Below, piece by piece: positions 1 to 64,000 of a DNA stretch of 64,000 bases; position 1 is the stretch's first letter, and each line of letters begins with the position of its first letter. Made by a program: the position numbers and the translations under genes. Where the stretch lies: the IMG/VR virus record IMGVR_UViG_3300020256_000017; one strand, written 5' to 3'. The DNA is from an uncultured virus (IMG/VR IMGVR_UViG_3300020256_000017). Taxonomy: Duplodnaviria > Heunggongvirae > Uroviricota > Caudoviricetes. The notes beneath the pieces were generated by a model. That model did no database searches and was not told where the DNA came from. It saw only the letters and a list, made by a program, of their open reading frames with translations.

Positions 1-240
1 GCAAAAACTCGTAAGAAAACAGCAATACGTAAAAAGGCGGTATCACCGCCGTTGGGGAACGAACTGACCTCAACTGAAAAATCAGGGGAGTTAGAGACTG
101 CATCAAATGATGTGTCCCTTGCGCGCTCACGCTCGCAAGCTGACATAAGACCGTCATCGACGGCAAGTCTCGCGCAAAGAAACTCCCTTACAACAATGGA
201 CACCAGCGAAGCTGGTGTCTTGGAAACTCGATAGCTTTAG

Positions 241-459
241 CTACGAGTAGTTCATTTTGTCTACATACCTTAACCAGAGGAAACAAAGGCACATCAAGTT
301 GATGGCTCCGGCGCCTATGATGGCATAGAATGCACTGGGCTCCACCGCGCTCCTGTCAACGCCGATGACTGCGCATATAAGCAGTAACAGCAGGCTGAAT
401 GCGCCGAAGATGAGTGCAATCACGCACCAGTGATACTCCTTGGCAACAGAAAATCCCAC
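241..459 (-). CDS. Small membrane protein
   Basis: Two hydrophobic segments; overlaps upstream stop. Confidence 0.55.
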   Translation of the reverse strand: MGFSVAKEYHWCVIALIFGAFSLLLLLICAVIGVDRSAVEPSAFYAIIGAGAINLMCLCFLWLRYVDKMNYS

Positions 460-743
460 TATGCTTCAACCTCATCAAACAGAGCCATGTTGAAAAAGGT
501 CTTTTCAAGGTGATAGTTAGACATCCCCGTAACCAAATCAATATCTGAGATGCGTACAGTGTGCGACTTTGGATCGGCAATAGCCACTTTAACATGAATG
601 TTAGAGGTGTTCATGACTATCGAGTGCGGCCGCAGAGAGCCATCCTCCAACATCATGGCCTTGCCATCACGCCCCATATTTTTGCGAACAAGTGCTCTAT
701 GGGCCAACAAGTCGATGGTGCGCGCTTCCTGTGAGCGAGCCAT
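459..743 (-). CDS. Hypothetical protein
   Basis: ORF in coupled operon. Confidence 0.6.
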   Translation of the reverse strand: MARSQEARTIDLLAHRALVRKNMGRDGKAMMLEDGSLRPHSIVMNTSNIHVKVAIADPKSHTVRISDIDLVTGMSNYHLEKTFFNMALFDEVEA

Positions 744-1084
744 TAGAGGGGGGCTCCATTTTTGATAGCAGGAAATAGCGTGCTGTTGAGAAAATTATCA
801 AAGTCAGCTTGCCCTTGCTGTGTGAGCGAACCTTGGTCACACTCGAACGAAAAACACTGATTATTGAACTCAACATCAACAGATTCACCTACAATATCAC
901 CAGTAGGCTCTTGAGCGTCTATTTCGTTACTGGTAATAAAAACAATGTCACGTTGTGTCGTGCATAACGCTGCATAATTAAGTAGCATAAAGTCATTGTT
1001 TTCAAATTCTGTTGTGTGGGTGCCAAAAAGTTGCATAATGATGCTCCGGTGCGGTTGTGCCCACGCATCAAGCAATGGGCGCAA
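743..1084 (-). CDS. Hypothetical protein (start uncertain)
   Basis: ORF in coupled operon. Confidence 0.55.
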   Translation of the reverse strand: MRPLLDAWAQPHRSIIMQLFGTHTTEFENNDFMLLNYAALCTTQRDIVFITSNEIDAQEPTGDIVGESVDVEFNNQCFSFECDQGSLTQQGQADFDNFLNSTLFPAIKNGAPL

Positions 1085-1105
1085 TGTGAATGAGTGAAAG
1101 GTATG

Positions 1106-1534
1106 CTATGCGCTTGCGTGGTGACGATTTTGCTTTTTTAGCGCGGCAATTTCTTCTTTCATTAGTGTCGACAAACGGTTGCGTAGTGGTGTTGGAAGAT
1201 ACGCGTCATTGTCTTTGTCAGCTACCTCTCTAATCCAAGCGTCAAGCCCTTTCTGCCAGATTGCGGTAATCTCCTTTTTGGCCTCATCAGAGGGCTCTCC
1301 GCCAAGATTGAAGTTTCTTACCCGCAGGATACTCGGGTTCAGCCAATCATGGTCAGATTCATCGCTGAGAATGACTAATTGGTAAATCAGATTCTCATAC
1401 TGCATGAGAATGCTGCTACCGCTTGGCGAAAAAAACATAAGTTTGCCGTTATTGGCATCATCTTCAGTGATGCCGGTGGCGCGAAACGCGGTGCCGGTGA
1501 TGCATGCGATGCATCGAGAGGTGCTCTCTATCAT
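1106..1534 (-). CDS. Hypothetical protein
   Basis: ATGA overlap with upstream gene. Confidence 0.65.
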   Translation of the reverse strand: MIESTSRCIACITGTAFRATGITEDDANNGKLMFFSPSGSSILMQYENLIYQLVILSDESDHDWLNPSILRVRNFNLGGEPSDEAKKEITAIWQKGLDAWIREVADKDNDAYLPTPLRNRLSTLMKEEIAALKKQNRHHASA

Positions 1535-1758
1535 GGTTTTTCCTTGTTGTTTTTTTGTTTCGCCAGCTCAAGGGCGTAAAGAAAATCATCGGCAAGGCTT
1601 TCGCCTCCGCTGTCAAAGTCGTGTTCATTGCCATCCGGGTCGATAATAGACATGCCGGAGCCGTGCAGTTCAATATCAAGTCGTACTTGCCAGCCCTCTG
1701 GGAGCTCGCCTGCACAGGTGTTGATGGCATCATTGACGCTACATGGATGAGTGGGCAT
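1531..1758 (-). CDS. Hypothetical protein
   Basis: First gene after cassette. Confidence 0.65.
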   Translation of the reverse strand: MPTHPCSVNDAINTCAGELPEGWQVRLDIELHGSGMSIIDPDGNEHDFDSGGESLADDFLYALELAKQKNNKEKP

Positions 1759-1984
1759 AAATGTTAACCTTATTTGTTATCGCTGGGGCGATGTGTGTTG
1801 ACAAAGTTAGTATCTCAAAAGCTGCGAGTGTTGTCAAGGTTTTTGATGTGCGGTGAGATAAGAAAAAGCCCGCACATGGCGGGCTGAGGTGAGTGTGTCA
1901 GCACATCACCAAGGTACAAAAATTAGCATTAAAGCGGTTGCGAACTGTGTTGCAGATAATGCCAAGAGCCGATACTGAGGCGAC

Positions 1985-2377
1985 CTAATGGCCGCACACT
2001 TCAGCCAGTGTTTGCCGAGTGATTTCCTCATCAAGATCTTCCGGTGTGTAGAATGACAACGTGTCATCACTATTCCAGCGAACAGCCATCAATTCACCTT
2101 CCCACTCGTCATCTTCATCGCGTTCACCCTCACGGATTTGACGCTCATATTCTTCTACATTTTCAGCGATACATGCTTCGATTTCACTGCGTACATCAAG
2201 GGCAGGAATGGCATCCTCGACATCACCTAAAGAGCCTGTTGCGTATTGGCCGCACATACAAAAGACAACCTCAGCAAAAAGCACTTCGCCGCGCGAAAGT
2301 GTGTCGGTGATTTGGTCGCGTTTTTCGCCCTCAAAGGTATCGATAAATTGACGTTGTGCGTGAGTCAGTGCGTTCAT
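1985..2377 (-). CDS. Acidic hypothetical protein
   Basis: Cassette plus RBS. Confidence 0.75.
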   Translation of the reverse strand: MNALTHAQRQFIDTFEGEKRDQITDTLSRGEVLFAEVVFCMCGQYATGSLGDVEDAIPALDVRSEIEACIAENVEEYERQIREGERDEDDEWEGELMAVRWNSDDTLSFYTPEDLDEEITRQTLAEVCGH

Positions 2378-2449
2378 GGTAAATCTCTCTGTTGTGTTGA
2401 CAGGGTTAGTATCTCAAAATCAGTGTGCGTTGTCAAGCCGTCAGGTGAA

Positions 2450-2890
2450 TTAAATCACCCGACCTGCTTCTTTTTCCGACTGATACTGCCACTCATTGAG
2501 CAGAATTTCCAAACGACCTTTGTTTACCCATGCAGCCTCACCAAAGGCTTTAACGAGATATTGTGACATGATAACACCGTCGGCAGTCATCACTTGACGC
2601 TCGGCGTACGCGCGTCGTGTGAAGCTTACCGTGCCACCCGTGTTTCGCTGACAGACCACCAGCATTGGTGCGGTAGACAAAATGTCGTCGCACTGCTCCT
2701 GTGTTAAATCTTCGGTGAAGTCGGTTAGGTTGCTAACCACCTTCGCCAGCAGCTGTCCGTCCTGCATAATGAGCTTATCGCCTGCATGTAGCGGTGCACC
2801 ATTGAGCTGATTGTACAGTTCCGCACCTTGCGGTGGCTGAAGCCCATCACGAGTATCGACATAGCGTAAGTGGTAGCAGTTGGCATCCAT
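2450..2890 (-). CDS. Hypothetical protein
   Basis: Cassette plus RBS; start corrected. Confidence 0.7.
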   Translation of the reverse strand: MDANCYHLRYVDTRDGLQPPQGAELYNQLNGAPLHAGDKLIMQDGQLLAKVVSNLTDFTEDLTQEQCDDILSTAPMLVVCQRNTGGTVSFTRRAYAERQVMTADGVIMSQYLVKAFGEAAWVNKGRLEILLNEWQYQSEKEAGRVI

Positions 2891-2976
2891 AATAAAGTTC
2901 CTGTTGTGTTGACAGGAACAGTATCTCAAATGCTGTGTGAGTTGTCAATGTTTTTATTGCCGTGCCACAACACAAG

Positions 2977-3474
2977 TTAGCTCAAGCGCTCGACATTAAC
3001 ATCAAACTCGGCATTGACTTCATCAACGTCGTTGTCAATGAGAGTGCAAGTCACACGCTTGTCGCTGATGAGCGCATCCAACGCGTCTTTTTCGTCGCCA
3101 TGCTCGTCAAGTGATGCTGTCCAATCTGACTTCTTAATGTCGTAGGTGATGCTTTGATCAACAATGGCGTTAACGCGACAGTATTTTTGCACGCGAACGA
3201 TACCATTGCCGCTTTCATCATGAAGATCTTCAGCCAAGTCTTTAAGCGATTCGTACATGGCCATCACGCCCGTCTGGTAATCTTGTGAAGTCACATCTAC
3301 ACCTGCGATAAAGTGACCTAAAATAAGCGACTCAAGGTGCGCGACGGCAAGGTTAAATGCTGCATTGCCTTCCGTGTTTTTCATCTTCATGTTAGATGAT
3401 ATTGAGGCATTGTTTTTGTTTGTTTCACAGTGTGAAATGGTAATACCCAGATAGCCTACATTTACAGTTTTCAT
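2977..3474 (-). CDS. Hypothetical protein
   Basis: ORF with RBS. Confidence 0.65.
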   Translation of the reverse strand: MKTVNVGYLGITISHCETNKNNASISSNMKMKNTEGNAAFNLAVAHLESLILGHFIAGVDVTSQDYQTGVMAMYESLKDLAEDLHDESGNGIVRVQKYCRVNAIVDQSITYDIKKSDWTASLDEHGDEKDALDALISDKRVTCTLIDNDVDEVNAEFDVNVERLS

Positions 3475-3550
3475 ACTCTTCCCTTCGTGGTGGTGGGGGG
3501 TTAATTTGTAGTGAAGGAAAGGCGAAAATGATATCTCGCCCTTCCGTGAT

Positions 3551-3988
3551 TTAAAGTAAATTGTAACGGCGGACAAGCTCTTCTACTTCAGGCTCCACAA
3601 GGTTTTTACCAAGACATGAAGATACAGTGAAGTACTTGTCGACAATGCGCTCATAAAGATGTAAATCAAGTTCATCAGCTTTCATATTACTGACACTGTC
3701 ATCGATAACGCTTTCAGTGAGCGTGATATTGCCGTTGAGGAACGCTGTTAACGCGTAAAGTGTCTGGTAATTAGCGATGAAGTGAAAATAACCATTGTCG
3801 TCCTCAATAGCCAATGCCGGAGGAAGATCGATGCTAGATGCAATCATCTCGACGGCGGCGGTAGCAATCAGCGACAAGTCCTTGATGTCTGCCACATCAG
3901 CCGGAAAGGTGTAGCGGCCTTTTTTGATGAGCGTATTAAGATTCTCAATCGTCGTCTTTCGGGTGTAAGTAATAAGCTTCATTTTCAT
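3551..3988 (-). CDS. Degenerate DUF262/ParB-like protein
   Basis: LPPALAIEDDNGYFHFIANYQTLYAL resembles the DGQQR region without its signature residues. Confidence 0.45.
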   Translation of the reverse strand: MKMKLITYTRKTTIENLNTLIKKGRYTFPADVADIKDLSLIATAAVEMIASSIDLPPALAIEDDNGYFHFIANYQTLYALTAFLNGNITLTESVIDDSVSNMKADELDLHLYERIVDKYFTVSSCLGKNLVEPEVEELVRRYNLL

Positions 3989-4041
3989 GACAAATCGTCC
4001 TCGTTGATGCAAGGCGCCATCGCACCTTGCACCACTCGTTA

Positions 4042-4515
4042 TTAGTGTGCGTTGCTGATTTCAGCGTTAATTTCGTTGAACAGCGTCGTCAATGGTTTCC
4101 CCATTAGCGCTACGTAAAACGCATCTACTGCTGCACGTGATGCAGGTGCCGCTTCAGACCAATGAAGAATAACCTTGCCGGTCTCTTTAAGCGGGCATTG
4201 GTCGTCGCTGGTGATAGCGTCTATCATAACTTCAGTCCAGTCGACGAAACGACTCTTAGCTTTCGCATCTAACGTGCTCAACGTCCACCCGCACGCCCCA
4301 AGCAGCGTCCAATCAAGTAGACCTTTAGCTTCATCGCACATTTTCATAGCAATGGTCATTGCGGCATCAGCATCAAGCTTTAAATTCGCATCAGCGTTAA
4401 GTAGCTCGCTCTGCATGGATGGCAGTGTGTCACTGACATCACTGTAATCTGGCAGTGATGCGATAATGTTCGCAGGAATAACAAACGGTGCAATGGTAGA
4501 TGTTGGGGTCGTCAT
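4042..4515 (-). CDS. Hypothetical protein
   Basis: Cassette plus RBS. Confidence 0.7.
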   Translation of the reverse strand: MTTPTSTIAPFVIPANIIASLPDYSDVSDTLPSMQSELLNADANLKLDADAAMTIAMKMCDEAKGLLDWTLLGACGWTLSTLDAKAKSRFVDWTEVMIDAITSDDQCPLKETGKVILHWSEAAPASRAAVDAFYVALMGKPLTTLFNEINAEISNAH

Positions 4516-4646
4516 AATGGCGTCCTGAGTTGTTGTGTTGACAGATACAGTGTCTCAAAACCTGAGTATGTTGTCAAGCATAAAAAGAAAACCTTATTAA
4601 AAATAAACCCATTGACAACACTCCAAGATTTATGGATAATAGGCTT

Positions 4647-4845
4647 AACACGTATGACGCCACACCAATTGGTTGATGGTGGTGTATGTGAGGCGGCGGC
4701 CTTGGCTCGTCTACAACTGCATAACGCAGTGCTGATAACGCAACGCAAACATCCATTTACGATGACGCAAAAAACATCATACTTGTTCACGATACGTGAC
4801 AAGTTGAGGAACGTAGACGCAACCTGTCATACTATGAGGAATACG
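4647..4845 (+). ncRNA. Pseudoknot leader RNA L1
   Basis: Promoter TTGACA(4612)-17-GATAAT; CGTCTAC 4708-4714 complementary to GTAGACG 4813-4819 in the loop of hairpin 4797-4829, preceded by GGAAC. Confidence 0.65.
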
Positions 4846-5616
4846 ATGATGTATTATCGCTGCGATAACTGTAACTTTACGCAAAATGAAAGCGAATTTA
4901 ATGCTGTAAGACGTGCAAGTGAGCGCTTCGATAGCGGTCAGTCTTTCACAACCTGCGAATGCCCCCTTTGCTCATGCTTGGCGTACCCTGTCGTAAAAGG
5001 TGAAGTTAACACTTATGTCAACAACCCTATGGCAGAGGTAAAAGACGAAGCGTCACTTTGTGTCACTGAGGAGCACGTCAAGCGCATCCTTGCTGACACA
5101 CTCGATATCACGATAAATACGGATAAAAGTAAAGGGCGAGACCGCCTCCGCGATATTACCTTAAAACTTATCGGCTTCCCGAATGGCGAACAGCAATTCA
5201 AGCAGAGTTTATTGGGTGATGTAACCGTTCACTGCATGGCAGAATACGCCATGCAAGATATTATTGAAACGAGTGATACGAAGCGCTTTACGCTTTATAT
5301 TAATGAAAACACCAATGAAGAGTGGGTGATGCCAGATGCAAGTTCAACCACACTTATGGGTGCAGATAAAGTAAACATCGGCGCTATTGACCAATTTGAA
5401 GAGCATGTGATCGACCGCATTCAGGACGTTTACTCTGTCGTCGCCATTCATGTCCCTGTTGGTTTCGATGGAAGCAGCGAAGATGTTATGGAAACGCTGC
5501 GTAATAAGACTGGGTTTTTGGCTTGTTTTCATGACATCCAAACGACATCAGGCCTTGCTGTGGTACCACGTGATGATATTCCAGAAGGATGTTTTTTAGT
5601 TACGCTTTCGAGTTAG
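4846..5616 (+). CDS. L1-associated protein: zinc ribbon plus shared helical motif
   Basis: CxxC..CPxC; RLRDITLKLIGFPNGEQQF; RBS GAGGAA. Confidence 0.75.
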   Translation: MMYYRCDNCNFTQNESEFNAVRRASERFDSGQSFTTCECPLCSCLAYPVVKGEVNTYVNNPMAEVKDEASLCVTEEHVKRILADTLDITINTDKSKGRDRLRDITLKLIGFPNGEQQFKQSLLGDVTVHCMAEYAMQDIIETSDTKRFTLYINENTNEEWVMPDASSTTLMGADKVNIGAIDQFEEHVIDRIQDVYSVVAIHVPVGFDGSSEDVMETLRNKTGFLACFHDIQTTSGLAVVPRDDIPEGCFLVTLSS

Positions 5617-5625
5617 TGGGTGATC

Positions 5626-5654
5626 AAAAAAAGGGCTGCGCTTGCAGCCCTTTT
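5626..5654. terminator. Intrinsic terminator
   Basis: A7-GGGCTGC..GCAGCCC-T4. Confidence 0.75.
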
Positions 5655-5697
5655 GCTTTATGTTGACAGCACAGGTTGATGTTGATATTATTTTCAC

Positions 5698-5910
5698 CAT
5701 AGCGCTGCCCATTTGCATGTTATGCATCTGATAAGCCGGTGCTTGGGACGGCATCCCTCTACGGCCACTCGCCGACCTGTCTTATGGTCTGCCTGAGTAA
5801 GGTAAACTGCATCAACCACTATTTGCATCAACCACAATATGACTTTTTAGTCGGTTGTTGGGCAATGGCCGAACTCATCACCTTATACCGACGACAAAGA
5901 GGATATTATT
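5698..5910 (+). ncRNA. Pseudoknot leader RNA L2
   Basis: Promoter TTGACA(5663)-17-TATTAT; CGGCCA 5762-5767 complementary to TGGCCG 5866-5871 inside hairpin GTCGGT/ACCGAC (5850-5892). Confidence 0.65.
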
Positions 5911-6525
5911 GTGTTTATTATTATTGATAGCAAACATTCACTCGACCAATTTTCAAAAGACACTGCGCAGCACACGAAGATGCCCGCCACGCGACTGCGA
6001 AGCGCCATCGCAAAAGGGCAAAACTGTGCTGATATTGCGATACTAACCAATCAATTAACACCGGCACCGGTGATTGCTCCCTCTGCGGCTATTGATGGCC
6101 TGTACAACTGGCTAAAAATCCAAGCGAAAGCGGGGGCGTTACTTGACGATACACACGAGGTTAGGGCGTCAGACGTGCTGGCCGCCCTCCCCCCTAAAGC
6201 GCATGTATTTCAACAGAAGCATAGCGATGAAGATGCGCCAAATGATGCATTGAAAGCATGCGAGCAAAAAATAAATATGTGGAAATCACAAGTGTCATCA
6301 AACATATTGGACGCACAGCAAGTGGATGATATGAGCGATGTGCCCGCTGACGCGCACGAGTCTACCGCAGAGGCGTTAAGTGATGATGCGCGAGAGCTGG
6401 CCAACCACCCCTTGTTAAAAGAAGCCCTGGTGACACTTGAGCAGCAAGGCCTGGTTGATGTTGCTGAGATCATGGGCAGCATTGTGAGGAACAGTTTAGA
6501 GTATGACGTATTAACGTCGCGCTAA
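5911..6525 (+). CDS. L2-associated protein, paralog of 60616-61287
   Basis: IDSKHSLDQFS / IDSSQSLDDFS; LYNWL / LYWWL. Confidence 0.75.
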   Translation: MFIIIDSKHSLDQFSKDTAQHTKMPATRLRSAIAKGQNCADIAILTNQLTPAPVIAPSAAIDGLYNWLKIQAKAGALLDDTHEVRASDVLAALPPKAHVFQQKHSDEDAPNDALKACEQKINMWKSQVSSNILDAQQVDDMSDVPADAHESTAEALSDDARELANHPLLKEALVTLEQQGLVDVAEIMGSIVRNSLEYDVLTSR

Positions 6526-6600
6526 ATAAGAAGGGCAAAAGCAATTGGAAAATAGGTCATATGGTGGTATAATTTAACTTCACCACCAAGGAGAAAAGCA

Positions 6601-6981
6601 ATGTCTGAAGTCACGGTAACACAAGTGCATTTAAGTGCGCTTATCACAAAAGAAAAAGCCATGCATTTAACGCTCAGAAAGAATAAGCATGGTTTCTATT
6701 TTAGCAATGCCTTAAACCCACTGTCGGGTAACATTCATATCGGCAGAACGTTAAAAGGTGTTGATATGCAGGCGCTCACTTCAAAGGTTAATGCGTCTAC
6801 ACCATCAAAGGCCGACCTCGAAACAATGAAGTCGGAATTGTCGCATAGTATTGCAGAGCACACAAAGCGCATCGTAATGCTGGCTCAAATGGCGGATGCC
6901 GACGATGAACTGGTTGCTCTTGCGGAAGCATTGAATGAACAGAAGCGTCGACTGGCCGTTGTTATCGACCTGCTGTGCTAA
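6601..6981 (+). CDS. Hypothetical protein, coiled-coil C-terminus
   Basis: TATAAT promoter, AGGAG RBS, terminator. Confidence 0.7.
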   Translation: MSEVTVTQVHLSALITKEKAMHLTLRKNKHGFYFSNALNPLSGNIHIGRTLKGVDMQALTSKVNASTPSKADLETMKSELSHSIAEHTKRIVMLAQMADADDELVALAEALNEQKRRLAVVIDLLC

Positions 6982-7002
6982 TGCCGATAAGAAGCAAAAG
7001 TT

Positions 7003-7030
7003 AAAAAAGCGCCTTATTTGGCGCTTTTTT
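7003..7030. terminator. Bidirectional terminator
   Basis: A6-GCGCC..GGCGC-T6 between convergent genes. Confidence 0.8.
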
Positions 7031-7056
7031 GTTGCATATCATAAACGTGTTGGCGT

Positions 7057-7776
7057 TTACATATTGCAGGCGCTTTTCATTTTATTGATGACGCGCAGTT
7101 CGTGAGGGAAATACTCAAGGGAGTACTTTTTCATAATGCCGTCAAACTCACCCAAATACTCACAGCGGTAAGGTTGATAGGGCGGCATCCAATCAGTCGG
7201 CCCTTTTGCCGATTTCTGCCTGTTTAATGATGCGCTAACAGGGAGAAGGTTGTCCATATCGTTGGCAAAAGCACGCTTTTGAGCGGCGCTCCATTTATCA
7301 CCACCGTGCGCATGCGCATAAGCAAGGGGCACAATGTGGTCAATATCAAGATCGTCGTCGTCATAATAGAATTTGCCGGAGTAGACGCCATACCACTTCC
7401 CCCGTGTCACATAACATCGTTTGATAATGTTATTGTAAAGAACGGGGGTCGTTGAGTGAGCAATCAAGACCTCAGCGCGCGTGTTCTGACAATCATTATC
7501 GTCATCCACCCAGTGTTCCCATGCGTCGCGATCATAGCGTTCGCCTTGCGGCAGGTTGTCTTTCGGTTTGGTGCCGGTGTAATTGCGCGGTGCGCGTCCA
7601 CCAGAATCAATACAGGCCTCCATGGTGGCATAGGCTGTGAAGTTCTTCGTTTTTTCATACCAGCTGCTGCTGGTGTCGTGGCAAATACCGCTACTGCTTT
7701 TCTTTACGACATCAACAGCGAAAGCCGATGTAGACAGAAAGACAGAAAACAGCAAGGTGACAAATGACGTACGCAT
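7057..7776 (-). CDS. Secreted HNH nuclease (DUF1524-like)
   Basis: Signal peptide MRTSFVTLLF..AFA; DIDHIVPL..FANDMDNLLPVSASLNRQK. Confidence 0.85.
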   Translation of the reverse strand: MRTSFVTLLFSVFLSTSAFAVDVVKKSSSGICHDTSSSWYEKTKNFTAYATMEACIDSGGRAPRNYTGTKPKDNLPQGERYDRDAWEHWVDDDNDCQNTRAEVLIAHSTTPVLYNNIIKRCYVTRGKWYGVYSGKFYYDDDDLDIDHIVPLAYAHAHGGDKWSAAQKRAFANDMDNLLPVSASLNRQKSAKGPTDWMPPYQPYRCEYLGEFDGIMKKYSLEYFPHELRVINKMKSACNM

Positions 7777-7882
7777 AGTGTGTCCTTGTTGGTGATTATA
7801 ACGTGGTGATGTTGGCAGCGTGTCATAACAGGCTGCCGTTTCGTGCAACGTACCTAAAAGTGAGAAGTGGCGAAAGTGCACC

Positions 7883-8368
7883 CTATATGGTGCATGCACC
7901 ACCCGCACATCCGCCCTCTGCGGAAGCTAATTCGGCAAGAATTTCTTCTTCAGATCGGCCTCGTGCAGCGGCACGCTCTGCCTCTGTCATCATTGACCCT
8001 GCGGTGCTGCGAGAAGCCGTCAAAAACGCCCCTTCGTTTATCCATTGCTCTACGATGATATCACGAATTTTTTCATCTGGCGTGATGCTGTGAAGTGACA
8101 GGGTTTCGATGATGGTCGCTTCAGCCGCACACACCACTGCTTGTTCATAAAACGACAATGGGCGACGAGTTTCTGTTAAGATGAAGTCAGGGTCAAGCTT
8201 GCCTACCTTCGTGATCACATCCTGCTTGCCCATATTGATGGTGGCTTGAAAGGCTGCGATTGCCGCAATACTGACAAGTGAAGCGATAGATACAGTATTT
8301 TTGTTCTGCTGAACAACGGTGTTCAAATCAGATACAACGGGCGCGAAAAGATTAAAGGTTTTGCTCAT
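7883..8368 (-). CDS. Hypothetical protein with C-terminal CAGGACTI
   Basis: Cassette-driven ORF; tail like that of 56293-56784. Confidence 0.75.
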   Translation of the reverse strand: MSKTFNLFAPVVSDLNTVVQQNKNTVSIASLVSIAAIAAFQATINMGKQDVITKVGKLDPDFILTETRRPLSFYEQAVVCAAEATIIETLSLHSITPDEKIRDIIVEQWINEGAFLTASRSTAGSMMTEAERAAARGRSEEEILAELASAEGGCAGGACTI

Positions 8369-8456
8369 GGTTTTCTCTCTGGTTGTGTTGACGATTAAAT
8401 TGTCTCAAATTTGAGCAAAAAAGTCAACATAAAACGATTTGTTGTGGTGGTTCGCC

Positions 8457-8972
8457 TTACGGAAAAGTCCGAAGGCGTGCTATGACACTGGGGCGAAAAT
8501 TGATTTTCACGCTTTCTGCATCATAGCCGTGGAGGTTGTTTTTAATACCATGCAATCCTAACGTCAGCATTAGCGCAAGGCGCGTGGTGGCTTCCATAAC
8601 CGTATCACCCGTCAAGTAGGCCGCTTTGCGTGAATCGTCAGGGGAAAACGTGGTATTGTTTTTACGAAGCGGGATGAATTTGTCGCCTGTTGCATCAAAA
8701 CGCTTGGCGTTAATGCGAAACGACTTTTGAATGATAACTGCGTGGACAGGGTTGGTGGCAGGTGAGAATTCAACCATGTTGCCGTGTTCCGCTTCAGGAA
8801 AAGTTATACTCATGACACGCTCAAGCTTTGGCGTCACAGGAACTTCTGTACGGCCTGTTGCGGTATTGATGCGAGGTGACAATCTCATGGCATCAGCAAG
8901 CGCGTAATTAAGGGCTTCACCTGAAAGTTGAAGCAAAAAGATAAAATTGGCATGTGCGTAAGCTGAGTTCAT
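8457..8972 (-). CDS. Hypothetical protein
   Basis: Cassette-driven. Confidence 0.7.
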   Translation of the reverse strand: MNSAYAHANFIFLLQLSGEALNYALADAMRLSPRINTATGRTEVPVTPKLERVMSITFPEAEHGNMVEFSPATNPVHAVIIQKSFRINAKRFDATGDKFIPLRKNNTTFSPDDSRKAAYLTGDTVMEATTRLALMLTLGLHGIKNNLHGYDAESVKINFRPSVIARLRTFP

Positions 8973-9043
8973 GGGGCTAACCTTTGTTGTGTTGACAAGG
9001 ATAGTATCTCAAATTCGATGAGCGTTGTCAATAAGTGATGAGA

Positions 9044-9196
9044 TTAATCAACATCACTTTGCTTAATAACCGTGGTACCTGTTAACACATACGTTTCGCC
9101 ATTTAATTCATAAATGCCGTCTGTGCTTTCGCTGTCAGCGTCACCGTAAGTCTTGATGCCAAGTGATAGTAGTTCATGGAATGTAGGTAATGCCAT
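9044..9196 (-). CDS. Small hypothetical protein (50 aa)
   Basis: GGAGG RBS; below ORF-track cutoff. Confidence 0.55.
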   Translation of the reverse strand: MALPTFHELLSLGIKTYGDADSESTDGIYELNGETYVLTGTTVIKQSDVD

Positions 9197-9259
9197 GGTG
9201 CCTCCCGCTGAAGTAAGCGGCACAACCCTTTGCTGTGCCGTTGTGTTTGCTGCTAAGGG

Positions 9260-9964
9260 TTAAGCGCGTCTGCGTTTGCCGCGAGACAAGTTGAAACGAT
9301 CATGATGCATCTGTTCGCCTAGCGGCCCGAATCGAGAGGATACAGATGTGCTTTCTGTGCCATTTTCCTCTGCGGCTTCACGAGAATGCTCATCCTCAAA
9401 ATACCATTCCCCCCCTTCGTTACGTCTCCATTTGTGCTTCGACAATGCGGCAGATACCACACCGTAAGTGCCGGTGTTTTGCGCGTCTCGAACGGCATGG
9501 TTGTCCCATTCTACGAGCCAATGCAGCGTCCCTGAGCCGTCACTGCACTGCTCTAGCGTGAACGTGCCGTCATCGCAATCAATGCTAAACTCAGTTTGCT
9601 TGTTGGTTAATGTAGGGAAACTCCCCATGCGTGGTTTTGTCAGCGCGCCATTTTTGCCGCGAAACATTTCATCGCGAAGTTTGTCTAAATCGGCTTCTGA
9701 TGACTCAAAGCCGTTTGAGTAAACGAGGCAGTTGTGACTTTCACGCGGAGGGTTAAGGTAAAGTGTGCTCTTAGAGACCATGCTGTCAAACGCACGCATG
9801 CGCTCGCGAGGTTTAATTTTGGCCAGTTTGGCGTGCATCTTTAAGGCGTTTTCGCGTAATTCAGCGATGTAATTGTTGTACTCTTTTCTTACAAGGCGTA
9901 CAAAAGCAGGGTAGCCTGACTTAGAAAAGTGAAGTGTGCCCCATTGTTTCTCAAAGGTTGACAT
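9260..9964 (-). CDS. Hypothetical protein
   Basis: Cassette plus AGGAG. Confidence 0.75.
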   Translation of the reverse strand: MSTFEKQWGTLHFSKSGYPAFVRLVRKEYNNYIAELRENALKMHAKLAKIKPRERMRAFDSMVSKSTLYLNPPRESHNCLVYSNGFESSEADLDKLRDEMFRGKNGALTKPRMGSFPTLTNKQTEFSIDCDDGTFTLEQCSDGSGTLHWLVEWDNHAVRDAQNTGTYGVVSAALSKHKWRRNEGGEWYFEDEHSREAAEENGTESTSVSSRFGPLGEQMHHDRFNLSRGKRRRA

Positions 9965-10050
9965 GTTGTTATCTCCTGTTGTGTTGACAAGGTTAGTATC
10001 TCAAAACCTGTGTGGATTGTCAACAGGTTTACGTCTATTGCTGCATTACA

Positions 10051-10410
10051 CTAAGAGAAAAAGAGCACCCATTCACCTTTGTCATTCACATCAGCATCAG
10101 GTTTCACATTGGCATATTTAGCGCTGATAATGGTCGGAAATTTTGCGATAAGCGTCTGCGCCAATCTAACATCCCAATGCGAAATGGTTCGCTGACCCTC
10201 TTGACGCTCAGCCTCAAAAAGGGCGCGCCAGTTGTTGTTGCTTTCATCGCATAGTGGCGATGACGAAGGTGTGATGTTGTGTTTCATGATGGCCGCAATA
10301 GCAAGGTCTCGGCTCGCCCCTCCAATCAGGCCATTGTTGATATCGGTTTCACCCATAAAGTGTTTTATGGCGCGTTTTTTCAGCGTGTCCCATTTTATAC
10401 TGTAAGTCAT
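10051..10410 (-). CDS. Hypothetical protein
   Basis: ATGA overlap. Confidence 0.65.
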   Translation of the reverse strand: MTYSIKWDTLKKRAIKHFMGETDINNGLIGGASRDLAIAAIMKHNITPSSSPLCDESNNNWRALFEAERQEGQRTISHWDVRLAQTLIAKFPTIISAKYANVKPDADVNDKGEWVLFFS

Positions 10411-10664
10411 GCGGTTGCCTCGCTTTGTTGTTTTTCAATAGCAGCCGTCGCGGCCTGTTGGGCTTTAGGAAGATTGATATCAAGGATGACATCAATGTCT
10501 TGCGCATAAAGGTGAGCGTCGACAACAATCTCAATCAGCGTGGAAGGCGAGTTCACCGCATTAACGCGAGAAGCAAAGTGCACCATTTTTCCGGTGTTGT
10601 GACTGAAGTAGTACGAAAACGTTTCAGGCGCTTTTTTTGCTGTGTTTTCGGTATGAATGATCAT
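10407..10664 (-). CDS. Hypothetical protein
   Basis: Cassette-driven. Confidence 0.65.
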   Translation of the reverse strand: MIIHTENTAKKAPETFSYYFSHNTGKMVHFASRVNAVNSPSTLIEIVVDAHLYAQDIDVILDINLPKAQQAATAAIEKQQSEATA

Positions 10665-10814
10665 AGTGAAGCCTCATTGTTGTGCTGACAAAACAAGTAT
10701 CCCAAATTCTGAGAGTGTTGTCAAGCTATGCTTGGGTTTTACTGATTTTTCCGTTGCAGGAAAAGAGATAAAAGAGGAACAAACCTTGCATTTGTTTTAC
10801 CCATCAACGATAGG

Positions 10815-11585
10815 ATGACGATAATGAATAATGTGAAAAAAGTTGCCGCAGGGATGTTCACCGCCCTTGCATTAGGCACAATGCCGACGGTACAGGCAGA
10901 CGTAGTGTTTGGGATAACAGGATCAGGTGATCTAATTGAATCAGACAGTTGGGAAAACCTAATGAATGCCTCTTACCATATTAACCATGGGAAGTCCCCC
11001 GTAGGATGGAATTGGGGGCATCGGTATTTCATGGCAGATGGCTATATGTTTGGTGTGGATGGTCGCAATCACCTCGTTCAATATGACTCAGTAGAAGACT
11101 TGTGGAACGGGGTTAACTTTGTCGATTATGGCAAATCACCACAAGGGTGGACTCGTGTAAACCAGTTCTTTGCACATGACGGTGAATATTTCGGTATGTC
11201 AGGCAATGGTACCCTGGTGCGTTCATCATCAGTCCTGGATTTGTGGAACGGTGTTTATGTAGATAATTATGGCAGGACGCCGAACGGTTGGGACTCGAAT
11301 AACACCTTTCTGCTTACTTCCGAAGGGTTGTACGGCCTCTCTGACAGTAGTAGCCAGTATTACTGGAATGAAGGTTCACAGTTGCAGTATGGAACCGCTT
11401 CAGCAACGGTGTTGGGCGGGCAATCGTCCTTTGGGTGGTCTTACAACAACCAGTTTTTCGGCGATAATTCAATGAACGGCATTGCGCTTAACGCGCAAGG
11501 TAATCTAATTGATGCGTCTTCACCATTGGCAGTTGGTGCGTTTGGCTTGCTAGGGTTGCTAGCCGCACGGCGAAAAAAGAAGTGA
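10815..11585 (+). CDS. PEP-CTERM-type exported protein with ~46-aa repeats
   Basis: Signal peptide; FG.(S/T/D)G...L...DLWNG...GK.P.GW repeats; C-terminus SSPLAVGAFGLLGLLAARRKKK. Confidence 0.75.
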   Translation: MTIMNNVKKVAAGMFTALALGTMPTVQADVVFGITGSGDLIESDSWENLMNASYHINHGKSPVGWNWGHRYFMADGYMFGVDGRNHLVQYDSVEDLWNGVNFVDYGKSPQGWTRVNQFFAHDGEYFGMSGNGTLVRSSSVLDLWNGVYVDNYGRTPNGWDSNNTFLLTSEGLYGLSDSSSQYYWNEGSQLQYGTASATVLGGQSSFGWSYNNQFFGDNSMNGIALNAQGNLIDASSPLAVGAFGLLGLLAARRKKK

Positions 11586-11605
11586 ACGCTTTTTAGCAAG
11601 CCCAC

Positions 11606-11636
11606 AAAAAAAGAGGCTAACACAGCCTCTTTTTTT
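11606..11636. terminator. Bidirectional terminator
   Basis: A7-GAGGCT..AGCCTC-T7 between convergent genes. Confidence 0.8.
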
Positions 11637-11652
11637 GCGTCTAATGTGTTCG

Positions 11653-12321
11653 TTAAGGCATAAATGGAGGTCTGTTGGCGTCAACCCATAGGTAAAGGAG
11701 TTCAACGGACGGCGAGATCAAGTGGTATGTTTTTTCTCTGCCTGTGAACGCGACGCTACCAACATCATCAGCTTGTTTCAAAAAGCTTGATACCGAGACT
11801 GTGTAGGCTTCTTGATTCTCCTTGTTGACTAGTACAAGTGAATCATCCTCGCCAGATTCGGGTGGATGAACCGTCAGCGTGACAGCGAACGCTTCACGCC
11901 GATGAACAATATCCATATTCTTAGTCGATACACGCAAACCAAGTATGTCATTTGCCACAGACAGTAATGATGCGGCATGCATCGCAGCGGTCTCTTTGGC
12001 ACGGTTTACAGCGCCTTGGTGGGTGCACATCTCTCGTTCAAGTGCTGCTTTCATCTCAGCGTTATCTGAGGTGAACTCAGCAGCGGTTTTAAAGGCGTAA
12101 TGTGAAAGTGCGCATCTTGACCACTCGACAATCGCGCTGTTGACCAAAGCAACCTGAACAGCAAGCCGTTGGCTTACCAGAGAAATGCTTTCTGTAGGTA
12201 GGCTTACAATGTCTCCAATAGCCGTGCTTGTCTCCCCTGCTGCCGCATCCATTGTTGATTTGGCAAAAAGCCGCGCTGCTGTTGCAGCATCAACGGCAGT
12301 GTTAAATAAAGGCTTGCTCAT
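11653..12321 (-). CDS. Hypothetical protein
   Basis: Cassette plus RBS. Confidence 0.7.
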   Translation of the reverse strand: MSKPLFNTAVDAATAARLFAKSTMDAAAGETSTAIGDIVSLPTESISLVSQRLAVQVALVNSAIVEWSRCALSHYAFKTAAEFTSDNAEMKAALEREMCTHQGAVNRAKETAAMHAASLLSVANDILGLRVSTKNMDIVHRREAFAVTLTVHPPESGEDDSLVLVNKENQEAYTVSVSSFLKQADDVGSVAFTGREKTYHLISPSVELLYLWVDANRPPFMP

Positions 12322-12394
12322 AATGGATTAACTCCGAGTTGTGTTGACGGTTAAATTATCTCAAGAGTAGTGTGAAAAGTCAACAGGGAACGTG

Positions 12395-13000
12395 TCAACT
12401 GTCCACGATGGCCGCAACCCAATCCATGATCAGACTTTGCGTTTTTTCAGGTAGGCTGAATACGTTTCCACCACTGCCCCTTAGTTCGCATTTATCTAGT
12501 GCAAAGCGGAGGCTTGGCAGGGAACAGCGCATTTGCCTTTTGCCTTCGTAAGAGAGACTGAAATCAACTGAGTGCTCTGTCGTTAGTGAGGCAACAAAGC
12601 GTTCGCCGCCAGCCCGAAACTCCATATGGTGAGGTGATGTTTTCTTGGGTTTGATGTGGCACGTGTTCAGGTGTTCCCGAAGGGACTTCAACGCGTCGCG
12701 CGTGTTAGCCAATGCAGCGTCAAGTTTCTCTTTCTCTATCGCAATAAGATGCAAAGAAGCATGGTTGTCTCGGACGCTGTGCAAAAGGATAGACTGGGCT
12801 TGCCATGCAAGATACGCGGATTTTGCCTCTAGCGTTAATGCCGCCAATTTGATGTCAGTGCTCATTAGAAATGATGTGGGCGGTGTCTCAATATCAATGT
12901 CACTGTTAGACTGGCCGCACTCCTGATCAAGGTGAGATTCGATGGTCGCAAGTAGCGCATCAGCATAGTTTAGCGCTGAAGCCATAGCAGTGATGTACAT
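12395..13000 (-). CDS. Hypothetical protein
   Basis: AGGAG RBS. Confidence 0.7.
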   Translation of the reverse strand: MYITAMASALNYADALLATIESHLDQECGQSNSDIDIETPPTSFLMSTDIKLAALTLEAKSAYLAWQAQSILLHSVRDNHASLHLIAIEKEKLDAALANTRDALKSLREHLNTCHIKPKKTSPHHMEFRAGGERFVASLTTEHSVDFSLSYEGKRQMRCSLPSLRFALDKCELRGSGGNVFSLPEKTQSLIMDWVAAIVDS

Positions 13001-13026
13001 AAGCGTACTCCTTGTTTTAATTAAGC

Positions 13027-13497
13027 TTAACGGCTTGTTGCTGCTTCGATGTGCGCAGTCATAAGCGACAACATGTCACGACACTCGCCAACAAGTTTGT
13101 TTAGCGTATCATAATAAATGCTCACAAGCGCCTGTTCCATATCCGTCACCGCCTTGCTTTCTATGTCGTCGGGTACGATTACAGAAATACAGTAGAAATC
13201 GATGTTGTGACGGGTTATCGTTATACAACCAAAGTCATCATGGTCAAAACAGACAGATTGCGATTTTAAACGACTCGTCGGCACCGCGCGCAATCGAGAA
13301 GGTGCATCGCTTAATGCGGGTTGGGTGATACGATAAGCGCATCGGCTGAAGCTGGGTTTTACATTGATGTTGGCATGTTCTTCAGAGGTAATGCAAGAAG
13401 GTAGAAGACGGGCGCTTGTTTTAATTTGCGTAAAAGTGTTACCTTTTTGAAAAACAGGCGCTGTGATTGCAAAAGGGGTGATGCGTTGTTTGTTCAT
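13027..13497 (-). CDS. Hypothetical protein
   Basis: Cassette-driven. Confidence 0.65.
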   Translation of the reverse strand: MNKQRITPFAITAPVFQKGNTFTQIKTSARLLPSCITSEEHANINVKPSFSRCAYRITQPALSDAPSRLRAVPTSRLKSQSVCFDHDDFGCITITRHNIDFYCISVIVPDDIESKAVTDMEQALVSIYYDTLNKLVGECRDMLSLMTAHIEAATSR

Positions 13498-13966
13498 TGC
13501 ATTGACTCTGTTGTGTTGACTGCATGTAGTGTCTCACAATCAGTGTGGGTTGTCAATGGGTGCGGCTCAATATTACGCGCAGCTACGCTGTTTCACTGTC
13601 GATGCTATCAACCACGTTCTCACCGTCTTCCCCTGCCTTTTCAGGCGATGATTCATCAGGATTTATGTGGCGCTCGATATGTTCATCTATCGCGCTTTCA
13701 AAGCCAGATGTAGCCATTGTTTTCTCCATATCAATACCTGAACTCACGTTGTGATATTAACGCAAAAAGTAGTTAGCCGCTTTCTTTTGTGCGTAATGAA
13801 AGCTGGTGGCGAAGTTCTGCGTTTTCACGCTGTAGCGCATGAATTTCCTTTAGCACATCCTCTAAGAACATGGTGTGACCATTACGTGTGATGACAAACT
13901 GTTTTTGACGAACACAAAGGGCGAATTCGGTTTGTTTTTGTGACATAGGTAATATCCAATGCGTGA

Positions 13967-14329
13967 TTAGTGAAAAGCAAGGCCGTGGCGCGATATAAGT
14001 TTCGCGTGATGTATACGAGACATTTTGACATCATCAAGCGTCGCGTGCACCACCCCTATAAAGCCACTGACGGCCAAGTTAATGTCCGTAACGCTCGCGT
14101 TGGTAGGCACATAGCCTGTGAGGTGTGATAGCACATTGACACCATCGATAATACACTCGCCGGTTAAGCGGACGCGACGCCCTTCATAACCTAACAATAG
14201 GCGAGCCTCTTGTGCGCCTGGTATGCCGCCGGTGCGCTTAGTGGCAAAAACATCAAGGTTTGCTTCTGATGCTGACCAGCCGAGTGATGTGGCGGCGCGT
14301 GTTATTTGACGGTGCATTAATTCTGACAT
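13967..14329 (-). CDS. Hypothetical protein
   Basis: Cassette plus RBS; start corrected. Confidence 0.65.
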   Translation of the reverse strand: MSELMHRQITRAATSLGWSASEANLDVFATKRTGGIPGAQEARLLLGYEGRRVRLTGECIIDGVNVLSHLTGYVPTNASVTDINLAVSGFIGVVHATLDDVKMSRIHHAKLISRHGLAFH

Positions 14330-14395
14330 GGCTTCCTCAGCGTTGTGTTGACAGGATAAGTGTCTCAAAATAAGTGAGGGTTGTCAAGGCCGATG

Positions 14396-15310
14396 TCACC
14401 CAGTGGTGACATCGTTAAGTTTTGCTGCGATTTCGGCAGGATCATCTACCAATGACAAAAACAACATCAAGTCGTCGTAAGAGAGCGTTTGCACGTCAAT
14501 TTCGCCGTTGTGTAACATTACCTCAAAAATATGAGGATCAGCGCACAGCAAGCGTTTTTGCATGCTTGCAGGGCAGATTCGATAATACTGCTCGGCGAAG
14601 ATGAAAGGGTTGAAGTCTGACCATACATAGCGTGTGAGTGGCGAGCCCCCCTGTATTGCTTTAGTGATCCAAGCGACGCTCTCCCTTTCACTCGCCTGCT
14701 TCATGGTAGACACAACGATTTTGAGAACATCCTGCAACCCTGCTTCCTTTAGAAAGGCCAGCATGTCGGTCGACCACATTTCTGCGTCACCTTCTGGGTT
14801 GATTAAATTTTCAATGGCAATGATAGCGGCCAAAGAAGGCTTTTGCCCTTGCGTGATCTGCAAAATGAGTAGCGGTATATAGCGCACTTTGACCACGTCC
14901 ACGTTATAGCTTTTATCCGGCATGGTGTTGATTTTTGCAGCAAGCGAAATAAGCATGGAAAGCAATTTACGACGCTGTTTTTCGCCCAATAAAGGCTGCT
15001 CAATGAAAGGGGACAGCGTGTCCCGGCCTTTATCAAGCCAAGCGTAAAGTTTACCTGCTTGATCAAAGTTAAGGCTGGTGGATTGAGGTGCGTCAGGCAA
15101 CACAAAGCGTTCCTTGTACAACCCTTTTTCAAAAGAGATGGTAAACAGGGTCTGGGAGATTTCTGAAACCGGCTTCACTGATGAGGCGTCAGCATCGAAA
15201 AATTGGATGGTCGATGGAACGTCAGGCGTGCCGCTGTCGATGACGATAGCGCGAAGCGGGGTGCCGCATTCAGTCGTTAGTTCAATGTGACCTGTGTTTG
15301 TATTGTTCAT
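14396..15310 (-). CDS. Hypothetical protein
   Basis: 304-aa ORF with RBS. Confidence 0.75.
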   Translation of the reverse strand: MNNTNTGHIELTTECGTPLRAIVIDSGTPDVPSTIQFFDADASSVKPVSEISQTLFTISFEKGLYKERFVLPDAPQSTSLNFDQAGKLYAWLDKGRDTLSPFIEQPLLGEKQRRKLLSMLISLAAKINTMPDKSYNVDVVKVRYIPLLILQITQGQKPSLAAIIAIENLINPEGDAEMWSTDMLAFLKEAGLQDVLKIVVSTMKQASERESVAWITKAIQGGSPLTRYVWSDFNPFIFAEQYYRICPASMQKRLLCADPHIFEVMLHNGEIDVQTLSYDDLMLFLSLVDDPAEIAAKLNDVTTG

Positions 15311-15365
15311 GATGATCCTTGGTAAAACGTGGTGGTGGAAGCGAGCCTACAGGCCCGCTAGCGCG

Positions 15366-15635
15366 TTATGCTGCAAGCGCACGCATGTCGTGGTGGCGTT
15401 TGTGTGCTAATCGACGAAACTTGATGCGTTCAGCAAAGCGTCGGTTAACTTCCTCAATGGTGGCGCCGTGCACAACATCGTAGGTTTTTCGCTTCGCGTC
15501 AAACCCGACAAAGCGGCTTTTCATGCCATCACTCCCGCACGTTACCCATTGGCCTGTTTGAAGGACAAGCGTGCCATCCTCGATTTGGCGGGCGATAGCG
15601 GGATCCCAAAGGTTTACGGTTTTGATGAAGGCCAT
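15366..15635 (-). CDS. Hypothetical protein
   Basis: Cassette plus RBS. Confidence 0.7.
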   Translation of the reverse strand: MAFIKTVNLWDPAIARQIEDGTLVLQTGQWVTCGSDGMKSRFVGFDAKRKTYDVVHGATIEEVNRRFAERIKFRRLAHKRHHDMRALAA

Positions 15636-15691
15636 GTGTTTTCCTCATTGCTGTGTTGACATGACCAGCATCTCAAAAACTGTGTGTATTG

Positions 15692-16204
15692 TCAATCTTT
15701 TTTGTGTGATTGCGATGCACCCAATGCAACACTAATGACAGCGATAACGGTGCTGTAATACTCAGGATAGCGTTCAGCAATCTCTTTGCAGGCAATCTGG
15801 TAAGCCTCATACCCGTGAGGGTGGGTGTAAAAGTCATCACCGACGCAGGCGTCATAGACTTTGAAGAGCACCTCTTCGACGTAAAGATTGAAGTAATAAG
15901 CGCCCTCTTGAGCGACGCGTTTTTTAAGCTGATTGGCTTGGTGCTTAAGCCCGTTACGTTCACTTTCAGCCTTGTAAAAGCAAGCCGCGAGATTCTTGGG
16001 CAGTTTCCCACTATCGAGGGCGTCAATTTTATCTAACCGCACCAACTTATCGCGCACAAACTGTCTGAACGCAGTCAGTGACTCGACGCGTTTATACAGT
16101 TCCTTTTGATCGGTGTCATCTTGGGTTAAGACGTGTAATTTTCTTACGTCAGCGCCGATGTTTTGAATATCAAACGCAGACAAGGTGAGTGTTATTTTTT
16201 GCAT
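15692..16204 (-). CDS. Hypothetical protein
   Basis: ORF; stop lies within next cassette -35. Confidence 0.65.
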   Translation of the reverse strand: MQKITLTLSAFDIQNIGADVRKLHVLTQDDTDQKELYKRVESLTAFRQFVRDKLVRLDKIDALDSGKLPKNLAACFYKAESERNGLKHQANQLKKRVAQEGAYYFNLYVEEVLFKVYDACVGDDFYTHPHGYEAYQIACKEIAERYPEYYSTVIAVISVALGASQSHKKD

Positions 16205-16224
16205 AGTTAATCCCAGTAAGCAGG

Positions 16225-16467
16225 CTAATTTCTCTTCAGCAAGTCCAGAAGCGCAGGTCTAAATGGCGCGCGGTGAAGCGTGGCGTTATCAATGTCGGTG
16301 GTGATGGCTGTGCACTCTTTTTGCGTGAGCCAGATAATGCCACAGTCGCGGTCACAACTGTTTTTGATTGTATAGGGGCGTAGCTGGAACGGGTAAACAA
16401 TTATCGGCCATAAGTAAAAGACGAAAATAGCAGCCAGCGTGATAAGCAAAAGAGCGGTCGGCGACAT
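16225..16467 (-). CDS. Small membrane-anchored protein
   Basis: Cassette; N-terminal TM. Confidence 0.65.
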   Translation of the reverse strand: MSPTALLLITLAAIFVFYLWPIIVYPFQLRPYTIKNSCDRDCGIIWLTQKECTAITTDIDNATLHRAPFRPALLDLLKRN

Positions 16468-16567
16468 AAAAATTCCTGCGTTGTGTTGACAAAACAAGTA
16501 TCTCAAAATCTGAGAGTGTTGTCAAGTTGGTTTTTAGCGCGAACCCAAACGTCCGCGCTCTTAGCCA

Positions 16568-17086
16568 TTACAGGGCGTAGGCCATAATGCTCGGTGCTTT
16601 TGGCGTCATGCCGCAGTGCTGTAGTAATGTGCTGATCACAGATAGGGTGTTTTCATCTATCGTGTGGAAGGTGTAGTGCACATTAACGGTTGAGCCCATG
16701 TAGGTATTAACATCAAGATTGACGCCACTAGTACCAAAAAATGAGGCAACGGGCTCGGCGTATGCCTCGCTGATCCGTGCGTTCCCCTCTTCTCGACGGC
16801 GTTTTGCCTCTTCACCAAGTTCAACCGCACTTTTTCCGGTTAGCTTCTTAGCTAGCGTATCACTGATGTTGTAAATGTACAGTTCCATATAGCCACTGTC
16901 ATCTTTAGGTACAAACTTTAAGCTGTTTTCTTTGATGGGGTTACGTCCGAACTGAATAGACAGCCCGTAGCTGGCGCTGCGTTCGCTGTGCTCAACCATA
17001 TAGTGGCGTTCAATTGCAGCAAATAAGTTTTCAACGTGCTGAACCATTTGCGTCGGTGCGAGTGCTGTTTGCAGTACAATTGTCAT
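16568..17086 (-). CDS. Hypothetical protein
   Basis: Cassette plus RBS; start corrected. Confidence 0.7.
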   Translation of the reverse strand: MTIVLQTALAPTQMVQHVENLFAAIERHYMVEHSERSASYGLSIQFGRNPIKENSLKFVPKDDSGYMELYIYNISDTLAKKLTGKSAVELGEEAKRRREEGNARISEAYAEPVASFFGTSGVNLDVNTYMGSTVNVHYTFHTIDENTLSVISTLLQHCGMTPKAPSIMAYAL

Positions 17087-17196
17087 AATGTATTCCTGTG
17101 TTGTGTTGACAAAAAGAAGTGTCTCACAGCCTGTGAGTGAAGTCAATTGTTTTGGTTTTGCGGCGTCATAGCGAGGGCAACGCTCGCACTTTTATG

Positions 17197-17258
17197 TTGA
17201 TTTAGCGGCTTTATTTAGATATAATTGGCATAAATCGTCAACACACAGGGTTTACATA
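17197..17258 (+). promoter_or_regulatory. Plus-strand promoter with leader variant
   Basis: TTGATT-17-TATAAT then CGTCAACACACAGGG before ATG 17259. Confidence 0.65.
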
Positions 17259-19430
17259 ATGACTCACCGTTATTACAGTCCATCGCAACTAAAAAAAATG
17301 TTTAATAGCTGCTGCTCGCGAAAGATGCAGGTCGCACTGAGTGCACCTAATTTCCCCAAGTGTATCATGCGGGATGTATTAGAAAGCGAGACACCGAGAT
17401 TTGTGGCGGGGTACTACGCCAATGCTAAAAGTATTGAGAGTATGGCACAGATGCTCAATCACCCCGCATTTAGCGACAATGAGGTCAGCGAATTGCTGGC
17501 GCTTAATCCTGCGCTGGATGTGCTTTCACTGTACAGCGAGCGAGTGCCAGAGGCACTGTATAACCGTCTTCTCAATCGCGTTATTGATGGTGAGTATTCT
17601 GACGGAAATGTAAGTTTCATGGCGCAGAACATAGTCAATCATCGCGCATTCCCGTGGGAACGTGCTGATGCTATTATTGCAATGAATAATGCATCGCTGC
17701 TTGCTGAAATGGGGCAAGCTGCGTCATGTGATGCTGTATTGAGCGATATCGTTGCTGCTGTTCCACGCGTTGAAGATAAGACGCTCCATACCAACATATA
17801 CATCAAAGTGGCTGAAAACGCCGCATGTTCACGTTCGTTGTTTAATCGCCTGTTAGCGCTGGAAATAGAGCCTAATAGCACATGCCGGATACGCATTGCG
17901 TTGCTAGATAATCACGAACATACGATGGAGCAATTTCGCGAAGTTTTAGCGTATGTGCAAAACAATGCCAATACAGACTGTCGAGCAAGGTATGTATCGG
18001 ATGTGTACGACGCCGCATTTAAAAACGCTGACATGAAGCAATCCGATTTTATTGAGCTGGTTAAGTGCGACGCCTCTCAATACGGTATTGATGAAGGTTT
18101 TCACCGGCTTAATTTCTCAGATGCGCAAGCGGAAGCGATGCTGTTGGAATACCAGGGCAGCTGTGACGCGTTGTGCTACGCCATTCTTGACCGCGTAGAT
18201 ACATTGTCACCGGAGGTCGTTTCACAATTCATCGAGCGCGAGCCTGTTGACTCCTTATTAGTACGCAAGCTGCTAAGCAGTGGTAATGTCCCGTCGGGCA
18301 TCTTGGATATGCTGGCGTACGACCCCGATCACACTATCCAAATGCGTGTCGCGATGCACCCCAATGTCTTAGACAGCACGTTTAAGTGTCTCTACCGCGT
18401 ACGTGAGAGCATTATGAGTTCTAATAAGGATTATGATAAAACACTCTTCAATGAAAGCCCCGCGTTCGCGTTGCTTACGTCATTAAAGAACTACCTCATC
18501 TTGCATAATGATTACGGGTATGATCTGTTTGACTTCAAGAGTGTTAATTCGCCCAAGGCGATGACCAAAATGCTCATTGGTTCAAAACACCCTCAAGAGG
18601 TGCAGTTCTTGTTCGACAGTCAAGAGGCGGAGTCCTTGACCGCACTAAGCGCATTGCAGAGCGTGTTTACCAATTCACGTGGCAAACTCGACCGTCACGG
18701 ATACATTCAGTTTCTTGCGCAGATTAATAGTGCATTAGGCACAGGTAAACAGGCGCAGAAGCGCGCAGGGCTTGCCATTGATGCGCCGTCACTACGCACC
18801 TGTTTGGCTTTTTTGTCACACGATGAAATGGTAGCCGTTGTGATGGATAACGCCATTACCGAAGCGCGAGATGTGTTTCGTATGTTAGCAACGCTCATTG
18901 CACGAGATTGCCCTGATGAAAGCGCCAAACAGTGTGCGTTGGTGCGTAAATGGCTTGCGTCTAAGAAAGACTACGGTGAAGCATTTCATAGCTACTTAAG
19001 CAACAAGCAGCAACGTGACTTCTCAATCAGTACCGTCAATGCGCGTTTCTATCAGGCCGATGCTATTGCGCAGCTTGACACTATCACTGAAAGCCTCCCG
19101 TCACACGTCACACTAACACTGCCGGAGGACACAAAAGCCCTCCGTGCATTAGGTCGTGCTCAACATCACTGTGTAGGCACACGCTACTATGCTGACCGTT
19201 GTACGGATGGCTCAGCGGTGATTTTCGCCCTGTCTACAGGTAATAGGTCTGATGAAACGTTCACCTATCAATTTGAACGCAGTTCGGGACGATTGGCGCA
19301 AGCTAAAGGGTTTTCCAATAGTGACACACCGCCAGAGCTTAATAGCGTGGCGTACGAGGTGTTTAACGCCATTAAAGACGCGTGTGAGGCGGCACGTGAG
19401 CAAGCGGCCTTGCCACAAGAGAATGAATAG
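17259..19430 (+). CDS. Helical-repeat protein with C-terminal PcfJ-like domain
   Basis: LP...L..LG..QHHCVG..Y..RC..G...IF motif; repeats such as VAMHPN, VAENAAC. Confidence 0.75.
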   Translation: MTHRYYSPSQLKKMFNSCCSRKMQVALSAPNFPKCIMRDVLESETPRFVAGYYANAKSIESMAQMLNHPAFSDNEVSELLALNPALDVLSLYSERVPEALYNRLLNRVIDGEYSDGNVSFMAQNIVNHRAFPWERADAIIAMNNASLLAEMGQAASCDAVLSDIVAAVPRVEDKTLHTNIYIKVAENAACSRSLFNRLLALEIEPNSTCRIRIALLDNHEHTMEQFREVLAYVQNNANTDCRARYVSDVYDAAFKNADMKQSDFIELVKCDASQYGIDEGFHRLNFSDAQAEAMLLEYQGSCDALCYAILDRVDTLSPEVVSQFIEREPVDSLLVRKLLSSGNVPSGILDMLAYDPDHTIQMRVAMHPNVLDSTFKCLYRVRESIMSSNKDYDKTLFNESPAFALLTSLKNYLILHNDYGYDLFDFKSVNSPKAMTKMLIGSKHPQEVQFLFDSQEAESLTALSALQSVFTNSRGKLDRHGYIQFLAQINSALGTGKQAQKRAGLAIDAPSLRTCLAFLSHDEMVAVVMDNAITEARDVFRMLATLIARDCPDESAKQCALVRKWLASKKDYGEAFHSYLSNKQQRDFSISTVNARFYQADAIAQLDTITESLPSHVTLTLPEDTKALRALGRAQHHCVGTRYYADRCTDGSAVIFALSTGNRSDETFTYQFERSSGRLAQAKGFSNSDTPPELNSVAYEVFNAIKDACEAAREQAALPQENE

Positions 19431-19670
19431 GGGGTTCTAAGACCTAACAGCAGACTGCCGCTGGTGGTCTGTTGTTGCCTGTCAGGTCAGAGCGCCCAGT
19501 TGTGAGCCACCCATAAACATTCTTCGCGCGAATATCTGGGTTTTCTTGATGGGTTTAGGAAAACGAGATGATTGTTGCACCACTTGCTGTGCGAACGAGT
19601 CATGTGAGCCCCGCTGCACTAAAAGTTATGGTGTTAACAAGAGAGAGTGTCTAGTGAGCTGTGTGCCAAG

Positions 19671-20105
19671 TCAGTAAAGTTCGATAACAAGGTTGTCTTT
19701 TCGCGGTGGATACCGTGTTGGTGCTACGCGACGATGCATCCGCGCCTTTTCAGTAAGCGCGCGCTCAATACCCTGTTGAATATACAATTTGGACTCAGGA
19801 AGATGCAGATCATTAACAAAGAGTCTTGTGCGATAGCGTCCGTTGCAAGGATGGGGAGGGATAATAAACGGGTGTTCCGCCAGTGAAGGCGTAAATATAG
19901 CCTGCCTCGGGCAAAGTTCGCCGCGAAAGCAAAATTCGTCACTGTTCCATGTTGCGCGACCTACCGATGAAAGCCAAAGAGGTGCGGGTGGACTGCACTG
20001 AATGCGACACTGAAGCACCTCTATTGCATAAGCAAAAGCGCCGTTTTTGTAGCCCTGGGATAAAAGGTATGCCTTACTGATGTCTGGTGCAATGTCTGTT
20101 GTCAT
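19671..20105 (-). CDS. Hypothetical protein
   Basis: GAGGAG RBS. Confidence 0.6.
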   Translation of the reverse strand: MTTDIAPDISKAYLLSQGYKNGAFAYAIEVLQCRIQCSPPAPLWLSSVGRATWNSDEFCFRGELCPRQAIFTPSLAEHPFIIPPHPCNGRYRTRLFVNDLHLPESKLYIQQGIERALTEKARMHRRVAPTRYPPRKDNLVIELY

Positions 20106-20163
20106 GGGCTACTCCTCTAAAAGCGCTGCATGGCTCTCGTGAGAGAGGCATGCAGGTAACGTT

Positions 20164-20331
20164 TTATGATAACGACAATGGCGCAGGTGCTTTTGATGTT
20201 GAGATATTGGTGATATCCTCCGCAGTCACGCCGTGCTCTTTGTTTATCTGAGTTAGGAAGTCAGCAAGGTTATGCGCTATGCCACGTAAGGTTTCGCCGT
20301 TTTTTTTTGTTGCTACAAAGCTTGTACGCAT
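20164..20331 (-). CDS. Small hypothetical protein
   Basis: GGAG RBS. Confidence 0.55.
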   Translation of the reverse strand: MRTSFVATKKNGETLRGIAHNLADFLTQINKEHGVTAEDITNISTSKAPAPLSLS

Positions 20332-20332
20332 G

Positions 20333-20611
20333 TTATTTATCTCCATGTTCGCTGTGTGATGCTGCGTCATATGTTGCGCAGTCCAACGCGAAGTCAGCAT
20401 AAAGTTCGTCTTCGCTGGCCTCGCTCGTAAAAATAAGGCCATTATTTGGGTCAAATGGCGTAAGTTCGCTCGTGTCGATGACAGGTGTTTCTATAGGCAA
20501 TGCAGTTGGTTCAACCCCCTGCATCATCGCCTCATACTCTGCATCATCATCTCGCACCTCATCATCTGTCATGTTGCTATAGAAAATGGGGTTATCGTTA
20601 GGATTAAACAC
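20333..20611 (-). CDS. Very acidic hypothetical protein
   Basis: Cassette plus AGGAG. Confidence 0.65.
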   Translation of the reverse strand: MFNPNDNPIFYSNMTDDEVRDDDAEYEAMMQGVEPTALPIETPVIDTSELTPFDPNNGLIFTSEASEDELYADFALDCATYDAASHSEHGDK

Positions 20612-20725
20612 GATGTAAACTCCTGTTTCGTTGACAGGATGAGTATCTCAAAAGCTGAGAGTGTTGTCAAGGTTAAGTGTAAGTTAAGTGTTGCGCCTTA
20701 CTCTCGTAAAGCGCATGTAGTTACA

Positions 20726-21235
20726 TTATGACGATTTGCTGCACAGCGACTGAGATAGCGCCTGTTCTGCGTTGACGATATCATCAAGCGCCTTTTGAGC
20801 CGCGTTGATTTCAGCGGTCTTTTTGCTTTTGAGTTTCTGAATATCCTCGGCATACACACTTAGCGCATACACGCGCCCATCTTCATTGAGAAAATCCCAC
20901 AACGCGAAGATAGTAACATAGTCGTTATAGACGTTTTCTAATTTTGCCCCTTCCACTTGAATGTTAGCAAGGTATTCGACGCCGCCTAATCCTCTCGGAA
21001 AAGCGCCATCAATACGGATGCGATATTCATCGTTGTAATAGCACGTCCACCCATTCCCTTTGCCTAGGAAGCTTTCCGGTGTCGTGAAACTGACATCCAA
21101 GAAAGACAAAAGTGACGATATTTTAAGTCGATTTTTGTTGCGGAAGCTTATTTTTTCTTTGTCTAACTGAGTGGCAAGACTTTTAATCGCCGGTGGCAGT
21201 TCAAATCGTGGTGACACATTCTTTTTCATGAGCAC
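20726..21235 (-). CDS. Hypothetical protein
   Basis: Cassette-driven. Confidence 0.7.
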   Translation of the reverse strand: MLMKKNVSPRFELPPAIKSLATQLDKEKISFRNKNRLKISSLLSFLDVSFTTPESFLGKGNGWTCYYNDEYRIRIDGAFPRGLGGVEYLANIQVEGAKLENVYNDYVTIFALWDFLNEDGRVYALSVYAEDIQKLKSKKTAEINAAQKALDDIVNAEQALSQSLCSKSS

Positions 21236-21343
21236 GCTCTCTGTGTTGTTGTGTTGACAAGGTTAGTATCTCAGATGCTGAGAGCGTTGTCAATGGGTTT
21301 GACCTCGCACATGCAAGGCCAATGTCAGAAATAGCGATTGACG

Positions 21344-21688
21344 TTAGCTGCCAAGGTAGGTGCGCAGTGCGCGTTTGACGTCATTGGCATAGCTAGACGC
21401 TTCGCTTTCAGCCGCATTTTTTTCTTGCTCTGCCTCCTCCGCTTCCTCGCTCTCCATGTCAGCGTTGTAGTAGGTGTCTTCAGCGAGTTTAAGTTCGCCT
21501 ACGGCATGCGCCCAATTTTCATATGCCGAAAGAAGCTCATCGGCGTCCGCGTCCTCAGAGACATTGCGCTCTCCCATAGACTCACCCACGAGTGTTTTCA
21601 CGAGTGTGGTGTCAGGCTGATGGTTCGCTAGCGAGTCTAATACTGTGGACTCAAGCTCTGAAGTCGATGATGATTGTTCGTTGCTCAT
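21344..21688 (-). CDS. Acidic hypothetical protein
   Basis: Cassette-driven; start corrected. Confidence 0.7.
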   Translation of the reverse strand: MSNEQSSSTSELESTVLDSLANHQPDTTLVKTLVGESMGERNVSEDADADELLSAYENWAHAVGELKLAEDTYYNADMESEEAEEAEQEKNAAESEASSYANDVKRALRTYLGS

Positions 21689-21849
21689 AATGAGATTCTC
21701 TCTGTTGTGTTGACAGAATAAGTATCGCAAAAACTGAGAGTGTTGTCAATAAATTTGTGCACAGTGGTTGATTGTTAAACGACGAAAACCGTCGTAAGGG
21801 AAGCAAAAAAGGCGCAGTGCGCCTTTCAAATGGATGTTGTCACAACGTG

Positions 21850-22440
21850 TCATTCCCATTCTGATTGCGTCAGTATCATGGTAATGATCGCATCCCCATC
21901 ATCATGGCGAGCCATCACATCGTCATGCCATGCGACAATGTCGTCGCGACCCACTTCTTTGACCCGTGCCAGCCACGTTTCTCTCACCTTGCCTTCAGGG
22001 GCTTCGTCAGGGTAAGGCGCAATCAAATCCTCTGGCGTGTCACCGTTGTTGACTAAGTCGCGTAGCACCACGCCCTCTTTAGCAAAATGAATGCGGCTTA
22101 TGACGTTGGCGTATATCGTGACTAAATCAATAGTGTAACCCAGGGTTTTAAGTAACGCATTCGCGCCCTCTAGCTCAGCCTGACTGTACTCAGGTGGTAG
22201 GGCAGCAAATGAACGAGCGCAGGTGCGGAATTGAACCGCCATCGGTATGACGGCATTAACATCCGCAGTCCCTCCCGCATTGGCTTCAATTATGGCCGCG
22301 AGATTAGCTTCAAGAGCTTCAGCATCGCACAACTCATCAAACGCAACCAGCAACAACGAAACAAACGCCGTGCTTTTTCCCTCAATACCAGAGAGTAGGG
22401 CATCAAGGTATTCTTTAGATAGTGGAACAGCGTTATTCAT
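21850..22440 (-). CDS. Hypothetical protein
   Basis: ORF with RBS. Confidence 0.7.
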   Translation of the reverse strand: MNNAVPLSKEYLDALLSGIEGKSTAFVSLLLVAFDELCDAEALEANLAAIIEANAGGTADVNAVIPMAVQFRTCARSFAALPPEYSQAELEGANALLKTLGYTIDLVTIYANVISRIHFAKEGVVLRDLVNNGDTPEDLIAPYPDEAPEGKVRETWLARVKEVGRDDIVAWHDDVMARHDDGDAIITMILTQSEWE

Positions 22441-22491
22441 GCCATGAATTCCTTTATGTGGGTGTGCGCCACAATGGGCGCACGGAAGCGG

Positions 22492-22683
22492 TTAACCGTT
22501 GTCGGATACAGGGGCGCTTTGCACTAGTTCATTAAGATCAGCAATCAGCTGTGAAACGGCCTGAGACACCTCGTACGATTTCGGGTTAGACTCATCAAGT
22601 GCATTGATGATCTTGCGTTTAAGCTTGCCTGCTTCGCTCGCGACCTCACGAACTAATTGAATTTTCTTTTCTGACATTGTCAT
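22492..22683 (-). CDS. Small hypothetical protein
   Basis: Cassette plus GGAG. Confidence 0.65.
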   Translation of the reverse strand: MTMSEKKIQLVREVASEAGKLKRKIINALDESNPKSYEVSQAVSQLIADLNELVQSAPVSDNG

Positions 22684-22781
22684 TCTCCGTTGTTGTGTTG
22701 ACCAGGTCATCATCTCAAATCGTGTGTGTGTTGTCAACCTTTCTACGCATAATATTGAAAATAATCAAATTTAAAAGATGC

Positions 22782-22935
22782 AAAAAAGCCCGCCAGCATA
22801 ACCTGGTACGGGCGTTGTCGTCACAACAATGTGAGGGTCGGCGGCGAGAAGGCGTCAACACAACAGGCCGCCGACGTAAAGGATGCCCGGCGAGGGTGTT
22901 TTACGTCAACAAAACAACAGGTGCCGGGACTTTAA
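22782..22935 (-). ncRNA. Candidate small RNA antisense to the cassette leader
   Basis: Minus strand: CCCGGC[acctgttgttttgttgacgtaaaacaccctc]GCCGGG, GTCGGCGGC[ctgttgtgttgacgccttctc]GCCGCCGAC, small TCACA/TGTGA hairpin, then terminator GCCCGtaCCAG..CTGGCGGGC-T6. Confidence 0.75.
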
Positions 22936-22968
22936 ATTCAATACTGATGGTTGACGCATCAGGGTGCA

Positions 22969-23337
22969 TTATCCTTGGTTCATTAGAATGGTCGCCAAGG
23001 CGCTTTCGTATTCGGATAAGTAATCGTTCTCAGGGTTAGTGGCTAAGACGAGTGTAAGCGCAATGATAAGGCTGTCTCGCATTTGACCCACTAACTTATA
23101 ATTCATGTTATTTAGCGGCTGGTTCGCGATATGGTAGAGCAGGGAAGTTTTGGCGATGTACTCACTGCCGCAGACCCCGTTTTCAGCATTAAGGCGTTGC
23201 TCCATTTCGAGCACATCGTCAAGTTTCATCGCCAATATCGATGATTGCGCACCAAGTTTTTCTCGCAGCGCTGTCCACAGTTTCTCCACGTTAACACGGT
23301 TTGTTTTTTGTTTATTGTTCGTTGATGCGTGAGACAT
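22969..23337 (-). CDS. Hypothetical protein directly upstream of candidate sRNA
   Basis: AGGAG RBS. Confidence 0.65.
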   Translation of the reverse strand: MSHASTNNKQKTNRVNVEKLWTALREKLGAQSSILAMKLDDVLEMEQRLNAENGVCGSEYIAKTSLLYHIANQPLNNMNYKLVGQMRDSLIIALTLVLATNPENDYLSEYESALATILMNQG

Positions 23338-23409
23338 GATAGCTCCTGTTGAACGATGATTGTGTTAGGTCTTGATAGGGGTGGCAAATCGCCACCCGCA
23401 TAGTGTTAC

Positions 23410-23901
23410 TTAAAGGGCCTCGTAGTTGATGACCAGTGCGCGCACTGCGTCATCATCCTCATCCCCCTCCTCAACTACGGCGTAGCCAGAGTCCGAGGAT
23501 GGGCTGCGGTTAAGATAAACCTCATTAACCTCATTAAAACCAATCGCCTGAATCGTATTTCCGCGGTCTCCGTAGTTCCACGCAGCGACAACAAAGTCGT
23601 CATCATCAAGTCCCGTTAGGTTATCGAGAAAGTCGCCTACCGTCATATGTTCAGAGACGTCGCCCGGTTCGAAGAAGTGAATAGGGGTGTCGCTGTCATC
23701 TTCATCGCCCTCCTCAACCACGGCATACCCAGAGTCTGAGTAGCTCGATGAGGTGATAAAGCCAGATGTAAGGTCGCCCAGTGGTACTGCCTGCATCGTT
23801 CTAGCGCGGTCACCGAACGTGCATGTTGCTACAACAATGTCATCGCGATCAAAGTGAGATAGCGCGTCGATGCATTCAGCTTTGGTTAGGGTTGAAATCA
23901 T
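23410..23901 (-). CDS. Acidic protein with internal duplication
   Basis: GDR..T.QA and SDSGYAVVEEGDEDD each occur twice. Confidence 0.75.
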   Translation of the reverse strand: MISTLTKAECIDALSHFDRDDIVVATCTFGDRARTMQAVPLGDLTSGFITSSSYSDSGYAVVEEGDEDDSDTPIHFFEPGDVSEHMTVGDFLDNLTGLDDDDFVVAAWNYGDRGNTIQAIGFNEVNEVYLNRSPSSDSGYAVVEEGDEDDDAVRALVINYEAL

Positions 23902-24023
23902 GGTGTTGCTCCGTTGTTGTGTTGACAGGGTTAGTGTCTCAAATGCTGTGTGTATTGTCAATGTTTTTTTAATAGAAAAGGCTGCTATTGAAAATAAACA
24001 AGAGCAGCCACTCAGTGATTGAC

Positions 24024-24368
24024 TTACATCACCTCAGCCGCGGCACGCAAATCATTAAGCGCCTCTTCAAGCTCTTCACGGGCGTCGGTTTCTGCTTCAT
24101 GTGCGTCATCAATGTCATCGACATCGTCGTCATCATCGGCAGCTTCGATAGCCTCAACCGTATTCATCGCGTTAACCCATTCCATGAAGGTGTCATCGAC
24201 GCGTTTAATGTTGACCGCAAGGTTGTCAAGAGACGCGCTCTTGGCCTCTTCAATCAATGCGTCGACACCAGCAATGTTGGTGCTATCGTCATTGCTATCC
24301 ATGCGCGTTTGAATACTTGCGCATGATGCTAAAATTGCTGTTTTTAATGTAGAGGTCAGTGCTGACAT
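24024..24368 (-). CDS. Very acidic helical protein
   Basis: Cassette plus GGAG. Confidence 0.7.
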   Translation of the reverse strand: MSALTSTLKTAILASCASIQTRMDSNDDSTNIAGVDALIEEAKSASLDNLAVNIKRVDDTFMEWVNAMNTVEAIEAADDDDDVDDIDDAHEAETDAREELEEALNDLRAAAEVM

Positions 24369-24479
24369 AAGGTGTTACTCCGTTGTTGTGTTGACAGGAT
24401 TAGTATCGCAAAAGCTGTGTGTGTTGTCAACGTTTTTTTATGTTTTTAGAAAAAACACCGCAAGTTAAACCGTTGTTTG

Positions 24480-24851
24480 TTATGCCGCGTGCTCGGCAGC
24501 AATCGTTTGCAGCCACGTTATGTCATAGCGCTCTGCCGGTACCCACTCCTGTTCGTTCTCAGACCACCACTCATCTTGGGCATTAACCCAAAATAAATCC
24601 TTACATTCACTGGTATCTTGCTTGACAGCAACAGCGCCTTCAGGACCTTGTCCCCAATGGATTTCGACAGCAACATCTTTTGACGCAATCGTTTGAAGCC
24701 AGGTGACCGGGAACTGTTCAGGTGATGACCATTCCTTATCCGCTTCCGACCACCATTCGCCTTGCGCATTGACCCAAAATAAGTCTCTGCATTTGCTGTC
24801 ATCTTGCTTCACCGCTACGGCACCTTTAGGGCCCAAATCAAAGTTAACCAT
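24480..24851 (-). CDS. Trp-rich protein with two ~60-aa repeats
   Basis: GP.GAVAVKQD...C.DLFWVNAQ.EWWSE...WLQTIA twice. Confidence 0.75.
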   Translation of the reverse strand: MVNFDLGPKGAVAVKQDDSKCRDLFWVNAQGEWWSEADKEWSSPEQFPVTWLQTIASKDVAVEIHWGQGPEGAVAVKQDTSECKDLFWVNAQDEWWSENEQEWVPAERYDITWLQTIAAEHAA

Positions 24852-24916
24852 TATGTGTTTCCTTGTTGTTTACGTATTGCGTGACAGCGAATGTGCCACG
24901 CAAGCGCTGTGAGCTT

Positions 24917-25888
24917 TTATGCCAAGCCAGTAAATGCTTGGCGTCGAAGATCGTTCTCATGGAGGTGTATACCGCCGCCAAAGCAGGGGGTGTCGTTATG
25001 CGCCAAGATGAACATCATCGATGCCGGAGAAAAATGCAGCGTGTACCCATCCAATAAGGCATAGGTGTGTATGTCGTCACTGATTGAGAGCGGTGCGAGT
25101 GGCAGCAATGCGGCTGATAGTGGAACGGTAAGTGCCCCCTCCAACACCCCCTCTTCAAGAAAAACGGTTAGGAGGTCTAGCTCACTATCAACGACATCCT
25201 GGGAAACCGAGAATATCGCCATATCCGAGAGCGTGTAGCGTTTCATCACCTCGTCGCTATCCAGTGCAAAGGGAATGCCGGCGCTTGTAGTTAACATCAT
25301 TGATTCAAGCAGGGTGAATGCCTGTGTCGCCATTGTTCTGTCTGACATTTTAATGCCATCAAATAGGCCATCTCTTGACATTGATAGCACAACCGCAGGC
25401 GCATCGCTTTTTGACGTGATACAGGTTGCGAGCTCTTCATCAGTGGCAGGGTAGGCCTCATCCATAGCAAGGAGCTCAAAACGTTCCTCAATACGGTCGT
25501 GCTCGAAATCGCTGTCCTCTAAGGCGATGGCATCAAGTACAGAAAAATGGACACCGACTTCAACCAAGTAGTCGGGCGCATAATCTTCGTACTTGTTTTT
25601 GTGTAAAAATTCCCAGCGGCGAACATGCGTCACATTATTGTAATGCGCGAACATTTCATGGGTGTTGTTAAAGCCAAGCAGTGTGGCTGTGATGTCGTCG
25701 GCAACGCGTGCGTCGAGATTATTATCGCCTTTTGAGCCAATGGCCTTGCTCATTGCAGCCTGGACAGCAGGGTCGTCAATGGTGTGTGATAGCAAGATGG
25801 CAAGCTTATTCGGGGAGAATGATTCTCGCAGCGAGTCTCGTAGCCCCTGCATGTGTGATTTAGACACGATCTGTTGACGTAATGACAT
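24917..25888 (-). CDS. L3-associated protein
   Basis: RBS GAGGAA; DDITATLLGFNNTHEM. Confidence 0.75.
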   Translation of the reverse strand: MSLRQQIVSKSHMQGLRDSLRESFSPNKLAILLSHTIDDPAVQAAMSKAIGSKGDNNLDARVADDITATLLGFNNTHEMFAHYNNVTHVRRWEFLHKNKYEDYAPDYLVEVGVHFSVLDAIALEDSDFEHDRIEERFELLAMDEAYPATDEELATCITSKSDAPAVVLSMSRDGLFDGIKMSDRTMATQAFTLLESMMLTTSAGIPFALDSDEVMKRYTLSDMAIFSVSQDVVDSELDLLTVFLEEGVLEGALTVPLSAALLPLAPLSISDDIHTYALLDGYTLHFSPASMMFILAHNDTPCFGGGIHLHENDLRRQAFTGLA

Positions 25889-26055
25889 AAGGTGTTCCTC
25901 ATTAGTGGTGCGCTTGTGCCCCGTTCCCAATCGCACCTAAGGTATTATGCCGTTGTATGTAACGTACCACAGGTGAATAGGTAAAGATGTTGCTTACGAT
26001 TTTGGCCAAAGGGGCGGCGTAGGTCGTATGGCCTACACTCCATCGGAGCAACTTA
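25889..26055 (-). ncRNA. Pseudoknot leader RNA L3
   Basis: Promoter TTGACT at 26084; GCCCC (26015-26011) complementary to GGGGC (25922-25918), after GGAAC, in hairpin GGTGCG/CGCACC. Confidence 0.65.
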
Positions 26056-26085
26056 AATATATCAAACGAACAAACTAGAGTCAAC

Positions 26086-26110
26086 AAAAAAAGACCCTTT
26101 AGGGTCTTTT
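26086..26110 (-). terminator. Intrinsic terminator
   Basis: A-tract GACCCT/AGGGTC T-tract. Confidence 0.7.
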
Positions 26111-26131
26111 TGTTAGAGCGCTGAGTGCCGC

Positions 26132-26380
26132 TTACGCGTTGTCTTTTTGCGAAAGCACAAAGTGATGCGTGACGGTGCTGACGGTTTCAACGTAAGCGTC
26201 TGCGTCCCCGCCAAAGTCATAATCGACCGTTTCGCCATCTTCTATGCCTGCATCCTCAAGCGCGGTCTGCGCCTCTTTGCTAAAAATAAGCGCGATGCCT
26301 TGATTGCTGTCTCCCGGCGTCATGTACTTGCGTAGCACCTCAGCATCTTCGGGTGAAACAAAGTGAACTGTTGCTGCCAT
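26132..26380 (-). CDS. Small acidic protein
   Basis: GAGG RBS; terminator downstream. Confidence 0.65.
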   Translation of the reverse strand: MAATVHFVSPEDAEVLRKYMTPGDSNQGIALIFSKEAQTALEDAGIEDGETVDYDFGGDADAYVETVSTVTHHFVLSQKDNA

Positions 26381-26466
26381 AATAAAAACCTCACTTGGTG
26401 TATACGCCTGCGGATATGCCCGCAGGCAGGTTGAAAGTGGTGTGTAATGGGTTGCGTTACGTTACG

Positions 26467-26832
26467 CTACGATATGAGACGCATAGCGAGCAATGATAGT
26501 TGGATGAGCAATAAGATGATGCCCGTGATAGCGAAAATAAAGAAGTAGGCCAGTCCCGAATTATTATCGTTGTGTTCTGGCACCTCCAAGAACACGCACA
26601 GCGTAAATAAAGCGCGTGTGATGATGTTGCCACGCCCATACCCTTTGTTGAGCGTGTAGGCAAGCATCAAGAAGGTAAAAGCCAATGTGCCTGCTAAGAA
26701 GCCACTCATTGCCTCTGTGAGCGTGAGACCGGCTACCACGCTACCAAGAACCATCGCGATAGGGAAAACGATGTTAAGGTGTAGCGTGCTTGCTAATGCA
26801 AGGTACCACTGTGGGATGCGAAGCTCATTCAT
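26467..26832 (-). CDS. Membrane protein
   Basis: GAGG RBS; several TM segments. Confidence 0.65.
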   Translation of the reverse strand: MNELRIPQWYLALASTLHLNIVFPIAMVLGSVVAGLTLTEAMSGFLAGTLAFTFLMLAYTLNKGYGRGNIITRALFTLCVFLEVPEHNDNNSGLAYFFIFAITGIILLLIQLSLLAMRLIS

Positions 26833-26881
26833 GCCGATATGTCCTCTAGTTAATAGTCGTGGTGCTAGGAGATAAAAAGGC

Positions 26882-27271
26882 TCAGTTGCAGCCTTTAAAT
26901 GCCCATTCACCGTCAAGCGTCGAGACAAGCGTATTGGCAAGTGCGCCACACACTTCATCGGCTTTTCTCCATGACACGACAAGATCAAAGCCAAGGCATG
27001 AGCCAGACAGCATGTCGTCATTAGGGTTCTCAGGATCTTCAACTAAATGCAAGCGTCCAAAACCCTCTTTGCCATTGACAAGAATATCGATACCTTCTCC
27101 GTTGTCATCCCCTTCATCCGTGAAATCCTGGAAGGGTTTTAGTCGGATAGTGTTCTTTTTGCCATCGTCTCGTGCTGATAGCGTTAAAGAGGTGCGAACC
27201 TGATTGGCGCGTTCAATGAAAAAAGCAATTTGCTCTGGGGTAATAGTTGACGCTTGAACGGTTGTGCTCAT
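26882..27271 (-). CDS. Hypothetical protein
   Basis: Cassette-driven. Confidence 0.7.
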   Translation of the reverse strand: MSTTVQASTITPEQIAFFIERANQVRTSLTLSARDDGKKNTIRLKPFQDFTDEGDDNGEGIDILVNGKEGFGRLHLVEDPENPNDDMLSGSCLGFDLVVSWRKADEVCGALANTLVSTLDGEWAFKGCN

Positions 27272-27400
27272 GGTGTTTTATCCTGCTGCTGTGTTGACGA
27301 GGTTAGTATCTCAAAAACTGAGAGCGTTGTCAAATAAAAAAGCTATCACAAATAAAATAATCTGCTACTATTAACATCATGTTCACAAGGAGGTTGGATG

Positions 27401-27556
27401 ATGACTAACGGAATATATGGCGTCGTGTTCGGTGGTGCCGTGGCGCTGGGAATATCACTTATCGCTTTATTTTTACCCGAACTACAAACAGTAGCCCCTG
27501 TCGCACTTTCAGCGCTAGGTTTGGCTGTTGGGTATGCAGGGCGGCGTAACGTATAG
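27401..27556 (+). CDS. Small two-TM protein (51 aa)
   Basis: AAGGAGG RBS; hydrophobic; below ORF-track cutoff. Confidence 0.55.
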   Translation: MTNGIYGVVFGGAVALGISLIALFLPELQTVAPVALSALGLAVGYAGRRNV

Positions 27557-27575
27557 TTACGCCAACAATGTAGCG

Positions 27576-27980
27576 TTAGGCTGTCTCTTTGGCAGCCTCA
27601 GTGTCTTTAAGATAAGCCATCTGGGCCTCGCCTTTTTCACTGAGTGTGAGCCCACTCATTTCACACACGCGCGCAACGAGCTTCTCAACATCAGCGCTAG
27701 GCAGAGATAAGGACTCAAGCGTTTTAGCACTAAAGCGTGCCGCTTCCTTTAATCCCATAGTGACACCTTTACCGCCATAGGCTTTAACAAAGCTGCCGTC
27801 GCGTGACTTAAGCTGCGCATTGGCTTCATAACGCTTGGGTGGCTTACCGCCACGGGCACGCGGAACGCTGCCATCATTAAATGCGACCTCTACCTCGATA
27901 TAGGTAGGCAAGCCTTTGGTTAGCGGGCAGCTGTCTGATGTTAGGCAGTCGATACGTGCAATGACATTACGTCTATTCAT
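27576..27980 (-). CDS. Hypothetical protein
   Basis: Cassette-driven. Confidence 0.65.
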   Translation of the reverse strand: MNRRNVIARIDCLTSDSCPLTKGLPTYIEVEVAFNDGSVPRARGGKPPKRYEANAQLKSRDGSFVKAYGGKGVTMGLKEAARFSAKTLESLSLPSADVEKLVARVCEMSGLTLSEKGEAQMAYLKDTEAAKETA

Positions 27981-28064
27981 GGAATTACCTTCTTTGTTGT
28001 GTTGACCCGTGTATCATCTCACAATGTGAGTGCGTTGTCAATGATAACGCACTTAATGGCGCTT

Positions 28065-28373
28065 TTACTCAGCGGCGTAAAGATCACTGTTAGGGTTTTG
28101 AAGCTCTGAGATGACGTGTTCAGCTTGCTCTCTCAGTGCAAAGAACACTTTGTTTCGGAAAGACTCAGGTGTGCGGTATGTGATTCTAATTTTGGTCCCA
28201 CTTCGCATAGGAATTTCAGGATCATAGTCATCCGCTCCTGGTGAGTTGTCAAAAGCCGTCACCAGGTCGACCTGGTAATTGATTTTAACCACGGTGCCAT
28301 CATCGCGCTTTCCATCTGTGTTGCTGCTGATAAGGCGTGTGGTGTAGATGTTCTGAAGTCTGGTTTTGCTCAT
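28065..28373 (-). CDS. Hypothetical protein
   Basis: Cassette-driven; start corrected. Confidence 0.65.
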   Translation of the reverse strand: MSKTRLQNIYTTRLISSNTDGKRDDGTVVKINYQVDLVTAFDNSPGADDYDPEIPMRSGTKIRITYRTPESFRNKVFFALREQAEHVISELQNPNSDLYAAE

Positions 28374-28632
28374 AGCAAGGTTCTCTTGTTGTGTTGACAA
28401 TGTTAGTGTCTCACAGACTGCGTGGGTTGTCAATGGTTTTTTTTATGGTGCTGCAAGTGTCAGGTTGTTTTACACTGGTGGGTGTATATTCATAAGGAGT
28501 GTAAATGTGTGAATATACAAGGCGCTGAACGACTGCGGGTGCGCTTTTAAATGCGTGAAAAAGGCGGCATAAGCATTGCATGAAGTGGGGCGATTTAAGG
28601 ATAAACATACAAATGTAAAGTGGGGAAGAAGT

Positions 28633-29394
28633 ATGAAAAATTTTTTCAAAAAAGGTGTTGCTGCTTTTGCAATAACCATTGCAATGGTAAGTGGTGCAAA
28701 CGCTGCAAACTATATTCCGCTAGACTGGAAGGCAGAAGGTGACGGGCTTGCTTTTCTTGACTATGACACCGGGATAGAGTGGTTAAAGCTTGACCAGACA
28801 AAAGGGATGTCAATTAACCAGGTGAGTGCAGAGCTCGGCGATGGCGGTTTGTTTGACGGGTGGCGTTTTGCAACGGCACTTGAAGTACAGGATATTGTGA
28901 CTGATTTAACGGGATATGACACCAGTCAATCTCGCTATTATTACAACAACCGCGAAAGCTCACCAGCAGTACAAGAAATTGTTGACGATTTTAGTGCTCA
29001 GTTCGGGTGGACGTACAAGCGCATATCGGGTTCGTCATGGAATGTAGAACATGACTATTACTCCTACGGCATGTATGTTAATGAAGGCAATGTGAATATG
29101 GCGGGTGTACGTTGGTTCAAAGATCCGATGACAACGCAGCGAACGCGGTATTATTCGTATTCCTATATTGATTACACGCATGAGTCATATACGTTAGACG
29201 CAACAGCAGCAAGTCGGGGCGTTTACCTGGTTGCTGACGGTGGCGCCACATTGACCACGCAAGAAGATATGTCCCTGGTGGAGAATAATGCTAATGCCCG
29301 GTTAGCCAATGTAAGCGCGCCAGGCGCTGTCATGGCAGGATTGGGGTTGTTGTCTTTAGCCGGTCTAAAAAGACGTAAGAGCGCCGCGCGCTAA
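28633..29394 (+). CDS. PEP-CTERM-type exported protein
   Basis: Signal peptide ending ANA; DTGIEWL..GWRFAT motifs; C-terminus VSAP-TM-KRRK. Confidence 0.8.
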   Translation: MKNFFKKGVAAFAITIAMVSGANAANYIPLDWKAEGDGLAFLDYDTGIEWLKLDQTKGMSINQVSAELGDGGLFDGWRFATALEVQDIVTDLTGYDTSQSRYYYNNRESSPAVQEIVDDFSAQFGWTYKRISGSSWNVEHDYYSYGMYVNEGNVNMAGVRWFKDPMTTQRTRYYSYSYIDYTHESYTLDATAASRGVYLVADGGATLTTQEDMSLVENNANARLANVSAPGAVMAGLGLLSLAGLKRRKSAAR

Positions 29395-29473
29395 CATCTC
29401 AATTTCATACCTCGCCCCGTTTTTTCTGGGGCGAGTTTTACCCTCATAGCTCACACCAAAAACCTCAAAAAAG

Positions 29474-29532
29474 TTGACTTGTGATGTTAATTTTAGTAAA
29501 ATTGACTACGTCAACACAACGAGGTAACAGCC
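29474..29532 (+). promoter_or_regulatory. Plus-strand cassette variant
   Basis: TTGACT...TAAAAT...CGTCAACACAACGAGG upstream of ATG 29533. Confidence 0.75.
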
Positions 29533-29880
29533 ATGAACATTGAACAACTACTCCAAGAGCCACGCATCCTGTCATCGCTCATACAAGCAGTAGCAACCAT
29601 TTTTGGTTCACTTGTCGCGCTGGTGGGGCTATTAATCACAACCAATGCGATATGGAATAGGCGTAAGCTGAAAACGAGCCTGCTTGAAGCCTATCAAGAC
29701 CTGCGCGTATACCAAGAGGTTGAGCGAGTCCATGTTGAGATGAACATTGGACGTGGTGAAACGTCAAACATGAACAAGGTGAGAAACATTGTGTTTGAAG
29801 AAAAAGGTATTCGTACGTCTGGCAAAAACTCTCCGGCTCAAGTAGAGCGTAAAATCGCAAGGCTGGAAGGAAGCGAATAG
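29533..29880 (+). CDS. Single-TM protein
   Basis: Plus-strand cassette, RBS and terminator. Confidence 0.7.
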   Translation: MNIEQLLQEPRILSSLIQAVATIFGSLVALVGLLITTNAIWNRRKLKTSLLEAYQDLRVYQEVERVHVEMNIGRGETSNMNKVRNIVFEEKGIRTSGKNSPAQVERKIARLEGSE

Positions 29881-29985
29881 CACGCCACAGAACTCACTTA
29901 ACATACAAAAAAGGCGGTTCTTTCGAACTGCCTTTTCTTATGCTGAAACGCAAAGTGACTAATAAACGACACCTTTAGCAATGAC

Positions 29986-30561
29986 CTAAATCAAGTGCTT
30001 TGATTGAGGTAATGATGTAAAGCTCACCTCTTCTTTATCAGGATTAATGTCGATAGTGTATCCTAGCGCTTTCACCACCGCATCGTATTCCATTGCATAC
30101 AGAGAAAGACGTGTGGCGACGCGCAACCATTCCTTGTCACAGTTGTCGTTAGTGATACAGACTATATACTCGCTTACCTCATCATTAAAAACGAGCGAGT
30201 CGTCAATGTCCGATAACTGAGCGTGAAATTTGCTGAGGCCGTCAGGTTCGTAAGTGCGATCGATGACGCTAAGGGCAGATGAGTAATCATCTTGATGCAC
30301 CAGCGCAAGGGATAGCTGTGTGCCACGTTGCTCTGTCGTTTCTATATCAAAGTAAACGGGAACAAAGCCAAGTGCATTAAGCTCGCGCAGTGTGTTTGTC
30401 GTCACATGCATGGTGCTAGGCACGTCAGATGACGCACGGCGAGCGTAGATTTCAAACTCATTAAGGTTAACATCGTCTTGAATATAGAAGCGTAAGTGTT
30501 GCCATTTAATTAGCGTGGCATTGATGGTTTTGCCATTAATAGATAATGATAGTCTATCCAT
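29986..30561 (-). CDS. Hypothetical protein
   Basis: GAGG RBS. Confidence 0.7.
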   Translation of the reverse strand: MDRLSLSINGKTINATLIKWQHLRFYIQDDVNLNEFEIYARRASSDVPSTMHVTTNTLRELNALGFVPVYFDIETTEQRGTQLSLALVHQDDYSSALSVIDRTYEPDGLSKFHAQLSDIDDSLVFNDEVSEYIVCITNDNCDKEWLRVATRLSLYAMEYDAVVKALGYTIDINPDKEEVSFTSLPQSKHLI

Positions 30562-30632
30562 GTAAGTCCTCGTTGTCAGTGTTGTGCATCACATTGGATG
30601 CGTGCATCAGCGTTAATGTTGCCAAAACGTCA

Positions 30633-30938
30633 TCACCAGCCTTGCGTGGCAAGTGTCGCTACACGCTCAATAGCGCGTGAGGGCATCATATTGGTAAACT
30701 TGCACGGTTTCAGATTATTATGTGGCGCGCAGTTAACCAGTCCCGTGGTTGCGTAAAGCTCAACGGTTCGCGCGGGGCCGATAACCTTGATGTGGCGATT
30801 AGTGCTGTTACATACACGCACGGTAACGCCTTCCCCAAGTCGAGACTCCAATACAGGGATAAGTTTATGGTTAGGCATTGCTTTCCATGCTGAACGAACC
30901 GGATCGGTTGCGCGTTTTTGTGCTGGCGTTAGTGACAT
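30633..30938 (-). CDS. Hypothetical protein
   Basis: Cassette plus GGAG; start corrected. Confidence 0.7.
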   Translation of the reverse strand: MSLTPAQKRATDPVRSAWKAMPNHKLIPVLESRLGEGVTVRVCNSTNRHIKVIGPARTVELYATTGLVNCAPHNNLKPCKFTNMMPSRAIERVATLATQGW

Positions 30939-31088
30939 GTGTTCTCTCCGTTGTGTTGACAATACAAGTATCTCAAAAAGTGTGTGCTTTGTCAAGTGCG
31001 GCGAGATGCGGGGTGGGTTTTTATTGTAAATAATCAAAATTAGTAACGCGACCTGTGCCGCGTTACGTTAGCGATGCATTATTTTGTT

Positions 31089-31709
31089 TTACATCATTTT
31101 GCAAATCATGGTCGCCCATGTTTCGAGAGCATAGTCGCCATTAAGAAGTTCATCAGGCGAAAAGAAGCCGAGAGACTCAAGCTCATCTTCCTTGCTTTCT
31201 ACCGTCATGGCATCAAGTTCTATCATCGTAACCAAAGCAACGTGTTTCGCATCAACGCCGGTCACATCAGCGGTGATCACTTTGTCTAACTTAGTTTGAC
31301 TGACAACGTTGGCCCCATTCAATAAGACCTCTTCGTCAATTTCACGCGCAGTAGACTTCTCAAGTGACTTTTCAAGGTCAATAACGCTTTTATTATACAC
31401 TAAGTCGCCAAGGTCAAAATGACCGCCCACCACCACAGCAACCTTGTTATAAAGCCCCTTTTCACCGCCTTTTTCAGTGCGGCGATATGCCCAGATTTTG
31501 CCCTTGTGCGTAAACACCAGCATAGGCATAACTTGACGGAAGCGATAATCTCTTTCAAGCTCGTGGCGGCGTGCAATGATGATATCGCCTGGTTCTAGCG
31601 TGAAGTCGCAAAAACCATCTTCGCTGCGGTTTACAAAATGCATAGCGTCAACACACACAATGTGCGCAAGATGTTTTGGGTTAATGTTGTCAGTGCGTAG
31701 TTTAACCAT
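31089..31709 (-). CDS. NUDIX-family hydrolase
   Basis: GGH..D...AREIDEEV Nudix-like box; YRR..GGE. Confidence 0.8.
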   Translation of the reverse strand: MVKLRTDNINPKHLAHIVCVDAMHFVNRSEDGFCDFTLEPGDIIIARRHELERDYRFRQVMPMLVFTHKGKIWAYRRTEKGGEKGLYNKVAVVVGGHFDLGDLVYNKSVIDLEKSLEKSTAREIDEEVLLNGANVVSQTKLDKVITADVTGVDAKHVALVTMIELDAMTVESKEDELESLGFFSPDELLNGDYALETWATMICKMM

Positions 31710-31810
31710 ATTTATTCCTCAGTAAATGAAAATGCCACCGTCAGCAGTGGCATAAAAATGATATAAAGAAGGTATCACATTTTTGTATTGATGTGTTCGA
31801 CAATCTCGAA

Positions 31811-32047
31811 TCAGGCTGTCGTTTGAAGCATGTCGTCAATCTCTTGCTTAACCCGCTCTAAAAAGTCGCGTCGTGCTTTGACATCACTGCGTGAACGTTC
31901 ACCGTCAGCATGAAGGTTTTCAGGGCTGAGATCACACTCCACCGTTTGCAATACACGCACCGCGTCGTCAGGTAACGTGTAAGGTTTAGCATTAAAGAAA
32001 GCTTGACGTTTGTTGAGGTGGTCAAGGTATGCATTCAAAGGTGACAT
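31811..32047 (-). CDS. Phage-type hypothetical protein
   Basis: LSPENL..DGE motif; GGAG RBS. Confidence 0.65.
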   Translation of the reverse strand: MSPLNAYLDHLNKRQAFFNAKPYTLPDDAVRVLQTVECDLSPENLHADGERSRSDVKARRDFLERVKQEIDDMLQTTA

Positions 32048-32059
32048 AATGTACTCCTC

Positions 32060-32500
32060 CTATGCCAATGAAACGCTAAAGCCGCTATGACAAAAGCCGG
32101 TTTCGTTTGAGATAAAGTCGGAGGCACGTTCTTGAAGCGCTTCTCCGTCCAACGGCGTATCCAGCGTCATGGTAAGTGAGGTGGGTAATGCATCATGGCC
32201 CTCATCATAATCAATATCTGAGATTAAGTATGAGGTTGAAGCTTGAGCGAAACCGTATTCAACGGCGAGGCGCTGTGCAACAAGGTTGGCTTCTTTCATC
32301 TTGGCTTCGTTGGCCGCAAGCGCATTGTGAATGGCCGTGGCTTCGCGTTCTAATCGCGCGCCATCCATAGGGTGTAGCGTCTCACATTGCAATTGTTTTG
32401 TTGCAATGTCATGGCAGGTGGTCTCTTGACCTAATGCTTTAGCAGCAAGAATTTTTATGGCTAATGCATCCGCGTAAGCCATTTTTTTCATCGTAGACAT
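32060..32500 (-). CDS. Hypothetical protein
   Basis: Cassette-driven; start corrected. Confidence 0.7.
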   Translation of the reverse strand: MSTMKKMAYADALAIKILAAKALGQETTCHDIATKQLQCETLHPMDGARLEREATAIHNALAANEAKMKEANLVAQRLAVEYGFAQASTSYLISDIDYDEGHDALPTSLTMTLDTPLDGEALQERASDFISNETGFCHSGFSVSLA

Positions 32501-32582
32501 AGAGGTATTCCTTTTGTTGTGTTGACAGGAATAGTATCTCATGGTGTGAGGGCGTTGTCAATGAAAACGCGCCATCGCACCG

Positions 32583-33353
32583 CTAACCACGGTGCATACG
32601 GCGCGCTTTTTTGCCGATGTGCTGGCGGCGGTCAGACAAGAAAAAAGGCTTCTTTTGCGAACTAATGTCACGCATATTAATTGTTTGCTCACAGCGGTCA
32701 ACGTAAAGCTTAAGCTCCATAACGTCAAAGCTCGGCATGGCGTCTGCGATAAGCACATGACGCATACGACGGATGGCGGCCTCTCGCAATTCATCGGTAG
32801 CAGCATGAAACAAAACGGGGTCGGCATCTTTGCATTCGCTCACCAGTTCAGCCAGTGGCATATCATCTTTTCGCCATAGGCCACGGATTTGAAGCCCAAG
32901 CAGTAGTGTTGAGCGGTAGACATCCTGTGAAATAATGTCCGCATTCATCACGTATTGACACCATGCCTCAACCATTGCCAGCGAACTGACTGACACTACG
33001 CGGCTTAATGCGTTTAACTCGTTGTTGGGGTCGCGAAAACCAAGCGTAAATGTCGCTGCGTTGTCACCTGAATCGTCGGCAACGCATACACGCAACTGCG
33101 TGGTTTCATCATCAGAAGTGTTATCGTGGGCCCACTGCTCTACGGTAATCGAAAAGCCACCCACATTATCTACCTCTGAAAAAAGAAGCGCAGCCATCAT
33201 GGTAAGCTTATCTGGGGCTTGGCTAGATGCGCCTGTCACTGTGCCAGACGCTGAAAGCGACATGCCGTCAGGTGTGTTTGAAAATGCGGCCACGAAAGCT
33301 TTTGTGCCACGCTCATTCGCAGTTAATGACAGTGATGATAAGATGGGTTGCAT
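32583..33353 (-). CDS. Hypothetical protein
   Basis: Cassette-driven. Confidence 0.7.
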   Translation of the reverse strand: MQPILSSLSLTANERGTKAFVAAFSNTPDGMSLSASGTVTGASSQAPDKLTMMAALLFSEVDNVGGFSITVEQWAHDNTSDDETTQLRVCVADDSGDNAATFTLGFRDPNNELNALSRVVSVSSLAMVEAWCQYVMNADIISQDVYRSTLLLGLQIRGLWRKDDMPLAELVSECKDADPVLFHAATDELREAAIRRMRHVLIADAMPSFDVMELKLYVDRCEQTINMRDISSQKKPFFLSDRRQHIGKKARRMHRG

Positions 33354-33434
33354 ACGTGTTTTTCCTTTGCTGTGTTGACGAAAAAGAGTATCTCACAATG
33401 TGAGGGCGTTGTCAACGAAAAGGTGCATTAGGTG

Positions 33435-33863
33435 TTAGTTCTCCTGCGCTACACTTATTGTTAATTCGCAAGGTGGTACCGCGTCGTTGCCATCATCGAT
33501 GTTGACATGTTTGACCTCGTGACCGTCACACTCCGCTTTCACATACAAATTAAAGTGTTCATCGCTGTCTATCACAATAGAAAAAGTAAGGCCAAACGCC
33601 GAAACATTATCGGAAAGCTGCTCAAGGCGTGCTTCACCCTCAACATCATACTTGCGCTCAATCGCTTTCGCGGTGAGGCGATAGCCCAATTCATCTTCAG
33701 CGCCAATATCTTGATCGGTGTCTACCACCGGTGTGAAGCTGTTGTGAGTCACGATACACGACACGACGTCTTCGCGTGGCGATTCTGCACTCTGTCCTTC
33801 ATTCTGGTTGATAACAAGTGTCCAATTGCCTACGTTGATGATGCGTTGCGTTTCAGTATTCAT
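33435..33863 (-). CDS. Acidic hypothetical protein
   Basis: AAGGA RBS. Confidence 0.65.
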   Translation of the reverse strand: MNTETQRIINVGNWTLVINQNEGQSAESPREDVVSCIVTHNSFTPVVDTDQDIGAEDELGYRLTAKAIERKYDVEGEARLEQLSDNVSAFGLTFSIVIDSDEHFNLYVKAECDGHEVKHVNIDDGNDAVPPCELTISVAQEN

Positions 33864-33930
33864 GTTGTTTCCTTGATGTACGCCTATGTTGATAAAAAAG
33901 AAAAAGCGTCTCAATGAGGCTCTCAACTAT

Positions 33931-34230
33931 TTAAAGCGGGCTTTCATCTAGCCAGAAAGCAGATAAAGTGCTGATATTAATAAATAGTTTAGAAGCATCA
34001 CCTGCGCTATTACCGTAATCAACAATAATCAAGTCAAATTTCGACTCTTGAATTTGAGAAAGTGAATATAGGTTATCTAATTCAATTCTTTCTGCTGTCT
34101 TTCCAAGTTCAATCCCGTAAACGCCTCCCATAGCATCATCTTGGGCGTATGGGGTAAGGCTATTTTGAAAGTCATTAAACTGCTCTGGGTTTTCTAGATC
34201 GTAAAATCCACTTGGTTTTGCTTTTTTCAT
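33931..34230 (-). CDS. AT-rich hypothetical gene
   Basis: AAGGA RBS; visibly lower GC. Confidence 0.6.
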   Translation of the reverse strand: MKKAKPSGFYDLENPEQFNDFQNSLTPYAQDDAMGGVYGIELGKTAERIELDNLYSLSQIQESKFDLIIVDYGNSAGDASKLFINISTLSAFWLDESPL

Positions 34231-34371
34231 GAATGTGTCCTTGGTTAACTTGACGGGTAATCTTGTCAAAAAGGTAGCGACACCGTATTGACAAAACTAG
34301 AGTCTATTGGCGTTTCTAGTGGAAGCCGATTTTTGTCCACTCTCTGCCCTCGCTGAGCAGTTCACGTTAAG

Positions 34372-34629
34372 TTAGTGTTTCTGCATCACTATGGCAGTGA
34401 ATGGTCCCATACAAGTAGACTCTGTGATTGTAAACGTCGCATACCTGGCATTTAATGTTGCATTGATATTGTCACGTCGCTCTCCCGCAGTGTTACGTAC
34501 AGAACGAACACCTTGCGCCTTCAATGCATCAATCAGCGCCTTGCCGTGGTGTCCATCAATGCACTTCTCTGTGCGCTTAAACGTGGATGACAGTAGTTCT
34601 GATATGAGTTTTGCTACTTGATTGTTCAT
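34372..34629 (-). CDS. Hypothetical protein
   Basis: ORF in operon. Confidence 0.5.
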   Translation of the reverse strand: MNNQVAKLISELLSSTFKRTEKCIDGHHGKALIDALKAQGVRSVRNTAGERRDNINATLNARYATFTITESTCMGPFTAIVMQKH

Positions 34630-34643
34630 AAAATTCAGTCGTG

Positions 34644-34796
34644 CTAAGCAAGGGGGTTTTTTATATGGTATTCGTACAGTGAGGGTTCTTGGCGTCGCCA
34701 AAAATCAACATCTTCACTAAAGTAACCGTTGTCTAAATCAAAGCCGCATTCAGCAAGAAAGTTGCGCTCACGGCGCTCACGTTCAACGTTATTCAT
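34644..34796 (-). CDS. Small hypothetical protein (50 aa)
   Basis: MNNVERERRERNFLAECGF..; below ORF-track cutoff. Confidence 0.45.
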   Translation of the reverse strand: MNNVERERRERNFLAECGFDLDNGYFSEDVDFWRRQEPSLYEYHIKNPLA

Positions 34797-34858
34797 AACA
34801 AAAAATCGCTCTTTGATGCTGGTTGATAGTGGCAGGGCGTGTGCCCTGCCTCGTGACG

Positions 34859-35365
34859 CTAGGTGCGCGTGATGATGTCGACAAAAAGATTGTCGTGGAT
34901 ACGCTGTGATACTGTTAAGGTGATGGGCTTTTTGAGCGCTCTGCCATCAAGACTTTGCGTACAACCGTCCAATTCAAGTGATTGCTTTGCAATGCCCATT
35001 GACGCATAACGCGTGCGGATAAGGCGCATGGCATCTTGGCAGCTTTGCATATCGTCGTAACGATACGATAAGTTGTAGTCCACTTTGACCGGCACATACT
35101 TCCCTGACTGTCCTTTGACGGCTGTGACCTTGCCTTCAATGCCCGTCGGTAAGAACGCCGTAAGGCGTTTGTCCGTTGTGGTCGGAAAGGCAATGGCAGG
35201 TGTTGATTGATACAGCACGCCATCTACGACGTTAGGGACATTGGTCGCCTGACCTAACTCAACGTGCCCAAACGTATTGTCTTGTTTAGCGGGGAACGCT
35301 GATGCGCCATAAGCAATAGCGCCAAAAAGTAGAACTGAGCCAAAAATAGTTTTGAGATGTTCCAT
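34859..35365 (-). CDS. Exported hypothetical protein
   Basis: Cassette; signal peptide ending ASA. Confidence 0.7.
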   Translation of the reverse strand: MEHLKTIFGSVLLFGAIAYGASAFPAKQDNTFGHVELGQATNVPNVVDGVLYQSTPAIAFPTTTDKRLTAFLPTGIEGKVTAVKGQSGKYVPVKVDYNLSYRYDDMQSCQDAMRLIRTRYASMGIAKQSLELDGCTQSLDGRALKKPITLTVSQRIHDNLFVDIITRT

Positions 35366-35496
35366 CGTTTTTCCTCGGTTGTGTTGACAGGTTTAGTATC
35401 GCAAAAACGGTGAGTGTTGTCAAGTTTTTGTATGCAATAAAACAAAGCCATCAATCAAGATGGCTTTGTTTGTTCGATGCACGAGTGCGGTGAGGA

Positions 35497-36117
35497 TTAG
35501 TTGACGAGGTCGAAAAACTGACCATACGTGATCTCACTAAAACCTTCCGGCACATCAACGGGATCGTCAACAGGCGGGGCATCGCCCGTGCGCTCGGTGT
35601 ACTTGGGCACGCGAAGCACAGCAACATCCTCGCCATTATCATCTTTGGCAATACCGAAGTTTGTCGATATCATTGAACTGGCGCTGCTGTTAGGCACGCG
35701 ATCGCCAATCATGGTTCGCATCAGGTTATTAGAAGAAATAAACCAGTCGCTAAGGTACGGATACTCGGTCAGTGCGTCATTGGCTTTGGCAACAAGGGCG
35801 TTCAGTGCCTTACCAAGCTTATGATTGCCTTTGCCACCGACAATCGCCACTTTCTCACCGTTATGCTCACGGGTGTCATGGACTTTAATGTGCGAGGCAG
35901 ACACAATTGGGTGAGCGACGGGGTAGACCAAATAGCGAATGCTAGACGCCCTGCCCCAGTTGGACGCTTCAGTATGCGCGACGGCACCACCGGCTTCGAT
36001 ATAAAGCGAGTCGATAATTGCTTTTCGCTTATGGGCAATGTTGGTGTCAAAGTCACTCAATATCGCTTTTGCTGCATCAGGCGTGCTGACAAAGTAAAAG
36101 TAACGTTTCTCGTTCAT
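35497..36117 (-). CDS. Hypothetical protein
   Basis: AAGGA RBS. Confidence 0.7.
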   Translation of the reverse strand: MNEKRYFYFVSTPDAAKAILSDFDTNIAHKRKAIIDSLYIEAGGAVAHTEASNWGRASSIRYLVYPVAHPIVSASHIKVHDTREHNGEKVAIVGGKGNHKLGKALNALVAKANDALTEYPYLSDWFISSNNLMRTMIGDRVPNSSASSMISTNFGIAKDDNGEDVAVLRVPKYTERTGDAPPVDDPVDVPEGFSEITYGQFFDLVN

Positions 36118-36142
36118 GATTGATATTCCTTGTGATGGCAGC

Positions 36143-36364
36143 TTATTTCCCTAGTGGATACGTTACGCGCTCGGCAGCACGCTGCTGTTTGATGCTGCGC
36201 ATTAGCGCAACAGAGCCTGCACTTCTCGCAGCCACTTCACATTCAGAGTGATTGGGAAAAAGCGCAGTGTAATACGATGCAGGCTTGTCACTCTTCTTTG
36301 CGCGTTCTGACGCTGAAGGTGAAAGGATAACGGGTTGATTACAGTATTTGCATATTGACGGCAT
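36143..36364 (-). CDS. Small Cys/His protein
   Basis: Cassette plus AGGAGG; CxxC..H..C. Confidence 0.65.
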   Translation of the reverse strand: MPSICKYCNQPVILSPSASERAKKSDKPASYYTALFPNHSECEVAARSAGSVALMRSIKQQRAAERVTYPLGK

Positions 36365-36453
36365 GACGGCCTCCTGTTGTGTTGACAAGACAAGTATCTC
36401 AAATGGTGTGAGTGTTGTCAAGTAAATTAGGCAAAAGGCCGCCTCTTGCAACG

Positions 36454-36774
36454 TTATGCCGCGTAATAACCTTCATTCACACCAAAGCGGCGTAGCGGGT
36501 CTGGCACAAGCGTAAAGCCTTTGCTTTCCATGAGCGCGTCATTGTCTAACTCGCTGTCAGTAAGCGCAAAAAGCGCCGCCTCGATGTCATCATCATTGCC
36601 ATAGCCTTCAAAGCCGTGCTCATCACGCCCGATAATATACAGTGATTCACTGTCATCATGGTAAAGCCAGTGTGCTGACATAATATCATTGTCAAAGAGG
36701 TACTTGCCGGTCTCGTTGTCGTAAGGGCCCATGTTAATCTCTACCTTTAGTGTCGTTGATGTTAGGGTTTTCAT
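36454..36774 (-). CDS. Acidic hypothetical protein
   Basis: ORF in operon. Confidence 0.6.
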   Translation of the reverse strand: MKTLTSTTLKVEINMGPYDNETGKYLFDNDIMSAHWLYHDDSESLYIIGRDEHGFEGYGNDDDIEAALFALTDSELDNDALMESKGFTLVPDPLRRFGVNEGYYAA

Positions 36775-37084
36775 CTGGGCGAGGTAAGATGTCGTTGATA
36801 CGCTGCCCTAATGGTGTCTCTATTGAGGGGATGTCAATTGCCAGTGGCACGCCCGTGTTCGTCGTGTTAAGCAAGCACTCGTATACTGCCGCAAGCTCAA
36901 CGATGACATCGCGAATATCGCTTAAAAGCACGCTGTCATTTTCGGGTTCACCGGGTGGAATACCGGCATCAGTCATGATCTGAACGAGTTCAGAGGTCGT
37001 GCTGGAGGCAACATTGGCAGAGAGTTCTCCTTCAAAGTTCTCGCTGAGAAATTCGTTTATCGCCTTAGGTGATAGTTGTGACAT
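36734..37084 (-). CDS. Acidic hypothetical protein
   Basis: Coupled ORF. Confidence 0.6.
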   Translation of the reverse strand: MSQLSPKAINEFLSENFEGELSANVASSTTSELVQIMTDAGIPPGEPENDSVLLSDIRDVIVELAAVYECLLNTTNTGVPLAIDIPSIETPLGQRINDILPRPDENPNINDTKGRD

Positions 37085-37455
37085 TATTGTTCATCCAAGT
37101 CAATGATGCTTCGCAGCGTTGCTCGTGATGTAGGGCAAAGCATATTGCCTAACGTCGCAAGGTCAATCGGTATTAAAGGGTTGTCGTTGCAGCCTTCCCA
37201 TCCAATTGCAATGTTTTCGTTAATAAATGCAATAGAGAAGCCAGGGTATTGCGCAAACAAGTACTCTAAGTCAGCATATGGCGCGTTGTCATAACGGATA
37301 GGCAACGTTCGTTTTAGCATAAACAGCGCCTGAGCCAGCCATGGGTTTGAGATAATGACAGGTGATTTTGTTGCCTTGACGAACTCGGTGAGGCGTGCGG
37401 CAATCTGTCGGCTAAGATAAAGGATGTCGCCCTGTGGGTGCGATGCGTTGCTCAT
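37084..37455 (-). CDS. Hypothetical protein
   Basis: Coupled ORF. Confidence 0.6.
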   Translation of the reverse strand: MSNASHPQGDILYLSRQIAARLTEFVKATKSPVIISNPWLAQALFMLKRTLPIRYDNAPYADLEYLFAQYPGFSIAFINENIAIGWEGCNDNPLIPIDLATLGNMLCPTSRATLRSIIDLDEQ

Positions 37456-37534
37456 AGATAAACCTTATTTTGCATAGAATGAATGCGGGGTGAGCCCCGC
37501 ATTGCTCATTGTGGGTCGCGAAAACCCAGAAAAG

Positions 37535-37744
37535 TCAATAACAGCTAGCGCGAACGTCCTCGTTCATGGCTTTTTTAGCCGTCGCTCGTGCTACTTTGTT
37601 GTGGTAGCGACGTTTCGCTTTCTTGTTGCGAATACGTTCTCCCTGAGGAAGAAACTCTTGGCAGTCTGCAACATCCGGCCCGTAGGGCGAGATGTGTTCA
37701 GGGTTGCCTTTATAAATCCCGTAAGGGCGTCTTTTATTCGCCAT
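37535..37744 (-). CDS. Small basic protein
   Basis: GAGG RBS. Confidence 0.6.
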   Translation of the reverse strand: MANKRRPYGIYKGNPEHISPYGPDVADCQEFLPQGERIRNKKAKRRYHNKVARATAKKAMNEDVRASCY

Positions 37745-37778
37745 CGTTATTTCCTCAACTCGTTTTTAACATGTGCAC

Positions 37779-38084
37779 CTACGGTTCTACGCGGATGCAC
37801 TTGCCGTAAATATTTTTTATCGGTGTCCACCCATTAACCTTGCCGTGGTTATTGGATATTTGGACCCGACCAGCCTGCACCGCAGTAACAAGGTGCAAAT
37901 ACTGCGCCCCTGATACCGTACAAAGCACAATGTCTCGTTTTTTAAGTGCCTCATCGCTGTCAAGGGGACGGACTGTGACCTTTTGACCTGACGATATGCG
38001 CCCGGTCATGGAGTTGCCTCGCGGACGAAACGACACGGTTTCGCCTCGCTGCAACTTAGTGATATAAGGCGTGGCCCAGCACAC
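37779..38084 (-). CDS. Stand-alone S24/S26 peptidase-like domain
   Basis: RGNSM motif; DIVLC..YLHLV. Confidence 0.65.
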   Translation of the reverse strand: MCWATPYITKLQRGETVSFRPRGNSMTGRISSGQKVTVRPLDSDEALKKRDIVLCTVSGAQYLHLVTAVQAGRVQISNNHGKVNGWTPIKNIYGKCIRVEP

Positions 38085-38086
38085 GG

Positions 38087-38356
38087 CTACACCTTGTATA
38101 GCATTAGCGTGCCACCGTCATAGGGTTCGCCGTACCAGCCATTGTCATCGACGATAGCTTGTAGTGTAGGGTGCAGAGCGTCCTCGATAGTGCCTGCGTT
38201 AAAGATAGGTAAACCATCTGATGCAAACTCTTCGCTGCCTCGTAGCCAGATGCCTTTACGTGACGGGTCGCCGTAAAATTCAGCCATAGGTACGGCGTTC
38301 GCTTCTGGTAGCGCCTTATTGATTTTGCTGATCATTGCTTGTTCAGATAAAGCCAT
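38087..38356 (-). CDS. Hypothetical protein
   Basis: Cassette plus AGGAG; start corrected. Confidence 0.7.
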   Translation of the reverse strand: MALSEQAMISKINKALPEANAVPMAEFYGDPSRKGIWLRGSEEFASDGLPIFNAGTIEDALHPTLQAIVDDNGWYGEPYDGGTLMLYKV

Positions 38357-38413
38357 GTCTCTCTCCTGTTGTGTTGACAGGATTAGTATCTCAAAAACTG
38401 AGAGTGTTGTCAA
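38357..38413 (-). promoter_or_regulatory. Exemplar cassette: sigma70 promoter with extended -10, conserved leader and RBS
   Basis: TTGACA ACACTCTCAGTTTTTGA GATACT AATCC TGTCAACACAACAGGAGAGAGAC ATG: -35, 17-bp spacer, TGn extension, -10, leader, SD. Confidence 0.9.
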
Positions 38414-38437
38414 TAAGAAACCGACATATTGCTCGTA

Positions 38438-38674
38438 TTAGTTAAACTTAGGTGTAACCAAGTTGGCGACGGCCTTACTCATGATATGAGCGGTATCTTT
38501 GTTTTCCGAAAGCCTGACTTCCTGGATGAAACGGCGTATTGTAGCACGCTGCTGCGCACGCCATTGAAGCACCCTTTCTGGATTGCGTTGTCGGGAGTAG
38601 GGGGCGCGATTGCGTAATGCAAAATTAGCGCTTATTGCTCGTTGGCGAGATAAGACAAAGTCATTGAGCGTCAT
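38438..38674 (-). CDS. Small basic protein
   Basis: Cassette-driven; start corrected. Confidence 0.6.
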   Translation of the reverse strand: MTLNDFVLSRQRAISANFALRNRAPYSRQRNPERVLQWRAQQRATIRRFIQEVRLSENKDTAHIMSKAVANLVTPKFN

Positions 38675-38800
38675 GGCATTCTCTTGTTGTGTTGACCATG
38701 TCAGTGTCTCAAAATCAGAGAGCGTTGTCAATATTTCCGGCAAGTATGTCGTGTGAATTAAGGAAAAACGCCTGCGGTATGAGTGCCGCAGGCGTTATTT

Positions 38801-39214
38801 TTACTTGCTGTCAGATTTTCCACGCTCGGCTTTGACTTTTTCCTTTAGAGCGTCAATGCGTGCCTGTGTGTCTAGACTGGGAGCGTTGTCTTTAGTGTCG
38901 TAAACTGTCTCATTCGCCACTGGCGGTGGAGGCAGCACAGCATCAGACTCTCTTTGCTGGCGTTGCGATTCGGACTCAACAGGGGGCGCTCCGGTAATAA
39001 TCGCGCGTTCCATGTCTCCGAAAGCATCACCCGCAGTATGCGCGGCAATTAAGGCGACTGGGAATGCAAGAAGGATAAATGCAAGGGATGCACACACCTT
39101 AAATGCTTTCCATAGTGCTTTATTTTCTTTGATTTCAGAAAATCTTGCCTTCACTAGCGGTGGGTAAAACACCCACAGCAAAGGGTAGATAATGTAGTAT
39201 ATTAACTTGCTCAT
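38801..39214 (-). CDS. Membrane protein
   Basis: Two hydrophobic segments; adjacent to the lipoprotein gene. Confidence 0.65.
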   Translation of the reverse strand: MSKLIYYIIYPLLWVFYPPLVKARFSEIKENKALWKAFKVCASLAFILLAFPVALIAAHTAGDAFGDMERAIITGAPPVESESQRQQRESDAVLPPPPVANETVYDTKDNAPSLDTQARIDALKEKVKAERGKSDSK

Positions 39215-39223
39215 AATGGCATC

Positions 39224-40333
39224 TTATGGCTGCGCAGCATCTTCATCGCCGTATTTGTCTGAACACTCAGTAGGCGTCAACTTACCCGCTTCTACACAGC
39301 GATAGTAGGCGCTGTTTTCTATACGCTCAGCGCTTTGTCTCAGTGATTTGATGCGCGTATTAATGTCTTCTACAGCAATCGCACCGTTTTCACCCATTGC
39401 TAACATTTCAGGCGTAACGGCAAAGGGGATCCCCGCTTCCTTGAAGCCTTGGGCGACTTGTGTCCATTTATATTGTACAACGCCAGGTTGCATTAATATA
39501 GGGGCATAGGCTGCTAGGATTTCAAGCTCGTCGGCAGCTTGTCGCATGTTGTGTAAATGCTCTTGTACACGACGTCGCTCTGCCATCACAAGCTGCTTGC
39601 GCTGCATTTCTTCGTTCTCAGTAAGCGCTTCATTGTCTGCCTTACGCTCTTTGATGGAAGCGGGCATATCAATGGCCTTAATGCCAATTTGCTCAAGTAC
39701 TAACGGGCTGTTGATCCCCTTAAGGTATTCTCGCAACGTCCCAAGAATGCCTTTGATGTCTCTGCCCATGGGGTCTTTGCCACCGTAAAGGAGCGATCCG
39801 CCATTGCCGATATTTTGAAACGCCGTTTCCAGTGTGTAGTTAGTCAATAAAGGGCGAATGTGTGTTTTGACGACAGCAGGGTTAAGGTCGGTGTTCGAAA
39901 TAGTGTCGATGTTAATTTGCATCAACTGAACTTCATTCGCCCTCCCCTTCACGCTCATTTTGTAGCGCTTAGCGGCAGAGGCAACGCGTTTAAGGATGTC
40001 TGCCTCGCTGCCTGAAAGGTCAAAACTAACGCGCAGTTCCAAATCTAACGTTAAGTCCTGATCATTAGATTTAGGCATGGCGTATTTACCAGGTACCTCA
40101 GCATTGATGGTGGGAATGGTAAGCACAAGCGCTTTGTCACACTCGTCGGTTGTGCCACAAAAGTTGTTGATTTTCATGACGCGGTTGCGATAGAAGCCTT
40201 CATACTCGCCTGTCTCGCCATTAATGACCGTGCCCACTTCTTGTTGTGATACGCTCACCATATCAGTACAGCCTGATAAAACCATTACGCTGGCGGCGGC
40301 CAACAAAAAGGTGGCTTTTTTAAACATTCGCAT
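39224..40333 (-). CDS. SPFH/band-7-like lipoprotein
   Basis: Lipobox LSGC; beta-rich core then coiled coil (IDMPASIKE..). Confidence 0.55.
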   Translation of the reverse strand: MRMFKKATFLLAAASVMVLSGCTDMVSVSQQEVGTVINGETGEYEGFYRNRVMKINNFCGTTDECDKALVLTIPTINAEVPGKYAMPKSNDQDLTLDLELRVSFDLSGSEADILKRVASAAKRYKMSVKGRANEVQLMQINIDTISNTDLNPAVVKTHIRPLLTNYTLETAFQNIGNGGSLLYGGKDPMGRDIKGILGTLREYLKGINSPLVLEQIGIKAIDMPASIKERKADNEALTENEEMQRKQLVMAERRRVQEHLHNMRQAADELEILAAYAPILMQPGVVQYKWTQVAQGFKEAGIPFAVTPEMLAMGENGAIAVEDINTRIKSLRQSAERIENSAYYRCVEAGKLTPTECSDKYGDEDAAQP

Positions 40334-40391
40334 AGTGTTTCCTTAGTGGATAGAGAGTGTTGGTGAAAGCGAATGGCTGTCACCGTTAAGA

Positions 40392-40589
40392 TTATTCTTC
40401 CGAAATGACGAAGCTTTGAGTAGCTTGTGATATTGCGCTTTCAGTTGGCTCCAGCATTGTTAAAATGGCTTGCTTTTGCTCTTGTGTGAATGAGGCATCT
40501 GACATGAGCGCCATCTTGCTTTTTTGCAGCGTCAGGTTAATGTTGGTTACTGACTCGCAGGCGTTGTCGATAAGTTGGCTAAGGTGCAT
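40392..40589 (-). CDS. Small hypothetical protein
   Basis: Cassette variant. Confidence 0.6.
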   Translation of the reverse strand: MHLSQLIDNACESVTNINLTLQKSKMALMSDASFTQEQKQAILTMLEPTESAISQATQSFVISEE

Positions 40590-40656
40590 ATTGTTCCCCT
40601 GTTGTGTTGACGTTTAAAATATACCAAAATCAAGTTCGCATTGCAACATAAAATTA

Positions 40657-41127
40657 TTAGTTATGGAAATATGTCGACAATGACTCATCAAGCTCATCGA
40701 ACAGTGCATCGAATGCGGCTTCGGTTATACGCCCTTCACGTAACGCCTTTCGTGCAGCAAGTAATTGGGACGCATGACTCAGCATATCGCTAACACCATG
40801 AAGCGGGATGCAGCGTTGCGTTGGCGCTGGGCTGGTTGGCGTTATGCCGTTATAGGTGTTAATGGTTAACGGAACACTGACACTATTGTTTGGGCCGCTA
40901 AATGTCTCGCAGTCTGAAGAAAGCATATTAATGCCTTCTCCGCAGGGGATAAAGTAGAGGTTAACTCCGTCATCTCTAATGTCGTTTAACAGCTCTTCTG
41001 CGTTGCAGTCAGGGTAGATTTTACCGTGGCGCTGAACGGCACTGTCCAATCCAGCCTGGGCGCTCTCAGGTGTGGTGCCTACGGCAATAAACTCAAAGTG
41101 TCGCGTTTCGTAAGTCGTGATATACAT
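40657..41127 (-). CDS. Hypothetical protein
   Basis: GGAG RBS. Confidence 0.65.
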   Translation of the reverse strand: MYITTYETRHFEFIAVGTTPESAQAGLDSAVQRHGKIYPDCNAEELLNDIRDDGVNLYFIPCGEGINMLSSDCETFSGPNNSVSVPLTINTYNGITPTSPAPTQRCIPLHGVSDMLSHASQLLAARKALREGRITEAAFDALFDELDESLSTYFHN

Positions 41128-41229
41128 AGCAAAGGCTCCGTAGGAGTCATGGCAATCACAGTGTGTCCTGTGTTGCCATGGTCTAGTTAAAAAGGCTGAC
41201 GATGGCTTGGTTCGTCTTGTCGCTGCTCG

Positions 41230-41721
41230 TTAGGAAGAGGTTTCTTCTGGCTCAACGAGAATAACACCTTTGCCGCTAACAGGACTGATCACACCTTCAT
41301 CGTCTCCGAGCCTTGATATGTATGCGCTGTCCACGCCAAACATGGCGTCAGTGCTGCGATCTTTGTAGATAACGATGTCGACGGGAAGTTGCGTGTCAGG
41401 ATCGGTGACCGTGACTTCTTTGACATACATGGCGGTATCAGACGATGTGGGCGGTATGTTCTTCTCTGTGAGGTAGTCGATGGTTTTAACCCAATCCACT
41501 TCTGCTGATGTCGTACTCATAATGACGTCGTAGATGCCGTAGTCCACATGACTATGGGCTTCCTTTAACCGGGCGATCAGCGTCGATGCTAAACGCTCAA
41601 AGACCTCGTCATCCCCCACTTGATCTGAGGTTAAGACAGGCACTCGGTTAACCAATACAGCTAATGATTTAACGTTGGCAAAAAATGCGCGAATGAGCGT
41701 AACGGTGACATGCTTATACAT
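41230..41721 (-). CDS. Hypothetical protein
   Basis: AAGGA RBS. Confidence 0.65.
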   Translation of the reverse strand: MYKHVTVTLIRAFFANVKSLAVLVNRVPVLTSDQVGDDEVFERLASTLIARLKEAHSHVDYGIYDVIMSTTSAEVDWVKTIDYLTEKNIPPTSSDTAMYVKEVTVTDPDTQLPVDIVIYKDRSTDAMFGVDSAYISRLGDDEGVISPVSGKGVILVEPEETSS

Positions 41722-41786
41722 GGCGTTTCCTTTATCAATGAGACAGTGAAGGCACCGAAGCGCCTAATCGCAGCGTAATGAAATGG

Positions 41787-42029
41787 CTACTTAAAGATAG
41801 CCAGCACGTCTGCGCTAAGAAACTCTGGTTTAACCAGAATGCTGGTGATTTCTTCGCTGATAGGGTCAACATTCAGCAAATAGAAGCCTTCTTCTTTTTG
41901 TCTAATGAACGTGTAGGTGTCCAAGCAAGCGAGCGTATCCGAGACCGTTACCGTACCGTGTAGGTCTTCCGTTTTCGCTTTTTTCATGCGACGGTTTTCG
42001 TTGAGTTCAAGTAAGCGAGATACTTTCAT
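41787..42029 (-). CDS. Hypothetical protein
   Basis: Cassette variant. Confidence 0.65.
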   Translation of the reverse strand: MKVSRLLELNENRRMKKAKTEDLHGTVTVSDTLACLDTYTFIRQKEEGFYLLNVDPISEEITSILVKPEFLSADVLAIFK

Positions 42030-42115
42030 GTGTGTGTTCCTGTTGTTGTGTTGACGGTTATTATGTTAACAACAAACACAGCCTGTGTCAACAAACACAG
42101 GCTATAAAATGATGG

Positions 42116-42742
42116 TTATCTGTCTTGTGCCGAACGGGCATTGCGAAGCGCATCCGTGACACTCTCAACATCAGATTGAAAGCGCTCTAGGGCGCGATAT
42201 TTCTCCGCAGCCTGTTTAACAGGCAACATGGTGTCGTCGGTCACTTCATCAAACTCTGCGTGAAGAAACTGCGCAATACGTGGTGGGAAAGCAATCAACA
42301 CTTCGTTTATAGCGTCAGTGCCAGACTCAATAACGTCTTCAAGGCGGTCGCACAAGCGATCCCAACGCTCAAACTCATCGACCGCAGCATGGTGCTCATC
42401 GCTGAGTAAATCCCACATGACGGCAAAGGGTGCATCGCTTCCCCAATCAGGGTGCGAAACGAGAGAGCCTTTAAATGTGATGGCTTCACCAAGCTCTATG
42501 GGAAGTAAGTCAGAATGCGGATAGTTGGCGTAAAGAAGCCCTCGCAGTGCGATAACGTCCGATGGCAGTGGTTTGTCATCGTTACACGTGACAGTTGCGT
42601 TGTCTCGTGCCTGTATGCTTCTGTAGCCTTCATGCTTAGTAAGAACATCAAGGACGGTGCTCTGTTTGACGTGTTTTGCGTTGTCTTTAGTTTGACAAGC
42701 AGTAACAATGGCAGTGGCAAGGTGGCGTAATGGGTTGCTCAT
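42116..42742 (-). CDS. L4-associated protein
   Basis: RBS GGAGAA; STVLDVLTKHEGYRSIQA. Confidence 0.75.
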   Translation of the reverse strand: MSNPLRHLATAIVTACQTKDNAKHVKQSTVLDVLTKHEGYRSIQARDNATVTCNDDKPLPSDVIALRGLLYANYPHSDLLPIELGEAITFKGSLVSHPDWGSDAPFAVMWDLLSDEHHAAVDEFERWDRLCDRLEDVIESGTDAINEVLIAFPPRIAQFLHAEFDEVTDDTMLPVKQAAEKYRALERFQSDVESVTDALRNARSAQDR

Positions 42743-42940
42743 AATAGCGTTCTCCGAATGTGAATGTTCAAGCCCTACCAATTAACCTTGAAGCCTCACG
42801 CGGTAAACGATTATAAACGTAAGTGTGCATTCAATGGTGCAAGAGTGGCCGGTTTGTATAAAACAAACACCCAAAGGGCGGTAGGCGGCGTGTGCTGCAA
42901 CACACATTTCGGTCATTGCGTCGTAACGCTCTCGAAACTT
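42743..42940 (-). ncRNA. Pseudoknot leader RNA L4
   Basis: Promoter TTGACT at 42973; CCTACC (42885-42880) complementary to GGTAGG (42779-42774) in hairpin TTCAAG/CTTGAA. Confidence 0.6.
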
Positions 42941-42989
42941 AGTTAATAATACCAGTTCGGAGATATAAGTCAATACAAAAAATGGGGGG

Positions 42990-43619
42990 TTATGCGCATT
43001 CTGCATAAACGTTAAGTAGCGACTTCACGTTCAGTTCGTCGAATACTAGACGGTCTTTTTCTTTGCTGTAGTAATAAATAATAGCGTTGAGCAACTCTTC
43101 ACTTGAAGGCTGATAACAACGCAGCCAGTAGTGTCTGCCTTCATGCTTTTCTTTAATAAAGCCAAGTAACGGCATAATGGTGCGGTGATCAACCAGTGTG
43201 CTATGATAGAATGGGCGCTCACCAGACGCTTCAAGCAAAATGCGTTTTACCTCGGTGAGGTGAATGCGCTCGCCAGGTGATGAAAAGTCGAACCAATTAA
43301 GATAATAACGAGACCAAAGGCGCACATTCTCTTTTCGCTTGGAGTCCGGCGCTTTGCCAACTTGGATATTATAAAGCCCTGCATCCTTTAATTCATTAAG
43401 GATATAAGTCTCGTACTCCGTCGCGGTTTTGTTGGTGAGGTTCTCAAAGACCTTAATCACAACAATATCACGACCTTGGAAGTGGTCCTCGTTGAGCTTA
43501 TAGCAACTACTCTTACCACTATTGCAATGCAAATATCGGTTACCTTTGCCTTTGCCGACATAACGCAACACATCATCGACATAGGCAGCGTAAACGTAGT
43601 AAGAGTGGTTACTGCTCAT
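42990..43619 (-). CDS. GIY-YIG-like nuclease domain protein
   Basis: YVY..YVGKG..R..H..E..YN. Confidence 0.65.
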   Translation of the reverse strand: MSSNHSYYVYAAYVDDVLRYVGKGKGNRYLHCNSGKSSCYKLNEDHFQGRDIVVIKVFENLTNKTATEYETYILNELKDAGLYNIQVGKAPDSKRKENVRLWSRYYLNWFDFSSPGERIHLTEVKRILLEASGERPFYHSTLVDHRTIMPLLGFIKEKHEGRHYWLRCYQPSSEELLNAIIYYYSKEKDRLVFDELNVKSLLNVYAECA

Positions 43620-43654
43620 TATTTTCCCGCTTTCATGCTTTTGGCTAATTGAAA

Positions 43655-44008
43655 TTACGCGTCAGACTTGACGGTGTCGGCCAGCGTTTGCAGTACGGTT
43701 GCACCTATACCGCGTGCTGTTTTACAGCCAACATCTGTCATGTAGCGCCCATCAACGCCTTTCTTTAGTCCAAGTGTTTGTGCAATGGCGTTGCCCACGC
43801 TTTCTTGCGCTGACGCGCTTGCTTCATCGCCTGAGTCGTCCATCATTAATACGGCTGAGATAGCATCCAATTGTGTTGGCGAAACACTAAGCTGGTGCGT
43901 TTTACCGGATACGGCACCATACAGTTGAACAGAAGGCTTAAGGCCGTCGCCGTTTTGGTTTTCTAGGCGTGACAGTTGGGTTTTGATGTAGCTTGACTTT
44001 TGCGTCAT
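43655..44008 (-). CDS. Hypothetical protein
   Basis: AAGGA RBS. Confidence 0.65.
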   Translation of the reverse strand: MTQKSSYIKTQLSRLENQNGDGLKPSVQLYGAVSGKTHQLSVSPTQLDAISAVLMMDDSGDEASASAQESVGNAIAQTLGLKKGVDGRYMTDVGCKTARGIGATVLQTLADTVKSDA

Positions 44009-44071
44009 TGCAATTCCTTATTAGACCGCTGCTCGCGGCCCTGTGGTTTAATCAAAAAAGAAAAATGGTGC

Positions 44072-44668
44072 CTATGCGTTTACGGACTTGCGCACTAACT
44101 CGTGATATTGTGCATCAATGTCATTGAGCATCCCGTTAGTCTCAATGTCATGGCCTTCGTAGCCAGAACGTTCGCAAATCATTGTGCCGTCATCATCGAC
44201 CAGAATAAAGCCAAAAATGTCTTCCGAAATAAAGGCGTTATACGCTTTCACCTCGGCTTTCATGTGTGCTTTAGCTTGATTGCAGTGATGGGCTTCACTG
44301 CCGCCATAATAGGTATCCATGTCGCTGTGCGTCATGTAAATGACTCCGACCTGTCCGCTATCAAAAGCGCATGAGAACGGGATCGTTGACATGGTGATGC
44401 CAGAGTGGTCGTAAAGATGCAGTTCCAAGTAGACGGCAATAATGCCTAAACCTTGAGCCAGTCGAAACAATGATGCAGGATCTTGGCGGTCAAAGTCGGC
44501 AGATACTGAATCAAAATCAGGATGCCCAGAAATCATATCTGAAAGATCACCAGACGCATCAACATCGCCTAATGTATAGCGACGATGTTTGCACAGCATT
44601 CGGCCTTTGTTCTCAGCTTCGCGTGGGTTCAGTGCATCGGTTTCTTGGTAAATAGTAAATGTTGGCAT
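44072..44668 (-). CDS. Conserved mobile-element hypothetical protein
   Basis: LYDHSGITMST..FSC.FDSGQVG.IY motif recalled from phage/ICE proteins; cassette-driven. Confidence 0.7.
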   Translation of the reverse strand: MPTFTIYQETDALNPREAENKGRMLCKHRRYTLGDVDASGDLSDMISGHPDFDSVSADFDRQDPASLFRLAQGLGIIAVYLELHLYDHSGITMSTIPFSCAFDSGQVGVIYMTHSDMDTYYGGSEAHHCNQAKAHMKAEVKAYNAFISEDIFGFILVDDDGTMICERSGYEGHDIETNGMLNDIDAQYHELVRKSVNA

Positions 44669-44738
44669 GAGTGCCGCTCCATGTTGTGTTGACAAATTAA
44701 GTATCTCAAAACATGTGGGCGTTGTCAATGTTTTGGTG

Positions 44739-44936
44739 TCACGTCACAGCGACGAGCCGTTCATTGGCAATATTAAATTGAGGTTTCATGGGTGCATCGT
44801 TGAATCGAACCATCGTTTTTCCATACGAGTAGCTGTCACATGATACCGTGCCAACATGTCCTTCTAGGGCTTTCAAGTGAGCGTTCATTGAGCCGTGCGC
44901 CTTGATAAAACGCACCTTTTCACCTTCTTTAAACAT
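44739..44936 (-). CDS. Small SH3/KOW-like protein
   Basis: FKEGEKVRF..G.V..V.F pattern. Confidence 0.55.
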   Translation of the reverse strand: MFKEGEKVRFIKAHGSMNAHLKALEGHVGTVSCDSYSYGKTMVRFNDAPMKPQFNIANERLVAVT

Positions 44937-44988
44937 GATAAGTTTCCTTTTAAGAGATGTGGCGAAAGCACGCGCTCTCGCCATATCA

Positions 44989-45408
44989 TTACCAATTTTT
45001 AAAGTCTTCTGCGAGCTCACCGTCAAGGTTGGCGGCAACCGTTGCTTTCACAATGTCTCGGATGGCGTCAATCCGCGCTTTACTGAGACTGAGATCAAGC
45101 GTCCATGTCTCCATGAGTCCAGAAGCGAAGCTGCACGGTGATTCTGCGTCAAGCAATGAATCAACATGATCACCGTTACCGTTCTCATCATATAAATCGC
45201 TAGACAGCATCATACATGAAGCATTTTGATGCGTATACAGCGCCGTTTTTACAATGATGTAACTGTCTGGATAGCTCGATGTGGCGATGTCATAGAAAGG
45301 CAAGTTGAGGTCCTCAATATCATCGTAAGACGCCCCAAGTTTCGCCGCTATTTCAGGCAGCGGTGCCGGTGTGATTTTTGATGACAAAACACGATCTAAG
45401 AGACTCAT
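44989..45408 (-). CDS. Hypothetical protein
   Basis: ATGA overlap. Confidence 0.65.
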   Translation of the reverse strand: MSLLDRVLSSKITPAPLPEIAAKLGASYDDIEDLNLPFYDIATSSYPDSYIIVKTALYTHQNASCMMLSSDLYDENGNGDHVDSLLDAESPCSFASGLMETWTLDLSLSKARIDAIRDIVKATVAANLDGELAEDFKNW

Positions 45409-45830
45409 AGCAGGCGCACCCCATCAAGTTGCAAAATACCTAAACCGCTTAATCCTGCTTCAGCGAGGACAGCCTTAGAGCCATCAATGTCGGTCTCAAC
45501 AATTTCAACTTGAATAAAGCCGTTTCCGTCAGTGCATGAAGGCAACCCTTTCCAACTTGCTACAACACTGCAATCGTGGAAATTAACGGTCGCTGTTTGC
45601 TCGTCGTCATTTTTTTGGATGGTGGGTGTTGGCTTATCTTCAAAAACAACATCAACGGTCAAGTTCAGTGGCTTGTAGGCGCTTTTGACGACAATTGACG
45701 CGGAGCCATCTTCGTCTTCTTCATACAGCACATTAAGGCTGACGTTACCAACGCGTAGCGCAAATGACAGCTCATAACCAAGTACGGCTTGCTTGTCGTC
45801 GTTTTTATAAATAGGGGTATGTGAAAGCAT
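45405..45830 (-). CDS. Hypothetical protein
   Basis: Cassette-driven; start corrected. Confidence 0.7.
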   Translation of the reverse strand: MLSHTPIYKNDDKQAVLGYELSFALRVGNVSLNVLYEEDEDGSASIVVKSAYKPLNLTVDVVFEDKPTPTIQKNDDEQTATVNFHDCSVVASWKGLPSCTDGNGFIQVEIVETDIDGSKAVLAEAGLSGLGILQLDGVRLL

Positions 45831-45900
45831 GTGTATTCCTTGTTGTGTTGACAATGTCAGTGTCTCAAATTCTGTGAGTGATGTCAACATGTCAATGTGG

Positions 45901-46245
45901 TTAGCCAAGCATCGTCAGCGCTAACGTGGTTTCCCGTGCGCTACCAAATTGATGAACGTGCGCTTTGAGATTAAGTACAAGGTGGTAGTGTTGTTGTAAC
46001 GCCGATATACGTGTCATGTCGCCAACGACGCGCGCTTGAAGGTGCTCTATCTCCACCTGTGTTTGCTTAAGCTCAGAGGCGAGTAATGCCACGTTCTCGA
46101 TGATGTTGCACAATGAGCCCGTGTCATGCTGTGGGTGAGCATATCGCTTATACAGGCGACGTATACTCGACAATGGGATGTAATAGGCTGGGATGACAAT
46201 GGTGTCGACCCGGGCCTTATCTTGTTTGCGATGAATTGAGTTCAT
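45901..46245 (-). CDS. Hypothetical protein
   Basis: ORF. Confidence 0.5.
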   Translation of the reverse strand: MNSIHRKQDKARVDTIVIPAYYIPLSSIRRLYKRYAHPQHDTGSLCNIIENVALLASELKQTQVEIEHLQARVVGDMTRISALQQHYHLVLNLKAHVHQFGSARETTLALTMLG

Positions 46246-46288
46246 TTGTCGTGGCTATCGCTGTCGGAACCAGCAATCACTCATTAAA

Positions 46289-46546
46289 CTAATCATCGTC
46301 ATCATCATTAGGGTTTTCCATGCCCATGATTTCAATGGCGTGGTACATCACGGTGTTTAGCATCGCGTCCTCACCTGCATCACGTTCCATTTTAAGCGCT
46401 TCGAGGGCGTGTTCCACATCGTCACCGATCTCAAATGGCAAGTTGTCACGTTTGCAGAAGCTTTCATATTCCTCAAGCGCACGTTCAACGCAATCTTCCG
46501 TAAAGTACTGCTCGTAGTAGCTCGACTTAAATAGTGTATCTGACAT
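46289..46546 (-). CDS. Very acidic small protein
   Basis: GAGG RBS. Confidence 0.65.
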   Translation of the reverse strand: MSDTLFKSSYYEQYFTEDCVERALEEYESFCKRDNLPFEIGDDVEHALEALKMERDAGEDAMLNTVMYHAIEIMGMENPNDDDDD

Positions 46547-46589
46547 AAGAAGTCCTCTTGAGAGCGGCCGATGTGCCGCCCTCCATTAA

Positions 46590-47090
46590 TTAAAGATAGG
46601 CTTGAACGATATACTTCGCTGAGCGAATGTGTTGGCAAACGAACGCGCTAAGCTCAGTGATTGCGTCTTGATAGTCAGGCGCAACAAGTGAAGTGTCTTT
46701 GAATCGCTCAAGCTCAGAAAACACGGTGCGAAAACGAATGTCTTGTTCAATGAGAAGGTCAAACTCCTCTTCTTCCGTATATGCTGGTGGATTCGGGTCG
46801 GTCACAATTCGCGCTTCGCTAATGCCAGTAAGCAGGCGACTCTGGTCGCGGTAACCCACGGCATCCTCGGCCGCCATCAGGGCGTCGCGGAATGACAGCA
46901 TATTAGTGATCGCAGTGCGGTGTGCGGTGATACACGTTTCACTCAGCAAGTCGCTTTTCGACAGATTCGTTGCCAGTATGGTAGCAATCTTATCTAACGC
47001 GACAACCTGCTCGCTGACGACACGCAAAGGCAATGCGAAGCTATCTTGTATCGCTACCGGGTGCTCTGCCGGATAAACAGATGTTGGCAT
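46590..47090 (-). CDS. Hypothetical protein
   Basis: Cassette variant plus AGGAG. Confidence 0.7.
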   Translation of the reverse strand: MPTSVYPAEHPVAIQDSFALPLRVVSEQVVALDKIATILATNLSKSDLLSETCITAHRTAITNMLSFRDALMAAEDAVGYRDQSRLLTGISEARIVTDPNPPAYTEEEEFDLLIEQDIRFRTVFSELERFKDTSLVAPDYQDAITELSAFVCQHIRSAKYIVQAYL

Positions 47091-47153
47091 GAAGTTTCTC
47101 CTGTTGTGTTGACGTTTTTATTGTCTCAAAAAGAGAGGCTAAATGCAATCTTT

Positions 47154-47816
47154 TTATGCTTTTGAGGCGTCGCCATCAAGGATGTTTTCTGGCGTGTCCT
47201 TATATATTTCAGTTAACACTTTGTGGCGATAATAGCGCGCCATAATCAATGCTGACGCGTAACTTACCATGACGACGGTAAGGTGGACGTCAAAGATCAC
47301 AAAGCAGGCACCTACCGCCGCACCTATTGCGGTATAGAGCATATCAAGCTTTGATTTAAGTAACGAATAGTCAGCGCAACCTGCGGTAACAATGCTGGTG
47401 GTTTGGTTGAGTATGGGCGACATAATAATATTTGAAGAATACGTAACAATTGTCGCAATCGGCAATATCACGTGAGGAAAAACGTCATAGATTGTAAGCA
47501 TATAGAAAACAAAAGCGAGCACCTCAAAACCAATAGCGATATGAAAGGTTCTCATAGGATGCTCTTTAGCCATTTTCCCTAAGGCAGGAATAAAAATAGC
47601 AAGGCCAAGTACTGACAGTGCATAGTTTTTGAGTACTAGTCCATCTGCATTAAATAAATCAACGTACAACATAACAATTGCTGCACCCAGCAGGGCGTTG
47701 ACAAACAGCAGATAGAAAGACATGATTTGTTGATTGCGGCGAAGCGGCGACAATGCCGCCACCTCTTTTATTAAATTCACGCGCGTTGTTCTCTCTGTTT
47801 TTGTTTCTCGAACCAA
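47154..47816 (-). CDS. Multi-pass membrane protein (half-MFS-like)
   Basis: About six hydrophobic helices. Confidence 0.65.
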   Translation of the reverse strand: MVRETKTERTTRVNLIKEVAALSPLRRNQQIMSFYLLFVNALLGAAIVMLYVDLFNADGLVLKNYALSVLGLAIFIPALGKMAKEHPMRTFHIAIGFEVLAFVFYMLTIYDVFPHVILPIATIVTYSSNIIMSPILNQTTSIVTAGCADYSLLKSKLDMLYTAIGAAVGACFVIFDVHLTVVMVSYASALIMARYYRHKVLTEIYKDTPENILDGDASKA

Positions 47817-48706
47817 CGATGACCCAGTGTCAACGCTTGTAAAGCCAGCTCCCTCTCGGCGTCACGTGATGCTTCATCAGGAGAGCACACGTCATCATCA
47901 CCTAACCGAACGTTTTCGCGTAAGTAATCTGACATTATGTCGTTGAATAAGTCAAAAACATAATGGCCATTGTTGCACGGCTCACTGGATGTGACAGATT
48001 CAATGTCGTCGCCATCAAGCTCAACAGAAACAAACTCATCGTCAAATTCAGCATACTCATTGTTTTTAACTTCCCAAAGAACATTGATGCTGTGGCCACC
48101 AAAAAGGAAAGAGACCTTAACCTCATAGGCATCACTGCCTGAACGGCTAAACATGGGGGCGTCTAGGTCTTTAATGCGGAATTTAAACGACGATTTGTGT
48201 TCAATAAGTTTGTCGCGGTAGTAAGCACACAGGGCTGCATTGCTTGTCCATGGTGAAAGCGCATCTCCTTTTACAGCAGCTGCATCACCAGCATTGTCGG
48301 TTAACAATTTAAGTAGCTTATTGTAAGCGCGTTCAGATTCTCGCTCATAATGTTGCATGTCGTTGATCAGACTCAATGCGTTTTTCAACATACCCTTCGC
48401 CGCATTAAAATCATTGTGCGTGGGCGAGAGTGGCGCATCTGCATCGCGCTTCAAAAGGGCATAATTCTGACCGGTAAGGATCGTTGCCAATGTTTCTTGC
48501 GCGCGCTTTCTGTCCATGGGTGTATCTTCAAGCGTAAGCGTATCGAGTTGATGGCGTAGCGTATCCAGTTGTGTTTTGTCCTCATCATTGGCTTTGTAGG
48601 CCATCTGCTTAATGGCAGCGGAAACACGATCGCGTGAGGTATGAAGCGTCATGCTGTTACGTAGACGTGTAAGGGCCGCATTGATAAATGAAGTAGTGAA
48701 TTTCAT
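47777..48706 (-). CDS. L5-associated protein
   Basis: RAQETLATILTGQNYALL. Confidence 0.75.
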   Translation of the reverse strand: MKFTTSFINAALTRLRNSMTLHTSRDRVSAAIKQMAYKANDEDKTQLDTLRHQLDTLTLEDTPMDRKRAQETLATILTGQNYALLKRDADAPLSPTHNDFNAAKGMLKNALSLINDMQHYERESERAYNKLLKLLTDNAGDAAAVKGDALSPWTSNAALCAYYRDKLIEHKSSFKFRIKDLDAPMFSRSGSDAYEVKVSFLFGGHSINVLWEVKNNEYAEFDDEFVSVELDGDDIESVTSSEPCNNGHYVFDLFNDIMSDYLRENVRLGDDDVCSPDEASRDAERELALQALTLGHRWFEKQKQREQRA

Positions 48707-48875
48707 GATTGTACTGTTTCCGTTTTCGGTTCAGTTTAACAGCTCGTTCCTCCCTTGCGCCTGTTATTGGAGAACCGCTGGTGACAGTAGTTTCAATAAA
48801 AATCAGGTCGGTGTAACTTGCTAATATGGGCCTTACCCGTTAGGGCGGAGGAGGCAGTCGCTATTAGCGGCGACA
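48707..48875 (-). ncRNA. Pseudoknot leader RNA L5
   Basis: Promoter TTGCAT-17-TAATAT at 48909; TCCTCC (48852-48847) complementary to GGAGGA (48753-48748) in hairpin TAACAG/CTGTTA. Confidence 0.6.
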
Positions 48876-48916
48876 GTTAAATATTAACAAAATACAGGTA
48901 GCAATGCAACTATTAT

Positions 48917-49633
48917 TTATGGTTTTGAGCGATAGAAAGGAACGCGATTGTTCATGATGCGAAGTTCTGCAATGTTCGCTTCTTTTATCGCTGACTGGCA
49001 GCCACCACAGGCATAGAGGTGACCAGAGAGGTACAGGATGCTGCCTTTTGCTTTATTTCCCGCCGCACGAAGCGCATTAACCTCTGCGTGCCCGTCCTGC
49101 TGGCACACGCTTTGACAAAGTTCGTATCCTTCGCCGGATTTCATGCCCTGCACCTCACGAGGGCATACCTTTTGAGGGTTGCGGCAAAGGTTTGTGCCGG
49201 TAAAAGATTCGCCATCTGGGGTTACCACGGTGGCATAGACGTTTTGTTTAACGCAAGGGCCACCAGCGCTATGAAGCTTAGTTATCCCAATACCATGTTC
49301 AAAGTAAGTGACGAAAAAGCCGGTTGCGTCGTGAAAGAAGTCCGCCACATCTTTGCGATAGAGTGTTAAGTGATTCCTTTTTACATTAACAGTCGTTTTT
49401 ATTGTATCAATAATGCCATCAGGCACCATGTCGGCACGCCTAAGAAAGATGTGGTTTTCTTGGTTGTTCTTTTGAAGGCTGTTGGCGATAACATATGTCA
49501 TGCCCAAATCATGAAGCCCTGAGTGCATGATGAGATTGTCGTCAACAAAAGAAATTCCTTTACCGTCAATAATGCAAGAGGCATCATGGTAGCTTACCTG
49601 TAACTCTGGCATTGGGTGGTGAGAGCATGTCAT
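48917..49633 (-). CDS. dCMP/cytidine deaminase-like protein with N-terminal extension
   Basis: HAEVNAL and CGGC zinc motif; C..Q.V N-terminal deaminase motif. Confidence 0.8.
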   Translation of the reverse strand: MTCSHHPMPELQVSYHDASCIIDGKGISFVDDNLIMHSGLHDLGMTYVIANSLQKNNQENHIFLRRADMVPDGIIDTIKTTVNVKRNHLTLYRKDVADFFHDATGFFVTYFEHGIGITKLHSAGGPCVKQNVYATVVTPDGESFTGTNLCRNPQKVCPREVQGMKSGEGYELCQSVCQQDGHAEVNALRAAGNKAKGSILYLSGHLYACGGCQSAIKEANIAELRIMNNRVPFYRSKP

Positions 49634-49705
49634 AAATGATTACCTACGTTGTGTTGACAATAGCCATTGTCTCACAGGCAGTGTAGGTAGTCAATCACCT
49701 CTAAA

Positions 49706-49768
49706 GTGAACTACCCAGCGACATCGCTTCGCTCTGTTCACGGGGTTTTCTCGACGATTTTCGATAAA
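49706..49768 (+). mobile_element. Possible IS200/IS605 miniature end remnant (PATE-like)
   Basis: GTGAACTACCC..GGGGTTTTCTCGACGATTTTCGATAAA resembles fused IS605-type ends; start resembles the iscB element end GTCAACTACCC. Confidence 0.35.
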
Positions 49769-49815
49769 GAACACAAGCGCCACCAGGTTGCCGGTGGCGT
49801 TTTTTTATGAACAAA

Positions 49816-50628
49816 TTAACGTTTTTCTATTTTACCGGATGCTAAAAACATCTGTTGGCATGCGATGTCACCGCAATTTAACGTCAAGTCGCACACCGGC
49901 GACAATGTTCGAATTAGCTCATGGCCAATCCCGTTGACGAGAAAGGGGATAATGGGTTCGTCACCTTCATCAAACGTAGAGGTTGTTAATCCAGTTAACG
50001 AGGAGAATAATTTGCCGCCCTCATGAAGTGAGATGCTTGTCGCTTGACCAAATCCCATTTCCATCTCGCTACTAAAGTATTCGGTGATGTCATTTTGCGT
50101 CTCAAGTTCTACTTCGTATCCAATATCACAGGCAGAGAGATCAGCATCATCAAACAATGCTAATGTTGCATCAACGATAAGTTTACCGAAGGCCCTAGAG
50201 TATTCAACGTTGATAATAACGCCAAGATAGCAGGTGGTTTTTTCAGGATCGTCGGTGTATCCCGTCGTTTTTATGGTTAATAATGGAAGGTTCATAAACC
50301 AGCTAGGGGCTGGGTCGCTACCTGAAATCACTCTACCCACTTCGCCAACACGCGCAACACGCGACATCATGGGGCTAAGTAGTGTGCTGATGAAGGTTGC
50401 AGGATCGTCAAAATTGTCGCTGACTTTTTCATCAAGTAACGCTGATAGCTTGTTTGCGTTTGATGTGCCCATCATGTCAGCGAAATAAGCGAACAATTTG
50501 GCGGGTTTTTGGGTGTTTCCGAAGTGCTTGGCGTTCACGTCATTCATGTGCTGACGCAATGCCTTTGCATCATCTTTAGTGCGCAGAGCATTAACAAGCG
50601 TGGTGAAAAATAACTTAGGTGTATTCAT
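49816..50628 (-). CDS. L6-associated protein
   Basis: RBS GGAGAA; LFAYFADMMGTSNANKL. Confidence 0.75.
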   Translation of the reverse strand: MNTPKLFFTTLVNALRTKDDAKALRQHMNDVNAKHFGNTQKPAKLFAYFADMMGTSNANKLSALLDEKVSDNFDDPATFISTLLSPMMSRVARVGEVGRVISGSDPAPSWFMNLPLLTIKTTGYTDDPEKTTCYLGVIINVEYSRAFGKLIVDATLALFDDADLSACDIGYEVELETQNDITEYFSSEMEMGFGQATSISLHEGGKLFSSLTGLTTSTFDEGDEPIIPFLVNGIGHELIRTLSPVCDLTLNCGDIACQQMFLASGKIEKR

Positions 50629-50810
50629 ACATCATTCTCCGTATTGCGTGTCTGTTTCTTGCCTTCCCGGGGTGATGACACGCTACAGTTCATAATGTAA
50701 ACGTGGATTGCTAAATGATAGCGTAAAGTTCATCGTTAATGATATTTGCAAGCGCATGGCGCCGGAAGGCTGCTAGGTTCTCACCTGTGTTTGCCGCACA
50801 TCACTGTGAA
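50629..50810 (-). ncRNA. Pseudoknot leader RNA L6
   Basis: GCCTTCC (50770-50764) complementary to GGAAGGC (50667-50661) in hairpin GCGTGTC/GACACGC. Confidence 0.6.
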
Positions 50811-50904
50811 GCATTTTAATTTTGGCAGTATTGAACATGAAAGTAATAAAAAAACGCCTAAAATGGCGCTTTTGGTTAACGAAATATTGTGAGGTTTAAG
50901 GAGC

Positions 50905-51120
50905 TTATCTTTCAATAAGCAGCACTATTCGACTGTCATTCTGCGAGAAGCATAAGTCTTCGTGCGAGTGAACTGTTCGCCGGATGTTGGCGATGCGTGC
51001 GCCATTCGATGGAGAGCCTTGTTGCGCGTCAGGGTAAAGCGCGTTCATTATTCCCCAGTCGGAATCGCTTCCATTAGGCTGCGTTCGCAAATAAGTCAAT
51101 ATTCGGTCGACAAGTTTCAT
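50905..51120 (-). CDS. Small possible winged-helix protein abutting the IS end
   Basis: ATGA overlap with iscB stop. Confidence 0.6.
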   Translation of the reverse strand: MKLVDRILTYLRTQPNGSDSDWGIMNALYPDAQQGSPSNGARIANIRRTVHSHEDLCFSQNDSRIVLLIER

Positions 51121-52502
51121 CGTGTCAAGACAAGGAAACCCGGTACTTTAGTGCCGGGAGGAATTGCCGCTCCATAGTTAAAGTTATAACCATCACTGCG
51201 TTGGATTATCCGACAATGTTTGTGGGATATTCCCTGCACAGCGCCCGATTCGCTTTGGATATTAAAGTAGCCGTTTTTGCGAACAGCAACTCTTCCAATA
51301 TGCAAACCTTGTTTCTTTCCAGTTGGGACATTGGCTGTAACCAAGTCTCCTGTTCTGAATCCATAAACGACAGAGGATGTTTTGGCTGACGTTCTGGGAA
51401 AACCATACTTGTCAACCCGACACATCTGTCGCGATCCATGTCCTTTTGCCGAAGCAACAAGGATGTGATGACATTCCAGTACTACCGCGCTTCCGTTTTG
51501 ACCGATGCAGGCGGCATCAATCCAGTGGTCTTTGGTGTGACCTTGCTCTGAACGGTTCTTTTTGGTCAGGCCGCCTGACCAAAATTGCGTGTTTGGAATA
51601 ATGTATTTGATGCTGTTGCCGACAGCATAACGTGTGGCGTTGACCGCAGCGGCGTCTCTGAGTGAAGGGCGGTATCCGTCCATGATGCGCTGCATGTTTC
51701 TGGCGCGTGTCAGGTTCAGTTTGTCACCACGCTGTTTGCATAGCGACATCCATGCGTTGGGGTGTAAGCTGCCTTTGTCCACGTTACATTCCCGGCAACT
51801 GATGACATGATTGGCCAAGCGGTTGGAGCCACCCAGCGCTTTAGGAGTGACATGCTCTTTTTCCAACACCAGGTCCTTTGTCAAGCCATGACAATAAGCG
51901 CAGATATGCTGGTGGCGATAAAGTAAGTATTCGCGCAGCTCCCAGCCAAACAGTGAGCCCTGTTGATACTCCTTTCCGGCAATGTCTGGGTTTTCGATAA
52001 GTTGGGTATCAAAACGTACTGTTTCGACATTGGCCGACGTGATAGGCACGAACCTGCTCAGGCGTTTTGTCCACGTTTCTACGTTGTAAACCCGTGACAT
52101 CAGCGAAGGCGGTAACCATCCCGCTGGACGGGTTCGATTCAGAAAACGCGGTTTACGATAGCGTGTTTTGCGATGACGACGCGAACGCCTGATAGTCCGA
52201 CGGCTTTCCAAAGCGTCACGTATTTGTTGTCCACGATGGACAATGTGCTGACCGTAGACGGCAACCTGATCTCGTTGAAATAGCGCTACCAGTGCAATCC
52301 CGGTGGTCTTGCTGCCCGGATCGACATTTAACGCCACAGGCTGCGTTTCGCCGCCTTGTCGTTCTTTCAGTACAATAGTGAAAGGGTACCGACGAAACAC
52401 CGCTGCTTTTCCATCACGCAGGAGCTGACGCGCCCTTGCAGGACGGCAAGGCATTAAAGGTTGTTTCTGATTGTCGAGTACCAAGACTCTCACGTTACCC
52501 AA
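51117..52502 (-). CDS. iscB: RNA-guided endonuclease IscB (PLMP, split RuvC, bridge helix, HNH)
   Basis: PLMPC motif; VDPGSKTTG; RRTIRRSRRHRK; VETVRFD; CAYC..EHVTP..GGSN..CRECN; DHWIDAAC. Confidence 0.95.
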   Translation of the reverse strand: MGNVRVLVLDNQKQPLMPCRPARARQLLRDGKAAVFRRYPFTIVLKERQGGETQPVALNVDPGSKTTGIALVALFQRDQVAVYGQHIVHRGQQIRDALESRRTIRRSRRHRKTRYRKPRFLNRTRPAGWLPPSLMSRVYNVETWTKRLSRFVPITSANVETVRFDTQLIENPDIAGKEYQQGSLFGWELREYLLYRHQHICAYCHGLTKDLVLEKEHVTPKALGGSNRLANHVISCRECNVDKGSLHPNAWMSLCKQRGDKLNLTRARNMQRIMDGYRPSLRDAAAVNATRYAVGNSIKYIIPNTQFWSGGLTKKNRSEQGHTKDHWIDAACIGQNGSAVVLECHHILVASAKGHGSRQMCRVDKYGFPRTSAKTSSVVYGFRTGDLVTANVPTGKKQGLHIGRVAVRKNGYFNIQSESGAVQGISHKHCRIIQRSDGYNFNYGAAIPPGTKVPGFLVLTR

Positions 52503-52764
52503 TCTCCAAAATTAATGTCTGTTACCAGAACGTTCTCCGCATAAAGCGGGTAATGTTTGCCTCGACCTTGTTATTCGGAGGTTTGATGAAAACGACACTG
52601 GCTTAACCCATTACACCTGTTTAATCGTTTCCCGCAGGGCGTGGAACTGGCAAGTCATCCCACGGTGCCTATACATTCTCTGATAACGGCTCCATTGTTT
52701 ACCCAATGGGGTCTGGTCAACATAGTGCTTTACAAGCCTGCCCCTTTAGGGGTGGGTAGTTGAC
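51121..52764 (-). mobile_element. Non-autonomous IS200/IS605-family element carrying iscB and omega RNA
   Basis: Terminal hairpins with CTAAAG cores (CCCACCCCTAAAGGGGCAGG; CCCGGCACTAAAGTACCGGG) flank iscB; no tnpA. Confidence 0.85.
52505..52764 (-). ncRNA. omega RNA / HEARO-type scaffold
   Basis: GTCAACTACCC..CTAAAG..GCTTG..GTTGACCAG..CGTT..ATAGGCAC..GGATG..CCAGT..TTAAACAG..GTCGAGG..TTACC directly upstream of iscB. Confidence 0.85.
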
Positions 52765-52833
52765 GGTGCCACCTTAATGGTTTATTTTGAAAAAAGGCAG
52801 AGGGCCCACTGTAGGGCGCCTCTTGCTGTTTGA

Positions 52834-53241
52834 TTACGCCGCTTTGCAAGTGTGGAAAAGCGAAGGAGGGCAAATCCGGGTTTCGCCTGTTTTGGCATCC
52901 CTAATGACCAATGAATTTTTAGGACGGTTAGGTTTAATACCTGCGGCAGTGTACTTTTTGTTGTTAATGATAAGCACTGTGCCGTAGCCATCAACAGGGA
53001 GTTCGAAGCGTGGTGCGTAAAGTGCCCAATCCGCCTTAGCTTGCGCTTCTATGTCTTCTTTGTTGATGTCGGGTTTAATGTTGATTTTTGACGTCATCCC
53101 AGAGCCATCTGCCTGAAGCGTCATGTTTCCTTCAAACGTAACTGTCAGCCCATGCTCGTCTTTAAGTTCGCTAAGCTTGTCTCTGATAATATCAGCAACA
53201 TCACGTGCGTTGCTTTTGTCAATGCGGGTGATTTTAGACAT
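52834..53241 (-). CDS. Hypothetical protein
   Basis: Cassette plus AGGAG; start corrected. Confidence 0.7.
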   Translation of the reverse strand: MSKITRIDKSNARDVADIIRDKLSELKDEHGLTVTFEGNMTLQADGSGMTSKINIKPDINKEDIEAQAKADWALYAPRFELPVDGYGTVLIINNKKYTAAGIKPNRPKNSLVIRDAKTGETRICPPSLFHTCKAA

Positions 53242-53336
53242 GTCATTCTCCTGTTGTGTTGACAGGATTAGTATCTCAAAAACTGCGAAGGTTGTCAATG
53301 CCTCGTGTCTCTATTTTGAACACGAGGCATGACATG

Positions 53337-54206
53337 TTAATCATCCATATTTGAGAAAGTTGAATGCCAGATGATGTCTTCTCGACTTTGTTCAAGTAGT
53401 AGTGAAGACAACATGTTTTGAGGCACCAATCCCGCATCAAGGATCGTTGACATAAAGAAAATTAATGGTAGAACTTTGAGCAAAGAGGTTACAAAATGGC
53501 CAAATTTTCGTTCGGATTCCGGATGGAACAAAGCGATCAGCAGTATCGGTGTGAAAAAGGTCACTGCCATAATAGTTAAGCTAGATGGACCGGTTTCATC
53601 AATGATTGAAACTAGGGAGTAGACCGGTGCAAGTAAAAATGCAACGCTAAGCGTGAAAGAGATATTAAAAAAACGCGCAGCGGTGCGGGGTGACGCTAAC
53701 CAAAATACCTGCGTAGAAACCCCCAATATAAGTGGGAAAACCGCATAGAACCATGAGGGAGAGCCGTAGTTTAAAATAATGGCCAATGCAGCAATAAGCG
53801 TAACACCTAGTTTCTTAAATACGGGTAAATTGACTTTTGTAGACGTCGCATGGCTGACAATGTCAGGCAGTGTTATCTCAATAGGAGGAACAATATTGAA
53901 AACGTGCGAGCCATAAGAGATGGAGGTGACATCATCAATGTTATATCGACTCACTTTGTTTTGCAAAAGTGTTTGTGAACTGTTGTCATGGAGCGTTACC
54001 GTGACACCTGGACTCAACGTATCCACACAAAGCTTACCCTTTAGTGATTTGACGCGAAAGGCTCTGTAGGGGAGTGTTGATGATTTTATGTTGAGCGAGG
54101 TGCTATAGTCAGAGCCTACCGATGCATAATGTTCATCAAGTGCAATGAAATGGTTGTCTTGAGGCTCACCTGACGTCGCGTATTGTAATCCATAAGTGCG
54201 CATCAT
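53337..54206 (-). CDS. Membrane protein, possible degenerate FHA N-terminus, coupled to protease
   Basis: Several C-terminal TM helices; 1-bp overlap with protease gene. Confidence 0.6.
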   Translation of the reverse strand: MMRTYGLQYATSGEPQDNHFIALDEHYASVGSDYSTSLNIKSSTLPYRAFRVKSLKGKLCVDTLSPGVTVTLHDNSSQTLLQNKVSRYNIDDVTSISYGSHVFNIVPPIEITLPDIVSHATSTKVNLPVFKKLGVTLIAALAIILNYGSPSWFYAVFPLILGVSTQVFWLASPRTAARFFNISFTLSVAFLLAPVYSLVSIIDETGPSSLTIMAVTFFTPILLIALFHPESERKFGHFVTSLLKVLPLIFFMSTILDAGLVPQNMLSSLLLEQSREDIIWHSTFSNMDD

Positions 54207-55462
54207 TAAAGCTCCTCTATAATATCGGCAAGCAATGTAGAGCTTGCCATGGGTGATAGCCCTTGAAATGTAATGTCATTGGCGATCACATTATTGCTAT
54301 CAATGGCGTAAGAGATGGTGACGCGATGTGTCCAATAAGACGGTGATGTGTTGCTGCGTATTGCGCAGTTTCTGATCTTTGCCCGACGATCATTGGTTAA
54401 TGTGGTAACGATAAATTCACAGGATGAACTGCTATAGAGAGAATCGTCATCGTCCTGAACGAGAGGGGATAATTGGGTCAATAGAAATAGAGGATCTAAC
54501 CCCATGATGCGCTGTATAAGGTTTGGGTCGCTGTCTTTTAGGTGGTAAGAAAATACCGAAAAGCCCTCTAGTGTGTGTTTTCCGCCAAGCCCTAAGTCCT
54601 CTAAGGTGTAACAATGTTTTATATTGATAGAGACAGAACCATCCTCGACTTTATCGTTGTTGCATTTCACGAACGGCGAGTTTACCTCTAACGCATTTGA
54701 TTGTGCGCTGAATTTCCCTTTCAGCATATCGGTGATAAGTGTTGACCACGCATGAAGCTGTTCTAATGCAACAGAAAGACTGTCTGTGTTGGGTGGGTTG
54801 CTGTTAACGTGTTCCACTAGCGTTCTAAGGTGTTTTGCGTTGACTGCGTAACCCATGCCATTACCGGAAGAGGATACATTGACACCTACCAGTATCTCGT
54901 TGCTGTCGATAACAGGACCTCCGCTCATGCCACTGTTAAGTGAACCAGTGAAATTAAGGAGTTCTCTTTTAGATGCCTCTCGCACACCGTTGTATACGCC
55001 GGGCACAATCATAAAACCCGAGCTGTTGGGGTTGCCCATGCTGTATATGGTAGCGCCCTGTTGAACGTGACTTTCACCTAGTGTAAAAGGCGTAATATCG
55101 TCTGTGTTAGCCTCTACGGTAAAGATAGCGAGGTCATTGAACATGTCAACGGTATGAAGTGAAACCGGATAGATGGATTTGTCGGTGCCTCGTGTAACGA
55201 TAATATCATAGTCTTCCTGTGCAAGGAAATAATCATCAATGACATGGTAGTTGGTAACAAGCAGATTGTTTTTTATGAGAAAGCCTGTGCCGTATGAGGT
55301 GATGCCGCTTGCGCCTTTTAGTGATGTCGATATTTGGAACATTGCGCTGTTGTATTTGGCGACAAGTCTTTCTTCTGTAGTCGGTGAAGCGAGTGCGATA
55401 TTGGTGACTGTAACAAAAGAGAAAGCAAGAGTGGGAACAATTAAGCGTAATGCGCTTAGCAT
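54206..55462 (-). CDS. Exported trypsin-like serine protease
   Basis: GTGF, TNYHV, DLAI, GMSGGP triad motifs; signal peptide. Confidence 0.9.
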   Translation of the reverse strand: MLSALRLIVPTLAFSFVTVTNIALASPTTEERLVAKYNSAMFQISTSLKGASGITSYGTGFLIKNNLLVTNYHVIDDYFLAQEDYDIIVTRGTDKSIYPVSLHTVDMFNDLAIFTVEANTDDITPFTLGESHVQQGATIYSMGNPNSSGFMIVPGVYNGVREASKRELLNFTGSLNSGMSGGPVIDSNEILVGVNVSSSGNGMGYAVNAKHLRTLVEHVNSNPPNTDSLSVALEQLHAWSTLITDMLKGKFSAQSNALEVNSPFVKCNNDKVEDGSVSINIKHCYTLEDLGLGGKHTLEGFSVFSYHLKDSDPNLIQRIMGLDPLFLLTQLSPLVQDDDDSLYSSSSCEFIVTTLTNDRRAKIRNCAIRSNTSPSYWTHRVTISYAIDSNNVIANDITFQGLSPMASSTLLADIIEEL

Positions 55463-55581
55463 GGCGGTGCCTCTTTTTGTTTTTTGTATTGTTGTTTGGC
55501 GTAGCGGGGAGGGTGAGGGGCAGGTAGTGGGTGGGAACCCACCCCTCAAAAAAACCTTATAAATCAATAACTTAATCTTCG

Positions 55582-56190
55582 CTAAAAAGGAATATCGTCA
55601 TCAAAGTCAAAATCTGGTTCTGCCATAGGTGGGTTCTTACCAGCGTTCTGACCGCCTTGATTTTGATTACCGCCACCTTGGTTGCCACCGCCATTATTGC
55701 CGCCTTGGTTCTGGTTGTAACCACCTTGATTACCGCCGCCTTGGTTTTGGTTGTTGCCTTGGTTGTAACCGCCACCTTGATTTTGGTTATTGCCTTGGTT
55801 GTAACCGCCACCTTGATTTTGGTTGTTGCCTTGGTTTCCACCGCCATTGTTATTGCGACCGCCTAGCATTTGCATCTGATCGACAATGATTTCAGTAGTG
55901 TACCTGTCTTGGCCCTGCTGGTCTTGCCATTTGCGCGTTTGAAGTTTACCTTCAACGTAAATTTGTGAACCTTTTTTAAGGTACTCTCCAGCAATCTCAG
56001 CCAGTCGGCGATACATGGTAAGTCGGTGCCATTCAGTGCGTTCCTGAACTTGACCCTGCTGATCTTTCCAGCTTTCGCTTGTTGCTAGACTTAAGTTGGC
56101 AACGGCATTGCCGTTAGGCATGTAGCGCACCTCAGGATCGTTCCCAAGATTACCTACAAGGATGACTTTGTTTACGCCCTTAGTGGCCAT
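55582..56190 (-). CDS. ssb: Single-stranded DNA-binding protein
   Basis: [34 protein letters not shown] linker; DFDDDIPF tail; start corrected to lie after cassette. Confidence 0.98.
55650..55850 (-). repeat. 36-bp tandem coding repeat in SSB linker
   Basis: ([12 protein letters not shown])x~3 plus degenerate units. Confidence 0.85.
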
Positions 56191-56292
56191 AAATGTTTCC
56201 TTTGTTATCTGTTGTGTTGGCAGAATTAGTATCTCAAAAACAGTGTATGTTGTCAAGAAAACTTTGTTTTATTAGTGTGAAAGTTGGCCGTG

Positions 56293-56784
56293 CTATATGG
56301 TGCAAGCGCCCCCGCAGCCATCCGCCATTGCATCAAGTTCTGCCCGAATTTGAGATTCTGTGAAGGTGCGAGCGTTCGACGTTTTATTAGGTGTGTCGGG
56401 ATGTTCTTGAGTTTGCACACCCATCGTTTCTTTTTCCATGTATCTCCATGTCGTAGCAACGATGCCGTCAATACGTTCTGGCACATCATCGCTGTGGAGC
56501 ACGCCAACGACGTAGCTAAAAATAGCGGCCGCTGAGGTTGCAATGGCTGCATCAAGAAACGTTACGCCTTCTTTTTGAGGAATGGCCTTATCTGCCGACA
56601 GTAAAAGGGCCGCTTTGCCAAGGTGTGCGTGTGAGTGTTGCTGCACACCGCGCAAGATATTTCTAATGAATATATCTTGTGTCAGTGATGGCGCGCGTCC
56701 CGTTTTAATCGTTTGGTATTGCTCATGGGTGCGGCTGATGTCGCCAGGAAAGAGTGAAAGTAGTGTTGCTGTTTTGTCCGTCAT
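56293..56784 (-). CDS. Hypothetical protein with C-terminal CGGACTI
   Basis: ORF with RBS; tail like that of 7883-8368. Confidence 0.75.
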   Translation of the reverse strand: MTDKTATLLSLFPGDISRTHEQYQTIKTGRAPSLTQDIFIRNILRGVQQHSHAHLGKAALLLSADKAIPQKEGVTFLDAAIATSAAAIFSYVVGVLHSDDVPERIDGIVATTWRYMEKETMGVQTQEHPDTPNKTSNARTFTESQIRAELDAMADGCGGACTI

Positions 56785-56910
56785 AATGCCCTCGCATCGT
56801 TATTGTCTGTGCGGCAGGTTTTTATGGACGTTGCTTCCTGCCAGCCCTTATCATTACTGATAAAAAAGATGGTATCACAGAAGCGCACATTATGACGCAC
56901 GTTATCGTAA

Positions 56911-57609
56911 TTAATTTTGCATTATTCCATCAAATATTTCTTGTTCCATTGTGGCAGACAGTTTGTGAATTGAAAGCACATATGGCGTGCCAATGAGTTC
57001 GTCATCTACCGCACTTTGGTGTTGTTGCACCGATGATTGAATGTGATTAAAAAGCGCCAAGGCGGCTTGCCCTGAGTTGCCCGCCCACGCATACCCACGC
57101 AGGAGGCGTTGATAGCCCTGCACCACCAGACACTTGGCTGCACGGCAAAAGTCCTCAAACGCCTTTTGCTCTTCTGGCGTTCTCACAATGCCGTAATCAT
57201 CCTGTAAGGCCGTCAGTGCTTTTGACAATGGCGCACTCACTGGATTAGCACTGGCACTGTCAGCGTCCTCGGTGTAAGGTAGTGCGTAAGGTGATTCGCA
57301 GTACGTCACAAACTGATCGTAAAACATTCCCGCCCATTTTTGCGTACTCATCACGCCCGTTTCGACACGCACAGCAAACATCGCACCCAAGGCCACAAGT
57401 TCATCATGAATAGTCCCCACTGCGTCAAGTCCGTTGATGTGTTCTACGATGTCGTGCGCAAGCATTTCACCGCTCCCAAAATCCACCAGTGGATTGTCCA
57501 TAGTGGCAAACTGACGTAAGATAAACCCCGTTTGCCCATATTCTTCATTCTCATGAATAAGGATGGGTAGCGTTGTTGGGATGGGCGCGATGCTAGGCAG
57601 TGTATTCAT
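56911..57609 (-). CDS. Hypothetical protein (AHDIVEH..HDE possible metal motif)
   Basis: 232-aa ORF. Confidence 0.65.
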   Translation of the reverse strand: MNTLPSIAPIPTTLPILIHENEEYGQTGFILRQFATMDNPLVDFGSGEMLAHDIVEHINGLDAVGTIHDELVALGAMFAVRVETGVMSTQKWAGMFYDQFVTYCESPYALPYTEDADSASANPVSAPLSKALTALQDDYGIVRTPEEQKAFEDFCRAAKCLVVQGYQRLLRGYAWAGNSGQAALALFNHIQSSVQQHQSAVDDELIGTPYVLSIHKLSATMEQEIFDGIMQN

Positions 57610-57653
57610 TTTGGCTTTCTCTCTATGTGGTGAACAATGCCTCGATACTCACA

Positions 57654-57962
57654 TTATGCGAGTTCGACGTCCGGTATGGGCAGTAAATGGCGGTCTCCAA
57701 TTGCTTGAAGTCGTTCATCATCAAAGTACGGCAAAGCCTTAGACTCCCTGTCCGACACTTCGTAACCATCCTCATAAAGGGAAATGAGGCGCTCTTTAAA
57801 GCAGTCTACCGCTGTCTCTATGCTAGGAGCGTTAAGCAGGTTTTCAAGCTGAATCGCTTCCATGCCAGAGCCAGTGAAGTCGATGACGTCACCATACGTA
57901 CGTTTAACGTACTCGTAATCCGCTTTGATGGCAGCAAGCTGTTCTTTGGTTGTTTTGGGCAT
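57654..57962 (-). CDS. Hypothetical protein
   Basis: Cassette-driven; start corrected. Confidence 0.65.
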   Translation of the reverse strand: MPKTTKEQLAAIKADYEYVKRTYGDVIDFTGSGMEAIQLENLLNAPSIETAVDCFKERLISLYEDGYEVSDRESKALPYFDDERLQAIGDRHLLPIPDVELA

Positions 57963-58022
57963 TGATTTTCCCTGATGTGTTGACAATATTAGTGTCTCAC
58001 ATGCTGTGTGCAAAGTCAATAT

Positions 58023-58325
58023 CTAAAAATCTGAGTCCTGTGGCGCGTGGAATGTTGAGCCGCGGTTAAACATGCGGCTTGTGATTTCGTACATGTTAAG
58101 GGCGTCGATGATGGTTAATGCATCTTCTTCGCTGATGGTGACCTTGACGTGATTGAAATTTCGCGCATTGGCTTTGGTTCTCACCAGTCGATATTCATCG
58201 CCTTTCTCGCCTTGCCACTTTGAGATGAAACAGTGTTTATCGAAGTACTTTTTAGCTTTTTCTATATCAATTTCACACGCGCCTGTGCTGGGCGCAGTAA
58301 TGATGCAGTCCTTTAGTGTAGGCAT
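58023..58325 (-). CDS. Hypothetical protein
   Basis: AAGGA RBS. Confidence 0.65.
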   Translation of the reverse strand: MPTLKDCIITAPSTGACEIDIEKAKKYFDKHCFISKWQGEKGDEYRLVRTKANARNFNHVKVTISEEDALTIIDALNMYEITSRMFNRGSTFHAPQDSDF

Positions 58326-58344
58326 GGTTTAATCCTTATTAAAG

Positions 58345-58980
58345 TTAATGTTGCAGCGCGTAAGCTTCAGGGCAGAAGTGCTGTGGTAGTGAACCGTCGT
58401 CAGCGCACTTAGGTGAGCGTCGAGTGCCTTTCACGCATTGATTGTAGCGTTGGATCGCGTCACGACACAGAGACGCATCAAAGAGAGAGTAAGCGTACTC
58501 CTTCCCCTTCTCATGAAAAACAAGATGGAGGCTGTGGTAGTGTCGGTAGCCTCGACGGCCATGTTCTAATGCAACAGGTACGCTGCAACAGTAATAATCA
58601 ATGGTTGTTTTGGCGTCAATAAGGTCAATGGAGAATTGATGGTCATCAATATAAGCGCCTTCAGGTGATGGCGTTTCTGCGCCAACCTGTTCAAAAAAAC
58701 CAAACGCGAAAGGGTACTGACGGGCAAGTTTCTTGTCATATGACAGATAGCTTTTAGCCACAGCATCAAGTCGCTCTTCGCTGTGTTTGCAGTGTTTACG
58801 ACCACTTGAAAACTCAACGCTTGTCAGCTGATTGCCATCTAATAACGCAAACGCGTGAAAACGATGATAGCGCGCGCCTGTGTTGAAATATAAATCAACA
58901 CCCCCAGCTGCGGATGGCAAGTGGGATGGGCAGCCCGTTGGTGCGTCTGATAAAATAGAGGCGCATGCTGGTTGATTCAT
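58345..58980 (-). CDS. Hypothetical protein
   Basis: Cassette-driven. Confidence 0.65.
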   Translation of the reverse strand: MNQPACASILSDAPTGCPSHLPSAAGGVDLYFNTGARYHRFHAFALLDGNQLTSVEFSSGRKHCKHSEERLDAVAKSYLSYDKKLARQYPFAFGFFEQVGAETPSPEGAYIDDHQFSIDLIDAKTTIDYYCCSVPVALEHGRRGYRHYHSLHLVFHEKGKEYAYSLFDASLCRDAIQRYNQCVKGTRRSPKCADDGSLPQHFCPEAYALQH

Positions 58981-59020
58981 AATAAGGTTCTCTTACCGTT
59001 GTGTTGACAATTTCAGTGTC

Positions 59021-59611
59021 TCACAAGGTGTGAGCATTGTCAATGTTTTCACTGTTGTTTACCGCCAATCTCAACAAGGGCGCGCATGCGCGTTGTCGTG
59101 GCAGATCAACGTTAATCCCCCACGTTAAAATAGTCGGGCGAGACTCGTAGGCAGCGCGGTCAAAATAAAGCTTTCCAGACGGGTTGGGCTTTTTCTTTCG
59201 GTAGATGGCTTCGATTTCTCCACATAGTACATCGCCATGGTTAAGCGCTTGGATGATGGTTGTCACATAACGGTGTGAAAACTCATGGTTAATGCCGCAG
59301 GACTTTAACCACATTCCCATTTTATTGACCGCATCAAGCGTTAAGCTCGCGCCGACATAGCAACGTTTTGGCGTATGTATCACCCCCTGGCGTAATGCCA
59401 AGGGGAGAAGCTCGACTTTACGTGAGCGCGTGTCGTAAACTCGGACTGTCAATGTGCCCACAATCTCATGCTTGTGTCGGGGGCTAGGGATAGCCGGAAG
59501 CTGAGAATGAGGGTTGATCAGCGGGTATTGGGTTTGCGGTGCCACCCACGTCAAGGTGGCATCGTTATACACTAATCTTTGGTTGCTCTCATGAAGCAGT
59601 ATGCTGCTCAT
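59021..59611 (-). CDS. Hypothetical protein
   Basis: GAGGTG RBS; follows the L7 gene. Confidence 0.6.
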   Translation of the reverse strand: MSSILLHESNQRLVYNDATLTWVAPQTQYPLINPHSQLPAIPSPRHKHEIVGTLTVRVYDTRSRKVELLPLALRQGVIHTPKRCYVGASLTLDAVNKMGMWLKSCGINHEFSHRYVTTIIQALNHGDVLCGEIEAIYRKKKPNPSGKLYFDRAAYESRPTILTWGINVDLPRQRACAPLLRLAVNNSENIDNAHTL

Positions 59612-59612
59612 A

Positions 59613-60263
59613 TCAACGCACCTCGCTGTGCGATGTTGTGACCACATCTTTCGCGGACTTAAGAGACAGCGCTGGGCGGTTGTCGATAAACACTTCTTTT
59701 AGCAATGGGTCGGCGCAAATGGCATGATACACATCCAGCATCTTTTCGATGCCAACAAAAATCTCTGACTCGTCGAGCCACTGTGCATCGCGGCTACCTT
59801 CAAGCAATAACATCGGAGCATAAGGCAGGTGTGAGAGCGGGATTTCAATGGCACCGACCATCCCACTACCATAATTTTTACCGATAATGAAATAGGCGTA
59901 TTTGCCCGGAATATGGAAGCTGATGCGGTAGTCGACTGTAATGTCATCCTTCTCTGCATTGGCATCCCACGCGCGCGCTTCAAAGTTTAAATCAAGGTAC
60001 TCGTCATCCCCAGTGCCCCAGTCTTGCAAAAACGTAAGTGGCGCCATAGCGTTACGCAAGCGTGTCTCCAGTGAGGCATTATTAATTGAGAAGTCCGCGG
60101 TAGGGAGGTGCTCATTATCTTGCCCTAAGATGGTGGCCAGCGCTTTTCTCACCAATGCATCACGCGTAACAGGACGTCCTTTTTGGAATCCTTCCAGTGC
60201 GCGTCGGGTGTTGTTCATTAACGTGGCGCGATCAGCGCCCAAGATAGTAACAGGTGTAGACAT
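59613..60263 (-). CDS. L7-associated protein
   Basis: RBS GGAGAA; VRKALATILGQDNEHL. Confidence 0.75.
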   Translation of the reverse strand: MSTPVTILGADRATLMNNTRRALEGFQKGRPVTRDALVRKALATILGQDNEHLPTADFSINNASLETRLRNAMAPLTFLQDWGTGDDEYLDLNFEARAWDANAEKDDITVDYRISFHIPGKYAYFIIGKNYGSGMVGAIEIPLSHLPYAPMLLLEGSRDAQWLDESEIFVGIEKMLDVYHAICADPLLKEVFIDNRPALSLKSAKDVVTTSHSEVR

Positions 60264-60490
60264 ATCATTCTCCAAGTGAGTCGTAATCATCATTGTGCAT
60301 CTCGTTCCAATTGCGACTCGTCAAGTAACGTTATGTCGAAAAAGGGGTGTGTTGTCTTTATTAAGTGAAGACGTTGCCAGTATTAGCCATGAGTGCGACG
60401 GTACTGTGTACTGTTGCACCTGAGACGCGACGAAGGTCTGGAGCCTCCCTCTGCTGTTACCACGCACCGCAGTGTAGGGTCGAGCAGGTA
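60264..60490 (-). ncRNA. Pseudoknot leader RNA L7
   Basis: Promoter TTGACA-17-GATAAT at 60524; GCGTCTC (60428-60422) pairs with GAGATGC (60303-60297, one GU), after GGAAC, in hairpin GAGTCG/CGACTC. Confidence 0.65.
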
Positions 60491-60568
60491 TAATGATTAT
60501 CTCACCGCCTGTGAGTGATGTCAATGCCTATCAGAACAATTACGCTATTATTGAAAATAAACAAGAAT

Positions 60569-60592
60569 AAAAAAGCCCGTCGTGCGGGCTTT
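60569..60592 (-). terminator. Intrinsic terminator
   Basis: AAAGCCCG..CGGGCTTT with T-tract on - strand. Confidence 0.7.
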
Positions 60593-60615
60593 GAGTAATT
60601 AGTGAGAGCATGATG

Positions 60616-61287
60616 CTACAGGATATGCGCGAGGTGATCTTCTGCCGCTTTCGTTTCTGTCATCTCGGCAAGAAGGTTTGCAAAATCTTGCATGCCCTCA
60701 CGTTCAAGTAGCGCCAAGGCTTTCCCATAATCATCATGGTTAAACAATTTTCGATTGAGCGCTTCAACGTCATCCTGAACCGCGTGATAATGCTTTGTCT
60801 CCAACTGCGTTTCGCTGTCGACATCCGCATGCTGAAGGGCATGTTTCGTCATGTCGGAAAGTATACCATCGCGTTTAGCGGTGATTTCCTCTGCACGGTT
60901 CGTGATAGGTTTACCTGATGCCTGTTGTTGTCGCATCATATCAAACAAAGGCGATAACATGTCCTGCAACGCTTTTGAGTCAACCTCACCATTGCTATCA
61001 AAATACATCTCAGTGTTCATGTCGATGTTATCATCAAGCCACCAGTAAAGATCTTGAAGACCCTTTATCGTTTTATCGGCAAGACGAACATCTGGGGCGC
61101 TAATGTGTGGTGCAAGCGCGCTCTCAAGCGCCTTGATATGGCTGAAACCTAAGGTTTTGCTTATCGTACTTTTGACGTGCGTCTTTTTCAGCTTTGTAAG
61201 ATCAGCGAATGCGGCGGAAAAGTCATCTAAGCTCTGTGAGCTGTCGATAACAAGATTGTTATTGCGAAGCGAAAATGTAATTTGCAT
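60616..61287 (-). CDS. L8-associated protein
   Basis: VKSTISKTLGFSHIKAL. Confidence 0.75.
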   Translation of the reverse strand: MQITFSLRNNNLVIDSSQSLDDFSAAFADLTKLKKTHVKSTISKTLGFSHIKALESALAPHISAPDVRLADKTIKGLQDLYWWLDDNIDMNTEMYFDSNGEVDSKALQDMLSPLFDMMRQQQASGKPITNRAEEITAKRDGILSDMTKHALQHADVDSETQLETKHYHAVQDDVEALNRKLFNHDDYGKALALLEREGMQDFANLLAEMTETKAAEDHLAHIL

Positions 61288-61490
61288 AAGGATACCGTCC
61301 TATCAATGTTGTGGCATGGTAGAGTCCGACCCGTTCCTCCTTGCCACCATGATAATGTCCGGTGTCAATCAAGGGTGTTGCTGGCGGTTTTCCAGTGACG
61401 CTTATGCGTAACCCGGCGAGCGGGTGGGTCGTAGAGGGGAGCTGCCCCATGAGATGACTGACACATGCAAAGCAAGTGCATCTCACAAAA
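61288..61490 (-). ncRNA. Pseudoknot leader RNA L8
   Basis: CGACCC (61431-61426) complementary to GGGTCG (61332-61327), after GGAAC, in hairpin CATGGT/ACCATG; shares TTTGCATGT, CCCTCTACG and CTCGCCG with L2. Confidence 0.65.
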
Positions 61491-61580
61491 AAAAGGATAA
61501 CATATAGGCGTAAAAAGTCAACAAAAAACCTGCGCTAGGCAGGTTTTAATGGTTTGTTTAGGGTTTAGCGTAACAAGAGC

Positions 61581-61901
61581 TTATACGTCCCGGCAAAAAT
61601 CCAACACCTCACACAGCGCCTTAAGGTTGTCTTCCACAAATGAAGTAAGATCCATTTGTCCAGGGTACTCGCTGTTGGTGAAAACATAATCTTCACTCGC
61701 CGCCACAACAGGGTAGCCATCAATAAGCAGCTCCGGCAGATGATCGCCCTGAGGAAATAGAAAAAGAGGTTGATCTGTAGGTGCGCCACCAACGTCAGGA
61801 AGCGAATCCTGGTTGTGACGTTCTCTTAAGTCGACAATGATATTGCGAACGCGACTTTCGACATCTTCAATTTCAGTGAGTAGTGAATATGACATGAGCA
61901 A
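61581..61901 (-). CDS. Acidic hypothetical protein
   Basis: AAGGAG RBS. Confidence 0.65.
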   Translation of the reverse strand: MLMSYSLLTEIEDVESRVRNIIVDLRERHNQDSLPDVGGAPTDQPLFLFPQGDHLPELLIDGYPVVAASEDYVFTNSEYPGQMDLTSFVEDNLKALCEVLDFCRDV

Positions 61902-61963
61902 TCGCTCCTTGGGTAAATTAAGTGGGAAAAGGCAAGACGCTCGCCTTGCCTTCTAATCCTGTA

Positions 61964-62644
61964 TTAGCGTTGCGGCACAGAGAGCAGTGCATCTCTAATC
62001 GCCTGAGTGTCAGAAAACAGCAAGCGAGCGGCGTTGTATTCCTCTACCGTAGGTTTATCTGGAAAATAAGGGCAATCCTCGTCATCTTCACAGCGTTCCG
62101 AGAAGGCACCGAGCTTAGTTAACAGTGGTGAATCACCAAATTGGTCGGTGTCAATGGTAATTTTTTCGCCGTTTAGGTAAACTCCCGCGTGTTCACAGTT
62201 GAATTGAGATACCTCAAGATTATAACCGTGCACATCCCGCTCGTAAAAAATAACACCCAACAGTTCCACCGTGGTGTCGCCGGACGCGGTGCTGGTGAAG
62301 CGAAGGATGTTGGCATAATGGTCATTGCCATTGGTGTCATTGTCGATGCGCTTTCGGATAAGTTTGACCGCTTGGTCTTTACCATCGGCAAACTCAGCAA
62401 TGCCTTCAGAAATAGTGTTAAGCACAGTATCTAAAATGGCGGCATCTTTGATTTCTTTTTTTATCAGTGAGGTGATGGTTTTCAAGCCCACATATGAAAT
62501 GAAGTTTTTCAGGTGTATTGGCGCTTCACTCTGAACAAAAGAGTTGTACGTATCTAAGGTGGTGCGTGCAGCATGTAATTTCTTGGTCATATCAGAGAGT
62601 GCGTTGATGTTCTCGCGAGACCAAAGGGTATTTAATGATGGCAT
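61964..62644 (-). CDS. Hypothetical protein
   Basis: Cassette plus GGAG; start corrected. Confidence 0.7.
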   Translation of the reverse strand: MPSLNTLWSRENINALSDMTKKLHAARTTLDTYNSFVQSEAPIHLKNFISYVGLKTITSLIKKEIKDAAILDTVLNTISEGIAEFADGKDQAVKLIRKRIDNDTNGNDHYANILRFTSTASGDTTVELLGVIFYERDVHGYNLEVSQFNCEHAGVYLNGEKITIDTDQFGDSPLLTKLGAFSERCEDDEDCPYFPDKPTVEEYNAARLLFSDTQAIRDALLSVPQR

Positions 62645-62812
62645 GGATGACTCCGTTAGTTGTGTTGACGGAGCTAGTATCTCAAAAGCTGTGAGTGAAG
62701 TCAATAAATTTAGTGCAGCTTTTTGTTTTGATGATATAATAAACAATATATTACTTGTCCCGCAGTATCACAATGCACGTCCACCATTGTTAAGCGGGCT
62801 CCTATAAGAAAG

Positions 62813-63658
62813 ATGATGATGTTAAAAAAAATAGACGAGACGATAACACAGTACCTTGTTGACCGCTACGGTGAAGCGGTGCGCGATGACGTAGGGTTGC
62901 TGCTGGGTGGGAAATTCCAATTACACCATCTCTTCAATTTAAGAACGATGATACGCAAAGACTGTGACCTGAGCGGCGGGAGAAACATGTTAAAAGTCGT
63001 CTCTGACAGTCTGTCTAAAAAAGATTTTGCCGGGGTCTGTCTCGATGGATGCAAAAACGCACGTATTCTTTTTGTCAATGGGGTGATGACACCCTATAGC
63101 TTAGCCCAATGGCAGCGCGACTGCCTACAAATGCTGTTTAAGCAACCTGTCGGCCTGGTTTATAACCCTACTGAAAGCCTCATTGCTGATTTGCTCGAAT
63201 GCCACCAAGATCGTTATGGCGAGCCGACAATGCTTGCACATGGATTGGTCGCGCAAATCGAATACACACTGAAAACATCCCCCTATCCGGTGACCGTAGT
63301 TGGTTATTCACAGGGTGCAATTATTGCGACGAGGGCGCTAAGCATATTGACAGCGCGTTTAGGCCGTGCGCAGTTGCAGCGCGTAAGATACATCACGTTT
63401 GGGGCAGGTTTTAGAGAAAATCAACTGCATGAGGCGATAGTGCAAGAGCATTTCGCTAATCTACGTGATCCGGTTGTTCACTTGGGACTGCTTCGTCCGG
63501 GTAGCGAGCACACCGGGGTTATTCATACCCGGGATGCGCAAGGTCATATGCTGGTCGCTGATTATTTGTCGAAAGGTGCCCGGCATGGGTTTGATTTGAG
63601 CAAAAGCCCTGTCTTTGCAAGGCTTATTGGTGAGGATATTAAGAACGCTGCTGGCTAA
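62813..63658 (+). CDS. Alpha/beta hydrolase
   Basis: FVNGV; GYSQG nucleophile elbow; N..DPV; GH. Confidence 0.8.
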   Translation: MMMLKKIDETITQYLVDRYGEAVRDDVGLLLGGKFQLHHLFNLRTMIRKDCDLSGGRNMLKVVSDSLSKKDFAGVCLDGCKNARILFVNGVMTPYSLAQWQRDCLQMLFKQPVGLVYNPTESLIADLLECHQDRYGEPTMLAHGLVAQIEYTLKTSPYPVTVVGYSQGAIIATRALSILTARLGRAQLQRVRYITFGAGFRENQLHEAIVQEHFANLRDPVVHLGLLRPGSEHTGVIHTRDAQGHMLVADYLSKGARHGFDLSKSPVFARLIGEDIKNAAG

Positions 63659-64000
63659 CAGCCGTATCGCCTATTGCTGATAGCGCTAAGCTCTTCAATA
63701 AGCGCATGAAACTGCGCTTTAGGCTCTTGATTGCCGTCAGCACCTTGTTCAAACAAGCTGTAGCACACCGCGGCGTGTGCATCACATTGTCGCGCCATTC
63801 TTATGATATCAACAAGAGTGTTGACCATTAGGCGCTTAATGACTTCTTTCACTGTTTCACGTTGTTTTGGCGCTGCATTGCTTCCACCTGCACGAGCCTC
63901 AAAGTTGAGTGTGGAAGAAAGCATTTGAGGCTCGTACTGCGCATGCCGTTGAGATTCCGTGTGCGCATGAATAGTGCGCATTGCGCTAAGCAAATGTTCG
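63655..64000 (-). CDS. Partial hypothetical gene, probably running off the window
   Basis: Open frame to the edge. Confidence 0.45.
   Translation of the reverse strand, partial: EHLLSAMRTIHAHTESQRHAQYEPQMLSSTLNFEARAGGSNAAPKQRETVKEVIKRLMVNTLVDIIRMARQCDAHAAVCYSLFEQGADGNQEPKAQFHALIEELSAISNRRYGC

Follow-up and report, generated by a model that had tools for sequence, protein, structure and literature searches.

The window, that is, the whole stretch of 64,000 nucleotides analysed here, is organised as a PeSL-like array in which about 45 promoter cassettes, each with one gene, follow one another; it is carried by a giant marine metagenomic element of uncultured source. A short cassette leader (TGAGAYACT-N6-GTCAACACAAC-RBS) precedes about 37 of its genes, and eight others are preceded by long leaders. 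The question raised by this locus is whether these leaders belong together, and what they might do. On balance, we favour the reading that the eight leaders, ten when L9 and L10 from related contigs are counted, form a single family of structured 5' untranslated regions that act in cis.

Genomic context

The window contains 45 promoter-like sites and repeat families with 31-36 copies, and the -10/leader pattern of the short cassette has 20 exact matches versus 0 expected. The cassette units carry near-identical promoters and leaders and are preceded by terminators; their genes are orphans, and the strains are mosaics in which identity falls abruptly and some stretches are replaced between relatives. 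PeSL stands for promoter-early stem-loop and denotes short repeated cassettes of T4-type phages (PMC4122927). The defining arrangement of a PeSL-type array, a repeated early promoter and stem-loop flanking unrelated small genes, was found in the window; its one-gene units resemble PeSL, but the eight genes considered here do not use the short leader. No phage hallmark gene was found among the loci examined of this "phage-like" element, whose contigs are up to 486 kb long. The element is widespread in marine metagenomes and also occurs in RNA libraries, and the stretch is contained in 20 runs of 12 studies; the RNA-library contigs that cover the region are long and may be DNA. The remaining long intergenic gaps of the window are accounted for by small ORFs, so the eight leaders are essentially all of its long leaders, apart from HEARO-IscB: one true copy of the HEARO RNA (52550-52764; Rfam RF02033, 136 bits) precedes IscB.

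Layout of the individual leaders

Each of the eight genes lies behind its own sigma70-like promoter. An earlier sequence-only reading had reported the eight long leaders, each with two complementary segments (here strands A and A'), and both were found exactly where it placed them. The common order of elements starts with at least one 5' hairpin, followed by hairpin P1, a linker of 3-4 nt (7 in L9), strand A, and hairpin P2. Strand A is C/U-rich and 5-7 nt long, and P2 begins 0-1 nt after it (L3 has no such P2). The next 50-90 nucleotides are variable and contain additional hairpins; after them comes strand A', which is rich in G/A, lies 92-125 nt downstream of A and is often preceded by (GG)AAC; the layout ends 16-25 nt 5' of the ribosome-binding site (Shine-Dalgarno). 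For the originally quoted pairs the A-A' distance is 93-125 nt. The hairpins flanking A have energies of -3.8 to -9.4 (P1) and -5.5 to -10.8 kcal/mol (P2), L3 excepted.

On the plus strand, leader L1 (4647-4845; promoter 4612-4640, ATG at 4846) comprises P1 (4690-4703), A (CGTCTAC, 4708-4714), P2 (4716-4730), GGAAC (4808-4812) and A' (4813-4819) in an enclosing hairpin (4796-4830), and its A:A' helix is part of the predicted minimum-free-energy (MFE) structure with a mean pair probability of 0.97. Leader L2 (5698-5910; promoter 5663-5691 with a terminator directly upstream, GTG at 5911) comprises P1 (5745-5757), the linker TCTA, A (CGGCCA, 5762-5767), P2 (5768-5797) and A' (5866-5871) in a hairpin at 5850-5892; the ddG of A:A' is 1.2.

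The other six lie on the minus strand. Leader L3 (25889-26055; ATG at 25888) is the weakest member, with P1 (26017-26038), A (GCCCC, 26011-26015) without a P2 directly after it, and GGAAC followed by A' (GGGGC, 25918-25922) in a hairpin at 25907-25937 (ddG 2.5). In leader L4 (42743-42940; promoter 42946-42973, ATG at 42742), P1 (42890-42905), A (CCTACC, 42880-42885), P2 (42869-42879) and A' (42774-42779; hairpin 42767-42792) are present, and A:A' is within the MFE structure (0.77). Leader L5 (48707-48875; ATG at 48706) has P1 at its extreme 5' end (48857-48874), the linker TGCC, A (TCCTCC, 48847-48852), P2 (48835-48846) and A' (GGAGGA, 48748-48753; hairpin 48737-48766); its A:A' has a ddG of 2.8, and a helix shifted by one register reaches a probability of 0.94. 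Leader L6 (50629-50810; ATG at 50628) consists of P1 (50775-50786), the linker AGCA, A (GCCTTCC, 50764-50770), P2 (50751-50763) and A' (50661-50667; hairpin 50646-50683), with a ddG of 1.7. Leader L7 (60264-60490; promoter 60496-60524, ATG at 60263) contains P1 (60432-60448), A (GCGTCTC, 60422-60428), P2 (60392-60420), and GGAAC followed by A' (GAGATGC, 60297-60303) in a hairpin at 60278-60319; A:A', which includes one G.U, is within the MFE structure (1.00). Leader L8 (61288-61490; promoter 61494-61521, ATG at 61287), with A:A' in the MFE structure as well (0.60), has P1 (61436-61448), the linker TCTA, A (CGACCC, 61426-61431), P2 (61411-61425), and GGAAC followed by A' (GGGTCG, 61327-61332; hairpin 61315-61351). 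GGAAC thus directly precedes A' in L1, L3, L7 and L8, as had been noted from the sequence.

Two further leaders were found in related contigs. The new long leader L10 occupies 5587-5718 of contig L050, recurs in L001 and L020, and runs directly up to GAGGA-N7-ATG; L9 was spotted by eye.

Excess of the layout over chance

The layout was captured in a strict and a relaxed descriptor, whose tuning relied on the very eight leaders of the window that they then scored. The strict descriptor gave 8 distinct matches on both strands of the window: L1, L4, L5 and L8 with a 6-7-nt A, and four others, all with a 5-nt A and all outside leaders. With A of at least 6 nt, the strict layout was absent from ~126 kb of other natural sequence and occurred in 5 of 10 leaders versus 0-0.3% of shuffles (300 per leader). 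The relaxed descriptor, the only one matched by L2 and also matched by L6, captured 7 of 10 leaders versus 0-1.3% of shuffles; L3, L7 and L9 failed both. On 90,831 held-out bases from related contigs, the strict descriptor gave 7 distinct matches, two of them with at least 6 nt. One of these two is L10, the sole true hold-out member; one more long leader in the held-out DNA (L009, ~915-1085) was without such a layout. The flank energy of A ranked at 0.014-0.39 among all positions (rank test, Fisher 1.8e-4).

It is the whole layout, not the short pairings, that is beyond chance, and these data support a recurring family of leaders that are divergent in sequence, similar in shape and without a match in Rfam. 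Such an excess bears on the possibility that no common fold exists, the leaders being long, locally G+C-rich 5' UTRs with ordinary hairpins and the layout a product of selection by observers among many hairpins and short complements. A loose version of the layout indeed matches hundreds of window sites (492 and 270 collapsed matches on the two strands). The absence of the strict layout from other natural sequence, its rarity in shuffles and the recovery of L10 argue against this possibility, which we regard as unlikely. In 6 of 10 leaders, both new ones included, A' is immediately preceded by AAC, and this adjacency is independent of the choice of A' and therefore counts against a selection artefact.

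Pairing, folding and strain variation

The 5-7-nt A:A' pairings are not above chance. When the longest Watson-Crick match between the loop and the upstream region was compared with 2000 dinucleotide shuffles, the p values for L1-L8 were 0.10, 0.65, 0.88, 0.30, 0.36, 0.06, 0.94 and 0.40 (Fisher 0.35), and L2 and L7 have an equal or longer complementary match elsewhere than the quoted pair. The claim that the segments always pair is right in that all eight pairs are present, but equally good short pairings arise in shuffled leaders. The description of these pairs as covarying is not supported, since they were picked by complementarity and their differing spelling is not phylogenetic covariation. 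The leaders have no sequence similarity to each other and could not be aligned, so neither a covariance model nor an R-scape-type test is applicable. This dissimilarity and the chance-level pairing both fit the absence of a common fold, as do the unremarkable folding energies (z -2.1 to +0.2) and the frequency of high-probability long-range helices in controls (7 of 10 leaders versus 38% of 200 shuffles and 32% of 95 natural controls). The antisense strand is more stable than the sense strand in 9 of 10 leaders, a composition effect that lends no support to the sense strand.

Around each A', the hairpin described just 5' of the RBS is present as an uninterrupted 5-8-bp stem, though it is statistically weak (p 0.02-0.44 each, Fisher 0.015) and competes with local hairpins of greater stability that form part of the nested fold. 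When the full leaders are folded without crossing pairs, A:A' enters the MFE structure in 5 of 10, so that the pseudoknot proposed earlier is not needed there; in the other five, A:A' costs 0.6-2.8 kcal/mol. Judging from these predicted folds, our preference is that A:A' would close a nested multi-branch domain rather than form a pseudoknot with the 3' hairpin loop.

Between strains, 31 substitutions fall on 902 predicted paired positions versus 49 on 729 unpaired ones, and 14 of the 31 break their pair. Three strain variants and one RNA-run contig have A-U in place of the G.U of L7 (60426). In P2 of L2, a G-C pair of the local fold changes to A-U via two changes, which in the global constrained fold do not compensate each other. 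Leader L1 is 99% identical between strains and its protein 71%, and L5 is 88% identical and its protein 64%; conserved leaders beside diverged genes may be mere marks of recombination breakpoints.

The encoded proteins

The orphan proteins downstream, numbered like their leaders, are acidic, with a neutral to basic N-terminal region of 60 residues. On the plus strand, protein P1 (4846-5616; 256 aa, pI 4.5) carries ITLKLIGFPN at residue 104, and protein P2 (5911-6525) has 204 aa. On the minus strand are proteins P3 (24917-25888; 323 aa, with a confident structure model), P4 (42116-42742; 208 aa, N-terminus resembling that of P6), P5 (47777-48706; 309 aa, its neighbours being ~100% identical between strains), P6 (49816-50628; 270 aa), P7 (59613-60263; 216 aa, LATILGQDNEHL at 42) and P8 (60616-61287; 223 aa, ISKTLGFSH at 42). 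Protein P8 has 3 homologous clusters in 5.8 billion. Homology among the eight is demonstrable for P2/P8 only (E 2.8e-10).

A helical motif had been ascribed to all eight proteins. It is real in the P3 family (30 clusters), in which the N-terminal ~135 aa are conserved, with the core LGFxNxHEMF. The strict pattern occurs in 0 of 8 proteins, a middle pattern in 3 of 8 versus 0 of 97 other ORFs, and a loose post-hoc pattern in 7 of 8 versus 7 of 97; sharing beyond the P3 family is loose and not significant (hhalign E 0.055-0.52; motif HMM E 0.3-6). In the P3 model, the motif forms the turn of a helix-turn-helix (HTH)-like helix pair, and residues 5-87 weakly resemble DNA-binding HTH domains (TetR N-terminus, sigma region 4) with Z 3.5-4.4 over 41-50 residues, within noise, as is the best Z of the whole search (5.0). 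Foldseek against PDB and BFVD returned nothing at E<=0.001 for this model. Pfam (E<=1) gave no family for five of the eight proteins and unrelated weak rows for the other three (E 0.07-0.18); the suspected resemblance to Glyoxalase_8 was found neither there nor among 29 P3 homologues. A small helical element near the N-terminus is plausibly common to the eight proteins.

It was proposed that A' sits in the loop of the pre-RBS hairpin, forms a pseudoknot with A, and that the helical motif lets each protein bind the leader of its own gene, for autoregulation or RNP formation. The stem around every A', the loose-motif protein behind each long leader of the family, the predicted HTH-like turn and the neutral-basic N-termini are consistent with this. 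We nevertheless consider it rather improbable, given the weakness of the stems, the non-significant motif sharing, and a leader-motif co-occurrence that may reflect only common descent of leader and gene start. Decidedly improbable is an extension to at least ten RNA-protein modules, in which the A:A' spelling would be a private address read by the basic, HTH-like LGFxN N-terminus of the encoded acidic protein, giving feedback loops or RNPs with diverse effector domains.

Comparison with known RNA families

At the gathering threshold, Rfam 15 matched only HEARO (52550-52764) in the whole window. No row was obtained in any leader at E<=5 (window) or E<=10 (4500-6000), nor in L9 or L10 at E<=1 (L008 and L050); the Rfam comparison that the sequence-only reading had recommended therefore leaves the leaders without a family. 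They resemble the HEARO/IscB omega RNA in being ~200-nt structured RNAs directly 5' of a partner ORF, but RF02033 is not matched even at E<=5, and the proteins lack RRXRR, RuvC and HNH. In type III toxin-antitoxin systems (ToxI-like), a pseudoknotted RNA lies just upstream of the partner protein gene, as a short unit in tandem repeats followed by a terminator. The leaders contain no direct-repeat family and no common sequence, and they continue into the gene. Autoregulatory structured leaders include the T4 gene 32 5' pseudoknot, E. coli rpsO/S15 and the alpha-operon S4 pseudoknot, and the present leaders are like them in their predicted folded domain, with long-range or pseudoknot pairing just 5' of the RBS of their own gene. 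Those are single, sequence-conserved elements with a known binding protein, whereas here ten copies occur in one element, spelled wholly differently and without an Rfam model.

Proposed role and remaining alternatives

The sequence itself displays the layout in excess of chance, without an Rfam counterpart, together with promoters and terminators belonging to these genes and with acidic orphan proteins encoded downstream; that the elements fold in this way in RNA and act in cis, and what they do, we infer. The long-range A:A' helix would clamp the hairpins into one compact domain, which most likely would control the mRNA after transcription. The domain might stabilise the 5' end and give the ribosome a standby (landing) platform, or it might be a protein-binding platform, possibly for the gene's own product.

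A CsrA-type global RNA-binding regulator of the host would use the GGA beside A' and that of the Shine-Dalgarno as a site pair. CsrA usually binds a pair of spaced GGA sites. GGA adjoins A' in 7 of 10 leaders (GAGGAAC, GGGAAC, TGGAAC, GGAGGAAC, GGGAGGAAC, GGGAAGG, AGGACAAC), and most start sites of these genes have GAGGA or GGAG. L2 and L4 are without GGA there, however, the triplet is short and frequent in purine-rich RNA, and P1-A-P2 and A:A' are left unexplained, which makes this reading very improbable. It is hardly more credible that P1, P2 and the 3' hairpin, each also a DNA palindrome and different per leader, are inverted-repeat operators for transcriptional autoregulation by roadblock by HTH-like proteins such as P3, because the long-range A:A', AAC and the fixed order and spacing would be unexplained, the start of transcription is 40-190 nt upstream of the sites, and the fold resemblance is within noise.

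Implications

The leaders probably represent a new kind of leader-borne control element on eight orphan genes. If real, they would constitute an undescribed RNA structure class, without an Rfam model and present at least ten times over in a single uncultured marine element, and tied to an undescribed protein family that has no Pfam entry, no structural match and only unnamed metagenome relatives. Such elements would then run a second, more elaborate mode of expression beside their uniform promoter cassettes. With the shape kept and every letter changed, the leaders are hard to find by alignment and would therefore be a test case for structure-first searches.

Shared layout of the leaders

Eight genes of the window are each preceded by a leader of about 165-230 nt (L1-L8), as the sequence-only reading had described, and each of these genes also has its own promoter. 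Four of the eight promoters stand directly behind the terminator of the preceding gene, and the remaining long gaps of the window are occupied by small ORFs. All eight complementary pairs quoted for the leaders were located, with their strands 93-125 nt apart, and GGAAC was found immediately 5' of the 3' strand in L1, L3, L7 and L8. The small upstream ORFs in L1, L3, L4 and L8 were mutually dissimilar and lacked ribosome-binding sites.

As evidence by themselves, the pairings do not rise above chance: when the longest Watson-Crick match of the loop to the upstream region was scored against dinucleotide shuffles, it was equalled in 6-94% of shuffles (Fisher 0.35), and L2 and L7 contain a match of equal or greater length elsewhere in the leader. 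The hairpin proposed around the 3' strand has a 5-8-bp stem in each leader but is statistically weak (Fisher 0.015), and the folding energies of the leaders are ordinary (z -2.1 to +0.2). The differing spellings of the pairs had been taken as covariation. No similarity between leaders was detected by nhmmer and MAFFT gave no usable alignment; because the leaders have no detectable common sequence, differing spellings do not constitute covariation in an alignment. A test of cognate against non-cognate gap-loop combinations (p 6e-5) was not counted, since the gap itself is defined from the 5' strand and the test is circular.

The context of this 5' strand (A) is constant: a stable hairpin (P1), a 3-4-nt linker, A, and a second hairpin (P2) 0-1 nt further on, L3 being the exception with no P2 right behind A. 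By the stability of the flanking hairpins, the position of A was in the top 1-11% of positions in seven of the eight leaders (Fisher 1.8e-4). A loose description of the layout P1-linker-A-P2...A', in which A' is the complementary 3' strand before the ribosome-binding site, had hundreds of matches in the window. The strict descriptor, a formal search pattern for this layout, had eight distinct matches on both strands, namely L1, L4, L5 and L8 with strands of 6-7 nt, and four further matches outside the leaders, each with strands of 5 nt. Since the eight window leaders had served to tune the descriptors, only the results from held-out related contigs are clean evidence. Among 90,831 held-out bases, the strict descriptor had seven distinct matches, two of at least 6 nt; one of these is L10 (L050:5587-5718), a long leader new to the set, which has a promoter and a terminator of its own, stops at GAGGA-N7-ATG and is kept in two further contigs. 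Another new member, L9 (L008, about 2867-3056; TTCACCC with GGGTGAA), was found by eye; its 7-nt linker puts it outside the descriptors. A further held-out long leader (L009:915-1085, plus strand), beginning with the standard GTCAACACAC cassette start, is without the layout; a 26-codon ORF is possible in it.

With strands of at least 6 nt, the strict descriptor recovered 5 of the 10 real leaders against 0-0.3% of shuffles, and the relaxed descriptor 7 of 10 against 0-1.3% (300 shuffles per leader in both cases). AAC adjoins A' on its 5' side in six of the ten leaders, L9 and L10 among them, and A' was chosen without regard to it. Reading this AAC as part of an integron attC site was rejected, as there is no GTT partner and no integrase and every gene has its own promoter. 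The whole layout thus exceeds chance; the pairing by itself does not.

Topology of the predicted long-range helix

When only nested folding was allowed, the helix A:A' was part of the minimum-energy structure of L1, L4, L7, L8 and L10, and forcing it in the other five leaders cost 0.6-2.8 kcal/mol. In the nested fold A:A' closes a multi-hairpin domain, and the 3' hairpin on which the pseudoknot had been built competes with more stable local hairpins. A probable long-range helix was predicted for 7 of the 10 leaders, compared with 38% among shuffles and 32% among natural controls; this result is not strong evidence, because shuffles and controls often show such a helix too, and A:A' may instead form a pseudoknot. 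The antisense strand of the leaders folds more stably in 9 of 10 (by a mean of 6.2 kcal/mol), and the comparison of sense with antisense was set aside as uninformative, since the coding (minus) strand is A+C-rich.

Variation between strains

Between strains, substitutions were rarer at positions predicted to be paired (31/902) than at unpaired ones (49/729), counted over variants as listed, which are not independent. Of the 31 at paired positions, 17 keep the pair and 14 break it. In the clamp (A:A') of L7, G.U is replaced by A-U in three variants and one contig from an RNA run, and in hairpin P2 of L2 two changes turn G-C into A-U in the local fold, while the global fold pairs the same bases otherwise.

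L1 is 99% identical between strains where the protein behind it (protein P1) is 71% identical, and L5 is 88% identical where protein P5 is 64%. Such conservation of leaders beside diverged genes may reflect selection or merely recombination breakpoints. Sharp islands of 58-86% nucleotide identity amid 98-100% were observed at 4900-5650, 47800-48700 and 61050-61250, that is, in the genes of proteins P1 and P5 and the 5' part of that of P8. With paralogue matches set aside, 2 of 8 leader genes had less than 80% protein identity between strains, compared with 20% of 95 others, and they are not clearly more variable.

Proteins encoded behind the leaders

The proteins encoded behind the leaders matched no Pfam or PHROG family, and clear homology was found only between P2 and P8. 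A search of 1.84 billion representatives yielded 30 relatives of protein P3, all unnamed metagenome proteins, encoded on contigs as long as 220 kb and many alike only over the first 135 residues. The motif noticed in the sequence-only reading corresponds to the core of this family (ADxLxAxMLGFxNxHEMFAHY). The predicted model of P3 is confident (pLDDT 88) and places the motif where helix 60-70 turns into helix 76-85, in an N-terminal part that is helical and precedes alpha/beta domains; no structural relative of the model was found, the best ESM Atlas score (0.78) being under the lead threshold. The alignment of P3 homologues was too diverse for finding their loci, and P0034 was absent from viral_contigs. 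P7 predicted alone gave an unusable model (pLDDT 41).

The claim that one helical motif occurs in all eight proteins holds for the P3 family, but for the others the profile matches are non-significant or absent. The best profile alignments of P7, P10 (the protein behind L10) and P1 with the P3 family fall exactly on the motif (E 0.055-0.16, not significant), and P8 gave none. A motif HMM ranked P7 3rd, P8 6th, P6 8th, P5 9th and P1 13th among 107. Five of the proteins start with MSTP, MSNP or MNTP, and all ten are acidic proteins whose N-terminal part is neutral to basic. A small domain common to the leader-gene proteins is plausible.

Genomic setting

The window is not an ordinary chromosome. 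About 45 sigma70-like promoters were found in it, each before one gene and, with few exceptions, on the minus strand. They belong to a stereotyped cassette with the order TTGACAAC, 12 nt, TGAGAYACT, 6 nt, GTCAACACAAC, ribosome-binding site and ATG (for example 38368-38413 and 53253-53298, minus strand). Exact matches numbered 10 for the long form of the pattern and 20 for the short form, with 0 expected for either, and repeat families of the window reach 31-36 copies. In the cassettes, the -35 TTGACA forms an inverted repeat with the TGTCAA with which the transcript starts; a second inverted repeat in the spacer changes on both sides together (TCTCA..TGAGA; elsewhere CTCACA..TGTGAG or CACA..TGTG), which suggests an operator or hairpin. 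The pattern had no match in viral_contigs or genome_contigs, and 77 stretches with it were found in marine metagenome contigs, including contigs of 486, 290 and 230 kb. The 486-kb contig shares 99.99% identity with parts of the window, and further parts are 78-98% identical to other strains.

No relatives of the window were found in phage and plasmid collections, and no phage or plasmid hallmark gene in the window and the related DNA examined. The layout matches that of the PeSL cassettes of T4-type phages (PMC4122927). A plasmid leading region is another possible fit, with which SSB and a PcfJ-like protein would agree. Only a few of the 92 other ORFs scanned matched Pfam families: SSB (55582-56256, minus strand), the PcfJ-like protein (17259-19430, plus strand, opposite to most genes), a GmrSD_C/HNH protein (7057-7908, minus strand), IscB, a trypsin-like peptidase, a deaminase-like protein and weak GIY-YIG rows, one of them in the ORF directly upstream of L4 (42990-43619, minus strand). 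The C-terminal part of SSB, encoded by 36-48-nt direct repeats (55651-55842), forms a long Gly/Asn/Gln-rich tail. IscB (461 aa, RRXRR and HNH) lies directly behind a complete HEARO (omega) RNA of 136 bits (together 51117-52764, minus strand). This unit looks like an insertion, because 51125-52764 is without a match in several loci of other strains, where different DNA stands. A TnpB-like gene was observed at L008:8352-9869.

The stretch 59600-61600 is present in 20 public marine runs from 12 studies, six of the runs being RNA libraries, whose contigs contain the whole stretch in long pieces. In one RNA run a contig ends with adapter at 60472, leaving the L7 promoter uncovered, a weak hint only. 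One of the runs carries the label of a named (coded) organism and contains 99% of the stretch's words, so there may be a cultured or binned genome of the host.

Possible function and novelty of the leaders

A literature search on pseudoknot leaders in hyperplastic bacteriophage DNA gave no paper; large catalogues of candidate phage RNAs exist (PMC10690425) and might include the motif.

The predicted leader domain would stop 16-25 nt before the Shine-Dalgarno sequence and leave it free, which makes simple masking unlikely; better candidates for its role are stabilisation, a standby platform and a protein-binding platform, and binding of each leader by its cognate protein would be an attractive possibility. 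In the best-supported account, the leaders form one family of structured elements acting in cis, which came with a diverging gene family.

Follow-up and report, generated by a model that had tools for sequence, protein, structure and literature searches.

The module and its operon

The analysed stretch of DNA, hereafter the window, belongs to a giant mobile element of marine origin that is uncultured. It is 64,000 nt long with a G+C content of 47%, and a greedy ORF call places 106 of its 129 ORFs on the - strand. Known families are almost absent among these ORFs, with PHROG matches for 13 of 103. The feature under study is an intergenic segment whose - strand (22962-22782, as used for folding) is here called the module. 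The features of the locus, with the hairpins and linker as predicted by folding, are:

23913-23961, - strand: operon promoter and leader box, with the -35 starting at 23961 and the box GTCAACACAACAAC at 23926-23913
23410-23901, - strand: gene A, about 163 aa, first gene of the operon
22969-23337, - strand: gene B (P0008), 122 aa, last gene ahead of the module
22944-22962, - strand: hairpin 0, CUGAUG-CGUCAAC-CAUCAG
22929-22943, - strand: AU-rich single-stranded linker, UAUUGAAUUUAAAGU
22886-22928, - strand: hairpin 1, stem CCCGGC/GCCGGG (22928-22923 and 22891-22886)
22837-22875, - strand: hairpin 2, 9-bp stem GUCGGCGGC/GCCGCCGAC (22875-22867 and 22845-22837)
22814-22827, - strand: small hairpin GUUGU-GACG-ACAAC
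22782-22813, - strand: intrinsic terminator, bulged stem GCCCG..CCAG/CUGG.CGGGC (22813-22788) followed by U6 (22787-22782)
22689-22737, - strand: next promoter cassette past the terminator, -35 at 22737-22732, -10 at 22714-22709, box at 22702-22689

Judged from its sequence context, the module forms the 3' end of a two-gene operon driven by one of the window's promoter cassettes, the one at 23961. Neither a consensus scan nor the cassette position weight matrix (PWM) finds a promoter of the module's own, and the ORFs that span it (120 aa on the + strand, 48 aa on the - strand) fall into no family, with a best E value of 0.11. The cassette at 22737, beyond the terminator, drives a gene of 61-63 aa (22492-22683).

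The product of gene A is very acidic, with two tandem repeats ending in SDSGYAVVEEGDEDD, and has no Pfam match at E<=1; a DNA mimic or an anti-restriction protein would be a guess. Gene B has no Pfam or PHROG match and no relatives in IMG/VR, and only five proteins among 1.84 billion resemble it at E<=0.001. Distant homologues are P0011 (46% identity, on a 19-kb contig) and P0012. An AlphaFold model of the gene B product is all-alpha with a pLDDT of 70, and a Foldseek comparison of this model with the PDB returned no match at E<=0.001. Given the lack of Pfam, PHROG and PDB matches, there is no sign that gene B encodes an RNA chaperone or a repressor.

Promoter cassettes share a leader box

The window holds about 40 sigma-70 promoter cassettes, nearly all on the - strand, with the layout TTGACA-17-GATACT-N6-GTCAACACAAC(AGG)-SD-ATG. 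A pattern search of the window yields 35 strict cassettes, whose consensus reads TTGACA, Ac.CtCaCag.tTTTGA, GAtACT, N6, GTCAACACAACa, then the SD and ATG; the PWM, built from the promoter part, finds 41 cassette-like promoters on the - strand and two on the + strand. The box GTCAACACAAC carries ~2 bits per position, roughly the invariance of the -35. The seventh base past the -10 hexamer, the G of GTCAAC, is therefore the expected +1, so that the box would form the very start of the mRNA.

Allowing up to two mismatches, GTCAACACAACAGG occurs 35 times in the window against 0.47 expected, and none of 100 shuffles reaches 35. Eight copies are exact:

2900, 9975, 36373, 38365, 40598, 47100 and 53250, - strand: seven exact box copies
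22854-22867, + strand: one exact box copy

The base preceding the box is C at 40598 and 47100 and T at 2900, 9975, 36373, 38365 and 53250. Two further regularities mark the cassettes. All carry a palindrome in the promoter spacer, TCTCA-N5-TGAGA, which overlaps the extended -10 (for example in 38413-38365) and might serve a regulon-wide protein repressor as its operator. In addition, the sequences of the -35 region (GACAACAC) and the +1 box (GTCAACAC) nearly repeat one another. One cassette, with its -35 at 1837 (1837-1768, - strand), has an unusually long structured leader (GTCAACACACATCGCCCCAGCGATAAC...) ahead of its ATG, against 20-25 nt in the other cassettes.

Fold and strand of the module

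The module folds with a minimum free energy (MFE) of -67.6 kcal/mol (z -2.88), and one of 200 shuffled sequences folds as well. A sequence-only reading of the segment had described two GC-clamped hairpins followed by a T6 terminator on the - strand; its sequence and coordinates held on recheck, and folding reproduces the arrangement. The intrinsic terminator with its 3' U tail appears in both the MFE and the consensus folds, and a simple terminator consensus scan missed it, flagging hairpin 0 only. The terminator is one-way, as no T run follows the stems on the + strand, and this property together with the gene orientation supports the - strand as the transcribed one.

Assembled contigs from RNA runs bear on the locus, covering part or all of the surrounding 1-kb stretch in six runs, and inform on presence, without ends, strand or level. 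Four of these runs were compared with the locus. In X15 and X20 long contigs (17.7 and 8.6 kb) span the whole 1-kb stretch and may be DNA carry-over or long transcripts. The contigs of X18 and X19 cover both flanking genes and leave the module uncovered, stopping at 22639/22682 and 23029/23011, a pattern that counts neither for nor against a module transcript.

The loops are complementary to the leader box

Both hairpins hold the leader box in reverse orientation (anti-boxes). In hairpin 2 the anti-box, CCUGUUGUGUUGACG (22867-22853), lies in a 21-nt loop and complements the consensus leader exactly. The loop of hairpin 1 holds a variant anti-box, CCUGUUGUUUUGUUGACG (22921-22904), and the corresponding box copy, GTCAACAAAACAACAGG at 22905-22921, carries a 3-base insertion. 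Elsewhere in the 64 kb no reverse-oriented box was found other than those leading + strand genes, so 22853-22867 and 22904-22921 are the only ones of their kind, and both lie in loops of perfect GC stems ahead of a terminator that works on the - strand only. The loops are large, with a mean unpaired probability of 0.57-0.59; anti-box 1 is half buried in an inner stem, UGUUUUG/UAAAACA, which leaves the apical loop UUGACG.

In both anti-boxes the similarity to the cassettes runs from the C preceding the predicted +1 to the AGG by the SD, and neither is surrounded by any similarity to the -10 or -35. Such exact limits, free of promoter remnants, are what RNA-level complementarity predicts, and an inverted cassette copy would not show them. 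A recount agrees with the pairing originally reported, from the predicted +1 onwards: 15 of 15 positions at 40598 and 47100, and 14 bp plus one G.U at 2900, 9975, 36373, 38365 and 53250. The complement to some 40 leaders also stands (35 strict cassettes, 41+2 by PWM), with at least 11 contiguous Watson-Crick pairs to loop 2 in 29 of the 35 strict leaders. By length of the longest run, these leaders divide into one of 15 pairs, five of 14, two of 13, fifteen of 12, six of 11, one of 10, three of 9, one of 7 and one of 6.

Since prediction of whole-RNA duplexes gave messy long-range pairings, run counts and opening energies were used instead. The 14-bp loop-leader duplex is worth -22.7 kcal/mol, opening costs 7.0 kcal/mol for the loop and a mean of 1.4 kcal/mol for the leaders, and the net energy after these costs is ~-14 kcal/mol. 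By computation, the module thus presents an accessible seed to several mRNAs at or near the ribosome-binding site (RBS). Winding of the leader into a closed loop should not be topologically blocked, because the target is a free mRNA 5' end.

In hairpin 0 the loop, CGUCAAC, repeats the start of the leader box. It is also complementary to GUUGACG, as noticed in the sequence-only reading, and this motif is present in both anti-boxes. A likeness of the pyrimidine runs at the loop ends to an anti-SD had also been proposed. The runs are real, but they face bases 5' of the mRNA +1, and since that side lies beyond the end of the mRNA they cannot pair next to the anti-box.

Local conservation in relatives

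Among metagenome loci, gene B has close relatives only, and four loci carry it: L002, which is the 486-kb contig of the window itself; L004, within a contig of 230 kb; L005, a 4.9-kb contig; and L003, which is cut. The module is kept in every gene B locus that reaches that far (three related metagenome contigs). It differs at 4 of 182 nt in L004, where the flanks differ by 10.5% (P 1.6e-5), and at 8 of 182 nt in L005, with 7.9% in the flanks (P 0.04). Over the 146 nt from hairpin 1 through the terminator, L004 differs at three sites and L005 at five. Neither of the two has a change in hairpin 2, and hairpin 0 is identical in L003, L004 and L005.

The linker is the most variable part of the module, with half of the eight variable sites, and none of the eight falls in an outer stem or an anti-box. 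Within the inner stem of hairpin 1, an A>G change in L004 and L005 keeps the pair (U-A to U.G). The relatives are very close, with box and anti-box unchanged, and none of the 56 predicted pairs shows a compensatory change. Overall identity between L002 and L004 is 96.3%, in a mosaic pattern that leaves 56% of 94-nt intervals free of differences. Because of this mosaic, conservation taken genome-wide is uninformative and recombination could account for the conserved island; what stands out is the module's local conservation, within a patch that has diverged by ~10%.

Relation to known regulatory systems

The c4 antisense RNA of phages P1/P7 (immI), a small structured RNA, comes from an operon system under its own control, with loops complementary to sequence upstream of an RBS. 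The module would likewise yield a small structured RNA from the operon system it controls, with loops complementary to sequence upstream of an RBS, but c4 controls one downstream operon (icd-ant), whereas the module's complement is common to ~40 dispersed transcripts. Rfam includes a C4 model, and no Rfam family, C4 included, reaches threshold at the module locus; membership of the P1/P7 c4 type by homology was accordingly set aside.

A second parallel is the class of 3'UTR-derived sRNAs (CpxQ and SroC type), which lie between a stop codon and their own terminator, are promoterless and have an AU-rich single strand upstream. The module shares their position, the absence of a promoter and the AU-rich upstream stretch; it differs in having its seeds in loops.

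Control of a mobile-element gene class through common features is known for proteins, namely T4 RegA, RegB and plasmid global repressors. A literature search found no RNA that controls the regulon of a phage or plasmid by way of a common 5' tag. In a 2025 review of phage sRNAs, 'leader' and 'early genes' each occur zero times, and a full-text search for the box returned, among the matches listed, only unrelated ones. T4 RegA represses ~30 mRNAs, according to the passage cited from PMC3014915. Like T4 RegA/RegB, the arrangement described here would amount to class-wide control of early-type mRNAs at the translation start, but RegA and RegB are proteins, and here the candidate is an RNA acting through a repeated leader.

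The cassettes themselves resemble the PeSL units of T4-type phages, which the cited sections of PMC2839356 and PMC4122927 describe as repeated sigma-70 early promoter units, often preceded by stem-loops, before many small ORFan genes. The cassettes share with them the promoter repeats at gene junctions (35 strict, 43 by PWM) and the indels between close relatives. L002 (8417-8715) and L004 (7212-8711) differ by ~1.2 kb of gene content at a junction adjoining cassettes, as would be expected from PeSL-style gene shuffling. A conserved +1 box or a matching antisense module is not among the PeSL features reported in the cited sections (PMC2839356, PMC4122927).

Another mechanistic parallel is GcvB. 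In its core, AACACAACA, the leader box has the GcvB target and ACA-enhancer motif (AACACAACAT, CACAACAT), and the loops have the GcvB seed as theirs, UGUUGUGUU. As described in the cited part of PMC5900567, the G/U-rich seed of GcvB in Enterobacteria and Pasteurella, AUGUUGUGUU, pairs with AACACAACAT/CACAACAT targets, meeting AACACAACA just upstream of the SD in many mRNAs. In the section cited from PMC3879156, ACA motifs are translational enhancers that GcvB silences, so that the target doubles as an enhancer; this would both explain the conservation of the leader and supply a tested mechanism. In sequence and structure the module shows no homology to RF00022: covariance-model searches gave no GcvB match in 6 kb with a cut-off of E<=1, nor in 261 nt with one of E<=10, and thus do not place it in the GcvB family. 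Its seeds lie in GC-clamped loops, whereas those of GcvB lie in a linker; it is encoded on a mobile element and would target the cassette leaders of that element, at the extreme 5' end of the mRNAs.

A candidate anti-leader RNA

From the observed sequence, fold, complementarity with its exact boundaries, terminator strandedness and local conservation, we infer a possible course of transcription, processing, pairing in vivo and translational effect of the module RNA. The reading put forward, tentatively and at somewhat less than an even chance, is that the module is a trans-acting, possibly also cis-acting, anti-leader RNA.

The - strand 22962-22782 would be made as the 3' UTR of the operon transcribed from the cassette promoter at 23961 and possibly cut free within the AU-rich linker, which may be an RNase E processing site. 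The product would be a structured RNA of ~95-185 nt ending at the U6 terminator, whose two GC-clamped loops would display G/U-rich sequence with the core UGUUGUGUU. These loops would pair with the C/A-rich 5' end that the cassette mRNAs share (GUCAACACAAC, as far as the GG in the SD), masking the ACA-type translational enhancer and the edge of the RBS, so that translation would fall and decay might rise. Hairpin 0 would mimic the first bases of the target and could mask a loop until displaced.

The position at the operon end fits feedback better than a standing immunity RNA, because the module lacks its own promoter and the operon is itself cassette-driven and box-bearing. The sequence-only reading had favoured an immunity-type RNA; the predicted dependence of the module on a cassette promoter instead suggests a self-limiting circuit. 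Since the module RNA would be cassette-made and its own operon carries the box, the circuit would be one of delayed negative feedback, a burst on entering a new cell followed by damping, and not a separately expressed immunity repressor.

The same reading had one RNA silencing the entire gene set. The core of that proposal gains from the - strand, from an anti-box that is displayed and unique and whose complementarity begins at the predicted +1, from local conservation and from the GcvB precedent; the silencing of the whole set is doubtful on stoichiometric grounds, with one two-seed module facing 41+2 promoters of similar strength in the window. Titration would need a much more stable or recycled RNA, multiple copies, or further modules in the remaining ~420 kb of the 486-kb contig. 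The most ambitious version is rather unlikely, namely that the element tags some 40 or more mRNAs with an ACA-enhancer leader and that one operon-end RNA with a GcvB seed governs them all, in a RegA-like sequence of burst and damping.

Because the tag is the GcvB target motif and the loops carry the GcvB seed, the device might also connect to the amino-acid sRNA network of the host, with the leaders serving as a massive sponge for GcvB and the module RNA imitating GcvB on host transporter mRNAs. If the proposed reading is true, one small RNA controls a whole mobile-element gene class through a shared 5' tag, and the coincidence of tag and seed with GcvB would offer a direct, testable link between element expression and host amino-acid physiology.

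Alternative explanations

The anti-boxes might act in cis only, pairing within their own transcript, which we regard as unlikely. They could pair with the operon's own 5' box (23926-23913), joining the 5' and 3' ends so as to tune how genes A and B are translated or how fast their mRNA decays; or, in read-through transcripts, they could pair with the next gene's box and SD (22702-22689), a T4-like occlusion of the start region. Intramolecular pairing would remove the stoichiometry problem, and a single module per 64 kb is as expected of a gene-specific device. The operon's own leader box gives 12 contiguous pairs and the downstream box lies ~150-215 nt past the anti-boxes, but loop 2 fits the family consensus (14-15 nt, in seven other leaders) better than these neighbouring leaders (12 nt each). 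Start-region occlusion has precedent in T4 genes e, soc, 49 and I-TevI, in the passage cited from PMC3014915. The layout needed for occlusion, with anti-boxes at 22853-22921, promoter at 22737 and box at 22702-22689, has the terminator separating anti-boxes and downstream box, and a 12-nt match against 14-15 nt elsewhere. Insulation against read-through would, moreover, be needed at every cassette junction and is present at one of ~40, and two anti-boxes with a target-mimic loop are more than occlusion needs.

Somewhat less likely still is that the anti-boxes are functionless products of cassette recombination and the hairpins only a cluster of terminator and stabiliser elements. The cassettes are recombination-prone repeats, and close relatives differ by an indel adjoining cassettes, as in PeSL (cited sections of PMC2839356 and PMC4122927). 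The two hairpins are tandem paralogues, which would reduce their origin to one event, and CCCTCACATTGT, just past hairpin 2, recurs in the spacer of the cassette at 33379. A relic would not, however, be expected to end exactly at +1 and AGG without promoter remnants, to have both copies framed by perfect GC stems, to persist as an island inside a ~10% diverged patch, or to be accompanied by a hairpin 0 whose loop is complementary.

Control at the level of DNA or protein is improbable. Here a DNA-binding regulator would use GTCAACACAAC at +1 as its operator, or a leader-binding protein would recognise it in the RNA, and the inverted copies would be extra operators or decoys near the promoter at 22737. 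With ~2 bits per position, the box equals the -35 in invariance, which is beyond promoter needs; its sequence GTCAACAC nearly repeats that of the -35 region, GACAACAC, and the spacer palindrome TCTCA-N5-TGAGA suggests a protein operator. Yet double-stranded DNA binding would leave the flanking GC inverted repeats without a role, no gene for a regulator was found, and gene B matches no DNA- or RNA-binding fold (no PDB match at E<=0.001, no Pfam match). An ACA-rich box, furthermore, already has a known role at the RNA level, according to the cited section of PMC3879156.

It is very improbable that the + strand is the active one, as a sponge or decoy whose hairpins display two leader boxes to soak up a host GcvB-like sRNA (compare AgvB) or a leader-binding factor: the box core is the GcvB target consensus (PMC5900567, passage cited) and AgvB and SroC are known GcvB sponges (cited parts of PMC12197685, PMC4104026 and PMC4474525), but on motif evidence the + strand decoy offered in the sequence-only reading has no promoter in the consensus scan or by the cassette PWM and no T run after its stems, and the neighbouring genes are all on the - strand.

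The element and its host

A single-stranded DNA-binding protein (SSB) gene at 55582-56256 (- strand) encodes an OB domain (residues 19-131) 96.5% identical to those of the Alteromonas mediterranea megaplasmids pAMCP48-600 and pAMCP49-600, and the 1-kb stretch around the module is present in many marine runs from 16 studies. On these two grounds, the host is probably Alteromonas or a neighbour. Despite the 96.5% identical SSB core, pAMCP48-600 holds no copy of the leader box, and no GcvB was found in it; a literature search found no report of an Alteromonas with GcvB. No DNA match to the window was found in phage or plasmid collections, and no instance of the cassette pattern in IMG/VR. The only GTDB match, L001, was rejected as a chance match within a coding region.

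The 723-aa PcfJ-like protein encoded at 17259-19430 (+ strand) has a distant likeness to proteins of Vibrio plasmids of ~306-320 kb, and together with the SSB it hints at host and plasmid kinship. The element may be either a plasmid or a phage.

Among the very few window ORFs that have a family are a GmrSD_C/HNH-like nuclease gene (7057-7908), a gene for a cytidine/dCMP deaminase-like protein (48917-49633), a trypsin-like protease gene (54206-55567) and a weak GIY-YIG match (42990-43619; E 6e-4, 20.2 bits against a Pfam cut-off of 27), all on the - strand. An IscB-type gene of 461 aa with RRXRR and HNH domains lies at 51117-52502 (- strand), and directly upstream of it, at 52550-52764 (- strand), is a HEARO RNA (RF02033, 136 bits), HEARO being the omega-RNA of IscB; the pair looks like an OMEGA system within the element.
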